A stretch of 64,000 bases of DNA, from assembly GCA_036499685.1 (NCBI GenBank), contig DASYDH010000059.1, forward strand, positions 23,057 through 87,056, read 5' to 3'. The translations under genes were made by a program, and so were the position numbers. How positions within the stretch are numbered: position 1 is the first letter of the stretch; each line of letters starts with the position of its first letter. A model generated the notes under the pieces. That model worked only from the letters and a program-made list of their open reading frames with translations. It was not told where the DNA came from and ran no database searches. Below are positions 1-64,000 of this stretch, piece after piece. This DNA comes from Lacunisphaera sp. (GTDB lineage Bacteria > Verrucomicrobiota > Verrucomicrobiia > Opitutales > Opitutaceae).

Positions 1-18
1 GTTGCATTGGGAAGATAA

Positions 19-405
19 ATGGTCGATCCCATCTTCCAGTCCGACACCTACGTTTTGGCCAGAAAGCTTCTGGACGCCGACGTGGTCCGTCAGCAGGCGA
101 TCGCCTCAAATATCGCGAACGCGGAGACGCCAGGCTATCACCGCATCGATGTTTCCCCTGACTTTGCAGAGCAGTTGAAAGCTGAGGTTCAGTCGGGCGA
201 TTTGGCCACGGCTTCCGACTCAATCACCCCGCACCTGGCCGACGATCCCAACGCCAGTTCGGTCCGTCCCGATGGCAACTCGGTTGATATCGAGAAGGAG
301 TTGTTGGCGATGAATCGCAACGTGGTGGACCACCAATATCTCACGGAAGTCGTCACCTATAACATCAAGCAGTTGAAAATGGCCGTCACTGGTCGCTCGT
401 CCTGA
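19..405 (+). CDS. flgB: Flagellar basal-body rod protein FlgB
   Basis: 128 aa; RQQAIASNIANAETPGY, RPDGNSVDIEKE motifs; first gene of the flg/fli run. Confidence 0.95.
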   Translation: MVDPIFQSDTYVLARKLLDADVVRQQAIASNIANAETPGYHRIDVSPDFAEQLKAEVQSGDLATASDSITPHLADDPNASSVRPDGNSVDIEKELLAMNRNVVDHQYLTEVVTYNIKQLKMAVTGRSS

Positions 406-428
406 GCGCTGCCTAATCCCCGAGACCC

Positions 429-848
429 ATGAATCTTATTTCCGGAATTGATGTGAGCGCCAGCGCCTTGACGGCGCAAAAAACCCGGCTCGACGTGGTC
501 GCTCAGAATATTGCGAACGCACAGACGACGCGCACGGCATCGGGTGGTCCTTATCAACGCCAGGTGGTTTCATTTGAGACGGAATTGCTGAAGAGCCAGG
601 GCGCGGAAGGCTCGTCCCTCCAAAGCGTACGCGTGGCGCAGGTCACGACCGATCACACGCCCGGCCAGCAGGTTTATAACCCGCAGCATCCCGATGCCGG
701 CCCCGATGGCATGGTGACCATGCCGAATGTGAATCTTTCCCAGGAAATGGTCGACTTGATCACGGCCTCGCGGACCTACGAGGCAAATTTGTCGGTGGTG
801 AAAAACGCCCGGCAGATGGCGATGCGCACGTTGGATATCGGAAAATAA
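429..848 (+). CDS. flgC: Flagellar basal-body rod protein FlgC
   Basis: 139 aa; AQNIANAQTT, HPDA..G.V.MPNVN..QEMVDLI.ASR.YEAN. Confidence 0.97.
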   Translation: MNLISGIDVSASALTAQKTRLDVVAQNIANAQTTRTASGGPYQRQVVSFETELLKSQGAEGSSLQSVRVAQVTTDHTPGQQVYNPQHPDAGPDGMVTMPNVNLSQEMVDLITASRTYEANLSVVKNARQMAMRTLDIGK

Positions 849-874
849 TTTTCCCGCATTTTTAATTTAATCCC

Positions 875-1213
875 ATGGCACCCCTCGGCCCCATTTCTCC
901 GCTGCTCTCCGGCGCTTCGCCGCTCACGAAGATCGATGCGCCATTGCCCAAGCTGCCAACGGTGCATTTGGGCGCGGCGGGTTCCACGCCGACGGAAGGA
1001 TTCGGCAAAATGCTCGATGGTTTGGTCGCGTCGGTCGATGCGAAGCAGGCCAACGCCAATGCGCTGACCCAGAAGGTGCTTCTCGGCGACTCCGACCAGC
1101 TGCACCAGAGCGTCATCGCGATGCAGGAAGCGGGCGTATCACTTTCCCTGATGGTCGAAGTGCGCAACAAACTCATCGACTCCTATCAGGAACTCATGCG
1201 CATGCAGGCGTGA
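875..1213 (+). CDS. fliE: Flagellar hook-basal body protein FliE
   Basis: 112 aa; C-terminal LH..VIAMQEA..SL.LMVEVRNKLIDSYQELMRMQ. Confidence 0.95.
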   Translation: MAPLGPISPLLSGASPLTKIDAPLPKLPTVHLGAAGSTPTEGFGKMLDGLVASVDAKQANANALTQKVLLGDSDQLHQSVIAMQEAGVSLSLMVEVRNKLIDSYQELMRMQA

Positions 1214-1232
1214 ACCATTTGCGACTTTCTAA

Positions 1233-2846
1233 ATGAACAATTTTGCCAAATCCCTCGTTTCCCTCTGGCGCGAACTCGGCCTCAATCAACGCGTCTCGCT
1301 CATCGTCGCCTCCGTGGCGGTGCTTGGCGGGCTGATCGCCGTGGTGCTGTGGTCCCGCCGCCCGGATTTTCAACTGCTCTACGCGCGCATGAGCGAGAAG
1401 GACGCCGCCGCGGTCATCAGCCAGTTGCAAACGCTCAATATTCCCCACCAAGTCACCGCCGGCGGCACGGCCGTGATGGTGCCATCCGACCAGGTTTACA
1501 AACTCCGCATGGATCTTGCTTCAAAAGGCATTCCGAGCGGCGATGGCGTTGGGTTTGAAATCTTCGACAAGGGCCAGTTCGGTCTCTCGGATTTTGTGCA
1601 GCGCACGAATTACCTTCGCGCAATCCAGGGCGAACTCGCCCGTACGATCACGCAACTGCAGGGAGTTCGCGCCGCGCGCGTGATGATTGTCCAGCCGGAA
1701 AATCGTCTTTTGCTCACCGAGCAGGGTGTGAAGCCGTCGGCTTCCGTTTTCGTCGACGTCGGCGGTTCCCGGCTCGAAACGGAACAGGTTAACGCGATCC
1801 GCAACCTCGTGGCCAACGCCGTGCAGGGCCTCGTGCCCGATGCCGTGGCCGTCGTTGACAATCGCGGTCACGTACTTTCCGACGAATTGAAACAGGATCC
1901 GGCGCTCAGCACCGCGTCGAGCCAGATGAAATATCGCGAACAGGTTGAAGATTATCTTTCCAAGAAAGTGGAATCGATGCTCGCCCAGGTGATCGGACCG
2001 GGCAACGCGGTGGTTCGGGTTTCGGCCGAGATCGACTCGGAAGCGACGACCTCCACGCAGGAGAAATACGATCCGGATGGCCAGGTCGTGCGCTCGCAGA
2101 CGATCACCGAGGACGTGACCAACTCCTCCGAACAGCGGGCCAACGGCGGTGCGGTCGGCGTGAGCGCAAATACGCCCGACAAAGCGATTGCTGACGCAGG
2201 TCCACGCCCAACTTCGTCGACCGAGCAGGATCGCAAAAACCGCACGACGACTTACGAAATCAACCGCGTCACGACGAATACCGTCCGTAATCCCGGTACG
2301 GTTAAAAATCTTACGGCGGCGGTCTTTATCGCCCAGCGTCCGTCCGTCGCCGCTGCCGCTCCCGCCACGCCCGGCGCTCCCGCCACCGAGCCAGTGGCGG
2401 TCAAACGTACACCCGAGGAACTGAATTCCCTGCGCCAAATCGTCATCAATGCCCTCGGCCTGAAACCCGCGCCCGGCCAATCGCTGGACGCCCTTGTTTC
2501 CCTGCAGGAAGTTCCTTTCCAAGTCGCCGAACGCCTGCCGGCGCAGATCGAGGCCATTCGCACCGAGAATCGTTGGATGGGGTGGGTCGAAGCTTCGAGT
2601 CATTGGGGCGCGGTGGTCACGGCTCTCGCGGTGCTCGCTTTCTTCATGCGCATGTTGTCGAAACAAAAACCCGAGCCGGTCCCGGTCGAGGTTCTCTCGA
2701 TGCCCGCTGATTCCATGAATCGCACGTTGCAAAATGGCGGCACCGGCGTGACGCCGGAAATGTTGAATCAATTGATCCGCCACAAGCCCGCCAATATCGG
2801 CGCCGCGCTGCGTGACTGGGTCGCCACGCCAGCAAGCAAGAACTGA
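1233..2846 (+). CDS. fliF: Flagellar MS-ring protein FliF
   Basis: 537 aa; two TM segments; GVGFEIFDK..FG.SDF.Q..NYLRAIQGELARTI; ARV.IV.PE. Confidence 0.97.
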   Translation: MNNFAKSLVSLWRELGLNQRVSLIVASVAVLGGLIAVVLWSRRPDFQLLYARMSEKDAAAVISQLQTLNIPHQVTAGGTAVMVPSDQVYKLRMDLASKGIPSGDGVGFEIFDKGQFGLSDFVQRTNYLRAIQGELARTITQLQGVRAARVMIVQPENRLLLTEQGVKPSASVFVDVGGSRLETEQVNAIRNLVANAVQGLVPDAVAVVDNRGHVLSDELKQDPALSTASSQMKYREQVEDYLSKKVESMLAQVIGPGNAVVRVSAEIDSEATTSTQEKYDPDGQVVRSQTITEDVTNSSEQRANGGAVGVSANTPDKAIADAGPRPTSSTEQDRKNRTTTYEINRVTTNTVRNPGTVKNLTAAVFIAQRPSVAAAAPATPGAPATEPVAVKRTPEELNSLRQIVINALGLKPAPGQSLDALVSLQEVPFQVAERLPAQIEAIRTENRWMGWVEASSHWGAVVTALAVLAFFMRMLSKQKPEPVPVEVLSMPADSMNRTLQNGGTGVTPEMLNQLIRHKPANIGAALRDWVATPASKN

Positions 2847-2854
2847 GGTTCACC

Positions 2855-3874
2855 ATGGCAGACATCGACTATTCCAAACTTTCCCGGCAGCAGAAACTGG
2901 CGATTTTCCTCATCGTGGTTGGTCCCGACGCGGCCGCCGAGGTGTTGAAGCATCTGGACGACGCGACAATCGAACTGCTATGCCGCGAGATGTCGACGTT
3001 CCCGATGATTCCCGAAGCTGTGCAGAAGCAGGCAACGGAGGAATTTGGCAGCATCGTCGCCCAAAGCGTGAATTCAGCGCTCGGCGGCCTGCCTTACGCG
3101 CAGCGCACGCTCGAAATTGCCAAGGGCGATTACAAGGCGTCTGCGATCATCGGTCGCGTTGGCCCGGTCGGTACTTCCGTTGAGGTTATCAAGGACATCA
3201 GCGAAATGGAAGGACGGCAGATCTATAATCTCATCAAATCCGAGCAGCCACAGACGATTTCATTCCTGCTCTCTTATCTCGACACCGAAAAGGCGACCGC
3301 CGTCTTCACGCTGCTCAGTCCGGAATTGCGTGAGGAAGTGGTGGAGCGTCTCGGCACGATCGAGTCCACGTCGCTCGATCTGGTTTCCAAAATCGTTCGT
3401 TCACTCGGAAAGCATTTCGATACGAAGGTGCGTCCGGCGTTTCATCGCAGCGGCGGCGTCCGTGCGGTGGCCGACTTGCTCAACGAACTCGACAAGGACA
3501 TGTCGAAGACGCTGCTCACGCGGCTCGAGGAGCGGAACGCCCAGCTTGGCGCCGCGATTCGCAAGAAGATGTTCAGCTTCGAGGATCTCAACCGTCTCCA
3601 GGCGGCGGACCTGCAGCGCGTCCTGCGCGAGGTCGATTCGGCCAATCTGGCGGTTTCGATGAAATCCGCGAGCGAAGCGCTGCGCGAAAAAATTTACGCC
3701 TCCATTTCCAAGCGCGCCGCCGAAAGTTTGCGCGAGGAAATCGACCTGCTCGGGCCGGTTCGTCTCAAGGACGTCGAGACGGGTCAGGACGCCATCATCC
3801 AGGTGGTCCGCCGTCTCGAGGAAGAAGGCGCCATCACCCTCGATTCCGACGGAGCCGAAAGCCTCGTCGCCTGA
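2855..3874 (+). CDS. fliG: Flagellar motor switch protein FliG
   Basis: 339 aa; KLAIFLI, EQPQTIS..LSYL, GGV.AVA..LN, KMFSFEDL, GPVRL.DVE.AQ..I. Confidence 0.97.
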   Translation: MADIDYSKLSRQQKLAIFLIVVGPDAAAEVLKHLDDATIELLCREMSTFPMIPEAVQKQATEEFGSIVAQSVNSALGGLPYAQRTLEIAKGDYKASAIIGRVGPVGTSVEVIKDISEMEGRQIYNLIKSEQPQTISFLLSYLDTEKATAVFTLLSPELREEVVERLGTIESTSLDLVSKIVRSLGKHFDTKVRPAFHRSGGVRAVADLLNELDKDMSKTLLTRLEERNAQLGAAIRKKMFSFEDLNRLQAADLQRVLREVDSANLAVSMKSASEALREKIYASISKRAAESLREEIDLLGPVRLKDVETGQDAIIQVVRRLEEEGAITLDSDGAESLVA

Positions 3875-3879
3875 TTTTC

Positions 3880-4461
3880 ATGGTTCACAGCAAACTCATT
3901 CCTTTCGATCGTCCGCTCGTCGGCGCCGTGACACCCGGCCGGGCTGGACGTCTTTACACCGAAGCCGAATTCAACGCCCACGGTGAAGCAAGTTACCGGC
4001 GCGGCGTGGACAGCGCGCGTTCTTTGGCCGACCAGCAAATGGTCGATATTCGCGCTGAGGTCGCTCACTTGAGCAGTGGCGTCCTTCCGCAAATCTCCCA
4101 TCTCGAGGTGGGACTGATGAAACAACTGCACGATGCGCTTCCCGCGCTCGCGCTAGATATTGCGAAACATCTGCTCGCCGGATACGAGCCATCCGCTGAA
4201 GTGGTTGAACGCCTTTGCCGTGATGCGCTTGATCAACTTTTTCCGGAAAGGGAAAATCTTGAACTGGTGCTCAGCACGCGTGACGCCGAGCTCTTTCACC
4301 AGCTGAATCCAGGCTGGCTCGAGCGTTATCCCGGTTTGAAGATCAAATCGGACCCGACTTTTACCGCCGGCGATTGCCAGGTACGCAGCCGTTTCGGCCT
4401 CACCGACGGACGCCAGCAAACCAAGCTCGATGCGCTTTCCCGCGCATTTGCCGTGGCATGA
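3880..4461 (+). CDS. fliH: Flagellar export protein FliH
   Basis: 193 aa between fliG and fliI; Y..G helix; C-terminal DP....GDC.V.S.FG..DG. Confidence 0.85.
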   Translation: MVHSKLIPFDRPLVGAVTPGRAGRLYTEAEFNAHGEASYRRGVDSARSLADQQMVDIRAEVAHLSSGVLPQISHLEVGLMKQLHDALPALALDIAKHLLAGYEPSAEVVERLCRDALDQLFPERENLELVLSTRDAELFHQLNPGWLERYPGLKIKSDPTFTAGDCQVRSRFGLTDGRQQTKLDALSRAFAVA

Positions 4462-5783
4462 ACGTTACCGTCTCACCGCTGATCGACGCCATCCGCACGC
4501 AGGTGCGGCACCTGCCGACCGTGCAACGATTGGGCACGGTCACGGCGGTAACCGGATTGATCATTGAGTCCGACGGACCAAACGTCGGGCTGGGGGAGTT
4601 GTGCTTGTTGCGTTCGCCGCGGGCGGATTTTTCCGTCCAAGCGGAGGTGGTTGGTTTTCGTGAACATCGCGTATTGCTGATGCCGCTCGGCGAAACCGCC
4701 GGTTTGCACGTCGGATGCGAAGTGGCCGCGATGGAGCGTCCGCCGCTGCCCAAGCCCGGTCCCGAAATGCTCGGACGGGTCCTCGACGCGCTCGGTCGTC
4801 CATTTGACGGGTTTGGCATGCTGTCGGTTGAGCAAAGTGACGCGAGCACCGGCACGCCGCCGCATCCGTTGCGTCGCCAGAGAATCACGACTCCCTTCCC
4901 AACCGGCGTTCGTGCCATCGATGCATTCGTGCCGATCGGCCGCGGCCAGCGTCTCGGACTCTTTGCCGGTTCCGGTGTCGGTAAATCCACCCTGCTCGGG
5001 ATGATCGCCCGCAACTCACAGGCTGACGTTGTCGTGGTCGCGCTCGTGGGTGAACGTGGCCGTGAGGTCCGCGAATTCCTGGAAAAAGATTTGGGTACCG
5101 ACGGCATGAAGCGATCGATCGTGGTGGTCGCAACGTCGGACCAACCCGCGCCGCTGCGGTTGCGCGCCGCCTTTACCGCGACGTCGATCGCCGAGGCGTG
5201 GCGTAACCAGGGAAAGAATGTCTTGTTGCTGATGGATTCGGTGACGCGTTTTGCGATGGCGCAACGCGAGATCGGCCTCGCCATCGGCGAACCGCCGGCG
5301 ACGCGCGGCTACACGCCATCGGTTTTTGCGATGCTCCCGCGTTTGCTTGAACGTTCCGGTGCGGGTGAATCGGGCGCGATTACCGCGATCTACACCGTGC
5401 TCGTGGAAGGCGACGACATGAACGAGCCGGTGGCCGACGCCGTGCGCGGTATTCTCGACGGACACTTGGTGCTTTCGCGCCATCTTGCGCATTTCAACCA
5501 TTACCCGGCAATTGACGTACTGGAAAGCGTCAGCCGTCTGACCCGTGATATTTGCACGCCCGAGGAAGTTGCGCTCGCGGCGAAAGCACGCGAACACCTC
5601 GCACTCTACCGGAAAAATGAGGATCTCATTTCAATCGGTGCTTACCAGAAGGGCGCCAATGCGGCGCTGGACCAGGCCATTGCGCTGCATGACCCGTTGG
5701 GAAAATTCGCCCGTCAATCGGTGAACGATCACACGGCCCGTGCCCAGTTGTTCACGCACCTTAAACAAATCGTTGGCGCATGA
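4458..5783 (+). CDS. fliI: Flagellar export ATPase FliI
   Basis: Walker A AGSGVGKS, GERGREV, LLMDSVTRFA. Start moved to ATG 4458, which overlaps the fliH stop (ATGA). Confidence 0.97.
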   Translation: MNVTVSPLIDAIRTQVRHLPTVQRLGTVTAVTGLIIESDGPNVGLGELCLLRSPRADFSVQAEVVGFREHRVLLMPLGETAGLHVGCEVAAMERPPLPKPGPEMLGRVLDALGRPFDGFGMLSVEQSDASTGTPPHPLRRQRITTPFPTGVRAIDAFVPIGRGQRLGLFAGSGVGKSTLLGMIARNSQADVVVVALVGERGREVREFLEKDLGTDGMKRSIVVVATSDQPAPLRLRAAFTATSIAEAWRNQGKNVLLLMDSVTRFAMAQREIGLAIGEPPATRGYTPSVFAMLPRLLERSGAGESGAITAIYTVLVEGDDMNEPVADAVRGILDGHLVLSRHLAHFNHYPAIDVLESVSRLTRDICTPEEVALAAKAREHLALYRKNEDLISIGAYQKGANAALDQAIALHDPLGKFARQSVNDHTARAQLFTHLKQIVGA

Positions 5784-6247
5784 AAAAATTCCGCTTTCCC
5801 CTCCGTCCCGTGGCGATTCTGCGCGAGCATCATCAGGCGCGCACCCGCGAGGCTTTTGCCGCGACCGTCCGCGCGTTTGCCGATGCAGGATCCCAGTTGG
5901 ATCGGAAACGGGAGGAGCGCTGTGAAGTTGAAGCGCTGATGCAGAACGGCCGGCGTGCGATCTTCCGCGCGGCGGATGAAATTTCACTGTGGGCCGCCTA
6001 TCGCCGTATTTGCGACGCCGAGAAGCAAGCCGAGCAGAACGTGCTGGCCGCCCGCGCGGCGATGGAGGAGAGCCGCCAGAAATATCTTGAGGCGCACCGG
6101 GCGGTGAAGGTCGTCGAAAATCTTGAACAAAAAGCCCGCACTGAACACCGGCGTGGGATTGAGCGCGAGGCGCAGCTTGAAAGCGATGAACTCGCCGGGC
6201 TCCGCGTTGGACGCCGGCTTGCCGCCGCCACTGTTTCCACGACATGA
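5780..6247 (+). CDS. fliJ: Flagellar export chaperone FliJ
   Basis: 155 aa coiled coil starting MKKFRFPL..V...RE; ATGA overlap with fliI. Confidence 0.88.
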   Translation: MKKFRFPLRPVAILREHHQARTREAFAATVRAFADAGSQLDRKREERCEVEALMQNGRRAIFRAADEISLWAAYRRICDAEKQAEQNVLAARAAMEESRQKYLEAHRAVKVVENLEQKARTEHRRGIEREAQLESDELAGLRVGRRLAAATVSTT

Positions 6248-6864
6248 AAAAACTGACCAGTCCCCTCGTTGCGGCCATTCTCGGAGTTGTCCTGGGTCTG
6301 GGCACCGGGCTGTTTACTTTTTATCGCGCCGCCAGGGTTGCCTATGATCGCGCCATCAGCCTCGTGCCCCACAAGGACAAGTTGATTAACGATGAACGCG
6401 AACGTGGTTGGAATTTCTGGACGATCGAGATCGAATCGCTGGCCAACGAGTTAAAGGAAGAGCGCGACCACGTGCGGAAGCAAAGCGAACAAGTCGACCG
6501 CCGGGAGGCGCAGCTGGCGTCGGAGCGTCTGGAACTGAACAAAGTGCGCACGGAGCTGGAAGGCATTCGCCAGGAAATCGCGTCCAAGATCATCGAGATC
6601 AATGCGGACGAGAGTAAAAACATTCGCACGCTGGCAAAAACTTACGCTGATCTTCCGCCCAAGGCCGCGGTCGCGATCATTCGTGAAATGGACGACCGGA
6701 CGGTCGTCAAAATCCTTTCGGCCATGAAGTCCGATGGCGTAACCGCGATTTTCGAGGAAATGAGTCACACTCCGATCCCCGATGGTTCGCTGGCCAAGCG
6801 CGCCGCTACTTTGTCCGATCAACTTCGTCTCGTTAAATCCACCAGGACCGCTTCGAGCCCTTAA
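6244..6864 (+). CDS. MotE/FlbB/YlxF-like protein (N-terminal TM, coiled coil, MgtE_N-like C-terminus)
   Basis: 206 aa; LAKTYADLPPKAAVAII.EMD...VKIL.AMK...V.AIFEEM; lies between fliJ and fliK as ylxF/flbB do. Confidence 0.75.
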   Translation: MKKLTSPLVAAILGVVLGLGTGLFTFYRAARVAYDRAISLVPHKDKLINDERERGWNFWTIEIESLANELKEERDHVRKQSEQVDRREAQLASERLELNKVRTELEGIRQEIASKIIEINADESKNIRTLAKTYADLPPKAAVAIIREMDDRTVVKILSAMKSDGVTAIFEEMSHTPIPDGSLAKRAATLSDQLRLVKSTRTASSP

Positions 6865-6917
6865 TTTCCAGTCACTGCCGCCCACGGATCGGGTGGTGAA
6901 TTTTCCAAGGAAGGAAA

Positions 6918-8618
6918 ATGGTTCACATGCAACTTTCCCTTCCTTCCATCCCTTCGTCCACCCCCGTCGCATCCAAACCTGGTTGTGCAAAAAATTCATC
7001 GACGCCCACTGTACCCGCCGACTCGGCGGATGCTGCGGCCGACTCGTTCGATTCTCTTTTGCCCAAGAACCGTCCCGCTGGCAAACCGGCCAAGGCTGCT
7101 GACGACAAATCCGATTCCGACACTGAACAAAACGCGGCGGTTTTAACCGCAGGTTTCTGGATGCCGATGGTTGCACCCGTTGCGCCGACTCCTGATCCGG
7201 CCACTTCACTAGGCACGGCGTCGGCCAGTGCCGGATGTGCGACGGGTTCTACCGGCGCAGCTCTCGCTGACGGTTCCGCAACAGGCGCGGGTCTGTTCCC
7301 ATCGACGAATCCCCGGGCTTTTGGCACCGTGATTCAATCGAGAATTCAATCGATGACGTCACCGGCAGGTTCAGACCCGGAAACAGTTGTTTCCGCCGTG
7401 TCTGATCCAACCACTGCGGCCACCACGACACCGGCGGCAATGATGCCGGCGATGGCTGCGGCTGATGCTGCTGGTTCTCAACTGCTGGCGCAGGCGGTGG
7501 GAGTTCCAGTCGGTGTGCCAATGCAGATTCCGGGTACTGTGCCGATGCCGGCGAAGAGGTCTGGCGCCACCACCTCGGCAATTTCAACCGGTAAATCGAC
7601 GAGTACTGAAACGGGATCGTTGAGTAACTCCGAACGGGGGACTGCAGGAGTGTCTGACGTCACCACGGCGGTGGTTCAGGTCCCGGACCCAAAGCATTCT
7701 GATCCCGACGCTCAGTCGGCTGGATCGGCGGACGTTGCGTCCACGATTCCTTCGAAGGAGGAGACAGAATTAAGCGCAAGTTTCGGTTCTGAAGTGGCGA
7801 AAGCGGCGACCACACTTGTGGGCGGCGTTGCACGTAAGTTGACGAATTCTGTTCAGGAAAAAATTGCCGGTTTAACGGATGCGTCTCCTCAATCCGCAAA
7901 AAACCAATTCGCTGTTGCTGAAAAATACTTTTTAAACACTGCACAAAAGGGAGTTGCAACAGCAGGTCCGGCTCTTGGCACTGACGTTGCTAAAGTGAAT
8001 GCCACCATGGCCGCCGCGACCGCTCCCGCCCGACAGAAGTCCGATTCAACGAATGAATCGACGACCTCTTTTGTGTTTTCGGCTGAGCAGGCGCCCACGG
8101 CAACTCTCACGCTCGATGCCCCGGCACCGGTGGCGACGGTGCGTGAAACCATGGCTGCGGTCATTTCCGCGGTCGACGCCTTGGAACGGCGGGCGGACGT
8201 CCAGCAGAAATCCGTCGATCTTCAATTTAACGTGGGTAACGAAAAGCTCGGCCTTCGCGTCGAGCTGCGCGACGGCACGGTGCATACCACGTTTCAGACC
8301 GAATCCCCCGAGATGAATAGTGCGCTTAGCCGCGAATGGCATGAGGTGGTGCAACCGGCGCTTGCTCGTGAAATTCACCTCGCTGAACCAGTCTTTCATT
8401 CCCCTTCCACGTCCGGCAACGCGGTCCCCGCGGCCGGTTCGGATTCTGCCGCAACCGCGTTCGGCCACGGCGCGCAACAACAGCGGGAACAGCCCAAGGC
8501 GCCGCCTACTTTTGCTTCGGCTCTTAAAACCGAATTCTACGAACCCGCTTCACCCGAAGCTGCGCCGGCCGTCGCTCCGGTTTCCAACTCCTCGCAATTG
8601 CTCAACGCCTTAGCCTGA
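6918..8618 (+). CDS. fliK: Flagellar hook-length control protein FliK-like
   Basis: 566 aa; A/T/S/P-rich low-complexity N-region; C-terminal T3S4-like LQFNV..EKLGLRVELRDG.VHTTFQTESPEM; directly upstream of flgD. Start may be 6918 or 6927. Confidence 0.75.
   Translation: MVHMQLSLPSIPSSTPVASKPGCAKNSSTPTVPADSADAAADSFDSLLPKNRPAGKPAKAADDKSDSDTEQNAAVLTAGFWMPMVAPVAPTPDPATSLGTASASAGCATGSTGAALADGSATGAGLFPSTNPRAFGTVIQSRIQSMTSPAGSDPETVVSAVSDPTTAATTTPAAMMPAMAAADAAGSQLLAQAVGVPVGVPMQIPGTVPMPAKRSGATTSAISTGKSTSTETGSLSNSERGTAGVSDVTTAVVQVPDPKHSDPDAQSAGSADVASTIPSKEETELSASFGSEVAKAATTLVGGVARKLTNSVQEKIAGLTDASPQSAKNQFAVAEKYFLNTAQKGVATAGPALGTDVAKVNATMAAATAPARQKSDSTNESTTSFVFSAEQAPTATLTLDAPAPVATVRETMAAVISAVDALERRADVQQKSVDLQFNVGNEKLGLRVELRDGTVHTTFQTESPEMNSALSREWHEVVQPALAREIHLAEPVFHSPSTSGNAVPAAGSDSAATAFGHGAQQQREQPKAPPTFASALKTEFYEPASPEAAPAVAPVSNSSQLLNALA
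7975..7991 (+). promoter_or_regulatory. Putative sigma54 (-24/-12) promoter internal to fliK
   Basis: TTGGCAC-TGACG-TTGCT matches YTGGCAC-N5-TTGCW; in-frame GCCACC-ATG at 8007; A/T tract 7919-7937; imperfect dyad CAGGAA-AAAA-TTGCCG at 7854-7869. Confidence 0.7.
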
Positions 8619-8625
8619 TACCACC

Positions 8626-9102
8626 ATGACTGTTAATTCTGTAGCTGCCCCCATCGATCCGGCGATCTCCACGCCGGTTACCTCCACCGGTCCACAGGCC
8701 CTTGGTTCCGCGGATTTCATGAAGCTTCTTGCGGTCCAATTCCAGTCTCAAGACCCGATGCAGCCCATGGATGACACCGCATTTATTGCCCAGATGGCGC
8801 AATTCACCTCCCTCTCGCAAACGCAGACGATGACGGCGGAAATGGTGAAAATGGATTCCAGCCAGCAGCTCGCCTCCGCCAACAGTTTCCTCGGGAAGCA
8901 AGTGGTGGTCGACAACGGTCAGGGCGGTACCGATTCCGGCACGGTCAGCGGGGTCCAAGTCGATCCGACCAATGGGCCGCAACTCATCATCGGCAACAAT
9001 GCTTATTCAATGTCGTCCGTGCTGTACGTTCAGCCGGTCCCCGATTCCACCTCTACGTCCACCACCACGCCAGCAGCCGCGACCACAAGTAGCGGATCCT
9101 AA
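8626..9102 (+). CDS. flgD: Flagellar hook capping protein FlgD
   Basis: 158 aa; LG..DFMKLLAVQFQSQDPMQPMDDTAFIAQMAQFTSL. Confidence 0.95.
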   Translation: MTVNSVAAPIDPAISTPVTSTGPQALGSADFMKLLAVQFQSQDPMQPMDDTAFIAQMAQFTSLSQTQTMTAEMVKMDSSQQLASANSFLGKQVVVDNGQGGTDSGTVSGVQVDPTNGPQLIIGNNAYSMSSVLYVQPVPDSTSTSTTTPAAATTSSGS

Positions 9103-9122
9103 ACCTCAACTCATCCATCCAT

Positions 9123-9998
9123 ATGTCACTCATCGGCACACTCGGCAGCGGCGTCAGCGCCCTCCAATCCTTCATGAAAGGGCTCGACGTCATCGGTAAC
9201 AATATCGCGAATGTTAACACCACTGGCTTCAAGAGCAGTTCGGCGCAATACGTCGACAGTTTTAGCAATGTCCTCCAAGGCTCCGCCCCCGGCGTTCCCC
9301 CCGCATCGAACACGCCGACCGTGGCGATCGGTACCGGGGTCCGATTGGGTTCGATTCACACGGATTACAGCCAGGGGTCGCTCGAAACGACCGGCTCCGG
9401 CACGGATCTCGGCATCTCTGGCGAAGGTTATTTCCATGTGCAAAATCCAGTCGACGGCACCGAGTATGCCACGCGCGACGGCAGCTTCCGTTGGGACGAC
9501 AAGGGTAATCTCGTCAACAGTCAGGGCTACAGCGTCATGGGTTTGACCGGCGCGGGTCTGGCCACGGTGGGTCCGATCAAACTCGGCACACCGCCAACCG
9601 GTACGCAGCTGCAGTCCGTGACGATCGACAAGAGCGGCAACGTCGTCGAATTTTATTCCGACGGCACATCGGCCACGACCAATCAGGTTCAGTTGCAAAA
9701 ATTCACCGACCAATCGGCGCTCGTGCCGGAAGGGAACAATCTTTACTCTGGACTTCTCGCGGCCGGGCCCATCGGAGCAGCCAGCGGCACGACTGCGTTC
9801 CAAGCGGGTGGCGTTAACGCCCCCGGCGCCAACGGTCTTGGTGACATCCAGTCCGGCACGCTTGAACTTTCCAACGTCGATCTCACCAGCCAGTTTGCCA
9901 ACCTCATCACCACGCAGCGCAGCTTCCAAGCTGGCGCCCGTCTGATCACGGTTTCCGATTCGATCCTCGACGACGTCGTCAACCTGAAGCGCTCGTAA
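9123..9998 (+). CDS. flgE: Flagellar hook protein FlgE (short form)
   Basis: 291 aa; GNNIANVNTTGFK, ATRDGSF, LELSNVDL..QFANLI..QRSFQA.AR.I..SD; follows flgD. Confidence 0.88.
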   Translation: MSLIGTLGSGVSALQSFMKGLDVIGNNIANVNTTGFKSSSAQYVDSFSNVLQGSAPGVPPASNTPTVAIGTGVRLGSIHTDYSQGSLETTGSGTDLGISGEGYFHVQNPVDGTEYATRDGSFRWDDKGNLVNSQGYSVMGLTGAGLATVGPIKLGTPPTGTQLQSVTIDKSGNVVEFYSDGTSATTNQVQLQKFTDQSALVPEGNNLYSGLLAAGPIGAASGTTAFQAGGVNAPGANGLGDIQSGTLELSNVDLTSQFANLITTQRSFQAGARLITVSDSILDDVVNLKRS

Positions 9999-10020
9999 TC
10001 GTTAACCCCCGCCTTTCCTC

Positions 10021-10620
10021 ATGGCCGCCAAAGCCGACGCTCCAGCCACTGCCTCCAGCACCACGACGCCCGCCATACCGGTGGCCGCCGCGACGCCCGC
10101 CAAAAAAGGCGGGGCGTTGGTGCAGTGGATTCCGCTTATTGCGGCGATCGTGCTGGCGCCAGCCCTGAGTTGGGCCGTTTCCGAATACGTCCTGTTGCCA
10201 CGCATGGTGACGAAACTGGCCACCGTGAAGGTGGGCAGCGAAGCCCCCGACGAACACGTCGCTCCCGCGGTGGAAGCCAAAGAAGGGGTTAAGGAAAAAG
10301 GGAAGGAGGGCGCGGGAAATCCCACGACTTACGAGTTTCAAAACGTCGTCGTGAACCTGGCCGGAACGATGGGCACGCGTTATTTGAAGACGAGTTTCGT
10401 CGTCACGGGTGCCGACGCCAAAATCAAGGAAACCTTTGAGACGCAGAAAGCCAAGCTGACCGATATCACGTTGAACGTTCTCTCCTCGCTGTCGCTCGCC
10501 GATCTTGAAGAACCGGGCGCAAAAAACGTGCTCCGGGAAAAGCTGGTGCTGGCCTACAACCAGGCGCTGGGCAAAAAGGTGGCGGAGCAGGTTTATTTTT
10601 CCGACTTCGTGGTGCAGTAA
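10021..10620 (+). CDS. fliL: Flagellar basal-body-associated protein FliL
   Basis: 199 aa; one TM; VVNLA....RYLK; C-terminal VYFSDFVVQ. Confidence 0.92.
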   Translation: MAAKADAPATASSTTTPAIPVAAATPAKKGGALVQWIPLIAAIVLAPALSWAVSEYVLLPRMVTKLATVKVGSEAPDEHVAPAVEAKEGVKEKGKEGAGNPTTYEFQNVVVNLAGTMGTRYLKTSFVVTGADAKIKETFETQKAKLTDITLNVLSSLSLADLEEPGAKNVLREKLVLAYNQALGKKVAEQVYFSDFVVQ

Positions 10621-10634
10621 ACTGATCCGCGACC

Positions 10635-11693
10635 ATGGCCGACGAACCGAAAAAGCAGACGACCGACTTTCTCGATCAATCCGAGATCGACAAACTGTTG
10701 TCGCAGGAAACGGCGCAACAGGCCCCGAAGCAGCACTTGATCCGCGCCAACGGTGAGCGCACGGAAGCCGCCGCCGCCGTCAAGGTCGAAACATATGATT
10801 TTAGAAATCCGGTTTTCCTCTCGGAAATTGAACTGCGCCGGCTCCGCATTCTTCACGAGGATTTTATCCGCTACCTCAGCGCGCGCCTCTCGTTGTTCCT
10901 GCGTATGGAGCTGGGTTTGAAGATGGCGAAGCTGACCACGTTGACCTACGGCAAGTTTACCGAGGGACTGCCGAGTCCGACTCATCTTTGCCTGTTCAAG
11001 GTCGAGCCCCTGATGGGCGTTGGCATCCTCGATATCAATCCACGGCTCGCTCTCACCATCGCCGACCGCCTGCTGGGTGGACGCGGGCATTCGGTGAAAG
11101 CCGAACGTTATCTGACCGAAATCGAGGTCGCCCTGCTGGAGGACATCATCCAGATCATCCTTGAGGAATGGTGCGGCCAGTGGAAGACCGAGCAGGAATT
11201 GCACGGCTTGATCATCGGTCACGAATCCAACGGCCGGTTTTTGCAAACTTCACCGAAGGACGCCATCGTTTTGGCGCTTACCCTGGAAGTTAATTTCGGC
11301 GATTGCTCCGAGCAGATCCAGATCGGGTTGCCCTACTATACGATCGAGCCGCTGGTGAAAAAAATGCAGGCCCGCCGTCAGAAGGATTCCACGGTGGCCC
11401 AGGTGGAAAAACACCCGGCCTGGCAGAAATCCTACGATGGCATCACTGTGCCGGTCCGTGCGGAATGGCAGGCATTTGAACTGAGCATCCGTGAAATTTC
11501 CAATCTCCGCGTCGGTGACGTCCTGGAAATGCCGGCAAATCTACTGCAGGAAACTTCCGTGCTGCTCAATGGCACGCCCAAATTTAACGGCACGGTCGGT
11601 CTCGATACCGACCGGGTCGCGGTAAAGCTTACGCGCAAAATTCCCCAAGAGGAAAGCAACCCAATCAAATCAGATGGACGAAAAAACCCTTGA
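10635..11693 (+). CDS. fliM: Flagellar motor switch protein FliM
   Basis: 352 aa; N-terminal CheY-binding LDQSEIDKLL; YDFRNP; RYLTEIE; C-terminal SpoA domain. Confidence 0.95.
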   Translation: MADEPKKQTTDFLDQSEIDKLLSQETAQQAPKQHLIRANGERTEAAAAVKVETYDFRNPVFLSEIELRRLRILHEDFIRYLSARLSLFLRMELGLKMAKLTTLTYGKFTEGLPSPTHLCLFKVEPLMGVGILDINPRLALTIADRLLGGRGHSVKAERYLTEIEVALLEDIIQIILEEWCGQWKTEQELHGLIIGHESNGRFLQTSPKDAIVLALTLEVNFGDCSEQIQIGLPYYTIEPLVKKMQARRQKDSTVAQVEKHPAWQKSYDGITVPVRAEWQAFELSIREISNLRVGDVLEMPANLLQETSVLLNGTPKFNGTVGLDTDRVAVKLTRKIPQEESNPIKSDGRKNP

Positions 11694-11931
11694 TATCGTA
11701 CTCGACGTCAGAGTGAAGGTCACGGTGCAACTCGGCTCGTGCCAGTTGCCCATGCGCGAAGTACTCGAGTTGTCGCCGGGCTCCGTCCTGCAGCTGAACC
11801 AGCATGCCAGCGATCCGGTTGGTCTCTATGTGAACGAGAAACTCGTCGCGTATGGTGAAGTCGTGGTGGTGGAAGATAATTTCGGCATTAAAATCACCGA
11901 ACTCGTGGGCAGCGTGAAACTGCCGGCCTGA
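11674..11931 (+). CDS. fliN: Flagellar motor switch protein FliN
   Basis: 85 aa SpoA domain; LDIVLDV.V.V.V.LG...L...EVL.L..GS; A.GEVVVV..NFGIKITE. Confidence 0.95.
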   Translation: MDEKTLDIVLDVRVKVTVQLGSCQLPMREVLELSPGSVLQLNQHASDPVGLYVNEKLVAYGEVVVVEDNFGIKITELVGSVKLPA

Positions 11932-11964
11932 GTTTGTTCGGAGTTTCCACTTGATTTTACCCGC

Positions 11965-12396
11965 ATGACCCGTTCCTCACTTTTCACCGCGCTCAGGCTT
12001 TGGCTGCTGGCGTGGGCGCTCGGCAGTCTGGCAGTGCCGGCTTTTGCGGCTCCTGCCGATGAGAAGGCGAAGGATGCCACCGTCATCTATCCGCACGGTC
12101 CGGCCAATAAAGCGGAGACATCCACCACACAGAGTTCGATGTATGGCAGCGGGGTGCTGGTCGTGGCGCTACTTCTCGCTGGTGCCGGTGGCTGGCTTTT
12201 CTGGCGCGGCCGTGCGGTTCCAACCGGAACCATGAGCGCGCGCAAACTCGCCATTGCCGAGACGAAATCGTTGGGCAACCGCCAGTATCTGGTGGTCGCG
12301 GCCTACGAGGATAAAAAATTTCTGCTCAGCGTTTGCCCGGGAAAGATTGAATTGCTCACTCCGCTGGATGGCCCGCCGCCGTTCAAACTACCATGA
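11965..12396 (+). CDS. fliO: Flagellar export protein FliO/FliZ
   Basis: 143 aa; signal/TM segments; L.I.ET..LG.RQ.L.V..Y..K.FLL.V..G.I.LL. Confidence 0.88.
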   Translation: MTRSSLFTALRLWLLAWALGSLAVPAFAAPADEKAKDATVIYPHGPANKAETSTTQSSMYGSGVLVVALLLAGAGGWLFWRGRAVPTGTMSARKLAIAETKSLGNRQYLVVAAYEDKKFLLSVCPGKIELLTPLDGPPPFKLP

Positions 12397-13244
12397 AGGG
12401 CATTCGTATTATTCTTGGCGCTCTTTTTGCGGTTCTGGCTTTCGGACTTTTTGCCCCGACTGGATTGGCCCAGGTTAATAATCCGCCATCGGCAACTATC
12501 ACGCCCGGCGGCATGCCCGCCGCTCCGGCTCCTGCTCCCGCTTCGGGTACGGCGGCTTCCACGGCCGGCCAGCCATTGCACCTGACGATCGGCCTCGAAG
12601 GCAAACAAGGCACGGGGGACGTCAGCGTCGCGGTGCAGATCGTCATCCTCATGACGCTGCTGACCCTCGCGCCGTCGATTGTCCTGCTGATGACGAGTTT
12701 CACCCGCATCGTGATCGTACTCGGTTTTGTGCGCACGGCGCTCGGCGTACCGAGTGCACCTTCGAACCAAATTATCGTGGGCCTTTCACTTTTCCTGACA
12801 TTTTTTCTGATGGGCCCGGTATTCGACCGGATGAATGCCGAAGCTATCCAGCCTTATCTCGGGGGAAAAATGACTTCCGTCGAAGCGATGGACAAAGCAT
12901 CGGTGCCACTGAAGGAATTCATGCTAAAGCAAACCCGGACCCGCGACCTGGAATATTTCCTTGAACTCGGCGGCTTCGGCCCGACGGCGGTGAAGGATCT
13001 TTCCATGCGGGTGGTGGTACCGGCTTTCATTGTCAGCGAATTGCAGACTTCGTTTCAAATGGGCTTTCTGCTTTTCCTGCCGTTCCTGGTGATCGATTTT
13101 CTCGTATCATCGGTGTTGATGGCACTTGGCATGATGATGATGCCGCCCGTGGCGGTCGCGCTACCGTTCAAGTTGTTGCTTTTTGTCCTCGTCGATGGCT
13201 GGCACCTGGTGGTGCGGTCGCTGGTGCAAAGCTTTACCGCCTGA
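12393..13244 (+). CDS. fliP: Flagellar export gate protein FliP
   Basis: 283 aa; LTLAPSI.L.MTSFTRI.IVL..R.ALG; PAF..SEL..F..GF; LPFKLLLFVLVDGW. Confidence 0.97.
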   Translation: MKGIRIILGALFAVLAFGLFAPTGLAQVNNPPSATITPGGMPAAPAPAPASGTAASTAGQPLHLTIGLEGKQGTGDVSVAVQIVILMTLLTLAPSIVLLMTSFTRIVIVLGFVRTALGVPSAPSNQIIVGLSLFLTFFLMGPVFDRMNAEAIQPYLGGKMTSVEAMDKASVPLKEFMLKQTRTRDLEYFLELGGFGPTAVKDLSMRVVVPAFIVSELQTSFQMGFLLFLPFLVIDFLVSSVLMALGMMMMPPVAVALPFKLLLFVLVDGWHLVVRSLVQSFTA

Positions 13245-13257
13245 TAAATTTCCCCTC

Positions 13258-13527
13258 ATGAATCCGGAAGTCGCAGTTGATATTTTCAAAAGCACGGTGA
13301 TGTTTTCGCTCTATGTGGTCGCGCCATTTCTTGGGATCACGCTGGTCGTGGGTCTCATCGCCAGCCTCATCCAGTCGGTGACGAGTTTGCAGGAGCCAAC
13401 GCTGAGTTTTGCGCCGAAGTTGCTCGCGCTGGCCGGCGCGATGTTGCTTTTGACGCCGTGGCTGCTGCGGACGCTTTCGGAGTTTACGATTTCATTTATC
13501 ACCCGCATGGGAACGATGGCGCACTAG
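13258..13527 (+). CDS. fliQ: Flagellar export gate protein FliQ
   Basis: 89 aa from ATG 13258; Q..T.LQE.TLSF.PK. Confidence 0.95.
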   Translation: MNPEVAVDIFKSTVMFSLYVVAPFLGITLVVGLIASLIQSVTSLQEPTLSFAPKLLALAGAMLLLTPWLLRTLSEFTISFITRMGTMAH

Positions 13528-13627
13528 GGAGTCCGGTACAGATGAGCTTCCTCATCGCGTTTGAATTTTCACCGCTGGCGAATTGGAGGCCGGTTCGAAT
13601 CGATCGTGGTCGCACGCTTTATTTTCC

Positions 13628-14380
13628 ATGAGCCTCGACTACCTGCTCACTTGGATGATGGTCCTGTTGAGATCCATTGGCATCGTCCTGTTGTTGCCGA
13701 CGCTGGCCGGACGCCCGCTGCCGGTGACGGTGCGGATGGGATTGAGCCTGTGCCTTGCGACGCTGGTGGCGGGCATTGTGCCGCCGGCAAATTTGCCTTT
13801 GGGATCGTGGGAACTCGTTTACGCTGCCGCTGGGGAAGTCGTCATGGGGTTGGCGATGGGATTTATTGGACGGATGACTTTTACCGCCGTGGAAATGACG
13901 GGGCGTATCATCACCTCGGAAATCGGTTTCGTTGCGTCTCCGGGACTCGGTGTACCCGAACCGGCTAACGAACCGCTGGCCGCATTCCTTGCGGTCTTTA
14001 CCGGGGTGATTTTTTTCGCTTTGGGCGGACATCTTACGGCGATCACGGCCTTTGCCAAAAGCTTTTCGCTCGCGGCACCGGGGCATCCGCTTTTTCAGTC
14101 GGCGGCCCCGGAGTTCTTTATCGCGGCGACCTCCCACGTTTTGGAATTGGGGCTGCGCATGGCGGCGCCGTTTATCGCCTTGAATTTCCTCGTGACACTG
14201 GCGTTTTCAGTTCTCGGGCGTGCGGTGCCGAAGATGAACGTGTTTGTGCTGAGCTTTTCGGTGCGCTTGTTCGCCGGACTGATCTTGCTCGCGGGATCGG
14301 GTGCGCTTATGGGGCGGTATCTTTACGTCGAGTTCGGTAATATGCCGCTCGACATGCTTCGGCTGCTGGCCGGTCCGTGA
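13628..14380 (+). CDS. fliR: Flagellar export gate protein FliR
   Basis: 250 aa hydrophobic, from ATG 13628; GGHL, APFI..L......LGRAVP.MNVF.L. Confidence 0.95.
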   Translation: MSLDYLLTWMMVLLRSIGIVLLLPTLAGRPLPVTVRMGLSLCLATLVAGIVPPANLPLGSWELVYAAAGEVVMGLAMGFIGRMTFTAVEMTGRIITSEIGFVASPGLGVPEPANEPLAAFLAVFTGVIFFALGGHLTAITAFAKSFSLAAPGHPLFQSAAPEFFIAATSHVLELGLRMAAPFIALNFLVTLAFSVLGRAVPKMNVFVLSFSVRLFAGLILLAGSGALMGRYLYVEFGNMPLDMLRLLAGP

Positions 14381-14482
14381 GAAGTTGTGGTCGGTCGATC
14401 GCCGACGTTTGGCGCCCATTGCACATGTTTTCTGGCGCGCGGGCAATCGAGCGAACCCGTCCGGTGCGGCACACTTCCTGAC

Positions 14483-15382
14483 TCAGGCGTTGGCCAGAAG
14501 GTTGTTGGTATTGAGATGCTCGACGCCGGTATATTTCAGCGATTGTTCATCCGCATGATAGCTGGAACGAACGAGCGGGCCTGACTCAACGACGCCGATC
14601 CCGAGCTCCAGCGCGAATTTTTTCCATTGAGCGAACTCTTCCGGCGGAGCCCACCGGTCGATTTTCCAATGTTGCGGCGTGGGCTGGAGGTATTGGCCGA
14701 GCGTGAGAATGTCCGTCTTGTCACTGGCGATGTCGCGGAGCGTTTGTGCGATCTCATCCTGGGTTTCGCCCAAGCCGAGCATGATGCCGGTTTTGGTCGT
14801 GAAGCCACGACCCTTGGCGTGGCGAAGCACGCCGCGACTGCGATCGTAGCGCGCTTGGACGCGGACGGGACGCTGGAGGCGTTCAACCGTTTCGACGTTG
14901 TGATTGAAAATATCGGGCTTCGCGTCGAGGACGATGTCAACTTGATCAAGGTGGCCCTTGAAATCCGGCACGAGCACCTCAATGGCGCATTGCGGATTTT
15001 TGTACTTTGTCGCGCGTATGGTGGCGGCCCATACGCCCGCTCCGCCGTCCTTGAGATCGTCGCGGGCGACGGAAGTGATGACGCAGTGGCGCAGCCCCAT
15101 TTTTGCGACCGCATCGGCGACGCGGGCGGGTTCGCCGAGATCGAACTCGGTCGGACGCCCGGTCTGGATGGCGCAAAAATTACACGAGCGCGTGCAAATA
15201 TTCCCGAGGATCATTACGGTCGCGGTGCCGCGGGACCAGCATTCACCGATGTTGGGACACTGTGCGCTTTGGCAGACCGTGTGGAGTTTGTTCTCCTCGA
15301 CGAGTCGGCGGGTTGCCTGATAGGCGGGCCCATTAGGCAATTTGGCGCGGAGCCAGTCGGGTTTGCGGTTGGAGGGCGTCAT
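14483..15382 (-). CDS. lipA: Lipoyl synthase
   Basis: CQSAQCPNIGEC, radical-SAM CTRSCNFC, GQYLQP, RSSY. Confidence 0.98.
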   Translation of the reverse strand: MTPSNRKPDWLRAKLPNGPAYQATRRLVEENKLHTVCQSAQCPNIGECWSRGTATVMILGNICTRSCNFCAIQTGRPTEFDLGEPARVADAVAKMGLRHCVITSVARDDLKDGGAGVWAATIRATKYKNPQCAIEVLVPDFKGHLDQVDIVLDAKPDIFNHNVETVERLQRPVRVQARYDRSRGVLRHAKGRGFTTKTGIMLGLGETQDEIAQTLRDIASDKTDILTLGQYLQPTPQHWKIDRWAPPEEFAQWKKFALELGIGVVESGPLVRSSYHADEQSLKYTGVEHLNTNNLLANA

Positions 15383-15437
15383 GAACGAAAGGGAAAGTGG
15401 GAAATTTAGCGGCTAATGCACAGTCATTTCTCAGGAA

Positions 15438-16160
15438 TCATCGAGCATCTGCCCGGACGTCATTGGCGCTCGCGGCTAGTTCATGGGAATGAGTGTGTTC
15501 GAGAAAAAATTTGGGCAAGAGACGCCAGAATTCGGTGGCGACAACCCGTTTCACCTCGGCCAAAGGGACGGCATGGCCGAGTTCCATTTGCATCGACGTG
15601 ACGGTGCCGTCAGTGATGCCGCATGGAATGATGCCGCTGAAGGGAGTAAGATCCGGGTTTACGTTGAGCGCGAAGCCGTGGTAGGCGGTCCACTTCTTAA
15701 CGGCGACACCGATGGCGGCGATTTTGCGCGTGCCCAGCCAGATGCCGGTTTTGCCGGCGCGACGATCGGCCGCGAGGCCGAACGTACCGACCGTGTTAAT
15801 CAGGACCTGTTCGATGAGGCGGAGATATGCGTGAAGATCCTTGCGCGGAGTAAGATTAACGATCGGATATCCGACGATCTGGCCGGGGCCGTGATAGGTG
15901 ATGTCGCCGCCGCGATTGCTTTGGGTGACGGTGATGCCCCGTCGCGCCAGCTCGTCGGCATTCCAAACCAGATGCCGGGCGGAATCCTTGCGCACGCCGA
16001 GGGTGTAAACTGGATCGTGTTCAGTCAGGATCAGGGTGTCGGCGATTTCACCGGAATTGCGCCGGGCGACGAGGTCGTCCTGACGCTGCCAAGCGTTTTC
16101 ATAGGCAGTGCGCCCCCAGTCGAGAGTGGAGAAATCAGTGCTTTTCGTCGGTTCTGTCAT
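15438..16160 (-). CDS. lipB: Octanoyltransferase
   Basis: EHDPVYTLG, RGGDITYHGPGQ, KIAAIG, HGFALNV, IIPCG; start placed at ATG 16160. Confidence 0.96.
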   Translation of the reverse strand: MTEPTKSTDFSTLDWGRTAYENAWQRQDDLVARRNSGEIADTLILTEHDPVYTLGVRKDSARHLVWNADELARRGITVTQSNRGGDITYHGPGQIVGYPIVNLTPRKDLHAYLRLIEQVLINTVGTFGLAADRRAGKTGIWLGTRKIAAIGVAVKKWTAYHGFALNVNPDLTPFSGIIPCGITDGTVTSMQMELGHAVPLAEVKRVVATEFWRLLPKFFLEHTHSHELAASANDVRADAR

Positions 16161-16253
16161 CCGAAACGCCAAGGTGTCATCGATAGTCTGAAGGCACAAA
16201 TAGAATCAAAGCGATCTTGTCCTGTAGCCGGAGTTAAGTTCCATTTGAAAGAT

Positions 16254-16763
16254 ATGAATTCGAACCGACTGCTTCGTTTGTTTTTTGTGACTGCCTGCGT
16301 GCTTTTTTCGACCGCATTCCTGCGCGCGCAGCAGGCCAAAACTTGGCTGATGTTGAATCCCTATTCGCAGGAATCCTTGTTTGCCACGGATCCCGTCGAG
16401 CAAGCGAATCTGGCCAAGGCAGGCTGGAAAACCAATGGGGAAGGCTATCTGCTGGTGAGTCCGGCGGAACGATCCGTTCTGATGGAACGCATGGTGAAGG
16501 CCACCGATAAAGGCATTGACCGGATCTTCGCCACCTCGGCCGCCACCGTGAGCGCGGCGAAGAAAGCAGGGTACCACAGCGAAGGAGTCATGGGAAACGT
16601 TTCGGCAGTCAGGCAGGCGACGGACATGATTCCCGTTTATCACCTCGTTCAAGGTGAGCGGAACCTTTGGTTGATCGACAAAGCGGACATGCCTTGGGCG
16701 GAAAAGTCGGGTTGGAAGTTTAAGAACGTGCCATTCTTCCTGTGGGCTGCGGTGGCTCCCTGA
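16254..16763 (+). CDS. Secreted protein with three ~45-aa internal repeats (DUF5648-like)
   Basis: 169 aa from ATG 16254; signal peptide (LFFVTACVLFSTAFLRA); repeats ending AKAGWKTNG / KKAGYHSEG / EKSGWKFKN. Confidence 0.6.
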   Translation: MNSNRLLRLFFVTACVLFSTAFLRAQQAKTWLMLNPYSQESLFATDPVEQANLAKAGWKTNGEGYLLVSPAERSVLMERMVKATDKGIDRIFATSAATVSAAKKAGYHSEGVMGNVSAVRQATDMIPVYHLVQGERNLWLIDKADMPWAEKSGWKFKNVPFFLWAAVAP

Positions 16764-16863
16764 GTCTGGAAAACGCTAGTTTCAAAGCGCGGGGCGAGCT
16801 GGCGATGGTAGTTACAGTTTCCAATTGCCCCTTGCGCCCGGGGCTTCAAGCCTGCGCCGTTCC

Positions 16864-18354
16864 ATGAGCGACATTTCCCAGGATATTTCCCACGACCAGT
16901 ATGCCGTGCGGCTCAAGAAGCTGCAGGAGATGCGCGCCGGCGGGTTCGACCCATTCCACGCCAACGCGCAGCAGACTCATTTTTCGCAGGACGCCAAGGC
17001 GCTCTATGTGGAAGGGCAGGAATACGGCCCGGTGGTTTCCGTGGCGGGAAGGTTGGTCACCTTCCGCGTGCAGGGCGGCAGCTCATTTGTGAAGATTCAG
17101 GATCAGCAGGGGCCGATCCAGCTCTATTTCCGTCGCGACGTGCTCGGTGAGGAGCGTTATGGGACATTCAAAAAATCGCTCGATCTCGGCGATATCATCG
17201 GGGCAACGGGTGCGTTGTTTAAGACGAAGACCGGCGAAATTACGGTGCGGGTGGATTCGTTTACCCTTGTTTCGAAGGCGCTGCGGCCGTTGCCGGAAAA
17301 GTGGCACGGATTGACCGATTCCGAACAGGTGTACCGTCAGCGCTATCTCGATTTGATCGTTAATCCGGAATCGCGCGCGCGGCTGATGTTGCGCAGCCGG
17401 ATCGTGTCGAGCATCCGGCAAACGCTCGCCTTGCGGAAATTTATCGAAGTGGAAACACCCGTGCTCGAAGGCGTCGCCGGCGGTGCAGCGGCCCGGCCGT
17501 TCGTCACGCATCACAACGCCTTGGGTGCGGACTTCTATTTGCGCATCGCACTTGAGCTGCGCCTAAAGCGTCTGCTCGTGGGCGGCTACGACCGGGTGTT
17601 CGAGATCGGCCGGATTTTTCGCAACGAAGGCGTTTCGCGGAAGCACAATCCGGAATTCACCATGCTCGAGGTTTATCAAGCCTACAGCGACTTCGAGGGA
17701 ATGATGGAGTTGATCAAGGCGATCTTTAACGACCTGTGTCGCGATGTGATTGGGACATTCGAGATCAAGCACGCCGCGAGCGGACAGATGATTAACTTCG
17801 CCGGCGGGTGGCGCACCGCGCGCTATTTTGACCTCATCGACGAAGCGGTTGGATTCAAACTCAGCGAGCAGCGCAGCGCCGCCGACTATAAGGCAAAGGC
17901 GACGGAAGCCGGACAAAAAATCGGTTTGGAAATCCATCCGGGCTGGGAAACGTTCGAGGTGGTCAACGAAATCTTTTCCAAGAAAATCGAACCGACGTTG
18001 ATCCAGCCTACTTTTGTCACGCATCTGCCCAAGGAACTTTGTCCGCTGGCCAAGATCAACCAGCAGGATTCCGGTCTGATTGATGTGTTTGAACTTTGCA
18101 TCGGCGGCATGGAAGTGGCGCCGGCCTACTCAGAACAGAACGACCCCTTCGTGCAGCGGGAGATGTTCGAGAAGCAGGCGGGCGAGGAACAGCAGAAGAT
18201 GGACACCGATTTCCTGCTCGCCCTCGAACATGGCATGCCACCCGCCGGTGGGATGGGCGTCGGCATTGACCGGCTTTGCATCTTGCTCACCGGAGCGGAA
18301 AGCATTCGCGACGTGATTCTATTCCCGTCGCTGAGACCGTCGGAAGCGAAATGA
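16864..18354 (+). CDS. lysS: Lysine--tRNA ligase (class II)
   Basis: OB-fold N-terminus; YRQRYLDLI; FRNEG..HNPEFTMLE; GMPPAGGMGVGIDRL. Confidence 0.98.
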   Translation: MSDISQDISHDQYAVRLKKLQEMRAGGFDPFHANAQQTHFSQDAKALYVEGQEYGPVVSVAGRLVTFRVQGGSSFVKIQDQQGPIQLYFRRDVLGEERYGTFKKSLDLGDIIGATGALFKTKTGEITVRVDSFTLVSKALRPLPEKWHGLTDSEQVYRQRYLDLIVNPESRARLMLRSRIVSSIRQTLALRKFIEVETPVLEGVAGGAAARPFVTHHNALGADFYLRIALELRLKRLLVGGYDRVFEIGRIFRNEGVSRKHNPEFTMLEVYQAYSDFEGMMELIKAIFNDLCRDVIGTFEIKHAASGQMINFAGGWRTARYFDLIDEAVGFKLSEQRSAADYKAKATEAGQKIGLEIHPGWETFEVVNEIFSKKIEPTLIQPTFVTHLPKELCPLAKINQQDSGLIDVFELCIGGMEVAPAYSEQNDPFVQREMFEKQAGEEQQKMDTDFLLALEHGMPPAGGMGVGIDRLCILLTGAESIRDVILFPSLRPSEAK

Positions 18355-18356
18355 GG

Positions 18357-18425
18357 AATGACGAATAACAAATGACGATTTAGGCAATTTACGTACCGCA
18401 TATTCGTCATTCGAAATTCGTCATT
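18357..18425. repeat. 23-bp imperfect inverted repeat built from 7-bp-periodic AATGACG units
   Basis: Left AATGACGAATAACAAATGACGAT (18357-18379) vs reverse complement of right arm (18403-18425) AATGACGAATTTCGAATGACGAA, 19/23 match; two AATGACGA copies 14 bp apart in each arm. Confidence 0.8.
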
Positions 18426-18431
18426 TTCCCC

Positions 18432-19664
18432 ATGCCCTGGCCGCTTTATCTCGCGCTGAAACAGCTTTTCCCGTCGGGACGGATTTCGCTTTTCACGATC
18501 ATCGCGACGACGGGAATCATGCTCGGCGTGACGATCATGCTGATGGTGACGAGCATCATGGGTGGATTCGGTTATCAGATCGGCCGGATGATCGTCGACA
18601 CGCAGGGCGATATTCAAGTGACAGCATCGACGCCAATCGATGGCAACAAGGCGGCCCAAATTGAAAAGGTGCTCGCGTCCACTCCGGAGGTGCTGGCGTC
18701 AGCTCCCTATGCCGCCGGGAAGGTGATGATCGAATATCACAAACACGCGGACATCCCCAATATCCAGGGTTTTTCGGTGGAGCAGATGAAGAAAGTACTG
18801 CCGCTCGAACGATACATTATTGCCGGGTCGCTGGAGGATTTGGACGACGATTCGGTGATCCTTAGTTCGATTCTCGCGCGATCGATCGGTGCGGACGTGG
18901 GCAGCATGATCAGCGTTTATTCGCCGCTGATGATGGAGCGCATCACCCAGAATGAGATTTTATATCCCCGCGAAGTTCGCGTCGCGGGTATTTTCCAAAT
19001 CGGCCACCAACAGCTCGATAGTTCGACTGTACTCTGCTCGTTGCGCCTCATGCAGGATCTTTACGGACTCAATCATCAGGTGCATGGCTATAATGTTCGT
19101 CTGAAGCCCGGGGCGGACGTGGATGTGGTTGCCGCCAGACTCGAACAAACCCTCCCGCCGGGAGTGCGGGCGGCGACGTGGCGCGAGACCAATGCGGAGT
19201 TCCAGTCCATCGTTACGTTCGAGGCCAACATGATTTTCTTTCTAATGACGTTTATCATCCTTGTGGCGGCATTCTCCATCACCAGCTCGCTGTTGATGTC
19301 GGTGATCCGGAAGACGCGTGAGATCGGTCTGCTCGGCGCCATGGGTGGACGAGCCAAGGATGTCGCGCTCTGCTTTTGCGTTCAGGGACTTTTCCTCGGT
19401 ACGGCTGGGACGGCACTGGGGCTCGCGCTTGGTTTCACGATGCTTCATTTCCGCGACAACATCGTCCATTTCATCGCCCGGATAAGCGTGGGTGAGGAGA
19501 CGTTTGTTAAGTTTTATCAGTTCAGTTCCTTGCCCGAGCACACGGTCGCGAAGAATGTCGTGACGATCATTGTTTTTTCCCTCGTTGCGTCGACGCTTGC
19601 GGGTCTGATTCCGGCGTGGCGTGCGGCCCGTTTGAAACCGGTGGAGGCATTGCGCAGTGAGTGA
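18432..19664 (+). CDS. lolE: Lipoprotein-release ABC transporter permease LolC/LolE
   Basis: 410 aa; G..LGV..M..V.SIM.GF; K.REIG.L.AMG; A...PA.RAA.L.PVEALR.E. Confidence 0.9.
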   Translation: MPWPLYLALKQLFPSGRISLFTIIATTGIMLGVTIMLMVTSIMGGFGYQIGRMIVDTQGDIQVTASTPIDGNKAAQIEKVLASTPEVLASAPYAAGKVMIEYHKHADIPNIQGFSVEQMKKVLPLERYIIAGSLEDLDDDSVILSSILARSIGADVGSMISVYSPLMMERITQNEILYPREVRVAGIFQIGHQQLDSSTVLCSLRLMQDLYGLNHQVHGYNVRLKPGADVDVVAARLEQTLPPGVRAATWRETNAEFQSIVTFEANMIFFLMTFIILVAAFSITSSLLMSVIRKTREIGLLGAMGGRAKDVALCFCVQGLFLGTAGTALGLALGFTMLHFRDNIVHFIARISVGEETFVKFYQFSSLPEHTVAKNVVTIIVFSLVASTLAGLIPAWRAARLKPVEALRSE

Positions 19665-20343
19665 GTCGGGATCCACTTCGATTCTTCAGGCGGTCGGCCT
19701 GCGGAAAAATTATCCCAGCGGCGACCGTACGTTGGAAGTGCTGCAAGGCGTGGATTTTTCCGTGGCTTCGGGCGAGAGCGTCAGTATTCGCGGGGAATCC
19801 GGCTCGGGGAAAAGTACGCTGCTCAACATTCTCGCGGGTTTGGACCGGCCAGACGCGGGCGAACTGCTTTGGAATGGGGAAGCGGCGCACCGTCTTAGTC
19901 TGAGCGAACTCACTCAACGGCGCGGGCTGTTTCTCGGCATGGTTTTTCAGTCGTATTATCTGATTCCGGAAATCGATGCAATTGCCAACGTGCTCATGAG
20001 TGCCCGGTTGGTTGGCAGAATCGGAAAGGCTGAACGCGAGCGAGCGTCGGCGCTATTGAGTCGCGTCGGGCTGGGGGAGCGCGGTCATCATCTGCCTTCT
20101 CATCTTTCTGGCGGCGAACGTCAACGCGTGGCCGTTGCGCGGGCGCTGATGAACCGGCCCAAGCTTATCCTTGCGGACGAACCGACCGGAAACCTCGACG
20201 AGCGCACGGGCGACGAGGTTATTCAATTATTACTCGAAGTGTGCGCGGAGGAAAAAACGGCGATCGTGCTGGTGACGCATAATCCCGTCCACGCGAAGAA
20301 GACTGCGCGTCAGTTATTTTTGCAGAACGGGAAATTCGTCTGA
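19657..20343 (+). CDS. lolD: Lipoprotein-release ABC transporter ATPase LolD
   Basis: GESGSGKS, LSGGERQRVAVARAL, ADEPTGNLD; GTG start overlapping lolE. Confidence 0.9.
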   Translation: MSESGSTSILQAVGLRKNYPSGDRTLEVLQGVDFSVASGESVSIRGESGSGKSTLLNILAGLDRPDAGELLWNGEAAHRLSLSELTQRRGLFLGMVFQSYYLIPEIDAIANVLMSARLVGRIGKAERERASALLSRVGLGERGHHLPSHLSGGERQRVAVARALMNRPKLILADEPTGNLDERTGDEVIQLLLEVCAEEKTAIVLVTHNPVHAKKTARQLFLQNGKFV

Positions 20344-20375
20344 CCGAAAGTATCCGTGGCCTGGCAAGGGGGAAT

Positions 20376-20403
20376 AAAAAAGCGCGGCCGAAGCCGCGCC
20401 TTT
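20376..20403 (-). terminator. Intrinsic terminator of leuCD (possibly bidirectional)
   Basis: Minus strand: GCGCGGC-TTCG-GCCGCGC-TTTTTT (C-UUCG-G tetraloop) between convergent lolD and leuD. Confidence 0.85.
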
Positions 20404-20425
20404 GTAAGATTGGAGCTCCATCCTT

Positions 20426-21028
20426 TTACGCCGCGAGATACGGCAGCTTTTTTGCCGTTTCCTTGACGGCGGGAATACCATCGAGGAGTTCGCCGATCGC
20501 ATCCCAACGGCCGTTGACCAGCGCGTCGCGGGCGGTTTCGCGGAAAGTTGCGGGAATGGTTTGGCCTCCGAAACGGATTTCCTGTTTGGCGACGTCGATC
20601 ACGACTTCGGTCTGCGGGTCTTTTTCGATAGCTGCGCTGATTTTAGCGATGTCCTCGCGCTTGGCGCAGGCGCACGGAATGCCGAGCGTCACGCTGTTGC
20701 CGAAGAAGATCTCGGCGAAGTTTTCCGCGATGACGGCCTTGAAACCGTATTTCTGGATTGCCTGCGGTGCGTGTTCGCGAGAGGAACCGCAACCGAAGTT
20801 TGCGCCGGAAATCAGGATGGTCGCGCCTTTGAAGCGGGCGTCATTCAGCGGATGCACGCGATCGGTGCCATCGGCATTTTTGCGGACGTCGTAGAAGAGA
20901 AATTCACCGAGACCATCGAAGGTCACGCATTTCATGAAGCGGGCGGGAATGATGCGGTCGGTGTCGATGTCATTGCCGGGAACAGTGACGGCGCGGCCGG
21001 AGACGGAGGTGATTTTAGCGAGAGCCAT
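20426..21028 (-). CDS. leuD: 3-isopropylmalate dehydratase small subunit
   Basis: DIDTDRIIPARF, NFGCGSSREHAP. Confidence 0.97.
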   Translation of the reverse strand: MALAKITSVSGRAVTVPGNDIDTDRIIPARFMKCVTFDGLGEFLFYDVRKNADGTDRVHPLNDARFKGATILISGANFGCGSSREHAPQAIQKYGFKAVIAENFAEIFFGNSVTLGIPCACAKREDIAKISAAIEKDPQTEVVIDVAKQEIRFGGQTIPATFRETARDALVNGRWDAIGELLDGIPAVKETAKKLPYLAA

Positions 21029-21039
21029 GGGAGATTTTT

Positions 21040-21069
21040 AACCACTAATGCACACTGATTGGCACTAAT
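21040..21069. repeat. Three 10-bp-periodic CACT(A/G)AT units in the leuC-leuD spacer
   Basis: AACCACTAAT GCACACTGAT TGGCACTAAT. Confidence 0.6.
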
Positions 21070-21111
21070 GATCGAAGTTGAAAGGTGAAGGAACGGGTGG
21101 TGGGACTTACG

Positions 21112-22524
21112 TTAGTTTACCGCGAAGACTTCGCGGGCGTCGGCGACGGAGCCGGTGACGGCAGCGGCGGCGACCATGACGGGACTCATCAACAGGGTGC
21201 GGCCAGTGGTCGAACCCTGACGGCCCTTAAAGTTGCGATTCGATGAACTGGCGCAGAGCTGATCGCCGATCAGTTTGTCGGGGTTCATGGCCAGGCACAT
21301 CGAGCAACCCGCGGCGCGCCACTCAAAGCCGGCTTCGCTGAGGATTTTGTCCAGGCCGAGCTTTTCGCATTGCAGCGCGACGATCTGCGAACCCGGAACC
21401 GCGATGGCTTTGATGCCGGGGGCGACCTTGCGGCCCTTGATATATTTGGCGACTTCCTGAAAGTCGGACAAGCGTCCGTTGGTACAGGAGCCGAGGAAGG
21501 CGACGTTGATCTTCGTGCCCTTGATCGGTGCGCCGGGTTTCAATTTCATGTAGGCCAATGCCTCTTCGATGCCGGCTTTCTCGTCGACCGAAGTGGTCTT
21601 GGTCGGATCGGGTATGCTTTCGGCGATGGAAATGCCCTGACCGGGATTGATGCCCCAGGTGACGGTCGGCGCGATGTCGGCGGCGTCGATCTTGACCACG
21701 TCGTCGTAGCGGCAGCCGGGGTCGGAAGCGAAGGACTTCCAGCGCGTGACGGCGGCGTCCCAGTCCGCGCCTTTCGGTGAGTAGGGGCGACCTTTTAAAT
21801 ACGCGAAGGTAGTTTCGTCGGGATTGACGTAGCCCGCGCGCGCGCCGCCTTCGATGGACATGTTACAGACCGTCATGCGCTCTTCCATCGTGAAACCGTC
21901 GAATACGCTGCCAGCGTATTCGTAGGCGTAGCCGGTGCCACCGTTGACACCGAGAACGCGGATGATGTGGAGAATGACGTCCTTGGCGTAGACGCCTGGA
22001 CGGAGTTTGCCGTTAACCTGGATGCGGCGAACTTTCAACGCGCCGAGCGCCATGGTCTGGGTCGCGAGCACGTCGCGCACCTGACTCGTGCCGATGCCAA
22101 AAGCGATCGCGCCGAAAGCGCCGTGGGTTGACGTGTGGGAATCGCCGCAGGCAATCGTCGTGCCCGGTTGGGTGATGCCTTGTTCAGGTCCGACGATGTG
22201 AACGATGCCTTGTTTACCGGTGGCGCGGTCGAAGAAAGTGATGCCGAACTCGGCGCAGTTTTTGCGCAATTCGTCCATCATAGCCTGCGCAAGTGGATCG
22301 CTGTACGGCTCCACCAACTGGTCGGTCGGAACGATGTGATCCACGGTCGCGAAGGTGCGGTGCGGCATTAGCACTTTCAGGCCGAGATCGCGCAACATGC
22401 CGAAGGCCTGGGGCGACGTGACCTCGTGGATCAAATGCGTTCCGATGATGAGCTGCGTCTGGCCATTCGCCAACGTGCGGGCGGTGTGCGCGGACCAGAC
22501 TTTTTCGAACAAGGATTTAGGCAT
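21112..22524 (-). CDS. leuC: 3-isopropylmalate dehydratase large subunit
   Basis: [44 protein letters not shown]; start at ATG 22524. Confidence 0.98.
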
Positions 22525-22612
22525 GGTAACGGGAGGTATTGAAAGTGAGGAAATCAACGAGATCGAATCTACCAGAAACTTGCCATAACGGGAAATACTT
22601 GTTTCGTGTCCT

Positions 22613-23527
22613 GTGATGCCTCGTGAGTATCAATATCCGTTTGAACTGCGGCACCTCGTTTACTTTCGGGAGGTGGCCCGACAGCTGCATTTTCGCAAGG
22701 CGGCGGAAACCCTCGCGGTGGCCCAACCGGCGCTGTCGCGTGGCGTGGCGCAGCTGGAAACCGAACTCGGCGTGAATTTGCTCAATCGAACGCGGCGAAA
22801 GGTGGAGTTAACACCGGCGGGTCGGGCGCTGCTCGAGCGGATCGAGCCATTGTTGCGTGCATTGGCGGCGGTGCCGGAGGACATCCGGGCGCTGGCGGGT
22901 GGTCAAGCGGGGCAGGTGAGGCTCGCATTTACAGGTCTGGCGATGGCCACGGTGTTGCCGGGGATTTTGCGCGAGTTTAACCGGCGTTATCCGGGTATTC
23001 GCGTGGAATTGAACGAGTCGCCCACGGCCGCGCAATTGGAGTCGCTGAAAACCGGAGAGATCGCGTGCGGTTTTTTCCATCCCAATGCGACGCTTCCGAC
23101 CGGGTTGGGGACAAAGCTGTTATTGCAGGAAAAAAACGGCGTGCTTTTGCCGGCGGACCACCCATTGGCGTCGGTCAAAAAGTTGCGGCTGCGCGAACTC
23201 GCGGATACGCCGTTTGTGATGTTTCCCCGGGCGCACAATCCGGGATTTTATGACCGGGTACTGGCGGCGTTTCAGCAGGCCGGGATTACTCCGCGCATCG
23301 CGGATGAAGTCTGGCCCCGATCGAATGCGATCGGCCTTGTTCGGGCGGGTTTGGGGGCGACGTTCATGTGTCCGTCGGAAGCGCAACAACTCCCGGTCGA
23401 GGTGGCGTTCCGAACGCTCGACGGTCCGGCGCCCGAGAGTCGTTTGGTGTTGGGGTGGAGAAAAGATGCGCCGTCTGATCCAGCGTTGGCGGCGTTTTTG
23501 GCGGTGGCGGGAGCCGCACCCGGTTGA
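22613..23527 (+). CDS. LysR-family transcriptional regulator divergent from leuCD
   Basis: N-terminal HTH (LRHLVYF..VA..LHF.KAAE.L..AQP.LS..V..LE.ELG..L..R..R.V.LT.AG); substrate-binding C-domain. Confidence 0.95.
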
Positions 23528-23537
23528 GAACAAAATT

Positions 23538-23606
23538 TGGAGCCACGGCGACCCCGCCGTGGGATTGGGATCGAAGGGAAACCGCAGCGGGGTCGCTGCG
23601 GCTCCA
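23538..23606. repeat. REP-like inverted doublet
   Basis: TGGAGCCACGGCG-ACCC-CGCCGTGG (23538-23562, +) and TGGAGCCGCAGCG-ACCC-CGCTGCGG (23582-23606, -); perfect 8-bp stems differing by compensatory pairs. Confidence 0.8.
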
Positions 23607-23688
23607 GGGTATGGCGTTTTCGTTGTGTGATCCGCCGGCTTTTTTAGTGTCTTTTTCCGGCGCTTCCTGACTAATTTTCCGTTTCCGC

Positions 23689-24909
23689 TTGAATCCCAAC
23701 CGTCCGTACATCGCCCTGCTGTTCACGACTTTTCCGAAGACCTCGGAGACTTTTTTGCAACGCGATGTGGCGGCATTACAGGCGAAGGGGCTGCGGCTAA
23801 AACTTTTTTCGCTGTGGGGCGGTGGCGGCGAGTTCAATGGATTATCGGTGCAGAATTTTCCAAAGTGGCGGTTGATCTGGGTTTTTTTGTGGATCATTCC
23901 GTGGAATTGCGTGTGGCGTCCGAGAGTCGTGCGTGATTTGTTTGAGGGCGTGTTGACGCGCGGCGCGCCGTCGTGGCTGAACTTTTGGGAGAATATGTTG
24001 GGCGCTGGCTTTGCCGGCAGCTATGCGCGACAGTTGAGCAAGGATCCGCCCGCGCTGGTGCACGGCGCCTGGGCGGGTGCGCCGGCTACGGCCGGCTGGT
24101 TGTTCTGGCGAATGTTTGGCTGGCCGTACAGCAGTGGGGCGCACGCCTACGACATCTATGAGCACGGTGGCGATTGGTGGTTGCGCGAAAAGTTACTGCA
24201 CGCCCGGTTCACCCACACGTCGACGGAAATGGGCCGGCGTGAACTGATCGCGCGGGATTTGCCACCGGGGAAAATTAAATGCATTCGACGCGGCTTGGGC
24301 ACGTTTCCGACGTTTAAGCCATTGCGCGCAAACCGGCAGCCGCTTCGCCTCATTTGCATCGCGCGTCTCGTGCCAAAAAAGGGACTCGATCATCAATTGC
24401 GAATTTACGCCGCGCTGAAGCAAGCCGGACTTTCCTTCGAGGCCCGGATCGTGGGCGATGGGCCGTTGCAGAGTGAATTGGAGAATTTGATCGCTAGTCT
24501 CCGGCTCGATCGCGAGGTGAGTTTGCTGGGGAAATTACCGCAGCCGAAAGTGTGGACACAGCTCGCGTGGGCCGACGTATTGCTGCACACCGGTGTGATC
24601 GCGAAGAGCGGCGATCGCGACGGATTGCCCAATGTGATTCCGGAGGCGATGGCGGCTGGTGTATTGGTGGTGACATCACCTGTTTCCGCGACGACGGAGG
24701 CAATCAGCGAGGGACGCACGGGCTTGGTGGCGGACGCTGATCAGCCGCTCGCGTGGGTGGCGGCGCTGCGGAGGTTGAGTGACGACAATCAGTTGGCGGA
24801 GACCTTACGCACTGGCGCGCGAACTTGGGTTGAGGAAAATTACGACGCGCATAAAAATACTGCGCAACTGGTCGCGTGTTTTGAACAGGCCATGAAAAAT
24901 CAACCGTGA
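23689..24909 (+). CDS. GT4 glycosyltransferase (WcaL-like)
   Basis: TTG start (uncertain); FP..SETF..R; ARLVPKKG; DRDGLPNVIPEAMAAG. Confidence 0.88.
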   Translation: MNPNRPYIALLFTTFPKTSETFLQRDVAALQAKGLRLKLFSLWGGGGEFNGLSVQNFPKWRLIWVFLWIIPWNCVWRPRVVRDLFEGVLTRGAPSWLNFWENMLGAGFAGSYARQLSKDPPALVHGAWAGAPATAGWLFWRMFGWPYSSGAHAYDIYEHGGDWWLREKLLHARFTHTSTEMGRRELIARDLPPGKIKCIRRGLGTFPTFKPLRANRQPLRLICIARLVPKKGLDHQLRIYAALKQAGLSFEARIVGDGPLQSELENLIASLRLDREVSLLGKLPQPKVWTQLAWADVLLHTGVIAKSGDRDGLPNVIPEAMAAGVLVVTSPVSATTEAISEGRTGLVADADQPLAWVAALRRLSDDNQLAETLRTGARTWVEENYDAHKNTAQLVACFEQAMKNQP

Positions 24910-24931
24910 CGGAAAACGGCGGAACGTTCGC

Positions 24932-25984
24932 ATGATTTACTATGATATCACCAAAATGGGAGCCGCCCGGCATCGCTCGGGGTTGATGCGCTTGACGTCA
25001 CGCTTGATGGAGGAACTGGGCTCGGCGATCACGACGGTCGCGTGGGATCAGCGACAGCGGGCGTTCGTCGTCGGCCGTCAACGCGACCCGGTAAAATGGG
25101 AGGCGAAGGATTGGTTGTTCACGGTCGAGATGTTCAGTGAAAGCGAACGTCCGGGAATTTCCGCATTTCTGAAAAATCCGCCCTGTCGTCTAGCCGCGAT
25201 GTTTCATGACGCGATCCCATTGAGATTTCCGCACATCACCTGGCCGCAGAGTGTGCAGCGCCATCCGGAATACATGAAGTTGCTCGCCGGATTTGAACGC
25301 ACGTGGGCGATCTCGGAAGAAACGAAAAAAGACTTCGCCGGCTTCTGGCGCTGGCAGGGCGTGGAGGTGCGCGCGCAGGTGGATGGGATTGAACTAGGCG
25401 CGGATTTTGATGGGGGCACCCGGGTGCAACGCGATCCGTTGGTTGCTTCGGGCAGACCGGCGCTCCTGTGCGTTGGCATCGTTGAGCCGCGGAAAAATCA
25501 AACGTTTCTCCTAGATGTTTGTGAAGTGCTCTGGGGGGAGCAGGTTGATTTTGAATTGGCCGTGCTCGGGCGCATCAATCCCCATTTTGGCAAACCAATC
25601 GCGGCGCGGATGAAGGCGTTGGAAAAGCGCGAACCACGTTTTCGTTTTCACGCTGCGGCGGGGGATCAGGAACTGGCGAGATTGTACGCGAATGCGCGCG
25701 CGGTCGCGTTTCCCACCATCGCGGAAGGTTGCGGGTTGCCGCTGCTGGAAGCGTTGTGGCGCGGCGTTCCGTGTGTCGCGAGCGACCTGCCGGTGCTGCG
25801 GGAAAACGCTGACGGAGGTGGCTGTTTGGTAGCTGGCGTCAACAGTGTCGAAGATTGGCGCACAAAATTGCGCAGTGTGCTCACTGACGCAGAGCTCAGC
25901 CGGCGTTTGCAGCGCGAGGCGATGACTCGGACTTTGCCGCGTTGGACCGATGCGGCGCAAACGATTTTGAAGGCGTTGCGTTAA
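24932..25984 (+). CDS. GT4 glycosyltransferase (WbdA/mannosyltransferase-like)
   Basis: FHDAIPL.FP; VGIVEPRKNQ; EGCGLPLLEAL..G.PC. Confidence 0.88.
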   Translation: MIYYDITKMGAARHRSGLMRLTSRLMEELGSAITTVAWDQRQRAFVVGRQRDPVKWEAKDWLFTVEMFSESERPGISAFLKNPPCRLAAMFHDAIPLRFPHITWPQSVQRHPEYMKLLAGFERTWAISEETKKDFAGFWRWQGVEVRAQVDGIELGADFDGGTRVQRDPLVASGRPALLCVGIVEPRKNQTFLLDVCEVLWGEQVDFELAVLGRINPHFGKPIAARMKALEKREPRFRFHAAAGDQELARLYANARAVAFPTIAEGCGLPLLEALWRGVPCVASDLPVLRENADGGGCLVAGVNSVEDWRTKLRSVLTDAELSRRLQREAMTRTLPRWTDAAQTILKALR

Positions 25985-26006
25985 TTGAAACGGCAACACT
26001 GCCCGC

Positions 26007-27203
26007 TCACATCTGTTTGACGGCGTAAGCCATCGCGACAGCGATTTTTTCGAGATCTTCGTCGCTGTGGAGCGCTGAAACGGCAGTCCGGATGAGATCC
26101 TTTCCTGGCGGCACGGCGGGAGCGATGGACATGACGGTGAACACACCTTTGTCCAACAATGCCTGCCAGAAACGATAAACCAGCTCCTTGGAACCGAGGA
26201 CGATTGGTACGGCGGGAGTTTCGCTGTCCCATGTGTCGAGTCCGAGCGTCTTGAGCATTTCGCGGTAGCGCTTCGTATTGCGCCAAAGCCGCTGCAAATG
26301 CTGGGGTTCCGTCTGCATGATATCGAGCGATGCCGAAGCCGCTGCGGCTTGGCTGGGACTGATCGCGGCACTGAAAAGGGTCTGCTTGGAGTTTGTGCGG
26401 AGGTATTCGATCAACTCGCGCGAACCGCTGACAAACCCACCGGTACTCGCGAGCGATTTCGACATCGAACCACAGAGGATGTCGACCTTGTCGTTGAGCT
26501 TAAAGTGATCGACCGTGCCGCGTCCCTGCCGGCCGAGGACCCCCAAACCATGCGCGTCGTCGACGACCGTAAAGCAACCGTTGTCCTCACCAATCTCCGC
26601 CAGTTCCGGCAGCCGGCAAACATGGCCTTCCATCGAATAGACCCCCTCGACCACGAGCATTTTCGGAATGGAATGAGGCACGCTCTTGAGGACTTGGCGA
26701 AGATCCTCGGGGTTATTGTGGCTGAAGCGTTCCGCTGTGGCCATGGATAGACGGATGCCATCCCAAAGGCAGGAGTGAATGTTTTTATCGGCGAGGACGA
26801 TGTCACCCTTCTGGACAAACGAAGCCACCGCAGAGCAGCACGAAACATAACCGGCGACCGAAATATGGCAGGCCTCGCGCCCGAGAAACGCGGCGAGTTT
26901 TTCCTCCAGCGCGACGTGATATGCGCGCGAGCCGTTGGAAATGCGGGCACCGGTCGTGCTTGAGCCCCACGCTTTCGCACCTTCACCGCACGCCTCGATT
27001 ACCTTGGGATGGAACGACAATCCGAGGTAGTCGTTGCTCGAAAGCATGATCATATCCCGACCCTGCAACTTGATATGCGTACCCTGCTGCGCCTCCATCG
27101 CGTGGTAGTAGGGCTTGTATTTCAGCCGCATCTTTGTCGCGTAGTCGTCCTGCGCGCGTTCGATCAGGGCTTTTTTGGTCTTGGTGAAAAGGGAAAGGGC
27201 CAT
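26007..27203 (-). CDS. PLP-dependent alpha-oxoamine synthase, serine palmitoyltransferase-like
   Basis: 398 aa; SNDYLGL, GSSTTGAR, IHSC..DG, EGVYSMEG, DDAH, GSMSKSLASTGGF (PLP lysine), PAVP....IR. Family is secure; substrate is not. Confidence 0.85.
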   Translation of the reverse strand: MALSLFTKTKKALIERAQDDYATKMRLKYKPYYHAMEAQQGTHIKLQGRDMIMLSSNDYLGLSFHPKVIEACGEGAKAWGSSTTGARISNGSRAYHVALEEKLAAFLGREACHISVAGYVSCCSAVASFVQKGDIVLADKNIHSCLWDGIRLSMATAERFSHNNPEDLRQVLKSVPHSIPKMLVVEGVYSMEGHVCRLPELAEIGEDNGCFTVVDDAHGLGVLGRQGRGTVDHFKLNDKVDILCGSMSKSLASTGGFVSGSRELIEYLRTNSKQTLFSAAISPSQAAAASASLDIMQTEPQHLQRLWRNTKRYREMLKTLGLDTWDSETPAVPIVLGSKELVYRFWQALLDKGVFTVMSIAPAVPPGKDLIRTAVSALHSDEDLEKIAVAMAYAVKQM

Positions 27204-27272
27204 GGAAACTGGCGCGAACTACACGTCAGACCCGGGTGGTTAGCAATCGCAAAGGCCGGCGTCCCGTGGGAC

Positions 27273-28457
27273 TCAGGTCTTTGGCGTCAGCGTGTGCATC
27301 CACGAGACAATGGCATTCGCGTAGCCGTTCCACGATTGCAACTTGCGGTTGCGGGCGGCGACCGAGAGAGCCGCCAGCTCGCCGGGATTTTTCAATAGTG
27401 ATCGCATGGCGGCCGCCAAATCATCCGGGTTGACGGACACCAGCGCAATGCAACCTCCGCCGACGGCGGCTTCGGCCAACGCGCCGCGCCCCGAGCAAAT
27501 ACAGGGACGTCCGTGTTGGAGACTTTCGAGGACGGGAAGTCCGAATCCTTCGATCAGAGACGGATAAACTGTAAAGGAACATTCGCGGTAAGCCGCGTGA
27601 AGGCGTTCGTCGGTTACGCTGCCTTCGAAAAGGAGCGGCCGGCCGGCGCGCTGCAAAATGGCAATCAGATCGAGCGCGGGTTTCGCGGTGTCAGGCCGGG
27701 CGAGACCGAGAAGTTGCAATTCAAATTGTACGCCGGAATCCCAGAGGGACACGGCTGCTTGCAACAATGCCAGGTGATTTTTTCGTCCCTCGATCGTTCC
27801 GACGCTCAGGATGCGCGGAAGTGAATCGGGCCGGGTGCGAGGAGCATCTGGTGCGAGCGTCAGGCTGAGCGGATCCACGGCGAGTGGAATTGCTTCGACG
27901 GGCGGAACATTTTTCACTCCCAGCCACCGCCAGTACTCGCGAAGGCTCGCGGCGGAGTCGGCGGAAATTGCGGCGACTCCGTCGAATTGCAGCAGTTCGC
28001 GCAGGTAGGAGGGCATGCGCGCCACGGTGCCGGCCGGCGTTAGTTCAGGAAATTTCAGTGGAATGGCATCGTAGAAGATCGCGATTTTGGCACCGCGAAC
28101 GGCCGGAAAAATTTCACGGAGTCGGCTTCCCACTTTGGCGGAAAATAATTCGGGACAAATGAAACCGGAATTGTCTGGAAGGAACGGTTTGGCACCGCGC
28201 CAGCGGGTGGTCGCGCCGGAGATTTTTTGCGAGAGCGTCCACTTGGCGCCGCGTGATCTGCCCGAGCCGCCGCTGCGATCACGCAGCACGGCGAGTTCGC
28301 CAGTGCCTAGTGTCCGCCAGCCGATCAAATGGGGATCGTAGCAAACGGGAGCGGCGTTGCCCTGCGCATAAAGTTCCTCGAACAAACTCCGGCACACGCG
28401 CTGAATGCCCGTTTGGGCGGCGGTATGGCTGGTGTGCGTGGCGTCGAAGAGCAACAT
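27273..28457 (-). CDS. GT4 glycosyltransferase (WbdA-like)
   Basis: From ATG 28457; TGIQRV, YDAIPLKFP, VGTIEGRKNH, EGFGLPVLESL..G.PCI. Confidence 0.88.
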   Translation of the reverse strand: MLLFDATHTSHTAAQTGIQRVCRSLFEELYAQGNAAPVCYDPHLIGWRTLGTGELAVLRDRSGGSGRSRGAKWTLSQKISGATTRWRGAKPFLPDNSGFICPELFSAKVGSRLREIFPAVRGAKIAIFYDAIPLKFPELTPAGTVARMPSYLRELLQFDGVAAISADSAASLREYWRWLGVKNVPPVEAIPLAVDPLSLTLAPDAPRTRPDSLPRILSVGTIEGRKNHLALLQAAVSLWDSGVQFELQLLGLARPDTAKPALDLIAILQRAGRPLLFEGSVTDERLHAAYRECSFTVYPSLIEGFGLPVLESLQHGRPCICSGRGALAEAAVGGGCIALVSVNPDDLAAAMRSLLKNPGELAALSVAARNRKLQSWNGYANAIVSWMHTLTPKT

Positions 28458-28459
28458 GG

Positions 28460-29047
28460 TCAGGGTTGTCGGTGCCAAAAGTTGACATGGCCAATGGTCG
28501 CGAGCTTCCTCCAATGCCCGCCGATTCGTTCGAGCGCGTTGGGCTGTTCGAACTCAAAGAGGGCGGCATAAACCGGGCGATGGTCCGGCGCTAGCGATTG
28601 AAGCAGTGGCCGGTAGTTCATCGGCAGGATTTGCTCCCAGCGAAACAGCAGAATATCCGTAGAATAAAGGAATGCGCTGCTCACGTGCATTCAAAAATAG
28701 CGGAATCGGGCGACAAGTTTGTCTGGGCCCGACGCGCCGCATCCCGGTAGGTACGTTCGCATGGTTCCAAATTCAGAACGGGGCGAGCCCGGAAGAATCC
28801 TCGGCTGGAGGCAAAGTCTGCCGTGACTCAAAAACCGGGCACTATTAAGATGTCCGGACGGTTCCGATCTACCTGCATCTGGCGACAAATGTCGCCAGAG
28901 AAACAGAGCACAACCGGCGAAACCGCCCACCAAAAGCCCCATCAAAAAAGCGCGCAACCAAGCCGGACGAAATAGCGGCAGTGATGGCTGGGAATTGTTG
29001 GGTATCGGCGCGATAAAAGTAATAGTGCCAGTATTTCTAAAAATGCC
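28460..29047 (-). pseudogene. Probable decayed membrane (GT-C-like) gene remnant
   Basis: Protein-like segments in two frames broken by TGA stops and a frameshift (..ERTYRDAARRAQTNLSPDSAIF / MHVSSAFLYSTDILLFRWEQI..RPVYAALFEFE..); 3' end sits 2 bp before the next gene; 5' limit uncertain. Confidence 0.45.
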
Positions 29048-29183
29048 TCAAATCAATAATCCAGTCCTAAAAAGGTCATCGACGATTCCAGTCCTCCCCA
29101 CGGAAATGAATCCACCGCCTAATCACGGGCGCAAATAGCGCCGAATCTAAAAATCAAGCGCCACGATACCCAGGGGTAAAATT

Positions 29184-31403
29184 TCACGGTACAACTCCTG
29201 GGATTCCCACTATGCGCAGCTCCTTGATGGCGAACGGCAGCGATTCCTCATCTCCCTTTTCCCGGGAAATCGAAAGCGTGATCTGATTACGTTTTCCGGC
29301 AATCAATGGCACCTTGATTCCCCAGGGCGGCGCACCGGAAACGCTTAAAGCGAAGTCATCAGCTCCTTTCACCCGACGCGAAATCGTCCATGTTCCCTTC
29401 GGCCAGTTCGCTGGCTTAAAGGGATGCAATTCCATAACCAATTGACTGGGTGAATGCGGCAGTATCTCCAGATCAATTGAAGGCGAGGCCATATCCGGCG
29501 GTCCGTTCAGAGGAAAGACCCCGTTCATCGTGAAGACACGATTGCTCTCGCGAAGCAGGACATACTCGAGCCCCGTGAGACGCCGACGCGAGTTTGCGTC
29601 AAAGGTGTCGGCCCAGGCCCGGCTGACGAGCACCGCAGCGGGAGTGGGAATTTTCCGATTAGCCTCATTGATCACGTTGTCCCGCAGGTAGCCTCCACCT
29701 TGCTCCCCCCGGGCGGCAAAATAGATCCTGCTGTCGGAGAGGAAATAGGCCGCCCACATGCCGTGATAAAATGCCATGCGAAATGTCGCGGCTTCGATCA
29801 GAATCGGCCGTGCATGCAGCGTGGTTTGGGACTCTTCGCGCAATGTGAACCAATCATGGGAGAGCAGCTTTCGTTCGCTCCACTTATACATCTCCCGGCA
29901 TTGCATGCCCACGGCAAGGGTTAGAAAAGCAATCAGGCCCGCCATACCGGGCAGCACGAGCCTCCGGAAATTTTTCAATTCGGACTGATACCAATAATAC
30001 GCATCGACGATTACCCCGCCCAAAACAGCCGAAACAAAGATGCCGGTGAATTGCACACTCTTTTGCCAGCCATAAACGAAGTGCTCCAGCAAAGTATAGA
30101 TCAACAGGGCCAATCCGCCCGAAAAAACGAATAGACCGCCCCAGCGATCGCGTGCCCGGCGCCAAGCCAGACCGAGGCCAATCAGGATAAGCAAAGACAG
30201 GATTCCTCCCACCCATATCCCCAACCATTTGGCTGCAGTCGGAGCCAACGTGCCCAACGCCGGAAGGTATTGAACCGGATGCAACAGATCCATGATATTG
30301 CCCCAACGATCATCCGCTCGCGCCGACAAATAGGCGGCAACAAACCCCCAACCCGCCCGGAAAGTTGTGGCCGGGTTCAGGAGCAAACTGACACCGACGG
30401 CAACCGCCACGACCAACTTGGTACGCAGTTGCATTCCCGTTGAGGAAGTAACGAACGTCCGAATCCAAAGCAATCCGCAGGGCAAAAACACAAAGGGGAT
30501 CATTTCGGGATAGGAGCAGTACAAGCCGTGAAGGCTCAAAGCCAGCAACGATGACCACACCAGCAATTCGTTTCGCCGTTCCCACCCGGCGCGCAAGGCC
30601 GACTCCGTAGCGATGATGGCAGTCGATCCCACTATCACTCCGAGTAAGTTGGGTAGATTGGAATTACTGTAGAAAAACATAAAAATCGGGTGGAAAACCA
30701 TGAGCGATCCTTGGGCCAACCACGATAGTCGCTCGGTATAGAACGTCCGGATTGCCAGATGCGCCACCGCCAGCCATGGCAAAAAAAGACAGGCCGTGAG
30801 ATAAACATAGAGCTTGAGCGGAGACAGATTCACCACGGCTGAACAAAGCGCGATCAATCCCTCCGAGCCCATGCGTCCCCACGCGGGACGCCAGCCCACG
30901 ACGGCATCCGCCGCGCTCATCAGCGGCTGCAACGGATTCCACAGTGGGTGCTCCATGTAGGTGTACCGCTTGAGATGCTCCGCAACCACGATCCAGAAGA
31001 AACTGTCATGATTGCTGGTGCCGTCGTACATCACGGTGGTAAACGAGCTCAACACCGGCCAAAGCAGCAGAACGAAAAAGAGCAGCACGAGCGAGCCATA
31101 GAGCCACGTGGATTTCCGGCAAAACCAAGTCCGACAATCGCGCCAAAACATCCTGCGGCTCCGAGTCCAAAACAGGGAGACAAAAACCGGCGTCAAACAT
31201 CCCCAAGCCGCGAGACCGGAGAGCGGCAGAAAGAAATTTACCAGCGAAACCGCCAGCAGGAGCGAAGCGATTCCCGTCAAGATCGCGATCGACATCCGGG
31301 TAGGTTCATCACTGCGGTTGAAAGCCGCCGCCAGCCAATACCCGGCCAAAACCAGCACGACGGGAATACCGAGCAGCAGCAAAATTCCTTCAAATGGATT
31401 CAT
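29184..31403 (-). CDS. Polytopic membrane protein, putative GT-C glycosyltransferase with C-terminal beta-rich domain
   Basis: 739 aa from ATG 31403; more than 10 hydrophobic segments; loop motif YDGTSNHDSFFW; soluble C-terminus. Confidence 0.65.
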   Translation of the reverse strand: MNPFEGILLLLGIPVVLVLAGYWLAAAFNRSDEPTRMSIAILTGIASLLLAVSLVNFFLPLSGLAAWGCLTPVFVSLFWTRSRRMFWRDCRTWFCRKSTWLYGSLVLLFFVLLLWPVLSSFTTVMYDGTSNHDSFFWIVVAEHLKRYTYMEHPLWNPLQPLMSAADAVVGWRPAWGRMGSEGLIALCSAVVNLSPLKLYVYLTACLFLPWLAVAHLAIRTFYTERLSWLAQGSLMVFHPIFMFFYSNSNLPNLLGVIVGSTAIIATESALRAGWERRNELLVWSSLLALSLHGLYCSYPEMIPFVFLPCGLLWIRTFVTSSTGMQLRTKLVVAVAVGVSLLLNPATTFRAGWGFVAAYLSARADDRWGNIMDLLHPVQYLPALGTLAPTAAKWLGIWVGGILSLLILIGLGLAWRRARDRWGGLFVFSGGLALLIYTLLEHFVYGWQKSVQFTGIFVSAVLGGVIVDAYYWYQSELKNFRRLVLPGMAGLIAFLTLAVGMQCREMYKWSERKLLSHDWFTLREESQTTLHARPILIEAATFRMAFYHGMWAAYFLSDSRIYFAARGEQGGGYLRDNVINEANRKIPTPAAVLVSRAWADTFDANSRRRLTGLEYVLLRESNRVFTMNGVFPLNGPPDMASPSIDLEILPHSPSQLVMELHPFKPANWPKGTWTISRRVKGADDFALSVSGAPPWGIKVPLIAGKRNQITLSISREKGDEESLPFAIKELRIVGIPGVVP

Positions 31404-31423
31404 CTTAATTCTTTCAGGTTTGG

Positions 31424-33025
31424 TTACCAGCTGGCGATGGATTCGAGCCGGCGGCGGAAGCGCGCACCGATGACGGCCGGGGAATAGCGTTCTTCCATCC
31501 GCACGCGCGCTGCCGCGCCTAACCGGGCGCCCAGTGCGCGGTCTTCCGACAGGCGGCGCATCCACCAAGCCGCGTGCGCCACCTCCGGCTCGGCCCAGGT
31601 TTGCCCTTTCGCGTAGGGTCCGTGGTTACTTTCGAGCGCGATGAGTTCGCAACGGACGGGACATCCGTTGTCCGCAGTAACGAATTCCGCAGTGCCTGAC
31701 CAGTCGGTGGAAATGACGGGCTTGCCGAGATACATCGATTCGGCGACGGCGATCCCGAAGCCCTCCGAACGGTGCAGGGAGACGAAACAATCGCAGGTGG
31801 ATTCGAGTTCGTAAATTTCCGTGCGCGAAAGCGTGGTGGAGATGATCGTCGTGTTCGGTAACGAGGCAGCATCGGTGCGGAGTCGCTCAAAGTCGGCCGG
31901 ATTCGCGGCGGTGTTGTGCACCTTGATGACCAACGCGGCGCCCTTGCCGGCAAGTCCGGAACGGCGAAACGCCTCAATTACGGCGGCTGGATTTTTGCGT
32001 TCCGAGTAAGAATTCAGGTCGTACAGAAAAAGAAAAAGATACTGGTCGCGAGGCAGCCCAAACTTGGCGCGAAAATCGCCGGTCGGGCGGGTAAACGAAA
32101 TGGCGTGCGGCATCGTGAGTACCGGCACCGAAACTTTCTGCGCAATGGCCTCCGCAGCGAAACGGGAAGGCGCCCAGATTTCGTCGAAGACGTCGGCGAA
32201 GCGAACCCACGCGTCAGGAAATTCGGGAAGTTCCCAAGCCCAGTAGCCGATATTGTATTTGCCGGAGCGAAACGCGGCGCCATGGTAGGTATCGATGTCA
32301 AGGGACACCGGCGCGTCGAGGTGAAAAACATTAACGGGGTGGGGATTCGTCAGCTGTAGCCGCGAAACGAAGGCGGTGTCCGTTTGCGGATTGATACAGT
32401 GCAGCTTCAGCTCGACGAGCGCGGCTTCCAATTTCGCCGCCTCGGCAGCACGTGCCATGCAGCGGACGGATTCGCCCACCCCGAGATCGGCGCGGAAAAA
32501 TCCGACGATGTTGAGCCCCAGATGCAGCGAGCGGCGCGTGACCTCGCGGTTCCACGGTGCGCTACGATTGCCGAAATCGCACAAGGTTTCCCCGTCGACT
32601 TCAACGCGCTGGATGCGCAACCGCCGGTTCCGCGGCTGCAGACGCCATTTTTGCAGAAAACCCAACCCGGTGACACGACCGGCCCACGCAAGCAGATTGC
32701 TGAACGATACGCCGAGCAGGCTGAGCTCGAGCCGGTGGCCGGAAGAAGGGGTCGTGGCTGGCCAGGGAATTTCAAACCGAAACGGTCCGGGTTTCATTCC
32801 CGTCTGACCCGAAACGATCCTATCATTGATTTTTATTTCGAGGCCCAGTGCTCCGTCGGCGGCCGTGTCACCGGACGAAGGAAGGAGTTCGCCGACAATC
32901 GCGAGTGAAGCACCGCCGTCGAGTGGCGGAAGATTTATGGTGCCTTGCTCGCGAATCCACGCGGAATTTTCGGCGGTGTCGTCGAAGAAGAGACCGGTGA
33001 ACTTGGGCGGACGTCGCGAAGGCAT
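31424..33025 (-). CDS. GT4 glycosyltransferase with N-terminal accessory beta-domain
   Basis: 533 aa; GLNIVGF..ADLGVGES.R, IGYWAWELPEFP, RKNP.AVI.AF, SLHRSEGFG...AESMYLGKPVI.T.WSG. Confidence 0.9.
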   Translation of the reverse strand: MPSRRPPKFTGLFFDDTAENSAWIREQGTINLPPLDGGASLAIVGELLPSSGDTAADGALGLEIKINDRIVSGQTGMKPGPFRFEIPWPATTPSSGHRLELSLLGVSFSNLLAWAGRVTGLGFLQKWRLQPRNRRLRIQRVEVDGETLCDFGNRSAPWNREVTRRSLHLGLNIVGFFRADLGVGESVRCMARAAEAAKLEAALVELKLHCINPQTDTAFVSRLQLTNPHPVNVFHLDAPVSLDIDTYHGAAFRSGKYNIGYWAWELPEFPDAWVRFADVFDEIWAPSRFAAEAIAQKVSVPVLTMPHAISFTRPTGDFRAKFGLPRDQYLFLFLYDLNSYSERKNPAAVIEAFRRSGLAGKGAALVIKVHNTAANPADFERLRTDAASLPNTTIISTTLSRTEIYELESTCDCFVSLHRSEGFGIAVAESMYLGKPVISTDWSGTAEFVTADNGCPVRCELIALESNHGPYAKGQTWAEPEVAHAAWWMRRLSEDRALGARLGAAARVRMEERYSPAVIGARFRRRLESIASW

Positions 33026-33054
33026 AGCTGTAAAGAGCGTGGCTGGAAAAGGAG

Positions 33055-35202
33055 TTATTGGCTGAGGCGCAAGTTGACCAAACGAAATCCCAGCAGACGC
33101 CGATCCGTCGCCGACGGTGCGGTGACTGGACCTGTGAAGTGGAAATGAATATGATTAGCTCCGGGTTGCAAAGTGAGGGCAAGATTCACCATGCCGGCGG
33201 GCGTCTGTCCAGCCGCGATCTGCCAGAGCTGATGTTCGTCAAATGAAGCTGTAATCTGTCCCGCGTTTTGAGTGGCGGCGCTAAATTCAATACTCACCAC
33301 GATGGATTGACTGGCTGGATTCCAGATGGACAAGTCTGCTTCCCGTCCCGCCCAACGCCAAACATCCGAGTTGTTTCGCTCAAGCCCGAACCAGCCCTTT
33401 TCGGCCAGGAATTGCAGCTTATCCGGAGAATTCGCGGTTTCAGTCCATGGATCAGCGAGCCAGTCGGCATTAACATCAGGCAGCTTCGGTGACGAAGCCG
33501 GGTGCAAGGCAAACGCAAGGTGGTCGCCGATCTCGACAATCTCGTTATACCCGAGCGCGATCAATTGGCGGCGGAGCGCTGCGCCCGCATCCGGATAGGC
33601 CTTCTTGTTTAAATAGATTGCGGCGTAACCCGCTTTTTCCAGTGACTCGCACATTTCCCCGACCGGTCGACCCGCGATCCATTTTTCCCAGCGCAACGCT
33701 TTTTCCCCGGTGAGAAGACCATAGGAGAAATTTGTGCTGACGCTGAAAAACCACGGTCGAAACAGCTCATAATCGGTCATGCCATTGACCGGTGGCTGTT
33801 CAAGAAACGGCACCACGGGTAGTTGAAAAACTGACGCGCCCGCGGGCAATTTCGAGTCGAGTTGCGCAGCAACCAGCCGGTCTTCCGAAACTTTTTTTGC
33901 CAGATAGGCGCGATCTGCGGAGAACGGTCGGCGAGGCAACTGATCCCAGAGTCCGATCATCGTTGCGACAATGGCAAATACGCTCGCGAGCCAGGCGGGA
34001 AGATGGCGGCTGCGGCGGGAAGCCCATGAGGCGAGTGCGAAAAGAGCGATCGCGAGCAAATAGATCGAATACCGATTCCCCGCCCGAAAGAGATCGATGC
34101 CAGCGAACGCAAGCAGCCCGTTCAGGCCTCCGACGATGAAAAAAAGAATCAGCCAGCCAAACAAGGCGGCATACGAGGGTCGGAGTCCCAGTCGTCGGTG
34201 GATCGCCGCGTTGGTTGCGGTGATTGCGAGGACGAAGAGGCCGCCGATGCCGGCGATCCCGAGATAGGGGAAGAAAAGTTCACCCTTGAGACTCGTATCG
34301 GCCGCGTAGCGTGTACCAATGCCGGCAGCGAATGCCCAGCGATGAGAGGGGGGAGGGATGAGGAGTTCGATCGGGCGCAGGCCGTAGATTTCGGTGCTCG
34401 CGTAGTTGCGTTCGAGCAAGCCGTGTTCCCCGCCGCATAACTTGAAAATTGCGCTGTAGTTTGTCGTGAGCAACGTAGCTGCAAGGACCGCCGCACAGGC
34501 AAGACCCATCATTAGATTGCTTCGCTGGCGATGAGTAGCCGCCTGATAAATGAGGGCGAAACCCAGAAGCTGGCAAAAACCAAAGGTGAAATAGGGGCTG
34601 CCCATTCCGGTCGCGACCGCAGTAGCGAGGCAGAAGGTGCGCCAACCGCGAAATTTGAGGAACTGCTGGCTGCTGCCGATCAGCCACGCGCTGAGCAATT
34701 GGGCTGGCACGACGTAACTCAATGTAAACGAGTAGTGGGAAAGGCCCCGATGACGATTATAGAAACTAAAGCCAAAGAGGAGTGCCGCAGCCGCGGAGTA
34801 GACTGGGCGATGACCGAGCGCCCGGCTGCAAAAGTAGAAGGTCGCGATCGCGGCGAGATGCGCCGTGATCAGCGCGAAATTGCTCGCGGCGATCAGTCCG
34901 GTGATTTTTGCCAGTGTGCCGAACAGAATGAACACCATCGAGTCGGGCATCGGGTAGGCCGACCAGTCGGCGCGCCATGGCGCGCCCAAATGTGGCATGA
35001 CCTTATTGAATAAAATTCCGAACCCGGCGTCGCCGGAGAGTTTGAACCTCGCCAACACTTCGAGCGCGTCGACACTGTAAGCTGCGGGCGTCTGCCAACT
35101 GGCGAGCGTCCAATGCCCCGTGGCGAAAATCCAGATCAATGCAGCGAGGGTCAGAAGCGCGGGCAGGCGGAAATGTTTCTGGCTGACGAGGGCGAGTCGC
35201 AT
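33055..35202 (-). CDS. Polytopic membrane protein, putative GT-C glycosyltransferase with C-terminal beta-domain
   Basis: 715 aa; P.AYSVDA loop after TM1; E.YGLRP.ELL.PP; VFQLP..PF.E; C-terminal GWFGLE..WRWA...DRRLLGF. Confidence 0.65.
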   Translation of the reverse strand: MRLALVSQKHFRLPALLTLAALIWIFATGHWTLASWQTPAAYSVDALEVLARFKLSGDAGFGILFNKVMPHLGAPWRADWSAYPMPDSMVFILFGTLAKITGLIAASNFALITAHLAAIATFYFCSRALGHRPVYSAAAALLFGFSFYNRHRGLSHYSFTLSYVVPAQLLSAWLIGSSQQFLKFRGWRTFCLATAVATGMGSPYFTFGFCQLLGFALIYQAATHRQRSNLMMGLACAAVLAATLLTTNYSAIFKLCGGEHGLLERNYASTEIYGLRPIELLIPPPSHRWAFAAGIGTRYAADTSLKGELFFPYLGIAGIGGLFVLAITATNAAIHRRLGLRPSYAALFGWLILFFIVGGLNGLLAFAGIDLFRAGNRYSIYLLAIALFALASWASRRSRHLPAWLASVFAIVATMIGLWDQLPRRPFSADRAYLAKKVSEDRLVAAQLDSKLPAGASVFQLPVVPFLEQPPVNGMTDYELFRPWFFSVSTNFSYGLLTGEKALRWEKWIAGRPVGEMCESLEKAGYAAIYLNKKAYPDAGAALRRQLIALGYNEIVEIGDHLAFALHPASSPKLPDVNADWLADPWTETANSPDKLQFLAEKGWFGLERNNSDVWRWAGREADLSIWNPASQSIVVSIEFSAATQNAGQITASFDEHQLWQIAAGQTPAGMVNLALTLQPGANHIHFHFTGPVTAPSATDRRLLGFRLVNLRLSQ

Positions 35203-35324
35203 TGTGGGGTGGCTTCAAAAAAGATGGCGGATGAGTCACGGCTTGCCCATTCATTTCGGTGTTTGCGACGGGGATCGAGGTATTTTCATGGCGTTGGCCG
35301 GTCGATGCGGCAATGTGGCGGCCC

Positions 35325-36059
35325 ATGCAACCCGAGGAATACCGCAAAATGGCCGGCGTTGAGGACCGCATGTGGTACTATCGCGCGTTGCACCGGCACG
35401 TGCTGCGAAGTTTGCGATCAAATCTGCCGGCGGCGACGGCCCCGAGCCTGCTTGATGCCGGCTGTGGAACGGGCGGCCTGCTGCGTCGCGTAAAGGAAGC
35501 GGTACCGGCCTGGCGGCTTGCCGGTTTGGATTTTTCGCCTCTGGCCTGCGAACTGGCGAGAGAGAGAACCGGTCTCGACGTGGAGCAGGGATCGATCACG
35601 GCGATGCCATTTGCCGACGCATCGTTTGATGCGATTGTGTCATGCGATGTGGTTTGTCAGGTGGCCGATGCCGTCGTGGCGTTGTGTGAGTTTAACCGTT
35701 GCCTGCGGCCTGCGGGCATCGTGGTGCTAACCATGCCTGCCTACCAATGGATGTATTCCTACCATGACCGCGAAGTGGCGAATCTCCGGCGCTACAATCG
35801 CGGCGAGGTGAACGCATTATTGCGGGAGGCTGGGTTTGCGATCACGCACAGCACCTATTGGAACATGTTTCCTTTCCCGCTCGCGGTGGTTCGGCGGAAA
35901 ATGTTTCCACCCAAAACGCCGGACAGCGACGTCCGGCAATTTCCCGCCGTGGTCGAGGCTGCGTTCAATGGCGTGATGGCCGTGGAGCACGGATGGCTGC
36001 GCGCCGGGTTTCGGATGCCATTTGGTAATTCGGTGCTGACTGTTGCGCAAAAACCCTGA
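35325..36059 (+). CDS. Class I SAM-dependent methyltransferase
   Basis: From ATG 35325; E..MWYYRA; LLDAGCGTGG; MPFA..SFD; YQWMYS.HD. Confidence 0.9.
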   Translation: MQPEEYRKMAGVEDRMWYYRALHRHVLRSLRSNLPAATAPSLLDAGCGTGGLLRRVKEAVPAWRLAGLDFSPLACELARERTGLDVEQGSITAMPFADASFDAIVSCDVVCQVADAVVALCEFNRCLRPAGIVVLTMPAYQWMYSYHDREVANLRRYNRGEVNALLREAGFAITHSTYWNMFPFPLAVVRRKMFPPKTPDSDVRQFPAVVEAAFNGVMAVEHGWLRAGFRMPFGNSVLTVAQKP

Positions 36060-36081
36060 CAGTCGGGGTTGCACCCCACCC

Positions 36082-37020
36082 ATGAAGATTGCCCTGAGTT
36101 TTGTCGTGCCCCTGTACTTTAGCGCGGAAACGATCGTTCCTCTCGTGAAAGAGATCGAGTTGCTGGAAATCGATGGGGGACACGAGGTGATTTTGGTTAA
36201 CGACGGCAGCCGTGACGCGACGGCGGGAATCTGTCGGGAGCTGATTCGCGACGCGCGAATTCCCATCGTGTTCATCAATCACGCGCGGAACTTTGGGGAG
36301 CACAATGCGGTGCTCACCGGTTATCGTCATGCGCGTGGTGCCTACATCGTGAATCTCGACGATGACGGACAAAATCTCCCGGCGGAAGCGGTGCGATTGT
36401 GGCAACTCGCAAAGCGTGACGGGCTGGATGTCGTTTACGGACATTACGCGAAGAAAGAACATGCGGGCTGGCGCAATCTGGGGAGCTGGGCAACGAATCG
36501 GATGACCGATTGGGTATTGGACAAACCGAAAGGGTTTTATCTGTCGAGTTTTCGTTGTGTGAGCGCCTTCGTCGCCAAAGAAGTGGCGGCGCACGACGGG
36601 CCTTATCCCTACATTGACGGTCTTATCCTGCAGGTGACGCAAAATCTGGGTGCGCTGGAAGTGCAACACGCGGTGCGGATGGCGGGTGAGAGCGGCTACA
36701 CCATGCGACGCTTGGTGCGCTTATGGGCGAGTACGTTCGTGAATTTTTCCGTGATGCCGTTGCGTCTCGCGACGTTGCTCGGACTGGTCATGGCGATCGC
36801 GGGCCTCACAGGCCTATCGGTGGTTTTCTATCTGCGTTTCACGAACATGGGTCCGGACTACGGTTGGGGTTCGCTGATGGCCGCACTGTTGGTTTTTTCC
36901 GGTACGCAGTTGGTCATGCTGGGGCTGATTGGCGAGTATGTCGGCCGGATGTTTCTCACCGTCAATCGCCGGCCCCAGTCGGTCGTGCGTTCGGTCGAGC
37001 AGGGCGGACCGGACCTTTAG
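36082..37020 (+). CDS. GT2, ArnC/GtrB-like polyprenol-phosphate glycosyltransferase
   Basis: From ATG 36082; LVNDGSRD, RNFGEHNA, LDDD.QN, two C-terminal TMs, GLIGEYVGRMF..V..RP. Confidence 0.9.
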   Translation: MKIALSFVVPLYFSAETIVPLVKEIELLEIDGGHEVILVNDGSRDATAGICRELIRDARIPIVFINHARNFGEHNAVLTGYRHARGAYIVNLDDDGQNLPAEAVRLWQLAKRDGLDVVYGHYAKKEHAGWRNLGSWATNRMTDWVLDKPKGFYLSSFRCVSAFVAKEVAAHDGPYPYIDGLILQVTQNLGALEVQHAVRMAGESGYTMRRLVRLWASTFVNFSVMPLRLATLLGLVMAIAGLTGLSVVFYLRFTNMGPDYGWGSLMAALLVFSGTQLVMLGLIGEYVGRMFLTVNRRPQSVVRSVEQGGPDL

Positions 37021-37945
37021 TCGCGTTCGCGAGCAGCGCTTCCCAGCGATCCAATTCGACTTGGATCGCTTCCTGCGCGCCGATTTTCGCCTCGGCCGGC
37101 GGGCGTGAGCGAAGATAAAGCACGTGAAAAAATGCTTCACGGGCGAGTCTTTGGTCAGGAAAATCGCGCGGATCCGGCCAGAATGTTGCCAGGTGATGCC
37201 AGCACCAAATGCGGCCCATTTTTACCGCGATCGTTTCGTGCCAGCGCAGCATTAGGCGTTGGGAGTTTTGCTCGTCGCGGAGTTTTCGCCCGACGGATTG
37301 GCTGACGTGATGCCTCACGGTGCTCCGGAGGCTAACGTAGTTTCGAAGGCCGGCGGCCTCAGCGCGCAGACAAAGGTCCACGTCCTCGCCGCCGTTGCGA
37401 AAACCTTCATCAAAGCCGCCGAATTGTTTCCATGTGGAGGAACGGACCGCAAAACAAGCGCCGGTCAGCGCCGAAACGCGCCGGTAACCTGCCAGGCGGC
37501 GAAGGATCGGAAACGTCGTGTCGTGTTCCGGTTTTCCTTTGAGATTAAAAAATATCCCGGCGTGGTCGACGGCGTTGGTGCTGGCGTTCAACTGCACGTT
37601 CCCGACGAGCCCGGCTTTGGCAAAGCGGGCGAACATTGACAGCATTGGTTCGATCCATCGCGGGAGGAGCACCAGGTCGTTGTTTAGAAAAAAGAAAATT
37701 TCGCCTCGTGCGGCGGCTGCGCCCCGGTTGCAAGATGCCGCGAATCCGAGGTTTTCCTCGTTCAAAATTGCCCGGCAGTTACCGCCGAAACTCTGGAGCC
37801 ATTCTCGCGTGCTGTCGGTGCTACCGTCGTCAACGAAAATGATTTCGTGGTGGAGGGTGTTCGGAACCGTTTGTTGCAGACTCGCCAACATTGCCTGGGT
37901 GAACGCCAGGCAGTTATAGAGCGGCACGATGAACGACACCTTCAT
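36962..37945 (-). CDS. GT2 glycosyltransferase (rhamnosyltransferase-like)
   Basis: VDDGSTD, NLGFA..CNRG, FLNND, ALTGACF, FDE.F.NG.EDVDLCLR. Confidence 0.9.
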   Translation of the reverse strand: MKVSFIVPLYNCLAFTQAMLASLQQTVPNTLHHEIIFVDDGSTDSTREWLQSFGGNCRAILNEENLGFAASCNRGAAAARGEIFFFLNNDLVLLPRWIEPMLSMFARFAKAGLVGNVQLNASTNAVDHAGIFFNLKGKPEHDTTFPILRRLAGYRRVSALTGACFAVRSSTWKQFGGFDEGFRNGGEDVDLCLRAEAAGLRNYVSLRSTVRHHVSQSVGRKLRDEQNSQRLMLRWHETIAVKMGRIWCWHHLATFWPDPRDFPDQRLAREAFFHVLYLRSRPPAEAKIGAQEAIQVELDRWEALLANATKGPVRPARPNARPTGAGD

Positions 37946-37947
37946 GC

Positions 37948-39336
37948 TCAAGGCAGTCGCACCCCAGAAATTTCAAGCGCGAGAAAGATGACCGCCAGCT
38001 TTCGGGGATCATGGGATGTGACCAGGCATTGCGAGTAGTGGAAAACGAGCTGGTTTTCCCCTGCGATCAGTCGTAGCGGACAGTGAATTGATTTCTTCTG
38101 GTTAATCCGCGAAAAATTATGCTGAAGCAGTGGCTGACCATTTAGTTCCGCTCGGATGGATTGTTCGTCCGAGTAGGTCAATATTTCCGCAAACAATGAA
38201 GCCTCGCCGGCTTCCCTGCTGTGGACGATCAGGTGAGTGGCTGGCGCGTAGCCCCAGTGGAATGGCGGCAGGAAGGCTTCGGCGACCGGACCTTCCACCG
38301 GGCTCCAACCGTCGAGGGCGGTGAAACCAATGAATGTGGAGCCGGTGGTTTTTCTTTTTGCGGCCAACAGTGATTGTTCGTTTGCGGCCAGTTCACGGAT
38401 CGCGAAACCCGTTCCGGTTGGTGCGGCAATATCGTAGCCGAGTCGATCCGCGAGTTTTCCGTGGCTGGTCGCGAGTTCCTCCAGATAGGGCAGAAGTCCC
38501 CGAACCACGCGCTCCCAGCCATGGGTGTCGGTGTACTTGAGCGGACCACCCCGGTAGGGAATGGGGCGCAGCGCCAACCCGGAAGGAGTCCGGTTTACGG
38601 TATCAAAAAAAAGCGACGGATTCTCCGCCAGCAATTGATAGCCAAGGCGGTAGTGGAGATCGAGGCCGGTAGCCGCCCGTCCGCGACTTTGCCTTTGCAG
38701 TTCTGCGCGCACGACGCGGAGGAACTGGTGTTGCGGCGACCGCTGGGCCAGATGTGCGAGATGAAAATCGGCCGGAAGGGGACGGTCCGGTAATATTTCC
38801 GCGCCACGCTGAAGGGCGTGATTGCCTTTCCCTGCGGACACGGTGCCATCAAGCGCGAGAGGGCGCGGGATCAGGATTTTCCGGGTCGAAGATGGCTGTG
38901 GGCGGGAATAGCGCAATCGCTCCACCGAGTTGACGAGTGACGGATCGTCGTCTGTGGTCGTGAGGTAGTCGAGCAATGGCAGGCTCGCGGAACACCCGGA
39001 GTCGAGATCGTTGAGGCATTTTTCGAGCAAAGACCGGTCGGGGCCACAGAATATTTCGTCGCCATCAAGCGGCACGACCCAATCAGCGCCGTGGTCCTGC
39101 GCGGCGAGGCGGCTCAGGTGATTGCTGCGGAATTGCTGGAGATGGCCCGGGGCGTCGTCGGAGAAAAGAGTCAGGGGCAGGCCTTCCTTTTGCAATTGCC
39201 CCAGAATTTCGCGCGTTCCATCGGTGCTGTCGTGGTCGAAGATGAGGTGGTAATCGACCCACACGAAGGTGTGGCGGACGAATGCCTCGATGATATCGGC
39301 TTCGTTTTTGACGATGGAAACAGCGACCAGGCGCAT
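37948..39336 (-). CDS. GT2-like (Glyco_transf_2_4 type) protein with C-terminal beta-domain
   Basis: 462 aa; IVKNEADIIE.FV.H, DHDSTDGT, WV.PLD.DE, GKGNH; C-terminal GWS.VEG...FHW...DPRKLAV. Confidence 0.75.
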   Translation of the reverse strand: MRLVAVSIVKNEADIIEAFVRHTFVWVDYHLIFDHDSTDGTREILGQLQKEGLPLTLFSDDAPGHLQQFRSNHLSRLAAQDHGADWVVPLDGDEIFCGPDRSLLEKCLNDLDSGCSASLPLLDYLTTTDDDPSLVNSVERLRYSRPQPSSTRKILIPRPLALDGTVSAGKGNHALQRGAEILPDRPLPADFHLAHLAQRSPQHQFLRVVRAELQRQSRGRAATGLDLHYRLGYQLLAENPSLFFDTVNRTPSGLALRPIPYRGGPLKYTDTHGWERVVRGLLPYLEELATSHGKLADRLGYDIAAPTGTGFAIRELAANEQSLLAAKRKTTGSTFIGFTALDGWSPVEGPVAEAFLPPFHWGYAPATHLIVHSREAGEASLFAEILTYSDEQSIRAELNGQPLLQHNFSRINQKKSIHCPLRLIAGENQLVFHYSQCLVTSHDPRKLAVIFLALEISGVRLP

Positions 39337-39380
39337 GAAGGCAGTGTGCTTATCGCCGGGCGAAAGCAGAGGATAAATTA

Positions 39381-39405
39381 CGGAATGCGGTGAAACGGCA
39401 TTCCG
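39381..39405. terminator. Stem-loop downstream of rmlA
   Basis: CGGAATGC-9 nt-GCATTCCG; only a weak U-tract on the minus strand. Confidence 0.4.
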
Positions 39406-39417
39406 CCAAGACGACGT

Positions 39418-40296
39418 TCAAGCCAGTAAACCTTTCAGGTATTCGCCGTACGAAGACTTGCCGAGTTTCCTGATGTTCGCCTCGAGGCTGGCGCGATCGA
39501 TCCACCCTTGGGTGAAGGCGATTTCCTCGAGGCAGGCGATTTTCAAGCCGGTGCGGTTTTCCAACACGTGAACGAACTGGGCGGCCTCGATCAGGGAGTC
39601 GTGGGTGCCGGTATCGAGCCAGGCGGTTCCGCGACCGAAGAGTTCGACGTGTAACTTTCCGCGTTCCAAATAGAGCCGGTTGAGGTCCGTAATTTCCAAT
39701 TCGCCGCGTTTCGAGGGTTTCAGGTCGCGAGCCAGTGCCACTACGTCCTTGTCGTAAAAATAGAGTCCGGGGACGGCATAGTTGGATTTCGGTTCGACGG
39801 GTTTTTCCTCGAGCGAAAGCACGCGTCCATCGGCGGCGAATTCGACTACGCCGTAGGCCGTGGGATTGGCGACGTGATAGCCGAAAATCGTGGAACCTTC
39901 CGTCCGCGCGCCAGCGTCGGCCAGCGATTGGACGAATTCCGCGCCATAAAAAAGATTGTCGCCGAGGACCAATGCTGACGGTTCGGCGCCAGTGAGGAAG
40001 CCGGTGTTCGCGGCGATGTGAAACGCCTGGGCCAGTCCGTCGGGGCTGGGTTGCTCGGCGTAGCTGAATTTCAATCCCACGTTGGCTCCATCACCCAGAA
40101 GTTTACGGAACAGCGGCAGATCCTGCGGGGTGGAAATGATCAGGATTTCACGAATGCCCGCCAGCATCAGGACCGACAGCGGATAATAAATCATGGGCTT
40201 GTCATAGACCGGCATGAGCTGCTTGCTCACGGCAATCGTGAGGGGATAAAGCCGGGTGCCAGACCCACCGGCGAGTATGATGCCTTTGCGATTCAT
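39418..40296 (-). CDS. rmlA: Glucose-1-phosphate thymidylyltransferase
   Basis: [54 protein letters not shown]. Confidence 0.98.
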
Positions 40297-40298
40297 GG

Positions 40299-41366
40299 TT
40301 AAACTTTGGTGCCGAGACGTTCGCGGGAATATTTCTTGGCGGTGATGTCCGCCGCCCAGGCGCGGTTTTTCAAGTACCAGCCAACGGTCTTGGCGATGCC
40401 GGTGGCGAAATTCTCCGCCGGCGCCCAGCCGAGTTCGCGCTGGAGCTTGGCGCAATCGATCGCGTAACGCCGATCATGACCTGGCCGGTCGGCGACATAC
40501 GTAATCTGCGATGCATAGGGTTTGCCGTCGGGGCGCGGGGACTTTTGGTCGAGCAAGGCGCAAATCGTTTGGACGATCTCGATGTTGGGTTTCTCGTTCA
40601 AGCCGCCGATATTGTAGGTCTCGCCGGTGCGGCCTTGGCGCAGGACCAGCCAGATGGCGGCGGCGTGGTCCTCCACATAGAGCCAGTCACGAATTTGCTG
40701 GCCGTCGCCGTAAACTGGCAGCGGTTTGCCTTCGAGGGCGTTGAGAATCACCAATGGAATTAATTTTTCCGGGAAGTGAAACGGCCCGTAATTGTTCGAG
40801 CAATTGGTGGTTAGCGTCGGGAAATGGTACGTATGCTGGAACGAGCGAACCAGGTGATCGCTGGAAGCCTTGGACGCGGCGTAAGGCGAATTCGGCGCGA
40901 ACGGGGTTTCCTCGGTAAACGCGGGATCCTTCGGGCCGAGCGTGCCATAAACTTCATCGGTCGAAACGTGCAGAAAACGGAAGCCCGCTTTTTTTGCCTC
41001 GGACAATTTTGTCCAGTACAAGCGGGCGGAGTTGAGCAAACGGAGGGTGCCGACGACGTTGGTTTGGATGAAAGGCTCCGGCGAATCGATCGAGCGGTCA
41101 ACGTGCGATTCCGCGGCGAAATTAACCACCGCATCGATCGCGTGCGCGGCGAGCAATTTTGAGACAAGAGCGGCGTCGCCGATGTCGCCATGGGCAAAAA
41201 CGTAACGCGAATCGCCGGCGAGATCGGTGAGATTTGCGGGATTGCCCGCGTAGGTGAGCGCGTCGAGGTTGATGAGTTTGGTCAGCGGCGTGTTCTTTTC
41301 GCCGAGCCGCTGCCGGATAAAATTGGAGCCGATGAAACCGCAGCCGCCGGTGACGAGAATATTCAT
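40299..41366 (-). CDS. rmlB: dTDP-glucose 4,6-dehydratase
   Basis: [57 protein letters not shown]. Confidence 0.98.
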
Positions 41367-41374
41367 GGGTAAAA

Positions 41375-42247
41375 TCAGGCAGCTTTTGTCCAGCGACGCA
41401 GATCGCGTTCGATCGCATCATGTACCTCGGTTAGTTTGATTCCGGCGGCGGCGAGCTTGGTGGAGTTCATGACGCAATTGGAGCGCGGAGTCTTCGCGGC
41501 GGTTTGCATGAATTGGGTTTCGTCTTTGAAGAACTGGAAATTCTTGTTCGAAACGCCCGTCTTTTTGATCAGTTCGACCACTTCATGAGTGGTGACCTGG
41601 CCCGGATTGGTGACATTGTAGATCCCGAACGGCACCCGCTTTTCCCAGCAGGCGAAAGTGCCACCAACGAATTCCTGGAGTTGGGAAATGGAGTTGGTGG
41701 CTTCGAGCAGCGTCGAATAGCGCAACAATTTCGTCAGGTAGTTGCGCGGGTTGTCCACCTCGTTGAACGGAATACGGAGCCGCCAGATGTAGACGTTGGG
41801 AAAGTTGGTGAGGACTTCTTCGCCGAGGGCCTTGGTGCCCGAATAAAAACTGCAGTTATTCGTGCGGAAGGAGAAATTCGGAACATCGGTTTCGGTGAAA
41901 CCCGAACCATCGGGACGGGCACCGGTGTAGATGCAGCCGGAGGAAACATGGCCCCAAGGGATGCCGGCGTCGGCACAGGCTTGGGCTATGATGCCCGGAA
42001 GAACGGCGTTTCCCATCACGCAATCTGCCTTGTGTAACTCGCAGGCGTCCACGTTGGGTTTGCCCGTGTACCCGGCCGCATTGATCAGGAATTCCGGCTT
42101 CTCGCGCAAAAGTAATTTCGTGAGGGCGGGCCCATTCGTGTAATCGAAATCAGAGCGACGTATATTGCGGAAAGACAGGCCTTTGCGTTGAAGCAATTCC
42201 TGATATGCCGACCCCACATAACCTGAACCGCCGAGCAAATAGATCAT
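41375..42247 (-). CDS. RmlD-family reductase resembling the plant-type bifunctional 3,5-epimerase/4-reductase (NRS/ER)
   Basis: From ATG 42247; [42 protein letters not shown]....NPRNYLTKL. Confidence 0.8.
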
Positions 42248-42296
42248 GGTGAAAGCGATTAATGTGCTTCTTCCGCAACAGACAACAAGCTGTTTT

Positions 42297-43076
42297 TCAG
42301 GAGCTTGGAATCGTCGGTTTTCGATAGTCGCCGCGGCTGAAATACTTCTCCAGCCAGACATACGCACAGATAAAAAAATAACGGCTGCCCATCTCACTGA
42401 TTTTAAGCTTGGGCACGCCATGTTTTCGGTTTTGCCAGGAAATCGGCATCACTGTCCACGAATAGCCTCGGACGATCGCCTTGAGTGGAATCTCAACAGT
42501 GAGATTGAAATGCGGGGAGAGGAACGGCCGGCAGCCTTCGATGACGATGCGGCGATACGCCTTGAAGGCGTTGGTGGTATCGTTGAGTGGAATATTGAAG
42601 CCGACCCGGACCAGAAAATTCGCGATGCGATTCACGAAGAGCTTTAACCGAGGGTAGTCTATAACTTCACCGCCCTTGACGAAACGGCTGCCGAAAACGC
42701 AATCCCAACCGCCAACCAACAGCCGCCAATATTTTACGGCGTCGTCTGGTGAATCGGAAGCGTCAGCCATCATGATCGTACAGGCATCTCCTTTCATGTG
42801 TTTGAGGCCATAAGTCACGGCGCGTCCGAAGCCGTGCGGGCCTTTGTTCTGCACGGGTGCGAGCGTGGGGATGGTTTGCTTGAGTTCCCTTAATACCTCC
42901 CAGGTACGATCATGGCTTCCGTCATCCACGACGATAATTTCATGGGGAATGTTCTCCCGCGCCATCGTTTCATAAATATCCTTCACTGTCGGCGGCAGCG
43001 ATTCTTCTTCGTTATGGGCGGGAATAACGATGCTGTAGAGTTTCAGCGGCGCGGGGAAGGGGACATTCGATCGCAT
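42297..43076 (-). CDS. GT2, DPM1-like polyprenol-phosphate sugar synthase (no C-terminal TM)
   Basis: VIPAHNEE, VDDGS.D, GFGRAV, MMADASD, FGSRF..GG, D.TNAFKAY. Confidence 0.88.
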   Translation of the reverse strand: MRSNVPFPAPLKLYSIVIPAHNEEESLPPTVKDIYETMARENIPHEIIVVDDGSHDRTWEVLRELKQTIPTLAPVQNKGPHGFGRAVTYGLKHMKGDACTIMMADASDSPDDAVKYWRLLVGGWDCVFGSRFVKGGEVIDYPRLKLFVNRIANFLVRVGFNIPLNDTTNAFKAYRRIVIEGCRPFLSPHFNLTVEIPLKAIVRGYSWTVMPISWQNRKHGVPKLKISEMGSRYFFICAYVWLEKYFSRGDYRKPTIPSS

Positions 43077-43096
43077 GGTGGACGGATGACACTGGG

Positions 43097-43768
43097 TCAG
43101 ACAGCTGGTTTGCGCGCTACGACGAGAAACTGTTTTCCGCGAAGATGCCAGAGCCAGGGTAGGGCGACGTAAAGGCGGACAAAAAACATGGGGTACTCCG
43201 GTGCCGCCACCATCGTGAACGGAAGGAACCGCGCTGTGAGAACGTCGATCTGGTATCCCTCAATCTCCATTGCTTCGCCGAGGGAAGTTTCCGTCAAATA
43301 GACGTGGTGGTCGTAAAAATCCCAATATTCGCCGTGGAGATATTTGATGTTTGGTCCCACGGCAATCAGCCGACCGCCTGGCTTCAGGCAGCGGAGCGTC
43401 TGACGGAGGGTCAGGTTCAGACATTCCTTGTCCGGTAAGTGTTCAAAAAAGTTACTGGTGAAGACAACATCGAGACTATTGTCGGCCAGTGGCCACGGAG
43501 CGGAACAATCCTGATGAAGAAATTCGATACCCTGGGCCAAATGAGCCGGCGCGTCGGGATTGAGATCCATGGCCAATTTTCGACTGCAGACGATATTGTT
43601 GATGAACTCGCCATAGCCGCATCCCAAATCCAGAACAGCCGCATGGGGTTTGACCCAACGGCTGAAAAATTCCCCGGTTAATACCTTCCAAACCTCATTA
43701 CGATACGCGGCAGTGCGGACGAAACGCCGGTGGTAGATCTTGGAAAGTTCCTGCTGCGTGCTGGCCAT
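43097..43768 (-). CDS. Class I SAM-dependent methyltransferase
   Basis: VLDLGCGYGEF, DVVFTSNFFEHL, LKPGG.LI. Confidence 0.9.
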   Translation of the reverse strand: MASTQQELSKIYHRRFVRTAAYRNEVWKVLTGEFFSRWVKPHAAVLDLGCGYGEFINNIVCSRKLAMDLNPDAPAHLAQGIEFLHQDCSAPWPLADNSLDVVFTSNFFEHLPDKECLNLTLRQTLRCLKPGGRLIAVGPNIKYLHGEYWDFYDHHVYLTETSLGEAMEIEGYQIDVLTARFLPFTMVAAPEYPMFFVRLYVALPWLWHLRGKQFLVVARKPAV

Positions 43769-43785
43769 GCGAACCGCAGAGAGAG

Positions 43786-44859
43786 TCAGAGCGGGGCGGA
43801 CAGGTCAAGCCAGCCGGGATTGCGTTCGGCGTGGCCGGCGATTTCCTCCAGAATAGCGGAAATTTTCCAGGTCGGTTGCCAGTGCCAGAGCCGCGCCGCC
43901 TTGGTCGAATCGAGTACGATCCACGCGATGTCAAACGGCCGAACCGCGCCATCTGAAACCACGGAGTGCGGTCCGAATCGCTGCGCACACCAGTCACTGA
44001 GTTGTTTTAGCGACATCGCGGATGCGACACCGCCGGACAGATTCACCACGCGATCAGTGGCCGGCAGTTTCGGCGCGGCGATCTGCTTTTCAAGCAATGG
44101 CGCCAAATCCCGTGGGTGGAGGCAGTCGCGTACCTGATGACCGCGGCCGCCGAATCCAAGATATTTCAACGGGCGCTTTTGCCGCCACGAGTTGATCCAG
44201 TAGGCGAAGATTCCCTGGTCGGCGCGACCGAATTGTCCGGCCCCAGCGAGGACACCGCAACGGTTTATGAAAACCGGGAAGTCGAATGTTTCCCCGTATT
44301 CAAGCGCCAGCGCTTCCGAGGCCAACTTGGTTGAGCCATACAGTGAAATGGGCGCCATGGTGGCAAACGTTTCATCGATTCCGGCGGCGCTCAAGCCGGT
44401 GGGTGGAGCCGAACTCGCATCGGGAACAAATGCATCGTTAACGGCCGTTACCTTCAGGCTGGCGAGCGGTGCAATCGAATAGACCCGGCTCGTCGACAAA
44501 AGGATGAAACCGGCTTTGTGTGCCTTGCAGTATTCCAGCAGATTGACCGTTCCGACGAGATTGTGTTCGACGAGTTGCCGCGAACTGGTCTTGCCGTCGA
44601 CACCAGCCAGGACACTGGGATTTGCCGCGGCATCGATCACCCAATCGGCAGCTGGCAACGTTTCCAAATCGCTCGCGGCGCGAAGATCGGCGTGGAAAAG
44701 TTTCACGCCCAATTTTTTCAATTCAGCGCGATTGTTTTCGCTGCCGGGGCGGATGAAATTATCGAATCCGAGAACCTCGTGACCGGGGCTGGTCGCAAGC
44801 AGGGTTTTGGCAAGGGTGCTACCGACGAAGCCACAGATCCCGGATATCAGAATTCGCAT
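43786..44859 (-). CDS. NAD-dependent epimerase/dehydratase, RfbE (CDP-paratose 2-epimerase)-like
   Basis: SGICGFVG, canonical YGSTK, R.GVLAG..QFG..DQG, QVRD.LH. Confidence 0.82.
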   Translation of the reverse strand: MRILISGICGFVGSTLAKTLLATSPGHEVLGFDNFIRPGSENNRAELKKLGVKLFHADLRAASDLETLPAADWVIDAAANPSVLAGVDGKTSSRQLVEHNLVGTVNLLEYCKAHKAGFILLSTSRVYSIAPLASLKVTAVNDAFVPDASSAPPTGLSAAGIDETFATMAPISLYGSTKLASEALALEYGETFDFPVFINRCGVLAGAGQFGRADQGIFAYWINSWRQKRPLKYLGFGGRGHQVRDCLHPRDLAPLLEKQIAAPKLPATDRVVNLSGGVASAMSLKQLSDWCAQRFGPHSVVSDGAVRPFDIAWIVLDSTKAARLWHWQPTWKISAILEEIAGHAERNPGWLDLSAPL

Positions 44860-44929
44860 GTCGGTTCAGCGAAGCAGACGCTTGCTTTCAGGTGAAGCGG
44901 GAAATCTCCGCACGTTTGACATGATCCGT

Positions 44930-47900
44930 TTAGAATGTGGCGGTAAGCGAAATCGAGTACGTTCTGCCGCGCCAGTCACCATACGGTTGAACGCCGGCTC
45001 CGCTTCCACCATTGGCATAATTGGGGTAGCCGGTGTCGAAGACATTATCGACGCGGAGTTGTCCGCGTAACCCATAGCGGCTGTTCTTCCAAGGCAACCA
45101 CCGCTTCAGGTCGCTTTGCAGGTAGGTATCAAACTGGCAATATGGATCGATTTTCGTTCCACCCTGGCCCGCCCATTCCGTCGCCGGCAACGTGCGGGAG
45201 TGATAGTAGTGTCCATCGATTCCAAAACCATACCGCGGATTCGACCAGCCGGCACCGAAGTTCGCGCGGTATTTTAGAATCGAGGCCGCGCCATCGGGCG
45301 AATTCAGCTCGTCCACCGCCGGCGAGTTGGGAAACACTTTCACATCGAATCGTTGGAAATACACCAGCCGGCCGTAAAGCGACAGCGTCCCATGTGCGCA
45401 TTGCGTCCACGCGTAGTCGACGGAGGCGTTCCAATTTTGCGAATGCCGGGAGGCGAGGTTGACCGGCCCGGTCAACAGTGACGTGACGAGCCCGACCGAA
45501 TGCAGATCGCCAGCGGCCAAGGGTGCACGTGTCACCCGCTCGGGAAACAGTGCCTCCAGATTCAGCACGTCGGATTCGTCGAGGACTTTTACCTCGTTCC
45601 TTTTGTGCGTATCGACGAAGTCCAACGAGGCGCGGAATTGATGAATCTTGCCATGCTGGTAAATGATACCGGCCGTCTGCGTGACTGCGGCCTCCGTATT
45701 CAAATGCGGATCCTTCACTTCGTCGGATTTGACGCTGTACTCTTCCCCACCGCGCAGCGGGTCGCTAATCTTCACCAGGTTGATTCCTCCGCCCGATCCA
45801 TCTGAATTTGTGACTGGCCGGCTCAGTTGCGGCGTGGGCACGCGATTTGAAGTGGTGAAACTTCCGCGCAACGAAAAACCGCCGGCCGCCTCGACTTTCA
45901 AGCCTACGGTCGGCGCGACATTGGTTTCCTTTGAGGAGTCCGCGGCGACATAGCGAACGGCTAGATCCGCTTCCAGTTTACGCAGCCAATTTGGCAGCCG
46001 TTCGTCGGGCACGATCGGGGCCTGCAATTCACCAAACGCGCTGTAGCGTTGCAGTGTGCGTCCGGTCGAGTCGACGGGATTGTCGATCGGGCTGCCGTCT
46101 GCGAAGTGGCGGGAATCGGTATAACTCGCGAGATGGATCCGCCGGTAATCGACTCCCACGTTTACCGTGCTGATTCCCGTGGGCAGTGCGATGGACTGAT
46201 TCGTCAACCGAATCGCACCGTCTTCGGTGTCGTAATCTCCCAGCGTTACGAATTTTCCCGGTGCACCGTAATAGATCAAAGCGCGATCATAGAATTCCTT
46301 GGGCGGTCCGTGGGTTTGCGTATCACGAAGGGGATTGTACAGGCCGTCATCAACCAGCTGCTGCCATCGGGCACCGTCGACGTCCGCCAATCCCCGGTAT
46401 CTGGCGACGTTGTGGGAGTATTGTCCGTCGGCGGAGATCCGCCAATCTCCCGGCAACTTGATCAACAATCCAAGCACGGCGGACGAGAAATCAAGATGCG
46501 CCTCGCTGTAATCCGGGCCCAACTGCGGGGCAATTTCGTTTAACGACACATTGACGTCCTGGCCAAAGGGATTGAACGGCGAATCGCTTTTGAGGGAGAG
46601 ATTTCCGACCAGCACGTCAAAACCGCGATTGACCACCGTGCTGACGTAGGTCGCGTCGAATCCAATTTGAAGCCACGGGAAAATGTCGTAGGTGGCGGAA
46701 CCAAAATAGGCGGTGCGGCGTTGCTGCCGACCGTATGGATACTCCAGGCTGTTCGGCGACGCGACGAGCCCGCCGGGCGATTGGAAAAAATCGAGATTGC
46801 GGACACCTTCCCGTCCCGCAAACGCCGCCAGTCCGCCGTTGCCACTGGCACCGGGCGCAACGGAAGTGACGGGCGATGTTCCAGTGCCAAAAAGCGGGGT
46901 CATGTCCGCACTGCGAACATTCGGTGTCGCGCGATAGATTGGATCGGAAAGTGACGCTGGCGGGTGGTCGTTTGATCGAAAATAGCCGAGTTCAGCTTCT
47001 GTGGGCGGCTCGCTCTTGGTGAAATTTGCACTTAACAATAAATGAAGCTTCCCGCCGAGAAGGGTCTGGCTGTGAAGCAGCGACACCGACGATTGCGGCG
47101 CGTCGAAACCGCCCAGCGCGTTCGTGTAGTTCGTCGTGATTTCCGTGGCGTCGGATTTTTCCCCGGTGCGCAAAACGATGTTGATGACACCGCCAAACGC
47201 ATTGCCGCTGTAGAGGGCTGAGGAGGAAACAGGCAGAACCTCGACCTGTTGAACGAGGCTGAGTGGGATAAAATTAACGTCGGGTCCCACTGATCGCGTC
47301 CCACCGGAAAAGGACGTCATTACTTCGGGCAGGCGGCGGCCGTTGACAAGAATGATGGTTTCGTCTGCACCGTAGCCCCGCAAATTCAAATTTGTGCTGC
47401 CGGCCGCGTAGCTTGCCTGATTGCCATTTTGCTCGGGCGGCGTCGTGCTGGCGTCACTTTCCAAGACGGCGCGTTGCAGGAATCCATTGAGATCCACCAC
47501 GCCACTCCGGGTGATTTGTTCGCGATCGTAAATCGTGTAGGGAAGCGCGTCGTTTTCCGTGCGGGGAAGGTCGAGATTGCCAACGGCCGAGGGTTTCATG
47601 AACGGCGTCTGGCTGCGGTCGAACGGATGACCGTCGCTCTCGCCCATGACCACGAACGGATCGAGTCGCGTTACATCTTCCGATTTTTGAATGGTTTTTG
47701 GGGCGAGCGCCAACTCGCGCCCGGAAGCCACCGCGATGGCTTCAATTTGAAAAGGCTGATAGCCGTCGCCGGTCGCGGTCAGCGTGTAGTTCCCGGGCCG
47801 GAGGGCGGCAAAGCGATAGTCGCCGTGTTGATCGGTTCGCGTGGATTGTCGCGACGGCGAGAGGGTGACGTGGATGTCAGCCGCACCCGTGCCGTCGGGA

Positions 47901-48244
47901 TTGTGCAAAGTGCCCTTGAGCGATCCGGTCGAGGTCTTCGGGGAAGTGACGACAAACTTGCCCTTGCCATTCCGATGCGTCGTGAAGCCTGTATTGGCGA
48001 GGAGGCGGACGAGGGCGGTCTCGGGTTCGTAGCGTCCGATGACCTCCGCGGATTGAACTTTCCGCAATTTATCGAAGGAGAATAGCACCTCGACTTTCGC
48101 CTGCTGCGAGAAAGCCAGCAACGCCTCGGACGCCGGTTGCGCGGGCAGATTGAAGTCGATGGCTTCGCCCCGAACTAAAACCGGGAGAAACGCACAACCG
48201 AAGGAGATGAACAAAAAGTGCCCGAGAGCTTTCGCAAAACGCAT
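44930..48244 (-). CDS. TonB-dependent receptor with STN signalling domain and carboxypeptidase-regulatory-like domain
   Basis: 1104 aa; signal peptide; FNLPAQP..EAL..F..Q (STN); TD.HG.YRF..L.PG.Y; plug NLRG.G...TL.LVNGRR; C-terminal Phe. Confidence 0.9.
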   Translation of the reverse strand: MRFAKALGHFLFISFGCAFLPVLVRGEAIDFNLPAQPASEALLAFSQQAKVEVLFSFDKLRKVQSAEVIGRYEPETALVRLLANTGFTTHRNGKGKFVVTSPKTSTGSLKGTLHNPDGTGAADIHVTLSPSRQSTRTDQHGDYRFAALRPGNYTLTATGDGYQPFQIEAIAVASGRELALAPKTIQKSEDVTRLDPFVVMGESDGHPFDRSQTPFMKPSAVGNLDLPRTENDALPYTIYDREQITRSGVVDLNGFLQRAVLESDASTTPPEQNGNQASYAAGSTNLNLRGYGADETIILVNGRRLPEVMTSFSGGTRSVGPDVNFIPLSLVQQVEVLPVSSSALYSGNAFGGVINIVLRTGEKSDATEITTNYTNALGGFDAPQSSVSLLHSQTLLGGKLHLLLSANFTKSEPPTEAELGYFRSNDHPPASLSDPIYRATPNVRSADMTPLFGTGTSPVTSVAPGASGNGGLAAFAGREGVRNLDFFQSPGGLVASPNSLEYPYGRQQRRTAYFGSATYDIFPWLQIGFDATYVSTVVNRGFDVLVGNLSLKSDSPFNPFGQDVNVSLNEIAPQLGPDYSEAHLDFSSAVLGLLIKLPGDWRISADGQYSHNVARYRGLADVDGARWQQLVDDGLYNPLRDTQTHGPPKEFYDRALIYYGAPGKFVTLGDYDTEDGAIRLTNQSIALPTGISTVNVGVDYRRIHLASYTDSRHFADGSPIDNPVDSTGRTLQRYSAFGELQAPIVPDERLPNWLRKLEADLAVRYVAADSSKETNVAPTVGLKVEAAGGFSLRGSFTTSNRVPTPQLSRPVTNSDGSGGGINLVKISDPLRGGEEYSVKSDEVKDPHLNTEAAVTQTAGIIYQHGKIHQFRASLDFVDTHKRNEVKVLDESDVLNLEALFPERVTRAPLAAGDLHSVGLVTSLLTGPVNLASRHSQNWNASVDYAWTQCAHGTLSLYGRLVYFQRFDVKVFPNSPAVDELNSPDGAASILKYRANFGAGWSNPRYGFGIDGHYYHSRTLPATEWAGQGGTKIDPYCQFDTYLQSDLKRWLPWKNSRYGLRGQLRVDNVFDTGYPNYANGGSGAGVQPYGDWRGRTYSISLTATF

Positions 48245-48290
48245 GTGTGGGGTAAATGGTCCGATCTTCGGCCCGAAATGGAAGGGGAAA

Positions 48291-49304
48291 TCAAGGATCG
48301 GACCGGCGGCTCACGCGTACGGTACCATTTGAATTTCGGGTCACTTTGACGGGAAGCGCCGCCTCCAGTGCATCGAAAAATCCGTCGAGATCATCGAGAC
48401 TGAAACGGGCGCCCACGCTCATGCCGGCGACGTCGTCGCTCGCCGTGATCCCGCGACCGTGATAGCGGGCAAATTTTGCGAGCGCCTCGCGCAGGGGCGT
48501 GCCTTTGAATACGATCTGGCCCTGGCGCCACGCCAAGGTGTCGCTCAATTCTTTTTCGGAGAGTTTTTGCTGCACGAGTCCGCTTGGGCTGGCGACGAGA
48601 TGATCGCCCGCTTTCAGCATGACCGGCGAGGTGGATTGCCCGGTCAATTCACCGGGACTGGTTTTGACCGAGCCTTCGAGCACGGTGACTTCGAGCACTC
48701 CAGTGCTTTCGGTGTTCACGGCGAATTTTGTGCCGGTCACGCGAACCGAGCCCGCGGGAGTTTCGACGGTGAAGGGACGGCTCGGATCTTTGTGCACCGA
48801 AAAGAAGGCCTCGCCCGAAGCGAGCCGGACGCGGCGATCCTTTCCGTCGATTTCAATCTGAATATTGGTTTGCGCGTTCAGTTCGACCTGGCTCCCGTCC
48901 ACCAAGGTCAGGGATTGCCGTTGGGCCGCTGGTGTGGCGACATTCTTGAACTGGTGCTGAGGCCGCATCAGCCAGAACCCAAGTGCGACTGCCGCGGTCG
49001 CGGTCAGCGCCACACCAGCCATCATTGGCCAGCGCAGCCAGGGGAATGACCGGGCAGTCGCAGTTGTTTTCCGGGTTTCCGCCGACAGTTCCCTGATGCC
49101 TTCAATCAACGGCATTTGCTGTTCGAGGTCGGCGGAAAACTGGCAATAACGGGAAAGTAGGGTGCGATGGTTGGGATGTTCCGCGAGCCATTCGTCGAGG
49201 GCGGAACGGTCGGTGGCGGACATCAGCGAACCATCAAGCTTGGCGGCCCAAATGGACGCCTGCTCATCGGTGGTGGGATCGGAATATTTGGAAAATGATT
49301 TCAT
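48291..49304 (-). CDS. FecR/PupR-family anti-sigma sensor
   Basis: From ATG 49304; EQA..WA..L, one TM, L.DGS.V.LN..T, GEAFF.V.KD..RPF.V, AWR.G..VF..TPL.EAL. Confidence 0.92.
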   Translation of the reverse strand: MKSFSKYSDPTTDEQASIWAAKLDGSLMSATDRSALDEWLAEHPNHRTLLSRYCQFSADLEQQMPLIEGIRELSAETRKTTATARSFPWLRWPMMAGVALTATAAVALGFWLMRPQHQFKNVATPAAQRQSLTLVDGSQVELNAQTNIQIEIDGKDRRVRLASGEAFFSVHKDPSRPFTVETPAGSVRVTGTKFAVNTESTGVLEVTVLEGSVKTSPGELTGQSTSPVMLKAGDHLVASPSGLVQQKLSEKELSDTLAWRQGQIVFKGTPLREALAKFARYHGRGITASDDVAGMSVGARFSLDDLDGFFDALEAALPVKVTRNSNGTVRVSRRSDP

Positions 49305-49867
49305 CGTTGGGCCTCGTGGCTGGGCGTTTGGCTGGCGATCAGCGCGGCGGAGTCGTCCCCAGTGGACAGAGCTTCCCGGAGCAGCCTGAGCGCCCGCGCG
49401 TGTTGTTTTTCGACGGTGCTGACGGCGATTCCGAGCCGTTGACCGATTTCGTAATGCGAAAGGAGTTCGATTTTTCGCAGGAGCAGGACGGCGCGGCAAC
49501 CTTCGGGCAGTTGCGCGATCGCGTCTTCCAACTGGCGCAATTCCTGACGGGCAATCACCTGTTGAACCACGCCGGGAGTTCCCGCAGCCGCGGTCTCGAG
49601 ATTTGCCTCTCCGGGAACAATCGGGGCGATGCTGCGTCGTTTGAGCCGGTTGATGGCGAGACGGCGCGCCGTGGTGTAAAGAACGGCCTGCGGATTTTTG
49701 GCCGATTGATCCTGCACCTTTGGATAGACCCGGATATAGGCATCGTGGGCCACGTCCTGGGCCTCGCTGGTATTTCCCAGCAAACGGCTGAGATAGCGAC
49801 GCAACGGCGCCAGCGTCTTGCGGTACAAGCCATCGAAATTCTGGCGGTTGTCCGTTTCGTCAGACAT
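49301..49867 (-). CDS. ECF sigma factor (FecI-like)
   Basis: 188 aa; AQDVAHDAY, region 4 LPEGCR.V.LL.KIE.LS..EI...LGI..STVEK; stop overlaps the FecR start. Confidence 0.92.
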   Translation of the reverse strand: MSDETDNRQNFDGLYRKTLAPLRRYLSRLLGNTSEAQDVAHDAYIRVYPKVQDQSAKNPQAVLYTTARRLAINRLKRRSIAPIVPGEANLETAAAGTPGVVQQVIARQELRQLEDAIAQLPEGCRAVLLLRKIELLSHYEIGQRLGIAVSTVEKQHARALRLLREALSTGDDSAALIASQTPSHEAQR

Positions 49868-50123
49868 GGCGCGGGTCGTGAGGGAGGCGATTCATCGTTA
49901 TCGATACTGACACTTAAATACTACAAAACCGCTACTCTCATGATATTTTTTTGGATTCATCAGCAGGAGGTTTACCTTGACGGCCAGCCCAGTGGGGCGT
50001 TTCGCATAAATCGAACTCATCGACTGGGAAATAACTATCCTTGAGGTATTTCCGCAGGCTCGTTTTGGGCCCAAAGCCGGATCGATCAATGGTGGCGAAC
50101 GAAAATGGAAGGAAACGGATTTC

Positions 50124-51188
50124 TTAGCTGCCCAATTTATTGCGAATTTTCCAAGCCTCGACGATCTGGCGGATGGTTTCCTCAAGTGATTGGGTAATAT
50201 CCCATTTGGGGTAGTGACACCGCATTTTCCGTAAATCGGAATAATAGCAGATATGGTCGCCGGCGCGGTTTTGGTCGACGTAGGTATGGATCTGCGCTTT
50301 GCCGGTGAATTTCTCCGTGATCTTAAACGCTTCCAGAATCGACGTGCTGTTCGCCTTGCCGCCGCCGAGATTATAAACTTCGCCGGCGCGCGGATTCCCG
50401 ACAAATGCGGCCATGAAGCGGGCGACGTCGAGGGAGTGGATGTTGTCCCGCACTTGTTTTCCCTTGTAGCCGAACACGCGGTACTCACGGCCTTCCAAAT
50501 TGCATTTCACCAAATACGAGAGAAAGCCGTGAAGTTCCACGCCGGTGTGGTTGGGACCGGTGAGGCAGCCACCGCGCAGGGCGCAGGTGGGTAGATTGAA
50601 ATACCGGCCGTATTCCTGCACCATCACGTCGGCGGCGACCTTCGATGCGCCAAACAGCGAGTGCTTTGACTGGTCGATCGTGAACGTTTCCGGAATGCCG
50701 TTTTCGTAGGCGGGATCGGCGTAATCCCAACGGGTCGCGAGCTCGGTGAGTTTGATGGAATTCGGCGCATCGCCGTAAACCTTGTTCGTGCTCATGTGAA
50801 CGAACGGCGATTCGGGACACGCCTGCCGCGCTGCTTCGAGGAAATTCAGCGTGCCGCCGGCGTTCGTGTCGAAATCGTCAAACGGAATTGCGGCGGCCCG
50901 GTCATGCGACGGTTGCGCTGCTGTGTGGACGATCACGTCGGGCTTGATGGATTTCACCAGCGCGAGCACGCCGGCGCGGTCGCGAATATCAAGTTCGTGA
51001 TGGACGAAACTCTTCAACTCTTTCACCAGCCGGTTTTGATTCCAGCGGGTGTCACCTTGTGGCCCGAAAAAAACCGCGCGTTGGTTGTTGTCGACGCCGT
51101 GGATCGTGTAGCCTTGTCCGGCAAAATAAACGCAAACTTCCGAGCCGATGAGACCCGACGAACCGGTGACTAAAAGTGTTTTTGTCAT
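50124..51188 (-). CDS. NAD-dependent epimerase, RfbE-like, with non-canonical FxxxK
   Basis: [39 protein letters not shown]. Confidence 0.82.
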
Positions 51189-51336
51189 GGGAAAGGTCTT
51201 GCAGTCATACGGTCGGTTTTTTCCATTTCCAGCCGAATATTTAAAACGTATGCGTGCCGAACAATTTATCTGATGTTTTTAACCGCGTGGAATGGAGGAA
51301 TCGTCGTTCTCAATTGTCGTCTTCTTCCTACGGAAT

Positions 51337-53394
51337 ATGACAATTAACGCCCATCAGACAGACCGGCGCGTGGCTTGGTCGATTTTTTGCGCAGTGTTCA
51401 TCCTGGCGGTGGGGTGGTGTGCGATCACGGGCCACATCTGGGAGGATTATTATATCACTTTCCGTTCCAGTAAGAACCTGGCGACCGGATTCGGTCTCGT
51501 TTTCAATCACGGGGAGCGGCTTCACACGTTTACGTCGCCGCTCGGCGTGCTATTGCCTGCGGTCGCGGTCAAATTGACCGGCAACGCTTCCGACACCGTT
51601 GCGCTTTGGGTATTTCGGGTGTGGAGCGGACTGGCGTTTGCGGGTGCGGCGGTGTTGCTTTACGCGATAGCGCGCAGATTTCGTTATGCGGCTTGGGCAA
51701 CAGTTGCCGTCGTCGGATTCATGGCGCTCGATGCGAAGAGCATCGATTTTACCGGTAACGGCATGGAGACTGGATTTCTGCTGCTATTTCTCGCCTACAC
51801 CCTCTGGGCGATGTTTGGCGCGCCGCGCCGGCGCTGGCTCCATCTCGGACTGGCGTGGGGCGGGTTGATGTGGACGCGTCCCGATGGGTTTCTGTACATC
51901 GCATTTTTGAGCGCCGCGGCGTTCTTCTTCAACGATCACCACCGGAGCGGCCTGACCCGCGGGGAATGGCTGAAGGTTTTTTTCCAGGCGGGATTGGTCT
52001 GCACCGTCGTTTATCTGCCATGGTTTCTCTGGTCGTGGTCGTACTATGGATCACCCATTCCGCATACCGTGATCGCAAAGGAAAACGTTTCGCCCACGGG
52101 ACGAACGGTTTGGGGCGCGCTCAAGGAATTTATTGATTTTCCATGGTTGGTCTGGCGCGGTAACACATCGTTGGAATCGACGTTCCTCGCGTCGTATTAC
52201 CAAATTGGCGGCTGGCCCGTTGGCGTGGTGACCGCTGCCCGAGGGGCTGCTTTGTTGCTGGCGTTTCAATGGATCATCCCTTGGTGGCGCATGGAAATCC
52301 GGGTGGCTTCTTTCACTTTCGCGGCGATTCACGTTTATCTTTCGTATGTTCCTTTTTTCCCATTTCCCTGGTACCTTCCGGTGACGGCGTTGTTGGCCGC
52401 GGTGGCGGTCGGTGGCATGATCGCCCAATGGCTGGAAATTGCCGGCAAAGAGAGCGGGGCTCGTCGCGCGTTTGGGCGGTCGCTGCGGATTGCGGTGATT
52501 TTCGGCTTATGCACTGAATCCTGGCTGACGTGGCAGATGATGCGCGAAATGAAGGCCGATCAGGAATTGAGTTCGAATGCGGTGCGGAAACAAACGGGTC
52601 TCTGGCTCAAGGAGCACGCCAAACGGGGCGACACCGTTTTCATGGAGCCACTTGGCTACATCGGTTATTTTTCGGAACTCGAGACCTACGACTTTCCCGG
52701 GCTCTCCTCGAATGCCACCATGCGGGCGATCCGGATAGTCGGGGTCGATTGGGCGAGCCTGATCGAATATCTCTCGCCCGACTGGGTGGTTCTGCGTCCC
52801 TATGAAATTGCCGGCATTCGCAACTCGATGCCGCGGGTGTTGGATGAAACGTACCATTACGCCGGTGAATTCAATAACGTTGAAGCGGTGGACAAATGCA
52901 CCTTTTACGGTCGCGACTACGTCCGTCATGGGTCGCACCTGACAATTTTCCACCGGCAAAAGCCGAAACGATATCGCGTGGATGTCGCTGATCCCGTCGT
53001 TCAGGCAAACTTCCCCCTGCCGGCTGAGGCGTTCGATGGCGCGGGTGCCATGATGTACAAGCTGCATGCCGCGGGGCTGATCGGCTATCGCGTTCCCGCT
53101 GACGCGCACCATCTGCATTTCAAATACGGCCTGCCTCTCGGCACTTACCTCGGTTCCCCGGTGACCGATGGCGCGAGATTCGTCGCTTTGTTTTTTGATG
53201 GGAAGAAGTCGGCGCGGATTCTTTCGCGCTATCTTGACCCTGCGGGTGAACCTGACGATCGCGGCGTGCAGGATTTTGATTTTGCCCTGCCGCCAGCGGC
53301 TCAGGGTGAGCGGGAATTGGTCTTCATCTCGCAGCCCGGGAAAACCGATATTATGGATTGGTGCTGCTGGAGTCAGCCGAAATTTACCCCCTGA
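51337..53394 (+). CDS. Putative GT-C glycosyltransferase with C-terminal NPCBM-like domain
   Basis: From ATG 51337; WEDYYITFR.SKNL..G.GLVFN.GE..H.FTSPL, GMET, TRPDG, YYGSP.PHT..AK. Confidence 0.75.
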   Translation: MTINAHQTDRRVAWSIFCAVFILAVGWCAITGHIWEDYYITFRSSKNLATGFGLVFNHGERLHTFTSPLGVLLPAVAVKLTGNASDTVALWVFRVWSGLAFAGAAVLLYAIARRFRYAAWATVAVVGFMALDAKSIDFTGNGMETGFLLLFLAYTLWAMFGAPRRRWLHLGLAWGGLMWTRPDGFLYIAFLSAAAFFFNDHHRSGLTRGEWLKVFFQAGLVCTVVYLPWFLWSWSYYGSPIPHTVIAKENVSPTGRTVWGALKEFIDFPWLVWRGNTSLESTFLASYYQIGGWPVGVVTAARGAALLLAFQWIIPWWRMEIRVASFTFAAIHVYLSYVPFFPFPWYLPVTALLAAVAVGGMIAQWLEIAGKESGARRAFGRSLRIAVIFGLCTESWLTWQMMREMKADQELSSNAVRKQTGLWLKEHAKRGDTVFMEPLGYIGYFSELETYDFPGLSSNATMRAIRIVGVDWASLIEYLSPDWVVLRPYEIAGIRNSMPRVLDETYHYAGEFNNVEAVDKCTFYGRDYVRHGSHLTIFHRQKPKRYRVDVADPVVQANFPLPAEAFDGAGAMMYKLHAAGLIGYRVPADAHHLHFKYGLPLGTYLGSPVTDGARFVALFFDGKKSARILSRYLDPAGEPDDRGVQDFDFALPPAAQGERELVFISQPGKTDIMDWCCWSQPKFTP

Positions 53395-53430
53395 TAGTTG
53401 GCCTCCGTTTACGGTCCCGATTAGTGGATT

Positions 53431-55107
53431 TCAAGTTTGCCCGGCATTCCGTCCGGAACCGAACCACGCGGCAATGACGTCCCACAGGACCGCGATTATA
53501 AAAATTAACAGCAGCGGATAAATGGGCGAAAAAGTGGAGACTGCCGTCAGGGGGAACGACGTCACGTGCACCACGGCATTCACCAGAATGTACGCAATGA
53601 AACCGCCGATGGACGCGAGCGACAGCACAAATGGGTAGGTGAGCCGCCGGTAGCGGATCAACTGGATCGTCCGTAGTAAAAGTAGCGTGCCGGTGATATA
53701 AAACAGCATCGTCATCATCGGGCGCAGCGTCTTTCCAATGGCGGATAGCATGCTCAGTTTGCGGTTATCGAGTGCGTCCTGGTCCGGCATCGGGAAACTG
53801 GTCGCGCGCTCCGAGGGCGAGAGATGATCGCGCGTCAGGTCGCGGAATAGTTCCAGATCCTGATTGTCGCCGATACTGAGGGGCGTGGTGACGCTGAACG
53901 ACCGGAACGAGATGACGAAATCGCAAAAGGAGAAAAATGTGCGCATGATTTCGGCGGGTTCCCCTTCGCGCACGATGGGGGCAAAACCGCTGCGATGAGA
54001 CCACGCCGGTAAACGCCCGTCGTCGCAGGCTTGGTTGATTTCGTCGGCCATTTTTCGGTAAAACGCCATCGCTTCCCGTGCGCTGTGGCCGTGCCCGGCG
54101 GCGATCACGCAATCCCGCAGGGCCCAGACGAACCAGCCGCCGCGAATCTGCCGTTCGGACGCCGGGTACATTTCCTTTTCCGCCCAATCGGTGCCGATTT
54201 TTCCGTCGAGGTAAGGTTTCAATTCGGCAAATGTAGGACTCACGAGATACATCGCTTCTCGCGCCTGCCGCGTGACGGGAACCTGCGGAAGATTTGGCCC
54301 GATCTTCACTCGAACCATCGCGCCATAGGCGTCCTTGAACGCCGAGGCATGAAATTCACCCGTTCCGAACAAGCCGTAGTGGCGGTAGTTCTCCCATGAA
54401 ACGAATGTCACTGGCAGCAAGGCGAACGCGACCACGGTCAGCGCAACCCGCCACAAGGTGCGCCCGGCCTCGGGACTCGCACGCCATGCCGTCACGGCCC
54501 AGGCAATGCCGAGCAGAATCACGCTGGGAACCAGCCAGATGCTTTCCTCCCGCGTCAGCCAGAAACCACCCAGCGAGAAACCGAGCACTGCCGCCCAGCC
54601 TGCCTGTCTGCGGAAACTTTCCCCGCATCGGTGGTAGAGCGCCACGAGCCCGGCGAAGATTAAAATACCAAGTGGAATATAGACGTGCTGTCGCATCACC
54701 CGGCCCATCGTCGGTGCTTCGTACGTCATCGGATTCCAAAGTAGAAATGCATAGACCAGAAACCGTGCGCCGCCCGATCGGATGACCGGCGCGCACGCGC
54801 GTGCAAACGCGGCGCAAGCTCCCGCGTAAAGCAGTTGCTGGGCGAAGAACAGCGGCAGTCCGATCCAGAAAACCAACGCGACAAAAAGGGAATAAAAACT
54901 TCCTTTGGCCAGGGTCATTTGCGTATATGGCCCGAGCCATTCGCCTCGCACGAGATGATTGGCGAGCTGGAGAAAGAGCTTCTCGTCATGGGCGGCGGGC
55001 GCGATCGCGTAGACCGCCTGGCCGCGCGTGAGCCACAGTTTAAATGCAGTGAGCAGCAATGCCGCCCACCACCACCAGCGCGAGGTCGTTACCGTGGAAT
55101 TATTCAT
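53431..55107 (-). CDS. Putative GT-C glycosyltransferase
   Basis: 558 aa polytopic; AHDEKLF..LA..L..GEWLGPY...TLAKG.FY; LTREES.W. Confidence 0.68.
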   Translation of the reverse strand: MNNSTVTTSRWWWWAALLLTAFKLWLTRGQAVYAIAPAAHDEKLFLQLANHLVRGEWLGPYTQMTLAKGSFYSLFVALVFWIGLPLFFAQQLLYAGACAAFARACAPVIRSGGARFLVYAFLLWNPMTYEAPTMGRVMRQHVYIPLGILIFAGLVALYHRCGESFRRQAGWAAVLGFSLGGFWLTREESIWLVPSVILLGIAWAVTAWRASPEAGRTLWRVALTVVAFALLPVTFVSWENYRHYGLFGTGEFHASAFKDAYGAMVRVKIGPNLPQVPVTRQAREAMYLVSPTFAELKPYLDGKIGTDWAEKEMYPASERQIRGGWFVWALRDCVIAAGHGHSAREAMAFYRKMADEINQACDDGRLPAWSHRSGFAPIVREGEPAEIMRTFFSFCDFVISFRSFSVTTPLSIGDNQDLELFRDLTRDHLSPSERATSFPMPDQDALDNRKLSMLSAIGKTLRPMMTMLFYITGTLLLLRTIQLIRYRRLTYPFVLSLASIGGFIAYILVNAVVHVTSFPLTAVSTFSPIYPLLLIFIIAVLWDVIAAWFGSGRNAGQT

Positions 55108-56279
55108 GGCAAATCAGTCCGGGTGTCGAGTCTCAGCACGCCGAGGAAAAAACTGGTAAGCACCAGCTGGCAGCCGAGGGCGAGGCAAAGCGCGCCCGGT
55201 ATGACCCAGCGCAGGGTTTGCGCCGGTTGCAATGGGCCGAACCCGTGTTCGCCCCACACCCAAACCGCACTCGCCCACAGCAGCAGGCCGGCGACGAACA
55301 GCAGCGCGCCGGAGGTGAGTCCGCTTTCGAGCGTCGTCTGGCGGATCCACGTGTCGAATTTTTCCTCCGGCGGTCGCAGGCCCGCGCGGATCGCAAAAAA
55401 TTTGCTGAGGGCGGCGAACGACACGGCTTGAAATCCGATCAACACCGCGAGCGTGGCGAACAGCAGCGTGTGCACGTCAAAGTGAATTCTGCCAATGGCC
55501 ACCGGGCCGGGGAGCAGTGCGAACGTCGCGATCAAGCCGCCGGCGATGAGCAACAGCCCCGGATAAAGAAACAACCAGCGCGGGCTGAACAGCAGCATGA
55601 AACGCAAATGGCGCCAGCCGTCGCGCCAGGGTCGCAGGTGGGGCGGACGATTCCGCCCGTCCGGCCGGAGCACCGTTGGAACTTCGGTTACGCGCAGTCC
55701 GAGAACGACGGACTTTATCACCAGTTCCGAGGCGAATTCCATTCCGGTGGTTCGGAGATTCATCCGTTGATAGGCAGCGGCCGAGAACCCGCGCAGGCCG
55801 CAATGAAAATCCCCTATCCTGGTGGGAAAGAAGAGGCGTCCGATGAACGAAAGCGCCGGGTTGCCGAGATACCGGTTTTTCCACGGCATCGCGCCGGGCA
55901 GGACGCCGCCCAGAAAACGATTGCCCATGACGAGATCGTTCCCCGCGCGCAATTCGGCGACAAACCGGGGCAGATGGGAAAAATCGTAACTGCCGTCGGC
56001 GTCGCCCATGACGATAAACCGGCCGCGCGCGGCCGCGATGCCACCGCGCAACGCGTGGCCGTAGCCTTTTTCCGCGACGGGTACGACGCGCGCTCCCGCG
56101 TTTGTGGCGATAGCCTGCGATCCGTCAGTGCTGCCATTGTCAGCGATCACGACTTCCCCGACGATTCCCGCGGTGCGCATGGCCTTACTCGCCTCGTTGA
56201 TGCAACCGGCAAGGGTCAGCGCCTCGTTCAGACACGGCATCACCACGGTCAATTCAAGGTCTGGAAAAGCGTCAGGCAT
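55104..56279 (-). CDS. GT2, polyprenol-phosphate sugar synthase-like with C-terminal TM segments
   Basis: VMPCLNEA, DNGSTDGS, KGYG.AL, MGDADGSYD, GNRF.G, GMEFASE, HLR.WRDGWRHLRF. Confidence 0.9.
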   Translation of the reverse strand: MPDAFPDLELTVVMPCLNEALTLAGCINEASKAMRTAGIVGEVVIADNGSTDGSQAIATNAGARVVPVAEKGYGHALRGGIAAARGRFIVMGDADGSYDFSHLPRFVAELRAGNDLVMGNRFLGGVLPGAMPWKNRYLGNPALSFIGRLFFPTRIGDFHCGLRGFSAAAYQRMNLRTTGMEFASELVIKSVVLGLRVTEVPTVLRPDGRNRPPHLRPWRDGWRHLRFMLLFSPRWLFLYPGLLLIAGGLIATFALLPGPVAIGRIHFDVHTLLFATLAVLIGFQAVSFAALSKFFAIRAGLRPPEEKFDTWIRQTTLESGLTSGALLFVAGLLLWASAVWVWGEHGFGPLQPAQTLRWVIPGALCLALGCQLVLTSFFLGVLRLDTRTDLP

Positions 56280-56297
56280 GGGGTGGGTGGCGGCGAC

Positions 56298-58535
56298 TCA
56301 GGTCTGCGACGAAGCGAGACGATTATTTATTTTGCCGCGACGAAAATCAGTCAGCGCAAAGAGCAACGTAAGTCCCGCGAGGGTGACGGCGATCACACCG
56401 AGGCTGTCATGTCCGATGGTCGTCCGTTCAAGAGCCCAACTGCGGCTCATCCAGGCGCCTTCGTCGGCGTTGTTCGTGGCATGCGGCGGGGCCACGGCGA
56501 TCCAGCCTTCCGCATCGTCGCGGCCGTCTTCAATGACGAGGCGGGCTTTTTGTCCGCTGTAGGCGTGAACGTCCGCCCCCCAGAAATCGATGTCCGCAGG
56601 ATTGGGACCCGGACAATTCAATTGAGCGAGTACGCGACCGGCTTGATCTTCGATTTGCAAATGAAGGCCGTTCCCTGGACTGACGGGAAATCCGGCATAG
56701 GGAATGACCAGCCACGGTGCATTGAGAGGGAAAGCCGAACTCTGGACGCGGCCTTTGAAGGCCGGACCGTCGATGTGGGTGCCGTAAAAAGTGTTTCGGA
56801 AATTTTCCGGCCATAGTGCCGCTGCGCCGGTTAACCGATCTGCTGGATAAGTGGACGGAGTAGTGATCGAAAAGCTCAGATCGCCCACAGTTCCGGGCGG
56901 AGTCAGGAGTTTCCCCCATCGTTGTTCGCCGTGAAATTCGAGCGGCATTGGCCATAGAAAAATGCCTAGGACGCAAACCGAACCCAGGATGCCCAGCGTG
57001 CGCACCCTCCAAGGGTCCGATGCTATGATCGGTGAATTGGTGACGGAACTTGTGGCCGCGACCATTGTGAATCCCGCACCCAACAGAAAGAAAACGCCAG
57101 CGACTACGAAGAGGGTCGGCCACAGTTGGCGGATATAATTCGTGGCTGCGCTGATGAAATCGCCGCGTTCCCGCGGACCATCCGGTCGCAGGCTGACCGG
57201 CAGGAGATCGCGTAGTCCGGGTTGGTCCAGCACTCCCGTGACGATGGCGGGATCGGGATAGAGCACGGCACGAACCTCCTTGCTCGAAATCCGGGACGCG
57301 TCGTGGTTCACGAGATATTGTTTAATCGCATCCCGACGAAGCGCACCCCATGCGGCCGCGTGCTCATGAAAATATTCGGTGTGGGCGCGGGTGCTGATCC
57401 ATTTCAAACCGAAGGTGAAGGCCACGAGCCAACCGGCGCAAAGCAATGCGATGACCGGTCGCCACGAACGCACCCCATGCAGAAGGCGCCACAACGCAAA
57501 CGCGTTGGCGAGCACACCGAGCGAGAGCAAGTCGCCGTAGCGGGACACAAATCCGATATAGCCGCCCGACCGTCCGTAGGCGAAGGCCGCAGCCTGCGCG
57601 ATGGCGAAAAGCCCCAATCCGAGTGCGGTGCGATCGACATTTGCCGCCCCCCGATTTCCGCGCAATTGCAGCGCTAGAAGCAGCGTCGGCAAATACATGA
57701 GGATTGCCACGCCCGGCCATTGCGACGGCCACCCGAGTTGGAGGAGAAACGACGCGAGGAATTGTTGCAGTGACCCGGCGGCCTGGACGTAGGCCCCGCT
57801 ATGCGGCTGATGAGCGCGGGCGACGAGGAGCAGGATGAACCCCATCGCGCCGAGCAACGCCGGCGCCAGCCAGCGAGCCCGCCGGTCCTGCGCCGACGTC
57901 CAGAATACGGTGATAACGACGGCGACGGGCGCCGCCCACATGCTGCCAAAAGTAAACAGCGCCCCCAGCCCCGCCGCTTGTGCGAGCCACCATTTGGATG
58001 AATTAACCGATTGCTCAAACGAGCCGCGGACATGCCAGATGACGAGAACAAGGGCGATGGGGACGAGGGATTGAAATCCCCACGTGCTGTTTTCCCATCC
58101 GTGCGGCAAAGCCGCCAGCGCGACGGTGAGCGCAGTCAGTAGTAACGCCGGCACCACCGGTGCGACGCGACGCAGCCAGCCGGTCCAGACTCCCGCTGCG
58201 AGACCGAAGAGCGCAGCGTTAATGGTGCATTGCAGTTTCGGATCCCACCGTCCGAGCACCGCCGCTTCGAGCCAGGCCAGCAAACGCGTCCAGACCGGGA
58301 TGTGTTCATGGTGGGACTGGAAGAAATCCGTCCACGAGAGTTTGCCTTGCAGCCAGGGGACAATGATCTGGTGCGCTTCGACCCACCACTGATCGAGATA
58401 AGGCGTGTCGCCGGCATAGAGTTGGATCTCGCGACAGCGGGCCGCGAATACGGCGAGCGCCACACCTCCAGTCCAAAGCCATCCGGCGGGCGGGCTTTGC
58501 CAAGACTGAAGGGGTCGGCTGGATCGATCGCTCAC
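56298..58535 (-). CDS. Putative GT-C glycosyltransferase with C-terminal soluble domain
   Basis: 745 aa, GTG start; GDTPYLDQW loop after TM1, HHEH...TR, ENS.WGFQ, SRY. Confidence 0.68.
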   Translation of the reverse strand: MSDRSSRPLQSWQSPPAGWLWTGGVALAVFAARCREIQLYAGDTPYLDQWWVEAHQIIVPWLQGKLSWTDFFQSHHEHIPVWTRLLAWLEAAVLGRWDPKLQCTINAALFGLAAGVWTGWLRRVAPVVPALLLTALTVALAALPHGWENSTWGFQSLVPIALVLVIWHVRGSFEQSVNSSKWWLAQAAGLGALFTFGSMWAAPVAVVITVFWTSAQDRRARWLAPALLGAMGFILLLVARAHQPHSGAYVQAAGSLQQFLASFLLQLGWPSQWPGVAILMYLPTLLLALQLRGNRGAANVDRTALGLGLFAIAQAAAFAYGRSGGYIGFVSRYGDLLSLGVLANAFALWRLLHGVRSWRPVIALLCAGWLVAFTFGLKWISTRAHTEYFHEHAAAWGALRRDAIKQYLVNHDASRISSKEVRAVLYPDPAIVTGVLDQPGLRDLLPVSLRPDGPRERGDFISAATNYIRQLWPTLFVVAGVFFLLGAGFTMVAATSSVTNSPIIASDPWRVRTLGILGSVCVLGIFLWPMPLEFHGEQRWGKLLTPPGTVGDLSFSITTPSTYPADRLTGAAALWPENFRNTFYGTHIDGPAFKGRVQSSAFPLNAPWLVIPYAGFPVSPGNGLHLQIEDQAGRVLAQLNCPGPNPADIDFWGADVHAYSGQKARLVIEDGRDDAEGWIAVAPPHATNNADEGAWMSRSWALERTTIGHDSLGVIAVTLAGLTLLFALTDFRRGKINNRLASSQT

Positions 58536-60899
58536 TTATTCGATCTTGATGTTCGACCACGCGGTCCAATCCCAGCTCTTATTGTTGTTGGGCCCGTTTT
58601 GGATTTCCAAAAACAGCCGTCCACCCACCAATCCCTTGAGACTTCCGCTGAAATCCTGCAACCCGCGGTCGGATTTGTTTTTCATGGGATCGAGATAACG
58701 TTGGAAAAGTTCGACCCGATCGGTGCCGTTGGACCAGTAGACAATGAATAATGCTCCATCGGTGTTTCCGCCGTTGGTGTAAGTGCCGGGCATCATGCCG
58801 AATTTGCCGCTGACCAATTTCGGATTTTTTGGCAGATCGAAGATCATCTGGCTGGGCGCATGCAAGACGGCGGCTTCCCGTCCGTCGATGATGGTTTCCG
58901 ACACCGGCGTCAGCGATGTATAGCTCACCGGGAAAGATTGGAACATGTGCAACAGGCGCTCGATTTCGCTGGCGAAGAATTTTTTGCCCGAAGTGGGGAA
59001 GGGGATCGACGAAAGTTCGATCGACGCGGTCGGGGCGAAAAATTTCAGTTGGTCCTCGGGGATGTTGATCGTGATCGACCGGACCTTTTTCACCGGCTCG
59101 CTGTTGGCGAAATGCATGTAATCCACGACATCTTCGATCAACGGGTTGAGCACGAACCCGGTGCGCCCCTGGGGTAACGGCATCAGGAAGTCGCGCTTCA
59201 AATCCTGCTCGGTCTCGATGTGCAGGACGACCTGCGGCGGCTTGTAGAAGAAGCTCCGGAGTTTCCCGAGGAATGACGGCTGAAGATCGACTTTCAACCA
59301 GAGAGCCTGATTGGAAAGAGCGGCAATCTTGAGTGGTTCGTTGACTGGAAGGGTTTCGGATCGCAGGAGCGTGGGTTCATACTTGACCGGATCGAATGGT
59401 CCGGGTGTCAGGTGCCAGAGCCCAAAGCCTTTTTCCGTGCGAATGTATTGGTAGCGATACGCGAGCAAGAGCAGTACGCGGGCATCATCCATGGTCGGCA
59501 GGCGGCCATCGATGGTCTCAATTTTCGAGAGCACGTACTGTGGGGCGCGATCTGACGCATAAAGGTCATAGTTCAACCGCTCAAGGGGCGGGTTGAAGGT
59601 GGAGTAGCTCTGGATCACCGGCCTCGGTTGGTAGTTGAGCCGGTTGAGCACGGCTGCGCCGATTTCGAAGCCGACCACGTCGATGGTGGATTTGCCGGCG
59701 ATATCGCGCGTCATGTACAAATCGGCATCGGCGCGGGCGACGTTGAGATGATCGCGATAATTTTGGCGGGTTTGTTTCCACTCCACCACCTGCTCGATGT
59801 TGCTCCAGACTTTTCCCTGGAATTGGCCAAGCGCATTTCGCAGAACGCCCCATAGCGAATTTTCCAACGCCCACAGCGAAAGCAAAATGGCGCCGAGGAA
59901 AATCCAATAGTGTTGGCGGCGACCGCAGGGCGGATCATCGAGCAGTGCGGGATAGGCCGTGAGCGGCAGGAGCGCACAGTAGAAAAAGCCGATCATGTGT
60001 CCGTCCGCCCGTACGAAGCCGTGTTTCCAATTCAGGTAGATAAACGCCCCGAGCAACAGGGTATTGGCAATCGCCCGGGGTTTGTCGGTATGCAGCCGGA
60101 CGTGAACCGCGGAGTAGCCGATCAGTAGGAAGAGGATGACGAGACCCTTCCAAAGTGAAGGGAGTGGCGCGGGGAAACCCATGGACCAAAGCCAGCCGTC
60201 GCTGATAAACCATGACCCGTAAAAATACGCGGGCAGATTCGCCACGTTTTGCCCGAGCGCGATCCAGCCGGCAAGATAAGCGAGACCGTAGGCGAGGGCA
60301 AGGATGCCTGCTTGCCGCCAGCGCCGGCTATAGGCGCTGTAGGCGCATGCGAGCAGCACGACGAACGAGGCGAGCAGGAAATTGGTGAATTTCAGCTGGC
60401 TCGAAACGGAGAGCACAATGGCGATCAGCAGCGTACTGTTTCTCCACGGCATCCCACTCCGGCGCAAAAGTTCAAAGCCAAGGATGGCAATGATCAGCAT
60501 GTGCAGCGCGTCTTCGTACGAAATCGCGAGAAGGAGAAAGAACAGCAGGAAAATCAGGCGCGAGCGGCCGCGCAGACGTTTTGCCTGAAGCACCACCACT
60601 GCGGCCGTGACCACCGCCACCGTCAATTGGCCAAAGATCAGCGCCCACCATTGGACGCCGGAATAGGTCTTGCCCATGACGAATCCCAACGGGCCGTAGT
60701 TGAACACGACGTCGCGGCCAAACTGCATCCCGTGTTCATAAAAATAACCCAGCGCCATCCGCCACGATGGGTCGAGATCGGCCGCGGGCATCAGCGGGAA
60801 ATTGAAGGTCGCGATGACCGTGACGATAAACAGGATGATCCAGCCGGTGATTCTTGAAACGCCGGGCGGCAGCAGGGACTCGGGAACGTCGGGAGACAT
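58536..60899 (-). CDS. Putative GT-C glycosyltransferase with C-terminal NPCBM-like domain (paralog A)
   Basis: From ATG 60899; DLDPSW.MAL, FNYGPLG, KHGFVRAD.H, PRPVIQSYS, ID.RL.T.DD, HAPS..W.W..W. Confidence 0.72.
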   Translation of the reverse strand: MSPDVPESLLPPGVSRITGWIILFIVTVIATFNFPLMPAADLDPSWRMALGYFYEHGMQFGRDVVFNYGPLGFVMGKTYSGVQWWALIFGQLTVAVVTAAVVVLQAKRLRGRSRLIFLLFFLLLAISYEDALHMLIIAILGFELLRRSGMPWRNSTLLIAIVLSVSSQLKFTNFLLASFVVLLACAYSAYSRRWRQAGILALAYGLAYLAGWIALGQNVANLPAYFYGSWFISDGWLWSMGFPAPLPSLWKGLVILFLLIGYSAVHVRLHTDKPRAIANTLLLGAFIYLNWKHGFVRADGHMIGFFYCALLPLTAYPALLDDPPCGRRQHYWIFLGAILLSLWALENSLWGVLRNALGQFQGKVWSNIEQVVEWKQTRQNYRDHLNVARADADLYMTRDIAGKSTIDVVGFEIGAAVLNRLNYQPRPVIQSYSTFNPPLERLNYDLYASDRAPQYVLSKIETIDGRLPTMDDARVLLLLAYRYQYIRTEKGFGLWHLTPGPFDPVKYEPTLLRSETLPVNEPLKIAALSNQALWLKVDLQPSFLGKLRSFFYKPPQVVLHIETEQDLKRDFLMPLPQGRTGFVLNPLIEDVVDYMHFANSEPVKKVRSITINIPEDQLKFFAPTASIELSSIPFPTSGKKFFASEIERLLHMFQSFPVSYTSLTPVSETIIDGREAAVLHAPSQMIFDLPKNPKLVSGKFGMMPGTYTNGGNTDGALFIVYWSNGTDRVELFQRYLDPMKNKSDRGLQDFSGSLKGLVGGRLFLEIQNGPNNNKSWDWTAWSNIKIE

Positions 60900-60933
60900 G
60901 GGTTGAGATTGGCGGAAAAGTCTGCGGGCGGGG

Positions 60934-63303
60934 TCAGCGCGCGATGTAAATGTCGGTCCAACCGGTCCAGTCCCAGCCGATGTCATTGTACGGGCCGGGA
61001 TTGACTTCGAGATAGACCGAGCCACCGGCGAGGCCGGCGAGATCGATGCTAAACGATTGCAGGCCGTGATCCTCTTTGACGGAGACCGGGTTGAGGAATC
61101 GTTGGAAAAGATCCTTCCGCTGGTTGCCGTTCGACCAATAAATGATAAAGCGGGCGCCGTTCGTCTTGCCGTCGCCGGTGTAGGCGGCTGGCATGTACCC
61201 GAACATGCCGCTGATCGATTTGGCTCCCTTGGGCAGATTAAAGGTCATCAAGCTCGGTGCGTGCATGATGGCCACCTGACGGTTGTCGATCATGGTGGCC
61301 GAAAATGGCATCCGCGCCTCGTAGGCCGTGGGCGGGGTGCGGAACATGCTGAACATTTTGTCGATGTCCTTGGGAAAATATTTTTCCCCCGTGGTGGGCA
61401 TGGGTGGCAGTGCTGACAGTTTCACGTTAACTTCAGATTGAAAGTATTTCGTGTCACCATCGAGCACCTTGACCGTGATCGCGCTCGCCCAGCGGGTGGC
61501 TTTCCCGCTCGCATAGCGCATATAATCCACCGTATCGCTGATCAACGGGTTCAGGATGAAGCCATTCTGGCCTTGCAGGATCGGCATCAGGTAATCGTGC
61601 GACGAGTTGTCGGTGTCCGTGATGGTCAGCATCACGCGGGGCGCTTGATAGAGGAACCCGCGAATCTTGCCGAGCAGCGAGGTATGCACGTCGACCTGAG
61701 CCCAGAGCGGTTTGCCGGCGAGATCGGCAACTTTCAATGGCTGATTCAGCGCGATGGTTTCATCCCGGATGAATTTCGGTTCGTATTTCTCCGCGTCGAA
61801 GGGCCCGGCGATTTTATGCCACAGGAGAAAACTTTTTTCCGTTTGCAGGAATTCGTAGCGATAGGGCAGCAGTTGCAATATCTGCGCGTCGTCGAGCGTC
61901 AGCAGCCGGTTGTCGATCGTCTCGATTCGCGCGAGGATATAGTCCGGGGCCTGCGGTGACGCCAGATAATGGGCGTTGAGGTGGGCGAGCATCGGGGTGA
62001 ACGCCGAATAACCCTGAATGACCGGCCGCGGGTGGTAGTTGAATTTGTTGAAAATCGCGACGCTTTGCTCGCAACCGAGCACATCGAGGGTGGAATCACC
62101 GACGATCTTGCGCGATTCGCCGAGATCGGCCCCCGCACGAGCCACGGAAAGTTGTTCGCGATAAACCTGCCGGGTTTCCTGCCAGCGGATGACCTTCACG
62201 ACATTGTCCCAGATTTTCCCCTCCATCCAACCCATCGACAGGCGCACCGTGCCATCGAGCGCGCTTTCAAGGGCGATTACAGCCAGCGCGGTGGTCACTG
62301 CGAACACCCGGAAATGCGCGAGGCGGAAACGGTCCGGATCATCGAGGAGCGTCGGATAACTCACCAACGGCAGGAGCGCGCAAAAGAAAAAGCCGATCAT
62401 GTGGCCGTCGGCGCGCACGAAGCCATGTTTCCAGTTGAGGTAGATGAAAGCCCCGAGCAGGAGGGAATTCGCCCACGCGCGGGGTTTGTCGGGGTTGAGA
62501 AAAAGATGAACGACGGCGTATGCCGCCACGACCAGTAGCACGACAATTCCCTTCCACAGCGCCGCCCACGGTGCGGGAATCGCCATGGACCAGAGCCAGC
62601 CTTCGCTGATCTGCTGCGAGCCGGCAAAAAAGTCCGGGAGATTCGCGAGATTCTGCCCGAGCAGCAGCCAGCCGCCCAGATAGGCCGCGACGTAGATCAA
62701 CGCGAGTGCGGCGGCCTCTTTTTTCCGGCCGCGCAGCCAGCTGTAGCCGAAAGCCAGAAACACGGCAAACGCACCGAACAGAAGATCCGTGAACTTGATT
62801 TGCGCATATCCGGCGATGATGAGCAGGATCACAGCGGTGCGGTTTCTCCACGGTTCCGTGCCGCCCCGAATCAGCTCGAACCCGAGCAAGGCCAGCACGA
62901 GCATGTGCATGGCGTCCTCGTAAAGACTGGCGAACAGGAAAAAGAACAGAAAGAAAACGAGCCGGCTGAGAATGCCCTTGAGCAACAATCCCTGTCGCAG
63001 AATCACCACGCCGGAAATTACGGCCAGGATCAACTGCCCGACGAGCAGCGGCCAGAAATGGACGCCGGAGAAAGTCTTGCCCATCACAAAGCCGAGCGGC
63101 CCGTAATTGAAAATAACGTCGCGACCGAACTGCATCCCGTGTTCGAAAAAGTAGCTTAACGCCATCCGCCAGGAAGGGTCCAGCCCTTCGGTTGGCGGTT
63201 GCGGAAAATTGAAGATCTCCGCGACCAGCAGGAGATAGACGACACCCCAGCCGACAGTCCGGGTGACAAACTGCGGGAGCATGAGGGGGCGGGTATAGGC
63301 CAT
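60934..63303 (-). CDS. Putative GT-C glycosyltransferase with C-terminal NPCBM-like domain (paralog B)
   Basis: 789 aa; collinear with 58536-60899 along its whole length; start 63303 or 63282. Confidence 0.72.
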   Translation of the reverse strand: MAYTRPLMLPQFVTRTVGWGVVYLLLVAEIFNFPQPPTEGLDPSWRMALSYFFEHGMQFGRDVIFNYGPLGFVMGKTFSGVHFWPLLVGQLILAVISGVVILRQGLLLKGILSRLVFFLFFFLFASLYEDAMHMLVLALLGFELIRGGTEPWRNRTAVILLIIAGYAQIKFTDLLFGAFAVFLAFGYSWLRGRKKEAAALALIYVAAYLGGWLLLGQNLANLPDFFAGSQQISEGWLWSMAIPAPWAALWKGIVVLLVVAAYAVVHLFLNPDKPRAWANSLLLGAFIYLNWKHGFVRADGHMIGFFFCALLPLVSYPTLLDDPDRFRLAHFRVFAVTTALAVIALESALDGTVRLSMGWMEGKIWDNVVKVIRWQETRQVYREQLSVARAGADLGESRKIVGDSTLDVLGCEQSVAIFNKFNYHPRPVIQGYSAFTPMLAHLNAHYLASPQAPDYILARIETIDNRLLTLDDAQILQLLPYRYEFLQTEKSFLLWHKIAGPFDAEKYEPKFIRDETIALNQPLKVADLAGKPLWAQVDVHTSLLGKIRGFLYQAPRVMLTITDTDNSSHDYLMPILQGQNGFILNPLISDTVDYMRYASGKATRWASAITVKVLDGDTKYFQSEVNVKLSALPPMPTTGEKYFPKDIDKMFSMFRTPPTAYEARMPFSATMIDNRQVAIMHAPSLMTFNLPKGAKSISGMFGYMPAAYTGDGKTNGARFIIYWSNGNQRKDLFQRFLNPVSVKEDHGLQSFSIDLAGLAGGSVYLEVNPGPYNDIGWDWTGWTDIYIAR

Positions 63304-63519
63304 GAACGGTCCTTTTTGGGGAAGAAATGGAATCCCGTCTAGCTGGAACTGCGAGGGGTGGGCGTCGCACCGAAAGGGCGGTTTTCTTCAATAGCGGGCC
63401 GGACGGACGGGGGAATGGCTTTCATGAGTCAGGACCTACGACAAAATCAAGCTTCCAATCCGCTATTCCGGAGCGAAAAATTACTCCGAATTCGACGTCG
63501 CATCGCTCAAACCTGTAAT

Positions 63520-63542
63520 TGCGCCTGAGATCCTCAGGCGCA
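63520..63542. repeat. Perfect 10-bp palindromic stem (REP-like)
   Basis: TGCGCCTGAG-ATC-CTCAGGCGCA. Confidence 0.6.
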
Positions 63543-63582
63543 CAACACTCCAGCGAAGGCGATCAGCCGCAGCGGACTCCAA

Positions 63583-63604
63583 AGATTCATCCATTGATGA
63601 ATCT
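63583..63604 (-). terminator. Stem-loop just after the stop of the partial gene
   Basis: AGATTCATC-CATT-GATGAATCT, 3 nt after the TAA; short U-tract. Confidence 0.4.
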
Positions 63605-63607
63605 CCA

Positions 63608-64000
63608 TTAGCGGTCCTTGCTCTCCAAGCGGGTTAATCGCAATTCCCGCCAATAACTCCATGCGAAGTTGACTCGACCGCTCGGTGCGGCCTCGGTGCG
63701 CAAAATCAGTTTCCCGCCGGGTTCATCGGGTAGACTCACCTCAAAAGGCACCGCACCGCGATCATCCGCGTGCTCGCGGGGATTGAGATACCGTCTAAAT
63801 AGCTCCTTTCTTACGCCTCCGATCGTCTCGGTTTCGACCACAAATACGACGCCATCGGTATCGCCCTTGCCGGTGTAGGCACCGCGAACCAGGCCGATTT
63901 TCCCGCCCAACTGTTTGGCGCCTGCTTCCAAGGGAAAAACAATTTCCGACGGCGCGTGCGCGAAAAGCACCTTCGCTCCATCTTCCTCTAAATTATCAAA
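63608..64000 (-). CDS. C-terminal NPCBM-like domain of a gene starting beyond the window (5' partial)
   Basis: Frame stays open to the window edge (FDNLEEDGAKVLFAHAPS...TDG..F...LFRRYLNP....DRG...W.YW). Confidence 0.8.
   Translation of the reverse strand, partial: FDNLEEDGAKVLFAHAPSEIVFPLEAGAKQLGGKIGLVRGAYTGKGDTDGVVFVVETETIGGVRKELFRRYLNPREHADDRGAVPFEVSLPDEPGGKLILRTEAAPSGRVNFAWSYWRELRLTRLESKDR

Follow-up and report, generated by a model that had tools for sequence, protein, structure and literature searches.

Can a stretch of the fliK coding sequence serve at the same time as a sigma-54 (RpoN) promoter, and would an mRNA started there encode a second, shorter FliK? The question is raised by a 64,000-nt stretch of Lacunisphaera sp. 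DNA (the window), in which the interior of fliK carries TTGGCACTGACGTTGCT at 7975-7991. The initial annotation of this DNA had drawn attention to this motif, to an in-frame ATG at 8007, and to a dyad and an A/T tract further upstream, and all of these sequence statements were confirmed. As set out below, a functional sigma-54 promoter embedded in the fliK coding sequence is very probable, and the reading as a whole, in which this promoter would give rise to a near-leaderless fliK(C-terminal)-flgD-flgE...fliR mRNA and a FliK isoform, appears likely.

Identity of the fliK gene and its C-terminal domain

The motif lies within the longest open reading frame at this position (6918-8618, + strand; 566 codons), which we assign to FliK, the protein that controls hook length. 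The real start of the gene is probably the ATG at 6927, which opens a conserved MQLSL N-terminus. The order of the genes is fliJ - flbB-like - ORF - flgD - flgE. The Flg_hook profile (PF02120) matched this ORF with E = 0.061 and 13.6 bits, below the cut-off of 29.8, and gave weak matches in 10 of 20 relatives (best E = 0.0022), while NCBIfam and PDB sequence-profile searches with the fliK ORF returned no match. In the predicted model, the C-terminal part contains a T3S4 (substrate-specificity switch) core domain (8139-8399, + strand) of alpha-beta-beta-beta-alpha-beta topology (pLDDT 74-91). Its best fold match in the PDB is the switch domain of PscP (5cuk; probability 1.00, with a modest Foldseek E of 2e-3), and FliK-C (2rrl) is matched with a probability of 0.96 and a likewise modest E of 1.6e-2. 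As the sequence profiles are weak or empty, it is fold and synteny that settle the identity of the protein as FliK.

Among 65 complete orthologs, a variable N-terminal part (196-685 codons) contrasts with a constant C-terminal part (194-243 codons). The modelled T3S4 core occupies residues 45-131 of the proposed 203-residue product, which agrees with the earlier statement that the T3S4-like domain lies wholly inside that product. No known RNA family was found in the region.

Position of the core motif and chance expectation

The core, TGGCAC-TGACG-TTGCT (7976-7991, + strand), matches the sigma-54 consensus perfectly and is kept in orthologs. Its -24 GG is at 7977-7978 and its -12 GC at 7989-7990, the spacing is exact, and the sequence conforms to the extended consensus TGGCAC-N5-TTGCW. 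Read in the fliK frame, xxT GGC ACT GAC GTT GCT specifies L-G-T-D-V-A. At sigma-54 promoters, transcription starts ~12 nt after the -12 C, a geometry that predicts a start at 8001-8003 (+ strand). The genome encodes RpoN (one Sigma54_DBD gene) and contains ~10 full-scoring Sigma54_activat genes, which are candidate NtrC-family activators.

The bare motif, by contrast, is not significant, and motif statistics were therefore rejected as evidence for a promoter. In the window, two matches with at most one mismatch were found against 2.4 expected, which is no excess, and the 5.37-Mb genome contains eight strict matches against ~5 expected by our own arithmetic from base composition, which is not above chance. 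Another candidate sigma-54 site in the window, TGGCATGAGGTGGTGCA (8337-8353), was ruled out because its spacing is 11 nt. What raises the fliK motif above chance is its conservation at synonymous sites in relatives, together with an upstream dyad at a fixed spacing.

Conservation of the core motif in Opitutales fliK genes

The motif is present at the homologous fliK position in 19 of 22 loci from relatives, and T-GG(C/T)A-N6-TGC is kept at the homologous spot in 86 of 90 unique Opitutales fliK genes, counts for which the 90 genes were anchored by protein alignment and not by the motif; most of these relatives are metagenome bins. The codon before GGC ends in T in 89 of the 90 genes, across nine different amino acids, and the Gly codon is GGC in 87. 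At the codon for Val, the third-position T is retained while the residue changes to A, I, S, G or L. The Ala codon of the core is GCT in 78 genes, GCA in seven, GCG in two and GCC in none, although GCC makes up 40% of Ala codons. Control columns with conserved G, V, A, T or P elsewhere in the protein use two to four codons and vary freely. Two of the 22 loci (L021 and L022), from other families of the order, are without the motif, the peptide and the Met.

Bases of the -24 and -12 elements are thus fixed at synonymous positions, which lends strong comparative support to the initial proposal that the stretch is dual-coded and that the peptide GTDVA is the promoter read in frame. A split fliK or an intergenic promoter was considered for some relatives and ruled out, as the reading frame extends uninterrupted over at least 223 upstream codons in 65 of 65 complete ORFs. 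Over the wider region (88 sequences), conservation takes the form of discrete islands, namely the dyad, the A/T block, the core and the ATG, amid otherwise unconserved sequence.

Upstream elements shared with other flagellar promoters

The dyad, GGAAAAAATTGCC(GG), lies at 7856-7870 (the dyad proper at 7856-7868, + strand) and follows the consensus GG(C/A)AA-N3-TTGCC. The distance from its end to the -24 element is 107 bp, and the predicted start lies ~140 bp past its centre. In relatives, the dyad is kept as DNA while the encoded residues differ (EKIA, ENFA, AIFA and others), with GCC as the Ala codon in 19 of 19. A dyad 107-109 bp upstream of TGGCAY-N5-TTGCW occurs at only four places in the genome, before flgB, fliK, flhB and flhF, all of them flagellar, and such composites of dyad and core were found likewise in relatives. 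Alignment of non-flagellar sigma-54 promoters showed other upstream repeats in place of the dyad. The dyad is presumably where the flagellar sigma-54 activator binds, and it may resemble the Caulobacter ftr element. Because the same dyad and spacing precede the flgB, flhB and flhF promoters, the fliK promoter would belong with them in one flagellar regulon, and the same activator is implied for all four. No gene for such an enhancer-binding protein (EBP) was found in the 20-kb flagellar loci of 80 relatives.

Between the dyad and the core lies an A/T-rich block, GAAAAATACTTTTTAAACA (7919-7937, + strand), which appears as a conservation island at -56 to -40 from the motif (88 sequences) and is also seen in the codon alignment, its DNA being conserved while the amino acids change. 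It is likely an intrinsic bend or an IHF-type site. A further small element, AG-N3-GTT (7948-7955, + strand), is conserved ~50 nt before the predicted start. The dyad and A/T tract noted at the outset are hence borne out by comparison as conserved DNA elements.

The left edge of the window (1-6, + strand) coincides with the end, GTTGCA, of the flgB-upstream sigma-54 promoter TGGCATGCGCGTTGCA (C59:23047-23062), whose dyad GGCAAAAATTGCC is at C59:22926, to the left of the window. The fliK dyad has mostly a GGAAA half-site versus GGCAA at flgB and flhB; at most, this weaker half-site could shift the activation threshold. A second promoter embedded in coding sequence, in fliR of relatives, was ruled out, as the flhB promoter is intergenic in 37 of 37 loci.

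The internal ATG and the proposed short FliK

The ATG at 8007-8009, codon 364 of the ORF at 6918-8618, opens an in-frame reading frame (8007-8618, + strand) for the proposed 203-aa C-terminal FliK isoform. This ATG is conserved: it stands 17 nt past the -12 C (C+17) in 84 of 90 orthologs, while flanking residues vary. In one of the exceptions (L057) it is replaced by GTG, and in three others (L020, L023 and L086) it has moved by ~1 codon and is still near the predicted start. No other nearby in-frame position has ATG in at least 5 of 88 sequences. The true starts of genes in the regulon lie at similar distances from the -12 C, at C+14 for flgB (ATG at window position 19), C+15 for flgF and C+17 for flhB, the last being exactly the geometry of the internal ATG of fliK.

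With gene starts crudely taken as those of the longest ORFs, Shine-Dalgarno sequences are not enriched at the starts of this genome, and positions -1 and -2 show an excess of C. The ATG at 8007 stands in the context CCACC-ATG, as does the start of flgD, and the earlier description of GCCACC-ATG as the typical context in this genome holds roughly as regards the two C positions and the flgD match. An unstructured, G-poor stretch (8007-8050, + strand) begins exactly at the ATG. Here the mean 40-nt MFE of 88 orthologs is -3 to -5 kcal/mol versus ~-12 elsewhere, without a matching drop in G+C, and the G fraction is 0.20 versus ~0.34. The flgD start has an MFE dip of equal depth. Since initiation in this genome is independent of Shine-Dalgarno sequences and starts in the regulon lie at C+14 to C+17, the ATG at 8007 probably serves as the first start codon of what would be a near-leaderless mRNA. 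A 5-nt leader is poorly translated in model bacteria. On balance, the sequence evidence makes translation from Met364 into the C-terminal isoform reasonably probable.

The main alternative, which we regard as unlikely, is that the promoter is real and Met364 is no start codon, so that the mRNA would have a ~620-nt untranslated leader before flgD, the Met being kept for full-length FliK or as part of the initial transcribed sequence. As Met has a single codon, its conservation is inseparable from protein constraint by synonymous-site logic and can be assigned to neither DNA nor protein, and known intragenic sigma-54 promoters do have 5' UTRs of 360-760 nt (PMC4591121). An untranslated leader would leave unexplained, however, why the ATG is held at C+17 amid varying residues, with GTG or a shift near the start in the exceptions, and why it shares the geometry of the true flhB start and coincides with the beginning of the unstructured stretch. 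The SD-independent initiation in this genome and the loss of the Met in the two motif-less loci likewise favor translation from Met364.

The first full gene past the internal promoter is flgD (hook cap; 8626-9102, + strand), which begins ~624 nt from the predicted start. It is followed by flgE (hook protein; 9123-9998, + strand) and by the rest of the co-directional cluster, fliL, fliM, fliN, fliO, fliP, fliQ and fliR (10021-14380, + strand). A search for terminators and sigma-70 promoters by which the cluster would be divided gave nothing above chance, with no convincing terminator before 14380. The comparative evidence strongly supports the proposal of the initial annotation that a transcript from here would carry fliK'-flgD-flgE-fliL onward.

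Discussion

We propose that one regulatory unit within fliK is formed by an activator dyad ~140 bp upstream, a bend region rich in A/T and a -24/-12 core, with the promoter located where the variable N-terminal ruler part gives way to the constant C-terminal switch domain. One NtrC-family activator presumably fires the fliK, flgB, flhB and flhF promoters alike. A start near 8002 would lead to readthrough of the 3' part of fliK, flgD, flgE and fliL...fliR, and the internal promoter may thereby re-initiate and boost transcription of the hook genes and the distal genes in the 14-kb cluster. With the ATG at 8007 as the first start codon of the near-leaderless mRNA, the resulting 203-aa T3S4 isoform would lack the export and ruler region. 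We infer the dependence on RpoN, the start site, and the translation and role of the isoform from conservation, shared architecture, protein fold and the RNA-structure signature.

It had been suggested that this promoter defines a separately timed unit, and that two FliK lengths would set different hook lengths. Separate sigma-54 hook-gene classes do exist in Caulobacter, Vibrio and epsilonproteobacteria (PMC3930126), and the weaker GGAAA half-site could make the threshold for activation higher. Nevertheless, a distinct later temporal class, separate from the flgB promoter, is quite improbable, as the same type of dyad stands 107-109 bp before flgB, flhB and flhF and points to one activator. 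The idea of two hook lengths fares no better. In Salmonella, it is the N-terminal region of FliK that carries the export signal and ruler (PMC6972891). The short product has no such region, which rules it out as a shorter secreted ruler that measures a shorter hook.

Another possibility is that the site is non-productive, where a closed complex of the sigma-54 holoenzyme would block or attenuate transcription from the flgB promoter. The holoenzyme can be inactive when bound to DNA, and in E. coli most of its sites are intragenic and of unknown function (PMC4591121). A roadblock, however, needs neither the full dyad, spaced as at the intergenic promoters, nor the A/T block, both of which are co-conserved here, and the ATG at C+17 would be superfluous to it; we regard this explanation as very unlikely. 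Finally, although G, V and A are conserved as amino acids and the genome-wide number of bare motifs does not exceed chance expectation, it is scarcely conceivable that a conserved FliK peptide, V-G-T/I-x-V-A-K, spells the sigma-54 consensus by accident and that the DNA has no function of its own, as this is already contradicted by the synonymous-site data, namely third positions fixed for minority codons beside variable control columns, a T fixed in the preceding codon whatever the amino acid and kept when Val is replaced, and by a dyad common to the intergenic flagellar promoters.

The embedded fliK promoter has parallels in other bacteria. In E. coli and Salmonella, conserved intragenic sigma-54 promoters are found in nagB for nagE, in yqeC for yqeB and in rlmD for relA, and they drive the downstream gene (PMC4591121). 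As described by Bonocora et al. in 2015, those promoters lie within the upstream gene in sense orientation, at a distance of 360-760 nt from the next gene, and their informative motif positions are more conserved than uninformative ones (PMC4591121). The fliK site is similar in that it is in sense orientation, ~624 nt from flgD, and conserved beyond coding needs. It differs in belonging to a flagellar regulon, whereas the enterobacterial promoters are related to NtrC and nitrogen and have long untranslated leaders (PMC4591121). Furthermore, only at fliK does the whole ~150-bp enhancer-to-core unit lie in coding sequence, with an in-frame start codon ~5 nt past the predicted start.

In the flagellar cluster of Pseudomonas putida, internal FleQ/sigma-54 promoters act as boosters in long operons, and those before parC and flhF lie inside the coding sequence of the preceding gene, as in the fliK case (bioRxiv 10.1101/2021.08.29.457346). 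In contrast to our locus, the promoters there lie in other genes and none in fliK, and an in-frame isoform was not proposed (bioRxiv 10.1101/2021.08.29.457346). Hook-gene promoters that depend on sigma-54 and an EBP are also known from Caulobacter (FlbD-ftr-IHF), Campylobacter/Helicobacter (FlgSR) and Vibrio (FlrC) (PMC3930126). As proposed here, fliK, flgD and flgE are under sigma-54 in those systems, where an enhancer is combined with a bend element, but the promoters are intergenic and not, as in our case, intragenic (PMC3930126).

A literature search found no report of such an isoform for FliK/SctP. SctQ-C and CheA-S are in-frame internal-start isoforms, and Fha of the Vibrio T6SS occurs as dual isoforms too, as reported in PMC13389060. 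Like the proposed short FliK, all three have a C-terminal domain made separately from the reading frame of the full-length protein. They arise, however, by internal translation initiation on one mRNA, whereas here a dedicated promoter would supply a short mRNA. In Pseudomonas, on the other hand, a separate gene, fliK2, encodes only a FliK C-terminal-like domain.

The approximately 150 bp analyzed here would represent an exceptionally clear example of dual coding, in which coding DNA also serves as activator site, bend, -24/-12 core and start codon. The whole unit is retained across an order of Verrucomicrobiota, and each of its layers is legible from codon choice. For annotators, it illustrates that synonymous-site conservation within genes can expose promoters that are missed by motif statistics alone. 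For the organism, the promoter would provide a way to re-prime a 14-kb flagellar operon just upstream of the high-copy hook genes.

In Salmonella and Caulobacter, activity is known for export-deficient FliK and FliK-C constructs (PMC6972891, PMC8545394), and the proposed non-secreted T3S4 isoform would be a natural version of them. We tentatively suggest, as a possibility that we hold with some doubt, that Opitutales may use both a secreted full-length FliK ruler and a non-secreted T3S4 isoform. The latter would be expressed from a sigma-54 promoter of its own along with the hook subunits, and its cytoplasmic action on FlhB would tune or time the switch in export specificity. Should the short product be made, these bacteria would offer, for a long-standing question of flagellar assembly, a natural system in which to tell the share of the secreted ruler in the hook-to-filament switch from that of the cytoplasmic FliK C-terminal domain.

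The fliK gene and its cluster

The flagellar genes here run in the order flgB-flgC-fliE-fliF-fliG-fliH-fliI-fliJ-(FlbB/YlxF-like)-ORF566-flgD-flgE-fliL-fliM-fliN-fliO-fliP-fliQ-fliR, so that ORF566, the 566-codon reading frame at 6918-8618 (+), occupies the position of fliK. Its match to the Flg_hook profile has an E-value of 0.06, weak matches occur in 10 of 20 relatives, and neither NCBIfam nor a PDB sequence search gave a match to ORF566. When the 203-aa C-terminal product (8007-8618) was modelled with AlphaFold, residues 45-131 formed a confident alpha-beta-beta-beta-alpha-beta core; the model's best two PDB matches are the substrate-specificity-switch domain of PscP (5cuk) and FliK's C-terminal domain (2rrl). 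On the basis of this core and these matches, the T3S4 domain lies wholly within the short product, as the initial annotation had held.

Judged from its orthologs, fliK is a genuine full-length gene: an uninterrupted frame of at least 223 codons precedes the sigma-54 motif in all 65 complete orthologs. The longest frame begins with MVHMQLSL (from 6918-6929), and since an MQLS(L/V) N-terminus is common to many orthologs, the ATG at 6927, three codons further 3', is probably the actual start, in which case Met364 would become Met361. In complete orthologs the N-terminal part is anywhere between 196 and 685 codons long, against only 194-243 for the part from motif to stop, which places the candidate promoter at the junction of a variable ruler and a constant switch module.

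The gene between fliJ and fliK (6244-6864) weakly matches MgtE_N and FlbB, the collar protein of spirochaete periplasmic flagella (NCBIfam NF047368, E = 1.8e-14, under the cut-off), and is probably a YlxF/FlbB-type gene common in fla-type operons. In 37 relatives flhB lies directly 3' of fliR, while here the next gene after fliR (ending at 14380) is a convergent radical-SAM (lipoyl-synthase-like) gene, and flhB-flhA, flhF and flgF-flgG are found on a separate contig (C25:16338-26000), each with its own sigma-54 promoter. The cluster is therefore split or rearranged in this genome.

The probable sigma-54 core and its conservation

Within ORF566, a candidate sigma-54 -24/-12 core (TGGCAC-TGACG-TTGCT, 7976-7991, +) is read in frame with fliK as xxT GGC ACT GAC GTT GCT. 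An in-frame ATG (codon 364, 8007, +) follows 17 nt past the -12 C, and inspection of the sequence shows the dyad GGAAAAAATTGCC (7856-7868, +) and an A/T tract (7919-7937, +) upstream, all as previously described. The bare motif is not above chance: the window holds 2 matches at up to one mismatch against 2.4 expected, and the whole genome (5.37 Mb, 57.7% G+C) holds 8 strict matches, about 5 being predicted from base composition. The other strict or near-strict matches lie mostly immediately 5' of gene starts, the fliK site being among very few that are intragenic. Such sites are usable by the organism, whose genome has a single rpoN gene as well as about 10 full-scoring genes for sigma-54 activators. 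No Rfam family accounting for the region was found. Another sigma-54-like sequence, TGGCATGAGGTGGTGCA at 8337-8353 (peptide W-H-E-V-V-Q), is kept in close relatives, but was rejected as a false lead conserved at the protein level, its -24/-12 spacing being one base too long.

The comparison covered fliK-flgD loci of 21 relatives and of 80 species-level Opitutales genomes, mostly metagenome bins and including Opitutus, Oleiharenicola, Lacunisphaera, Didemnitutus and Horticoccus; FlgD identity to the window falls as low as 36-45% among them. With the columns located by protein alignment and not by the motif itself, T-GG(C/T)A-N6-TGC is present in 86 of 90 unique fliK genes, and nearly all of the 22 loci missed by a strict search have TGGCAY-N5-(C/G)TGCT at the same position. 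The codon 5' of the glycine encodes nine different amino acids, with T as third base in 89/90; for the glycine itself, 87/90 use GGC. GTT stands at the next informative codon in 62, and the Ala, Ile, Ser, Gly and Leu variants of that codon retain the third-position T that forms the T of TGC. For the core alanine, GCT is used 78 times, GCA 7, GCG 2 and GCC never, against an overall alanine usage in these genes of 40% GCC and only 15% GCT.

Only two of the first 22 loci do not have the motif; both belong to other families within the order, and neither has the peptide or the Met. Conservation from protein constraint alone carries low weight as an explanation: third bases stay fixed across amino-acid changes, while in the rest of fliK and flgD the columns with a conserved Gly, Val, Ala, Thr or Pro use two to four synonymous codons each. 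The proposal of the initial annotation that this stretch is dual-coded is strongly supported by the comparison.

The upstream dyad and the flagellar regulon

A motif-anchored, position-wise profile of 88 sequences shows conservation in discrete islands with almost none between: the dyad (-120 to -106), an A/T block (-56 to -40), a small AG-N3-GTT element, the core and the ATG. The dyad, a putative activator site with the consensus GG(C/A)AA-N3-TTGCC, forms a perfect palindrome in several lineages. Its encoded peptides vary (EKIA, ENFA, AIFA, ANFA), and its alanine codon is GCC in 19/19. It has 53 matches genome-wide, only four of which end 107-109 bp 5' of TGGCAY-N5-TTGCW: the fliK site, the flgB promoter at the window's left edge, and, on contig C25, the flhB-flhA and flhF promoters. 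The flgB promoter TGGCATGCGCGTTGCA, which heads the flagellar cluster and is bisected by that edge, has the perfect dyad GGCAAAAATTGCC ending 108 bp upstream (C59:22926-23077; window 1-21). At the fifth flagellar promoter, that of flgF-flgG, the dyad copy is degenerate and placed closer in. Relatives have the same composites, all same-strand, at flgB, within fliK and before flhB, and the spacing within fliK is 107 bp in almost all loci with a strict dyad match.

From these shared composites, we infer that the fliK site is a full member of the flagellar sigma-54 regulon with a common putative activator site, and that no other member is embedded in coding sequence; in 37/37 relatives the promoter of flhB lies between genes. 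It also matches the class of intragenic sigma-54 promoters known from E. coli, which are conserved, sense-oriented and located 360-760 nt before the next gene (PMC4591121), and resembles those sigma-54 promoters of the Pseudomonas putida flagellar cluster that lie within coding sequences (bioRxiv 10.1101/2021.08.29.457346, preprint). A non-productive sigma-54 binding site is given low weight.

The upstream repeats of the non-flagellar sigma-54 promoters differ from the dyad. GGTTGC-N2-GCAACC palindromes flank both sides of an activator gene (C28:1700-3700), and TTCCCA-N-TTTCGGGA occurs 5' of two non-flagellar promoters (C64:41450-41630, C37:132650-132830); they have the look of distinct regulons, each served by activator sites of its own. 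An NtrC-like protein (C50:22840-24096) with a degenerate AAA+ domain (Walker A GELGSGHE; 80 bits only to Sigma54_activat) may be a non-canonical or inactive activator.

The proposed in-frame start at Met364

The ATG stands 17 nt past the -12 C (C+17) in 84 of 90 fliK genes, with GTG at that place in L057 and a start displaced by about a codon in L020, L023 and L086 (ATG) and L084 (GTG); within about 180 nt, no further in-frame position carries ATG in as many as 5 of 88 sequences. Undisputed regulon starts lie at C+14 (flgB), C+15 (flgF) and C+17 (flhB), the last shared with many relatives and consistent with FlhB alignment from residue 1. With the flgB ATG at C+14, a leader of only about 2 nt is expected on its mRNA. 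By a crude ORF call over the whole genome, Shine-Dalgarno motifs are not enriched before starts (8.1% vs 9.5% background), whose -1 and -2 positions favour C; initiation in this organism appears to be SD-independent. Met364 and flgD share the context CCACC-ATG.

Across 88 orthologs, predicted RNA structure in 40-nt windows weakens from about -12 to -3 kcal/mol at and just past the Met364 ATG with no matching fall in G+C, the G fraction dropping to 0.20. The dip at the flgD start is equally deep but symmetric, whereas that at Met364 sets in abruptly at the ATG, as a transcript beginning a few bases upstream would require. Taken together, ATG conservation, start distance, start context and structure make translation from Met364 moderately probable. 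The final fliK alanine codon (…LNALA-stop, 8613-8615), 11 nt 5' of the flgD ATG, shows a uniformity rare among synonymous sites, with GCC in 19/20 relatives, and may be part of the flgD initiation region.

Implications for hook assembly

A functional sigma-54 promoter within fliK is the best reading of the comparative data. The dyad shared with the other flagellar promoters weakens the suggestion that the hook genes are timed as a class of their own, although the fliK half-site is mostly GGAAA, against GGCAA at flgB and flhB, and could shift the activation threshold. That two FliK lengths set two hook lengths does not fit, as the export signal and ruler of Salmonella FliK are in the N-terminal domain (PMC6972891); the short isoform would not be a second ruler.

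The internal promoter, fired via the shared dyad, would re-initiate transcription just 5' of the high-copy hook genes of the 14-kb cluster, in which no convincing internal terminators were found, and the new transcript would have the FliK C-terminal module as its first cistron. Salmonella FliK without residues 2-99 is not secreted yet retains considerable export-switching activity (PMC6972891), and in Caulobacter overexpressed FliK-C has a stronger depressing effect on flagellin and motility than full-length FliK, its last five residues being required (PMC8545394). By analogy with these systems, the short isoform, if made, would modulate or time the switch from the cytoplasm, or be a mere by-product of keeping the leader translated.

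Follow-up and report, generated by a model that had tools for sequence, protein, structure and literature searches.

An envelope-sugar locus of ~51 kb in an Opitutaceae (Verrucomicrobiota) bacterium encodes eight large GT-C-type membrane glycosyltransferases, which fall into seven families (A, B, C, D, E, F/G, and H), most of which current databases do not cover, and three GT2 synthases that charge a lipid carrier with sugars. With somewhat better than even confidence, we consider its most likely function to be that of building or branching an envelope glycan in the periplasm, with lipid-phosphate sugars as donors. The principle is known, but in a Gram-negative bacterium the scale and the GT-C families are novel.

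Extent and setting of the locus

We analyzed a 64,000-nucleotide stretch of DNA (the window). Coordinates below are window positions, and the locus continues on the contig past position 64,000. A preliminary description had confined it to 40 kb (23689-64000), but it extends from 23689 to ~74940. Upstream of the left end are housekeeping genes (a LysR regulator and leuCD); downstream are an integrase fragment and then the contig end.

GT-C-type membrane proteins

29184..31403, minus strand: A, 739-aa polytopic GT-C-like protein, ~12 TM helices, soluble C-terminal domain
33055..35202, minus strand: B, 715-aa polytopic protein, probable GT-C (hhalign; D45 in YSxDALE)
51337..53394, plus strand: C, 685-aa GT-C (hhalign, NCBIfam) with a C-terminal CBM51-like module
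53431..55107, minus strand: D, 558-aa predicted GT-C (AF2 and Foldseek), alpha-helical periplasmic insert, two C-terminal TM helices
56298..58535, minus strand: E, 745-aa polytopic protein, probable GT-C from a large family without annotation (D48, W50, and H78 invariant)
58536-60899 and 60934-63303, minus strand: F and G, paralogues (52% identity, BLASTP), each combining a predicted GT-C membrane domain with a periplasmic domain rich in beta structure and, at the C terminus, a CBM51-like module
63608-66856, minus strand (63608..64000, the C-terminal end, in the window): H, 1082-aa PMT_2-type GT-C with three CBM51-like repeats (Pfam PMT_2, 1.6e-9)

All seven polytopic reading frames reported earlier (A to G) were found in place; hydropathy predicted 5 to 13 TM helices per protein, and a Pfam search with the seven gave no match even at an E value of ≤10. 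The eighth gene, described as partial, is real but complete on the contig (H), and a further gene called a probable remnant was not located.

Structure prediction assigned the fold of two proteins. The AF2 model of D (pLDDT 82.7) matched ArnT in Foldseek (5ezm, 2.9e-4, probability 1.0), followed by EmbB, Pmt1/2, ALG3, and STT3, and no non-GT-C match had a probability of >0.25. The model of G (pLDDT 90.6) matched AftD (6w98, 9.6e-6) and then EmbB (6x0o), ArnT (5f15), and AftA (8if8), with a probability of 1.0, and its C terminus matched CBM51 (2vmi; TM-score, 0.66). The models thus show a GT-C fold for D and G, and the fold of G implies the same for its paralogue F. Soluble beta-rich C-terminal domains had been proposed for most of the proteins; the model of G is indeed beta-rich from residue 405 to the C terminus, but the insert of D is alpha-helical and D ends in TM helices.

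As a profile test, we used hhalign against the profile of the genome's own PMT_2 paralogue, with reversed-profile nulls as the control. H matched at 99.7%, C at 95.3% (P = 2.2e-8), A at 94.9% (P = 4.3e-8 over 225 columns, with nulls of ≤2.4%), B at 91% (P = 1e-6), and F/G at 89%; E matched PMT_2 and H at 83 to 89% (P = 2.5e-6 to 8.5e-6). These profiles strongly support GT-C assignments for A, C, and H. A also had a weak NCBIfam match (LIC_10190, 8e-6), and C matched AftB-like (3.7e-6) and LA_3751 GT (6e-6) models; the C-terminal module of C matched those of F/G (99.8%) and H (100%) in hhalign. In further comparisons, the match of B to the H family covered 499 columns (84%) and that of E to B covered 331 columns (70%), but the profile matches of B and E surpassed the worst reversed-profile null (P = 5e-5) only ~10-fold. 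Because the null reaches 37 to 67%, B is only a probable GT-C. E, for which the null reaches 67%, is likewise probably a GT-C by profile comparison. B had no Pfam or PDB match by sequence, iterated HMM searches found no link between E and other GT-C families, and none of the 1768 cluster representatives of the E family (E ≤ 1e-3) carried a Pfam domain.

The acidic motifs noted after an N-terminal TM helix were retained among homologues, being invariant or ≥97% conserved in every family. A has conserved D127 and N131-H132-D133 (NHD in 7/7 homologues), and W35-E36-D37 of C is conserved in ≥97% of 39 sequences. Invariant residues are D45 of B (24 homologues), D41 in AAHD[DE] of D (22 sequences), D48 and W50 in DQW of E (40 sequences), and D42 in LDxSW of F/G (29 sequences). 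Going only by helix order in the models, the conserved Asp would lie at the active site. The three tests proposed to refute the preliminary description were run and left it standing: the models of D and G gave no non-GT-C fold, the acidic residues were not lost among homologues, and the contig beyond the window held no export set. Calling the array uncharacterized was fair: families B, D, E, and F/G have no covering model in Pfam or NCBIfam, and we found no paper.

Polyprenyl-phosphate sugar synthases

36043..37020, plus strand: ArnC/GtrB-type polyprenyl-phosphate glycosyltransferase (GT2), two C-terminal TM helices (244-262 and 278-296)
42297..43076, minus strand: DPM1-type GT2, no TM helix
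55104..56279, minus strand: polyprenyl-phosphate sugar synthase, a GT2 catalytic domain with ~4 C-terminal TM helices (TM region 227-382)

The three GT2s had been typed as ArnC/GtrB/DPM1-like, and all of them match polyprenyl-phosphate glycosyltransferases best (PfDPMS, ArnC, or GtrB). The first matches NCBIfam ArnC over its full length (1.9e-41) and, in the PDB, ArnC (9hwj, 3.4e-37) and GtrB (5ekp, 5e-26). The second, a probable polyprenyl-phosphate hexose synthase by homology, matches the Pyrococcus furiosus Dol-P-Man synthase (5mlz, 2.4e-23), ArnC (1.8e-12), and the NCBIfam dolichyl-P-hexose transferase model (1.5e-14). The third lies between E and D and has the domain architecture of archaeal DPMS, with matches to NCBIfam AglJ-like (2.5e-34), 5mlz (1.9e-10), and ArnC (2.6e-9). 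The GT-C fold also includes users of polyprenyl-diphosphate oligosaccharides (STT3/PglB), and for this reason the donor type of each GT-C enzyme is only putative.

Leloir glycosyltransferases and accessory genes

23689-24909 and 24932-25984, plus strand: two GT4s (GT-B, Leloir) at the left end (Pfam Glycos_transf_1, 3.3e-25 and 1.1e-18)
26007..27203, minus strand: class I/II aminotransferase-fold enzyme (Pfam Aminotran_1_2, 1.4e-46)
27273..28514, minus strand: GT4c (Pfam Glycos_transf_1, 3.7e-18)
31424..33025, minus strand: GT4d, 533 aa, N-terminal extension (Pfam Glycos_transf_1, 1.4e-15)
35259..36059, plus strand: MT1, SAM-dependent methyltransferase (Pfam Methyltransf_11, 3e-20)
36962-37951 and 37948-39336, minus strand: two soluble GT2s (Pfam Glycos_transf_2, 4.8e-27; Glyco_tranf_2_4, 2.6e-14)
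39418..42421, minus strand: rmlA-, rmlB-, and rmlD-like genes, dTDP-6-deoxyhexose (Pfam NTP_transferase, 1.3e-73; GDP_Man_Dehyd, 3.8e-92; RmlD_sub_bind, 5e-24)
43097-43768, minus strand: MT2, methyltransferase (Pfam)
43786-44859, minus strand: Epi1, SDR epimerase-like (Pfam; YGSTK motif)
44930-48244, minus strand: TonB-dependent transducer with an STN domain (Pfam)
48291-49499, minus strand: FecR anti-sigma factor (Pfam)
49301-49867, minus strand: ECF sigma factor (Pfam)
50124..51188, minus strand: Epi2, CDP-tyvelose-2-epimerase-like SDR (PDB 1orr, 3.8e-34)
66930-71039, beyond H: GT2+GT4 fusion, 1369 aa (Pfam Glycos_transf_1, Glyco_tranf_2_3)
70871-72703, beyond the fusion: I610, 610-aa protein with no assigned function
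72700-74940, last gene of the locus: GT4e, 746 aa (Pfam)

The locus had been termed "decoration-only," a label that the gene content does not support. Eight Leloir glycosyltransferase genes (GT4a-e, two GT2s, and the fusion) are present with the rml-like genes, two SDR epimerase-like genes, and two methyltransferase genes, so it is very probable that a glycan is also assembled on the cytoplasmic side. In Epi2, Phe replaces the catalytic Tyr (HSLFGASK), and FxxxK is found in 22/22 orthologues.

The cell-surface signaling cassette (44930-49867) interrupts the locus. Its orthologues (46 to 63% identity) adjoin GT-C genes at 13 to 18 loci in other genera, and its best paralogues in the same genome are only 34 to 39% identical. 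Conservation of a TonB-dependent receptor inside the locus favors a reading in which H, and perhaps other enzymes, would glycosylate Ser/Thr residues of secreted or outer-membrane proteins, with the receptor as a possible target. In actinobacteria, PMT transfers sugar from polyprenyl-phosphate donors to protein Ser/Thr; H scores above the Pfam PMT_2 cutoff and has the DE motif, and the D model aligns with yeast Pmt1/Pmt2. However, ArnT-like transferases that act on lipids and glycans also fall under PMT_2, the ligand of CBM51-type modules is carbohydrate rather than peptide, and a polysaccharide better fits eight transferases with many Leloir enzymes and 6-deoxyhexose genes. We regard protein O-glycosylation as very unlikely.

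Conservation and synteny

The island is not uniform. Its right half is a syntenic core across Opitutaceae genera, with a common order at 79 loci (GT4e, I610, GT2GT4, one or more H/C genes, F/G, E, GT2, D, Epi2), whereas in the left arm, gene A has a scattered distribution (6/120 family genomes). The F/G family occurs at 395 loci in species genomes, mainly of Opitutaceae. Donor-side genes are well conserved (median identity of 89% for Epi2, the best-conserved core gene, and 74% across genera for the GT2 at 55104..56279), and the GT-C genes diverge fast (33 to 47% identity, 1 to 7 copies per locus).

Some of the polytopic proteins, chiefly E and perhaps B, could instead be polymerases or ligases acting on polyprenyl-diphosphate glycans (Wzy/WaaL/BP-Pol type) and so fill the place of the "missing" polymerase. 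That E and B are assigned by profile, with matches moderately above the null and no HMM link for E, is compatible with such a role, as is the presence of three E paralogues beside a phosphoglycosyltransferase in a Wzy-type cluster on contig C13. That cluster, however, already has its own Wzy_C gene; moreover, E and B have no Wzy_C, O-antigen-ligase, or other Pfam match (E ≤ 10), E is fused to the fold-verified D in some organisms and adjoins the polyprenyl-phosphate GT2 at ≥30 loci, and its invariant Asp follows TM1. A polymerase or ligase role is therefore unlikely in our estimation.

Functions absent from the contig and the proposed acceptor

The reported absence of an initiating transferase, Wzx/Wzy, Wzm/Wzt, WaaL, and GtrA holds for the locus and for the whole 100-kb contig, on which we found no Bac_transf, WecA-type transferase, GtrA, Wzx, ABC2_membrane, or Wzy_C/WaaL; no flippase of the GtrA, MATE, or ArnEF type; and no Wzm/Wzt exporter. 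The island has no small multi-TM open reading frame. With no flippase, initiating transferase, or exporter on the contig, the pathway cannot be closed from the locus alone. Complete Wzy/PGT/Wzx/ABC sets occur elsewhere in the genome.

Such a distribution would suit GT-Cs that only tailor an acceptor produced entirely by other loci (for instance, an O antigen or capsule encoded in the Wzy- or ABC-type clusters of contigs C7, C13, C22, or C33), with the Leloir enzymes serving a separate product. Tailoring of this kind is the mode of action of the three-component Gtr and Citrobacter GT136 systems (PMC11127046). However, the eight Leloir genes and the GT-C genes are interleaved on one strand; across genera, synteny with the GT-C genes extends to the GT2+GT4 giant, I610, and GT4e; and the giant and I610 are duplicated together with CBM51-GT-C genes in a paralogous cluster on contig C44. 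This synteny and joint duplication argue for one pathway, and we consider pure decoration rather unlikely.

A lipoglycan resembling LM/LAM or arabinogalactan would dispense with a polyprenyl-diphosphate primer, Wzy, and an ABC exporter: the GT4s would act directly on a membrane lipid (perhaps an amino- or sphingolipid whose synthesis involves the putative alpha-oxoamine-synthase-like gene at 26007-27203), and after flipping, the GT-Cs would perform the bulk extension and branching of the chain from polyprenyl-phosphate sugars. AftD and EmbA/B are the best structural matches of G, two F/G homologues carry the NCBI name GT87/DUF2029 (the PimE/Mpt family), the many GT4s and the DPM1-like GT2 occur without a PGT or exporter, and the aminotransferase-fold gene lies among GT4s. 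Yet the GT87 Pfam model matches 0/29 F/G members (E ≤ 1), the aminotransferase-fold gene is in the left arm outside the conserved core, we know of no lipid-anchor chemistry in Opitutaceae, and the proposal is inferential throughout. A lipoglycan product thus appears quite unlikely.

For the favored reading, an envelope glycan built or branched in the periplasm, the scheme that we infer, in donor and acceptor identity as in topology, flipping, and regulation, would place most of the chemistry on the periplasmic side of the inner membrane. The three GT2s would transfer sugars from nucleotide donors, some of them supplied by the rml, SDR, and methyltransferase genes, to polyprenyl phosphate, and a flippase with no recognizable gene in the locus would bring these lipid-phosphate sugars to the outer leaflet. 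There the eight GT-Cs would pass the sugars to the growing glycan by using the acidic residue after the first TM helix, and the CBM51-like lectin modules of C, F, G, and H would probably keep the enzyme on the polymer, a role likened to that in EmbC, AftD, and GT136. The Leloir enzymes encoded in the locus (the GT2+GT4 giant together with GT4a-e and the GT2s) would most likely make the acceptor backbone, with initiation and export provided elsewhere in the genome, and the ECF-sigma/FecR/TonB-transducer cassette may tie expression to an outside signal.

Other GT-C arrays are present in the same genome (contigs C15, C44, and C13) and in relatives; this recurrence marks the array as a trait of the lineage and not an isolated case.

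Extent and gene content of the locus

The window comprises bases 23057 to 87056 of the 100,689-bp contig DASYDH010000059.1, from a 5.37-Mb genome assembled in 72 contigs. All seven polytopic open reading frames (ORFs) listed in a preliminary description of this DNA were found where it had placed them. The "partial eighth gene" that it had noted is also real, but it is not partial: it is complete on the contig beyond the end of the window and encodes 1082 amino acids (aa). The main features, in window coordinates, are as follows.

Left boundary: LysR gene and leuCD
29184-31403: A, polytopic protein
33055-35202: B, polytopic protein
36043-37020: GT2 donor synthase
42297-43076: GT2 donor synthase
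44930-49867, mid-locus, same strand: complete ECF sigma factor gene (49301-49867), FecR gene and STN-domain TonB-dependent receptor gene
50124-51188: Epi2, SDR protein
51337-53394: C, polytopic protein
53431-55107: D, polytopic protein
55104-56279: GT2 donor synthase
56298-58535: E, polytopic protein
58536-60899: F, polytopic protein, paralogue of G
60934-63303: G, polytopic protein, paralogue of F
63608-66856: H, eighth polytopic protein
66930-71039: GT2+GT4 giant
Right boundary: 746-aa GT4 gene ending at ~74,940; between it and the contig end are repeats and an integrase fragment

The G+C content of the locus is that of its flanks, with no difference found between them. Several locus proteins have their best matches in assemblies of Lacunisphaera, Oleiharenicola, Didemnitutus and "Opitutaceae bacterium," which places the organism in the Opitutaceae (Verrucomicrobiota). 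The locus had been called a "decoration-only" island, a label not supported by its gene content. Eight of its genes encode Leloir glycosyltransferases (five of the GT4 type, two soluble GT2s and a 1369-aa GT2+GT4 protein); also present are rmlA-, rmlB- and rmlD-like genes, two genes for CDP-tyvelose-epimerase-like SDRs, two methyltransferase genes and one aminotransferase-fold gene.

Sequence and profile evidence for GT-C identity

H passed the cutoff of the Pfam PMT_2 model (PF13231; 1.6e-9, 38.6 bits against 26.1) and is the sole member of this family among A to H; A to G had no Pfam match down to E<=10. Weak NCBIfam matches were found for C, to an AftB-type arabinofuranosyltransferase (3.7e-6) and to a Leptospira putative-GT family, and for A, to LIC_10190. 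We compared family alignments, built from database matches and syntenic loci, by hhalign with an alignment of the PMT_2 paralogues of the genome itself, which has 17 PMT_2 matches.

Table. Profile comparison by hhalign and conserved acidic motifs of the polytopic families
H: 99.7%, P 2e-26, against the PMT_2 reference; D34-E35, a DE-type first-loop motif
C: 95.3%, P 2.2e-8, against the PMT_2 reference; W35-E36-D37 conserved
A: 94.9%, P 4.3e-8, 225 columns, against the PMT_2 reference; N131-H132-D133 in 7/7 sequences, after the fourth predicted helix
B: 91%, P 1e-6 (also 84% against H, 499 columns); D45, 24 sequences
F/G: 89%, P 2e-6; D42 in LDxSW, 29 sequences
E: 83-89%, P 2.5e-6 to 8.5e-6 (also 70% against B, 331 columns); D48, W50 and H78, 40 sequences with identity down to 22%
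D: 58-68%, P 4.8e-5 to 9.5e-5; D41, 22 sequences

As a null control, the reference alignments were reversed. Most reversed comparisons gave less than 10%, and three gave 37-68%, with P values down to 5e-5. Judged by profile, the assignment of A, C and H to the GT-C enzymes is solid. The B and E matches were about 10-fold better than the worst reversed-profile null; since ~67% can arise by chance between transmembrane (TM) profiles, we lowered these two from shown to probable GT-C proteins. An iterated HMM search with E over the ORFs of the genome and the fetched loci converged on six paralogues and made no bridge to other GT-C families, and no Pfam match was obtained for ten members chosen to represent the E family, some of them 1,200 to 1,780 aa long. 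Against PDB sequences, the F/G, B, E and D family profiles gave matches that were absent or at chance level, with none at E<=10 for F/G.

Some database names point elsewhere. Two F/G homologues are named by NCBI as GT87/DUF2029 (PimE-type) proteins, but PF09594 matches 0/29 members at E<=1; the JGI name "phosphoglycerol transferase," borne by some B homologues, was rejected, the sulfatase/AlkP domain being absent. At the sequence level, membership in GT87, GT136, ArnT or GtrC is not supported. Four families, B, D, E and F/G, have neither a Pfam nor an NCBIfam model, and our literature searches brought up no publication that describes GT-C arrays in Verrucomicrobia, in keeping with the initial impression that the locus is uncharacterized.

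Topology, predicted structures and conserved loop residues

Hydropathy analysis gave 5 to 13 TM helices for each of A to H, and the AF2 models contain helical bundles of ~12 to 14 helices (G) and ~11 helices (D); this agrees with the polytopic topology expected of GT-C enzymes (at least eight TM helices and a conserved N-terminal TM module). Structures were predicted for G and D. The G model, for which 29 homologues were the input, had a pLDDT of 90.6, and its Foldseek matches in the PDB were AftD (9.6e-6) followed by EmbB, EmbA/B, ArnT, AftA and STT3, at probability ~1.0 and all of them GT-C enzymes. The D model (pLDDT 82.7) matched ArnT (2.9e-4) and then EmbB/A, Pmt1/Pmt2, ALG3 and STT3, and its non-GT-C matches all had probabilities below 0.25. 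A match to some other fold had been named beforehand as the outcome that would speak against GT-C identity; as modeled, G and D both resemble solved GT-C enzymes. F, which is 52% identical to G over its full length, would share the GT-C fold for that reason. D is the weakest case in the profile comparison, yet it is a GT-C protein by its model; as D and F/G illustrate, the hhalign comparison undercalls true GT-C proteins.

The preliminary description had also pointed to an acidic motif in each protein, and each of these motifs proved to be conserved in homologues: each of the seven families has its acidic residue either invariant or retained by >=97% of the homologues (see the table). The position of this residue in the first extracytoplasmic loop was deduced from helix order. 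In the G model, a long loop joins TM1 (residues 11 to 30) to TM2 (83 to 107), and D42 begins a short helix within it; no other segment of the F/G family is as conserved as this loop.

A C-terminal module of ~120 aa is common to C, F, G and H, with three copies in H. The last domain of G matched the CBM51 structure 2vmi with a TM-score of 0.66 and a probability of 1.0 (Foldseek), and the CBM51/NPCBM model PF08305 matched 13/29 members of the F/G family, the best at 8e-4 and below the cutoff. D departs from the earlier description of proteins that mostly end in a soluble beta-rich domain: TM helices form its C terminus, and its soluble portion is an insert made of alpha helices.

Donor synthases and functions encoded elsewhere

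The three GT2 proteins proposed to be lipid-phosphate-sugar synthases all had 5mlz, ArnC or GtrB as their best match, as expected, although none reached an NCBIfam equivalog cutoff. The protein at 36043-37020 matched ArnC from end to end (1.9e-41; 3.4e-37 for PDB 9hwj) as well as GtrB (5e-26), and it has two C-terminal TM helices. The one at 55104-56279 matched AglJ-type enzymes (2.5e-34) as well as the Pyrococcus furiosus Dol-P-Man synthase (5mlz) and ArnC, and it has about four C-terminal TM helices, as in the archaeal enzyme. The third, at 42297-43076, had its best match in 5mlz (2.4e-23) and has no TM helices. The presence of three synthases in the same locus lends contextual support to the putative use of polyprenyl-phosphate(-diphosphate)-linked donors by the GT-C enzymes.

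Whole-genome family searches agreed with the earlier remark that initiating and export genes are absent: Bac_transf, WecA-type, GtrA, Wzx, ABC2_membrane and Wzy_C/WaaL matches lie on other contigs only. Specifically, searches with Bac_transf, Glycos_transf_4, Polysacc_synt, Wzy_C and ABC2_membrane showed that the locus has no initiating phosphoglycosyltransferase (PGT) accompanied by Wzx/Wzy or Wzm/Wzt genes, and GtrA (PF04138) had no match on the contig, its single match in the genome being on contig C26. No flippase devoted to lipid-phosphate sugars (GtrA, MATE or ArnE/F) was found alongside the synthase and GT-C genes. We considered whether one of the GtrA/ArnEF type might be hidden in the gaps and rejected this, as the island has no small multi-TM ORF (70 to 220 aa with >=2 TM helices); the only flippase candidate, a speculative one, is the tail of four TM helices on the GT2 at 55104-56279. 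We likewise rejected the idea that a conventional O-antigen cluster carries on past the window, since the remaining 11 kb holds only glycosyltransferase genes and then the integrase fragment. Wzx/Wzy/ABC-type genes being confined to other contigs, the export set that the preliminary description thought might lie just beyond the window does not overturn its reading either.

Conservation of the locus and a linked regulatory cassette

Among species-representative genomes, F/G genes were located at 395 places, almost all of them in Opitutaceae/Opitutales; of 120 sampled Opitutaceae genomes, 39 have them, representing 27/63 genera. Across 79 loci, the recurrent gene order is GT4e - I610 - GT2GT4 - (H/C-type GT-C)n - F/G - (D) - E - GT2 - D - (C) - Epi2, where GT4e is the 746-aa GT4, I610 a 610-aa protein and GT2GT4 the giant; FecR and TonB receptor genes often stand alongside this conserved core. 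Compared with the window proteins, the GT2 synthase had a median identity of 74% and the GT2+GT4 giant one of 68%; the GT-C genes, present in 1 to 7 copies per locus, had medians of 33 to 47%. A is rare (6/120 family genomes; 0/2 genomes of the same genus). The E family comprises 1,768 cluster representatives (50% identity) at E<=1e-3 and, within the phylum, was found in 11/15 genomes of the family versus 4/185 elsewhere. D and E flank the GT2 synthase as separate genes here (53431-58535), and certain other organisms encode the two as a single fusion protein of ~1,270 to 1,300 aa (in one, P0342, the D part is 44% identical, 2e-125), which suggests that D and E work as a complex.

Epi2, a CDP-tyvelose-2-epimerase-like SDR, is the most conserved protein of the locus, with a median identity of 89%, and its catalytic Tyr is replaced by Phe (HSLFGASK), as in 22/22 orthologues examined. 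This conservation, together with the substitution, argues for a selected, noncanonical function.

Orthologues of the ECF sigma factor, FecR and receptor adjoin GT-C genes in 13 to 18 of the 79 loci, in other genera, with 46 to 63% identity, whereas none of the three has a close paralogue in the present genome, the best ones of the receptor and FecR being only 34 to 39% identical. The cassette is thus orthologously linked to the cluster. The stretch 49898-50488 was rejected as the sigma factor gene, the true one being 49301-49867.

Proposed function and comparison with known systems

The best-supported function for the locus is the elaboration of an envelope glycan in the periplasm. In this model, the GT2 synthases would put sugars onto polyprenyl phosphate and the GT-C enzymes would pass the lipid-linked sugars to a polymer, with the CBM51-like modules, by their predicted binding, holding C, F, G and H on the substrate. 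We think that the giant Leloir glycosyltransferases make the acceptor backbone, because they covary and coduplicate with the GT-C genes; initiation, flipping and export would be encoded away from the locus. Conserved donor genes beside fast-diverging, copy-variable transferases fit a diversification of linkages or side chains. We regard as unlikely a more far-reaching proposal, in which a major envelope polymer of the Opitutaceae is built largely outside the cytoplasm: CBM51-tethered, fast-diversifying GT-Cs of at least four database-new families, fed by lipid-phosphate sugars, would extend and branch it in a Gram-negative equivalent of the way mycobacteria assemble arabinan/LAM, under a dedicated TonB-dependent transducer/ECF sigma switch and with an amino- or sphingolipid anchor possible in this genome.

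Opitutaceae are common polysaccharide degraders of soil, freshwater and guts; to our knowledge, next to nothing is known of their envelope glycans. In the usual description of periplasmic glycosylation from lipid-phosphate sugars, one synthase and one GT-C add a side chain. What is new here is a Gram-negative lineage with up to eight GT-Cs per locus and arrays on three more contigs. Two confident models, invariant loop residues and the D-E fusions provide a basis for new family definitions, and the link to a TonB-dependent transducer gives a concrete regulatory hypothesis.

Two kinds of known machinery come closest, the mycobacterial Aft/Emb enzymes and the three-component glycosylation systems. 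The latter include GtrA/GtrB/GtrC, ArnC/ArnEF/ArnT and the PPPRS/MATE/GT136 system of Citrobacter youngae, which has a CBM and an auxiliary SDR epimerase (PMC11127046). As in these systems, a GT2 polyprenyl-phosphate sugar synthase is paired with a periplasmic-face GT-C, an SDR epimerase adjoins the synthase, and, as in GT136 ORF12, the GT-C can carry a C-terminal carbohydrate-binding module. Whereas each of them has a single GT-C and a single synthase, the present locus has eight GT-Cs (seven families) and three synthases. It also differs in having no recognizable flippase, many Leloir glycosyltransferases and an embedded ECF/FecR/TonB cassette, and its GT-C families are not GT136, GtrC or ArnT.

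Mycobacterial arabinogalactan/LAM synthesis (AftA-D, EmbA/B/C, PimE/Mpt, Ppm1) likewise uses several CBM-bearing GT-Cs to lengthen and branch a polymer, the donors being polyprenyl-phosphate monosaccharides, with participation of GT4 enzymes and a DPM1-like synthase, and AftD and EmbB are the best structural matches of G. In contrast, the host here is a Gram-negative verrucomicrobium, all genes lie in one locus, the CBM is CBM51-like, GT53, GT85, GT87 and GT89 membership is absent at the sequence level, and there is no DprE1/E2 or UbiA-type PRPP transferase. The PMT_2/ArnT-like enzymes (PF13231; CAZy GT39/GT83) are resembled by H, which is above the Pfam cutoff and has a DE-type motif, and by A and C, which align with the PMT_2 paralogues of the genome at ~95%; A to G, however, fail that model even at E<=10, and the three CBM51-like repeats of H have no equivalent in ArnT or PMT. 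Gram-positive rhamnose-polysaccharide systems (GacI/J/K/L; streptococcal and lactococcal Rha-CWPS) (PMC9574508) share a cytoplasmic rhamnose-type backbone, GtrB-like synthases, GT-Cs that add side chains outside and rml genes in the locus. These loci differ from the present one in carrying genes for an initiating enzyme and for ABC export, and they have far fewer GT-Cs and no CBM51 modules.

Related arrays and other features of the genome

Contig C15 carries seven PMT_2-type GT-C genes in 20 kb (~139 to 161 kb), and this array ends in a C paralogue (35% identity, 159061-160614) and a polyprenyl-phosphate-type GT2 gene (160675-161355). On C44 (~170 to 191 kb) lies a paralogous copy of the core, with a GT2+GT4 giant (38% identical over 1335 aa), three I610-like genes and at least four CBM51-bearing or PMT_2-type membrane proteins. 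On C13 (65.5 to 77 kb; L088), three paralogues of the E-family TM domain are located in a Wzy-type polysaccharide cluster together with a weak Alg9/PMT_2-like GT-C, Wzy_C, a Bac_transf PGT and soluble GT2s.

Between the last GT4 gene and the truncated phage-integrase-family gene at the contig end lie two copies of a noncoding ~400-bp repeat with hairpin-like, GC-rich ends (window ~75020-75900; L001 13080-13960). The N-terminal ~390 aa of I610 had no Pfam or PDB match, and I610 as a whole had none in the PDB; this region, which is an unannotated cytoplasmic domain joined to large glycosyltransferases, is also found in the N termini of the GT2+GT4 giant and the 746-aa GT4 (window 69939-74865, L001) and again on contigs C44, C50 and C35.

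Follow-up and report, generated by a model that had tools for sequence, protein, structure and literature searches.

The SPT-like gene and its neighbours

The window, which is the whole 64,000-nucleotide stretch of DNA that was analysed, comes from the genome (G000) of a soil or freshwater Verrucomicrobium that is 100% complete by marker genes. It carries an intact open reading frame for P0001, a serine palmitoyltransferase (SPT)-like alpha-oxoamine synthase (AOS) with the fold of the class I/II aminotransferases (Pfam Aminotran_1_2, E 1.4e-46), set among glycosyltransferase (GT) genes (Table 1). A sequence-only reading of this DNA had reported three motifs in the protein, and all of them were found in the translation: DDAH at residues 215-218, GSMSKSLASTGGF at 245-257 and PAVP..IR, in full PAVPPGKDLIR, at 362-372. 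K249, which lies inside GSMSKSLASTGGF, is the predicted PLP lysine. The nearest homologs are from Lacunisphaera, Opitutus and Oleiharenicola, at 87-93% identity, which places the source genome in the Opitutaceae (Verrucomicrobiota). Between genera the AOS is conserved at 86-91% identity, the level of LeuC and far above that of the GT4 proteins (57-60% for GT4c), suggesting that the enzyme has a core envelope function rather than a role in an accessory metabolite.

The same reading had placed the AOS gene directly downstream of one GT4 gene and converging on two more, and this layout was confirmed. The GT4c gene lies 69 nt upstream of the AOS gene on the same strand, no terminator-like site was found in the 69-nt gap, and the two genes are probably co-transcribed. 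Orthologs of GT4c align from residue 1 of the protein that starts at 28457. On the other side, the GT4a-GT4b pair on the plus strand converges on the AOS stop codon with a gap of 22 nt. GT4d is a looser member of the neighbourhood and was found no more than 8 kb from the AOS gene in 9 loci. The 794-aa membrane protein gave Atlas structure matches to clusters of the PMT_2 family (TM 0.51-0.63) and adjoins GT4c in only 4 of the compared loci, so that its link to the AOS pathway is uncertain; its Atlas record begins at residue 56, and the true start may be internal. The proposal of the sequence-only reading that a lipid made at this locus could also be the acceptor for the GT-C array is a tentative one. 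Farther upstream on the minus strand, past the genes for the 794-, 533- and 715-aa proteins, are methyltransferase, GT2 and dTDP-rhamnose genes.

Table 1. Genes at the AOS locus, with positions in the window, and genes of the four-gene block that accompanies it in related genomes
Feature	Position	Strand	Basis
P0001, SPT-like alpha-oxoamine synthase (AOS), 398 aa	26007..27203	-	ATG start; Pfam Aminotran_1_2
GT4c glycosyltransferase	27273..28457 (or ..28514 from upstream TTG)	-	Pfam Glycos_transf_1
GT4b glycosyltransferase, convergent with AOS	24932..25984	+	Pfam Glycos_transf_1
GT4a glycosyltransferase, upstream of GT4b	23689..24909	+	Pfam Glycos_transf_1 and Glyco_transf_4
GT4d, 533-aa GT4-like protein, looser neighbourhood member	31424..33025	-	Pfam Glycos_transf_1
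794-aa polytopic membrane protein, GT-C/PMT-like	29184..31568	-	no Pfam family; predicted structure
715-aa large membrane protein	33055-35202	-	no Pfam family
Block gene 1: ACP + FabA/FabZ-like dehydratase fusion (ACP-DH), 310-320 aa			
Block gene 2: FabB/FabF-like ketosynthase (KS), 419 aa			
Block gene 3: classical SDR, 285 aa			
Block gene 4: GT-B glycosyltransferase, GT28/MGDG-synthase kind, roughly 400 aa			

Active site of P0001

Residues 31-394 of P0001 aligned without gaps to residues 26-389 of the SPT of S. multivorum (SmSPT) over 364 residues. The SmSPT active site as described in PMC10196870 was used as the template for mapping, and N57, H143 (PLP-stacking), S190, D215, A217, H218 and K249 were found to be retained. 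K249, H143, D215 and H218 align with Sm K244, H138, D210 and H213, and R372 with the conserved C-terminal Arg. P0001 has the complete AOS catalytic set, namely the PLP lysine, the stacking His, the Asp to N1, the His to O3' and the C-terminal Arg. In the reference alignment, three sets of columns in P0001 match verified SPTs: G-[AS]-R-x-x-N-G (85-91), S-K-S (248-250) and F-S-A (277-279). The same columns read S-V-R-x-I-x-G, [SG]-K-A and F-S-[TN] in KBL, and G-S-G-H, G-K-G and Y-S-T in BioF.

Three positions depart from SmSPT. Across the P0001 clade, Cys122 stands in place of Sm Asn117, an Asn found almost universally, and Ser246 in place of Sm Thr241; within Opitutaceae, Ala86 stands in place of Sm Ser81. 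Since Sm Asn117 has become Cys and Sm Ser81 Ala, the amino-acid pocket of P0001 differs from that of SmSPT. Some residues of P0001 recur in CFAT/SulA, the SPT-related long-chain-base synthase of sulfonolipids (PMC13692747; PDB 28eh/7u7h), which shares with P0001 the Ala at Sm Ser81, a Tyr at Sm Phe114 and a Cys two residues past the stacking His. However, the residue preceding the PLP lysine is Ser in P0001 but Ala in CFAT, the PDB score of P0001 to CFAT is 204 bits, and the trans-subunit Lys that contacts the adduct (CoCFAT Lys280) is absent, the P0001 clade having Ala279 throughout.

Family scores and phylogenetic position

P0001 passed none of the curated NCBIfam equivalog thresholds for SPT, BioF, KBL or gly_Cac_T_rel. 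The top model was NF047600, the Bacteroidota-type SPT, at 366.8 bits, below its cut-off of 640. The other SPT models scored 331.3 bits (NF047599, beta-proteobacterial SPT; cut-off 500) and 249.1 bits (NF047603; cut-off 670), gly_Cac_T_rel 341 bits (cut-off 535), the BioF model TIGR00858 324 bits (cut-off 426), and the KBL models NF005394 and TIGR01822 304 and 247 bits (cut-offs 460 and 493). Among solved structures, S. multivorum SPT ranked highest (299 bits), ahead of Thermus BioF/KBL (246 bits), S. paucimobilis SPT (~217 bits) and cysteate acyltransferase (204 bits).

For the phylogeny, reference sequences were combined with the best 150 representatives from a library of 1.84 billion proteins. 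The references were BioF and Kbl of E. coli K-12, the Kbl of B. velezensis that adjoins tdh, the SPTs of Bacteroides finegoldii and Parabacteroides distasonis, each encoded beside a diacylglycerol-kinase-family gene, and ACP-linked AOS proteins from Roseomonas mucosa, an E. coli plasmid and P. veronii. By NCBIfam scan, the Bacteroides and Parabacteroides references exceed the cut-off of NF047600, and the ACP-linked references exceed that of NF047599. Trees were built with FastTree (171 rows) and as an IQ-TREE PMSF quick tree (63 rows), on rows that hold no S. paucimobilis, Caulobacter, SgaB, CFAT, ALAS or CqsA sequences.

In both trees BioF and KBL fell outside a clade (SH-like support 99 and 98) that unites all verified SPTs, many PKS-fused AOS domains and an Opitutales clade; in the quick tree this SPT-side clade has 50 rows, P0001 included, with an SH-aLRT of 98. 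The Opitutales AOS clade, with support of 100 and a long stem (0.5-0.7 changes per site), falls in an unresolved 40-row group (support 91) that also contains both verified SPT lineages, and it is nested in neither. The clade stands apart: of the full-length representatives in the 50%-identity library, P0122 (54%) alone is above 42% identity to P0001. An AU test on the quick tree rejected a clade of the Opitutales proteins with KBL (delta lnL 63.4, p 0.003), the KBL group having been chosen post hoc with the tree already seen. Judged by these trees, P0001 belongs to a clade of its own, apparently restricted to Opitutales, on the SPT side of the family. The comparison with SPT, BioF and KBL that the sequence-only reading had named as a check therefore grouped P0001 with verified SPTs, apart from BioF and KBL. 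The resemblance to SPT that it had noted holds as a preference for SPT over BioF and KBL, seen in the phylogeny, the AU test and the signature columns; it does not extend to the curated SPT thresholds, all of which the protein fails. P0001 probably works like an SPT, and this is the reading with the best support.

A putative lipid-building block shares the synteny and distribution of the AOS gene

Gene neighbourhoods were compared in 17-kb stretches around 20 homologs, with genes called by a codon-usage ORF scorer. The order GT4c-AOS facing a convergent GT4b-GT4a pair was kept in at least 11 of the 14 loci of Opitutaceae relatives. Of the loci with this order, 8-9 also have a block of four genes (Table 1) next to GT4a; GT4a itself stands beside GT4b in 12 loci. 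In the source genome the block is away from the AOS gene, on another contig (C35:136033-140402; L055:9034-13406), with a further GT4 gene beside it (L055:7676-8860, minus strand). As the block lies well inside C35, and as LysR-leuCD intervenes between GT4a and the block in a genome of the same genus (G144), the split reflects a rearrangement and not an assembly break.

The ACP-DH protein of the source genome has an intact DSL phosphopantetheine site and an intact FabZ His motif, GHF...P...LEA. Against the NCBIfam model for 3-ketodihydrosphingosine reductase the block SDR scored 109.5 bits (cut-off 400), and this model ranked fifth among generic oxidoreductases, so that the relation is only a hint of function. 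In the PDB, the sequence relatives of the GT28-like protein are limited to UgtP, a processive diacylglycerol glucosyltransferase, and plant MGD1, the latter matched over its full length; this kinship points to a lipid acceptor. No enoyl reductase was found in the module, and no chain-length factor, thioesterase, exporter or N-acyltransferase is conserved in the block.

A second lipid cassette was observed on contig C5 of the source genome (L056:3030-9058). It encodes two ACPs, one N-terminally extended and one small, a KS with 55% identity to the module KS, a DUF4410 protein, a KS-like protein that could be a chain-length factor and an acyltransferase of the LpxL kind, and is perhaps a cluster for an aryl-polyene-like product or another acyl lipid.

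AOS orthologs (51-91% identity) were detected in 22 of 201 Verrucomicrobiota genomes. They occur in 14 of the 15 sampled Opitutaceae relatives, the exception (G171) having only a 35% relative, and outside this family in one genome from each of four further Opitutales families. One of the 17 genomes of family f3 (G165) carries the ortholog, as do G039 and G153 from other families of the class. The genes for ACP-DH and the GT28-like GT follow the AOS ortholog without exception: all 22 AOS-bearing genomes have both, and the 179 others have neither. This agreement extends to G171, where all three are lost, and to G165 and G039, each a lone carrier. GT4c was confined to AOS-bearing genomes and was detected in 19 of them. 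The SDR was detected in 20 of them and in one outsider; at the threshold used it was absent from two carriers, among them the closest relative, G144. The module genes of G165 share one contig and lie no more than 10 kb apart, and those of G153 lie within about 16 kb. Related genomes are not independent samples, and the 201-genome comparison offers three opportunities for discordance, all of which were concordant. This phyletic profile is the strongest result of the analysis.

Genes of the ceramide pathway

Ceramide synthase and ceramide reductase homologs were sought in the source genome, a search that the sequence-only reading had itself put forward. E. coli YghO and a Rubrobacter protein served as queries for bCerS. 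These two are homologous over their full length (33% identity), the Rubrobacter protein adjoins an AOS and a CerR-like SDR, and both probably represent bCerS. Neither gave a match by tblastn, and tblastn with four CerR-like SDRs found no CerR, the best SDR match being OleD. Of Spt, bCerS and CerR, which together define the ceramide pathway in a genome, the last two are thus missing from the source genome by these searches. A canonical ceramide pathway is unsupported, as no YghO-like bCerS and no CerR were found and no N-acyltransferase is conserved alongside. The idea that the locus serves a glycosphingolipid or amino-lipid pathway is accordingly upheld in part: the GT synteny and the phyletic profile of the lipid cassette agree with it, but its canonical ceramide form gets no support, given the lack of a YghO-like bCerS and of CerR.

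Several other candidates were discarded. Pfam PF13444 is probably not a marker of bCerS, as it had no match in a Caulobacter control genome, and its absence from the source genome was given no weight. The CerR-like candidate on contig C7 is OleD and adjoins a gene for an OleC-like olefin beta-lactone synthetase. This pair (L058:5197-7877), in which the OleC-like ligase scored 628 bits to PRK09274 and 514 bits to the Xanthomonas OleC model and the OleD-like reductase 356 bits, suggests the production of long-chain olefins. A lipid kinase on contig C44 was rejected as a sphingolipid gene, as it belongs to the generic YegS/BmrU family.

LpxC was found at C26:30113-30919, inside a 465-aa open frame. 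Bifunctional LpxC-FabZ fusions are known from some bacteria, and the frame is consistent with such a fusion. Since LpxC is present, the product of P0001 would not be a replacement for lipid A/LPS.

A proposed pathway and its alternatives

We think it fairly probable that P0001 is the condensing, and first, enzyme of an Opitutales-specific module for a glycosylated sphingoid-like lipid. We infer the following substrates, order of steps, partner roles and product. The dedicated carrier, fused to the FabZ-type dehydratase, would hold the acyl chain, and the FabB/FabF-like ketosynthase, together with the dehydratase, would build or tailor the chain on the carrier. P0001 would then condense the acyl thioester with a small amino acid, L-serine being the likeliest candidate, and CO2 would be released, giving a long-chain alpha-amino ketone. 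This ketone would be reduced by the SDR, and the MGDG-synthase/UgtP-like GT and several GT4 enzymes would add sugars to yield a glycosylated sphingoid-like envelope lipid. The lack of an enoyl reductase in the module makes a polyene-like product possible. More tentatively, Opitutales may make a glycosylated long-chain amino alcohol as an envelope lipid of an undescribed class, its chain built on ACP-DH and joined to an amino acid by a divergent SPT-like enzyme, without the involvement of any homolog of the known bCerS or CerR.

The locus could instead encode a canonical glycosphingolipid pathway, in which a true serine palmitoyltransferase is followed by N-acylation to ceramide and the GT4 enzymes produce a glycosylceramide as in Sphingomonas or Bacteroides. 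The position of P0001 on the SPT side of the tree, its SPT-type signature columns and the GT4 genes adjoining the AOS are what this would predict, and the C44 lipid kinase of YegS/BmrU type is 36% identical to the kinase encoded beside the Bacteroides SPT. We nevertheless consider it unlikely, as neither a YghO/Rubrobacter-type bCerS nor a CerR was found, the best SDR match is the OleD of an ole cluster, P0001 is under every SPT equivalog cut-off, the LpxC gene speaks against LPS replacement, and the C44 kinase comes from a generic family. A similarly improbable course is that the KS, ACP-DH and SDR iterate an unsaturated chain which the AOS off-loads onto an amino acid, so that the product is a glycosylated amino-polyene or pigment and not a bulk membrane lipid. 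The missing enoyl reductase fits such a polyketide-like metabolite, as do the many nearest AOS relatives that are fused to PKSs (1000-2200 aa) and the paralogous KS/ACP cassette on C5 with its KS-like partner and LpxL-like acyltransferase. Yet the LeuC-like conservation of the AOS between genera suggests a core envelope role, the module is nearly universal in the sampled Opitutaceae (14/15), the GT inherited along with the AOS is of a membrane-lipid kind (GT28), and the block has no conserved chain-length factor, thioesterase or exporter.

It is very unlikely that P0001 is a housekeeping KBL or a second BioF merely sited among GT genes, even though public records label its homologs '8-amino-7-oxononanoate synthase' and the BioF (324), Kbl (304) and gly_Cac_T_rel (341) scores come close under the SPT score (367). 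The KBL assignment was rejected on its sub-threshold scores, on the AU test (p 0.003) and on the absence from the source genome of a Tdh above the TIGR00692 cut-off (best 189.9 vs 458 bits), which means that the usual KBL partner is absent. The source genome has only two AOS genes, that of P0001 and that of a 632-aa BioD-BioF fusion, which lies in a bioB-bioDF-x-bioC cluster on contig C15 (L002:649-2547) with bioA adjoining. Because this fusion supplies the BioF of the genome, P0001 is not the biotin enzyme; the BioF assignment was also rejected because the score falls under the cut-off (324 vs 426 bits), the gene has no biotin-operon context and both trees place BioF outside the clade. The earlier statement that no biotin genes or tdh are nearby proved correct: the window holds none, the bio cluster being on C15 and no Tdh scoring above the cut-off. 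The signature columns of P0001 are likewise unlike those of KBL and BioF, and its conserved synteny and exact phyletic match with ACP-DH and the lipid GT also argue against a housekeeping enzyme.

Bacterial sphingolipid-type lipids affect outer-membrane stability and host interactions, and most records of them are from Bacteroidota, some Proteobacteria and Myxococcota. The proposed module would add a Verrucomicrobial lineage and a different logic, with a discrete KS, an ACP-dehydratase, an SPT-like enzyme and lipid GTs, and no bCerS or CerR. If the proposal is correct, it represents an additional, type II-synthase route to sphingolipid-like lipids beside the bCerS/CerR and SgaAB routes, and its genes would serve lipid biogeochemists as a marker for environmental amino-glycolipids that are still unassigned. 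Opitutus, Lacunisphaera and Oleiharenicola have strains in culture, so that direct testing is possible. Our literature search on Verrucomicrobia or Opitutaceae sphingolipids or glycolipids returned nothing specific, and no Opitutaceae lipid chemistry was found. Spt-like genes have been reported in 22 Verrucomicrobiota MAGs from the Black Sea, with no further detail (PMC11334938).

Comparison with known systems

SgaAB, Caulobacter Spt-AcpR and Bacteroidota SPT are partial precedents for the proposed pathway. Like the Bacteroidota SPT (S. multivorum; PDB 3a2b/8guh, NF047600), P0001 is a fold-type I AOS with the PLP lysine, stacking His, Asp and His in place, and the two share the SKSLAS.GGF, R-x-x-N-G and F-S-A motifs. 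It differs in its score (367 vs 640 bits), in its separate, long-stemmed clade and in the replacement of Sm Asn117 by Cys, Thr241 by Ser and, in Opitutaceae, Ser81 by Ala. The Bacteroides SPT, moreover, uses acyl-CoA and has no dedicated ACP/KS/DH cassette, unlike Opitutales.

The Spt-AcpR-AasR-CerR-CerS system of Caulobacter (PMC9386255, PMC11324152; NF047599/NF047603) resembles that of Opitutales in pairing an SPT-type enzyme with a specialised ACP, and GT and envelope genes cluster round the ACP-linked SPT-type enzyme in Opitutales as they do in the Roseomonas locus. In Opitutales, however, the carrier is fused to a FabZ-type dehydratase, a ketosynthase takes the place of the acyl-ACP synthetase, no YghO-like CerS or CerR ortholog was found, and P0001 scored 331 against 500 bits.

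In Pseudomonas fluorescens MYb115, SgaAB produces sphinganines without bCerS, a dedicated synthase feeding a free-standing AOS (PMC12134224). The likeness to Opitutales lies in the free-standing AOS, in a chain that comes from a dedicated synthase and not from the fatty-acid pool, and in the lack of a linked ceramide synthase. SgaA is a single iterative type I PKS, whereas the Opitutales KS, ACP-DH and SDR are discrete and are accompanied by at least four GTs.

A compact arrangement was seen on a Rubrobacter radiotolerans plasmid (NZ_CP007515.1, 14230-17597; L048), where genes for an AOS, a YghO-like protein and an NAD(P) oxidoreductase are consecutive and stand beside an LTA-synthase-family gene. 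By its gene content this row looks like a compact Spt-bCerS-CerR ceramide core.
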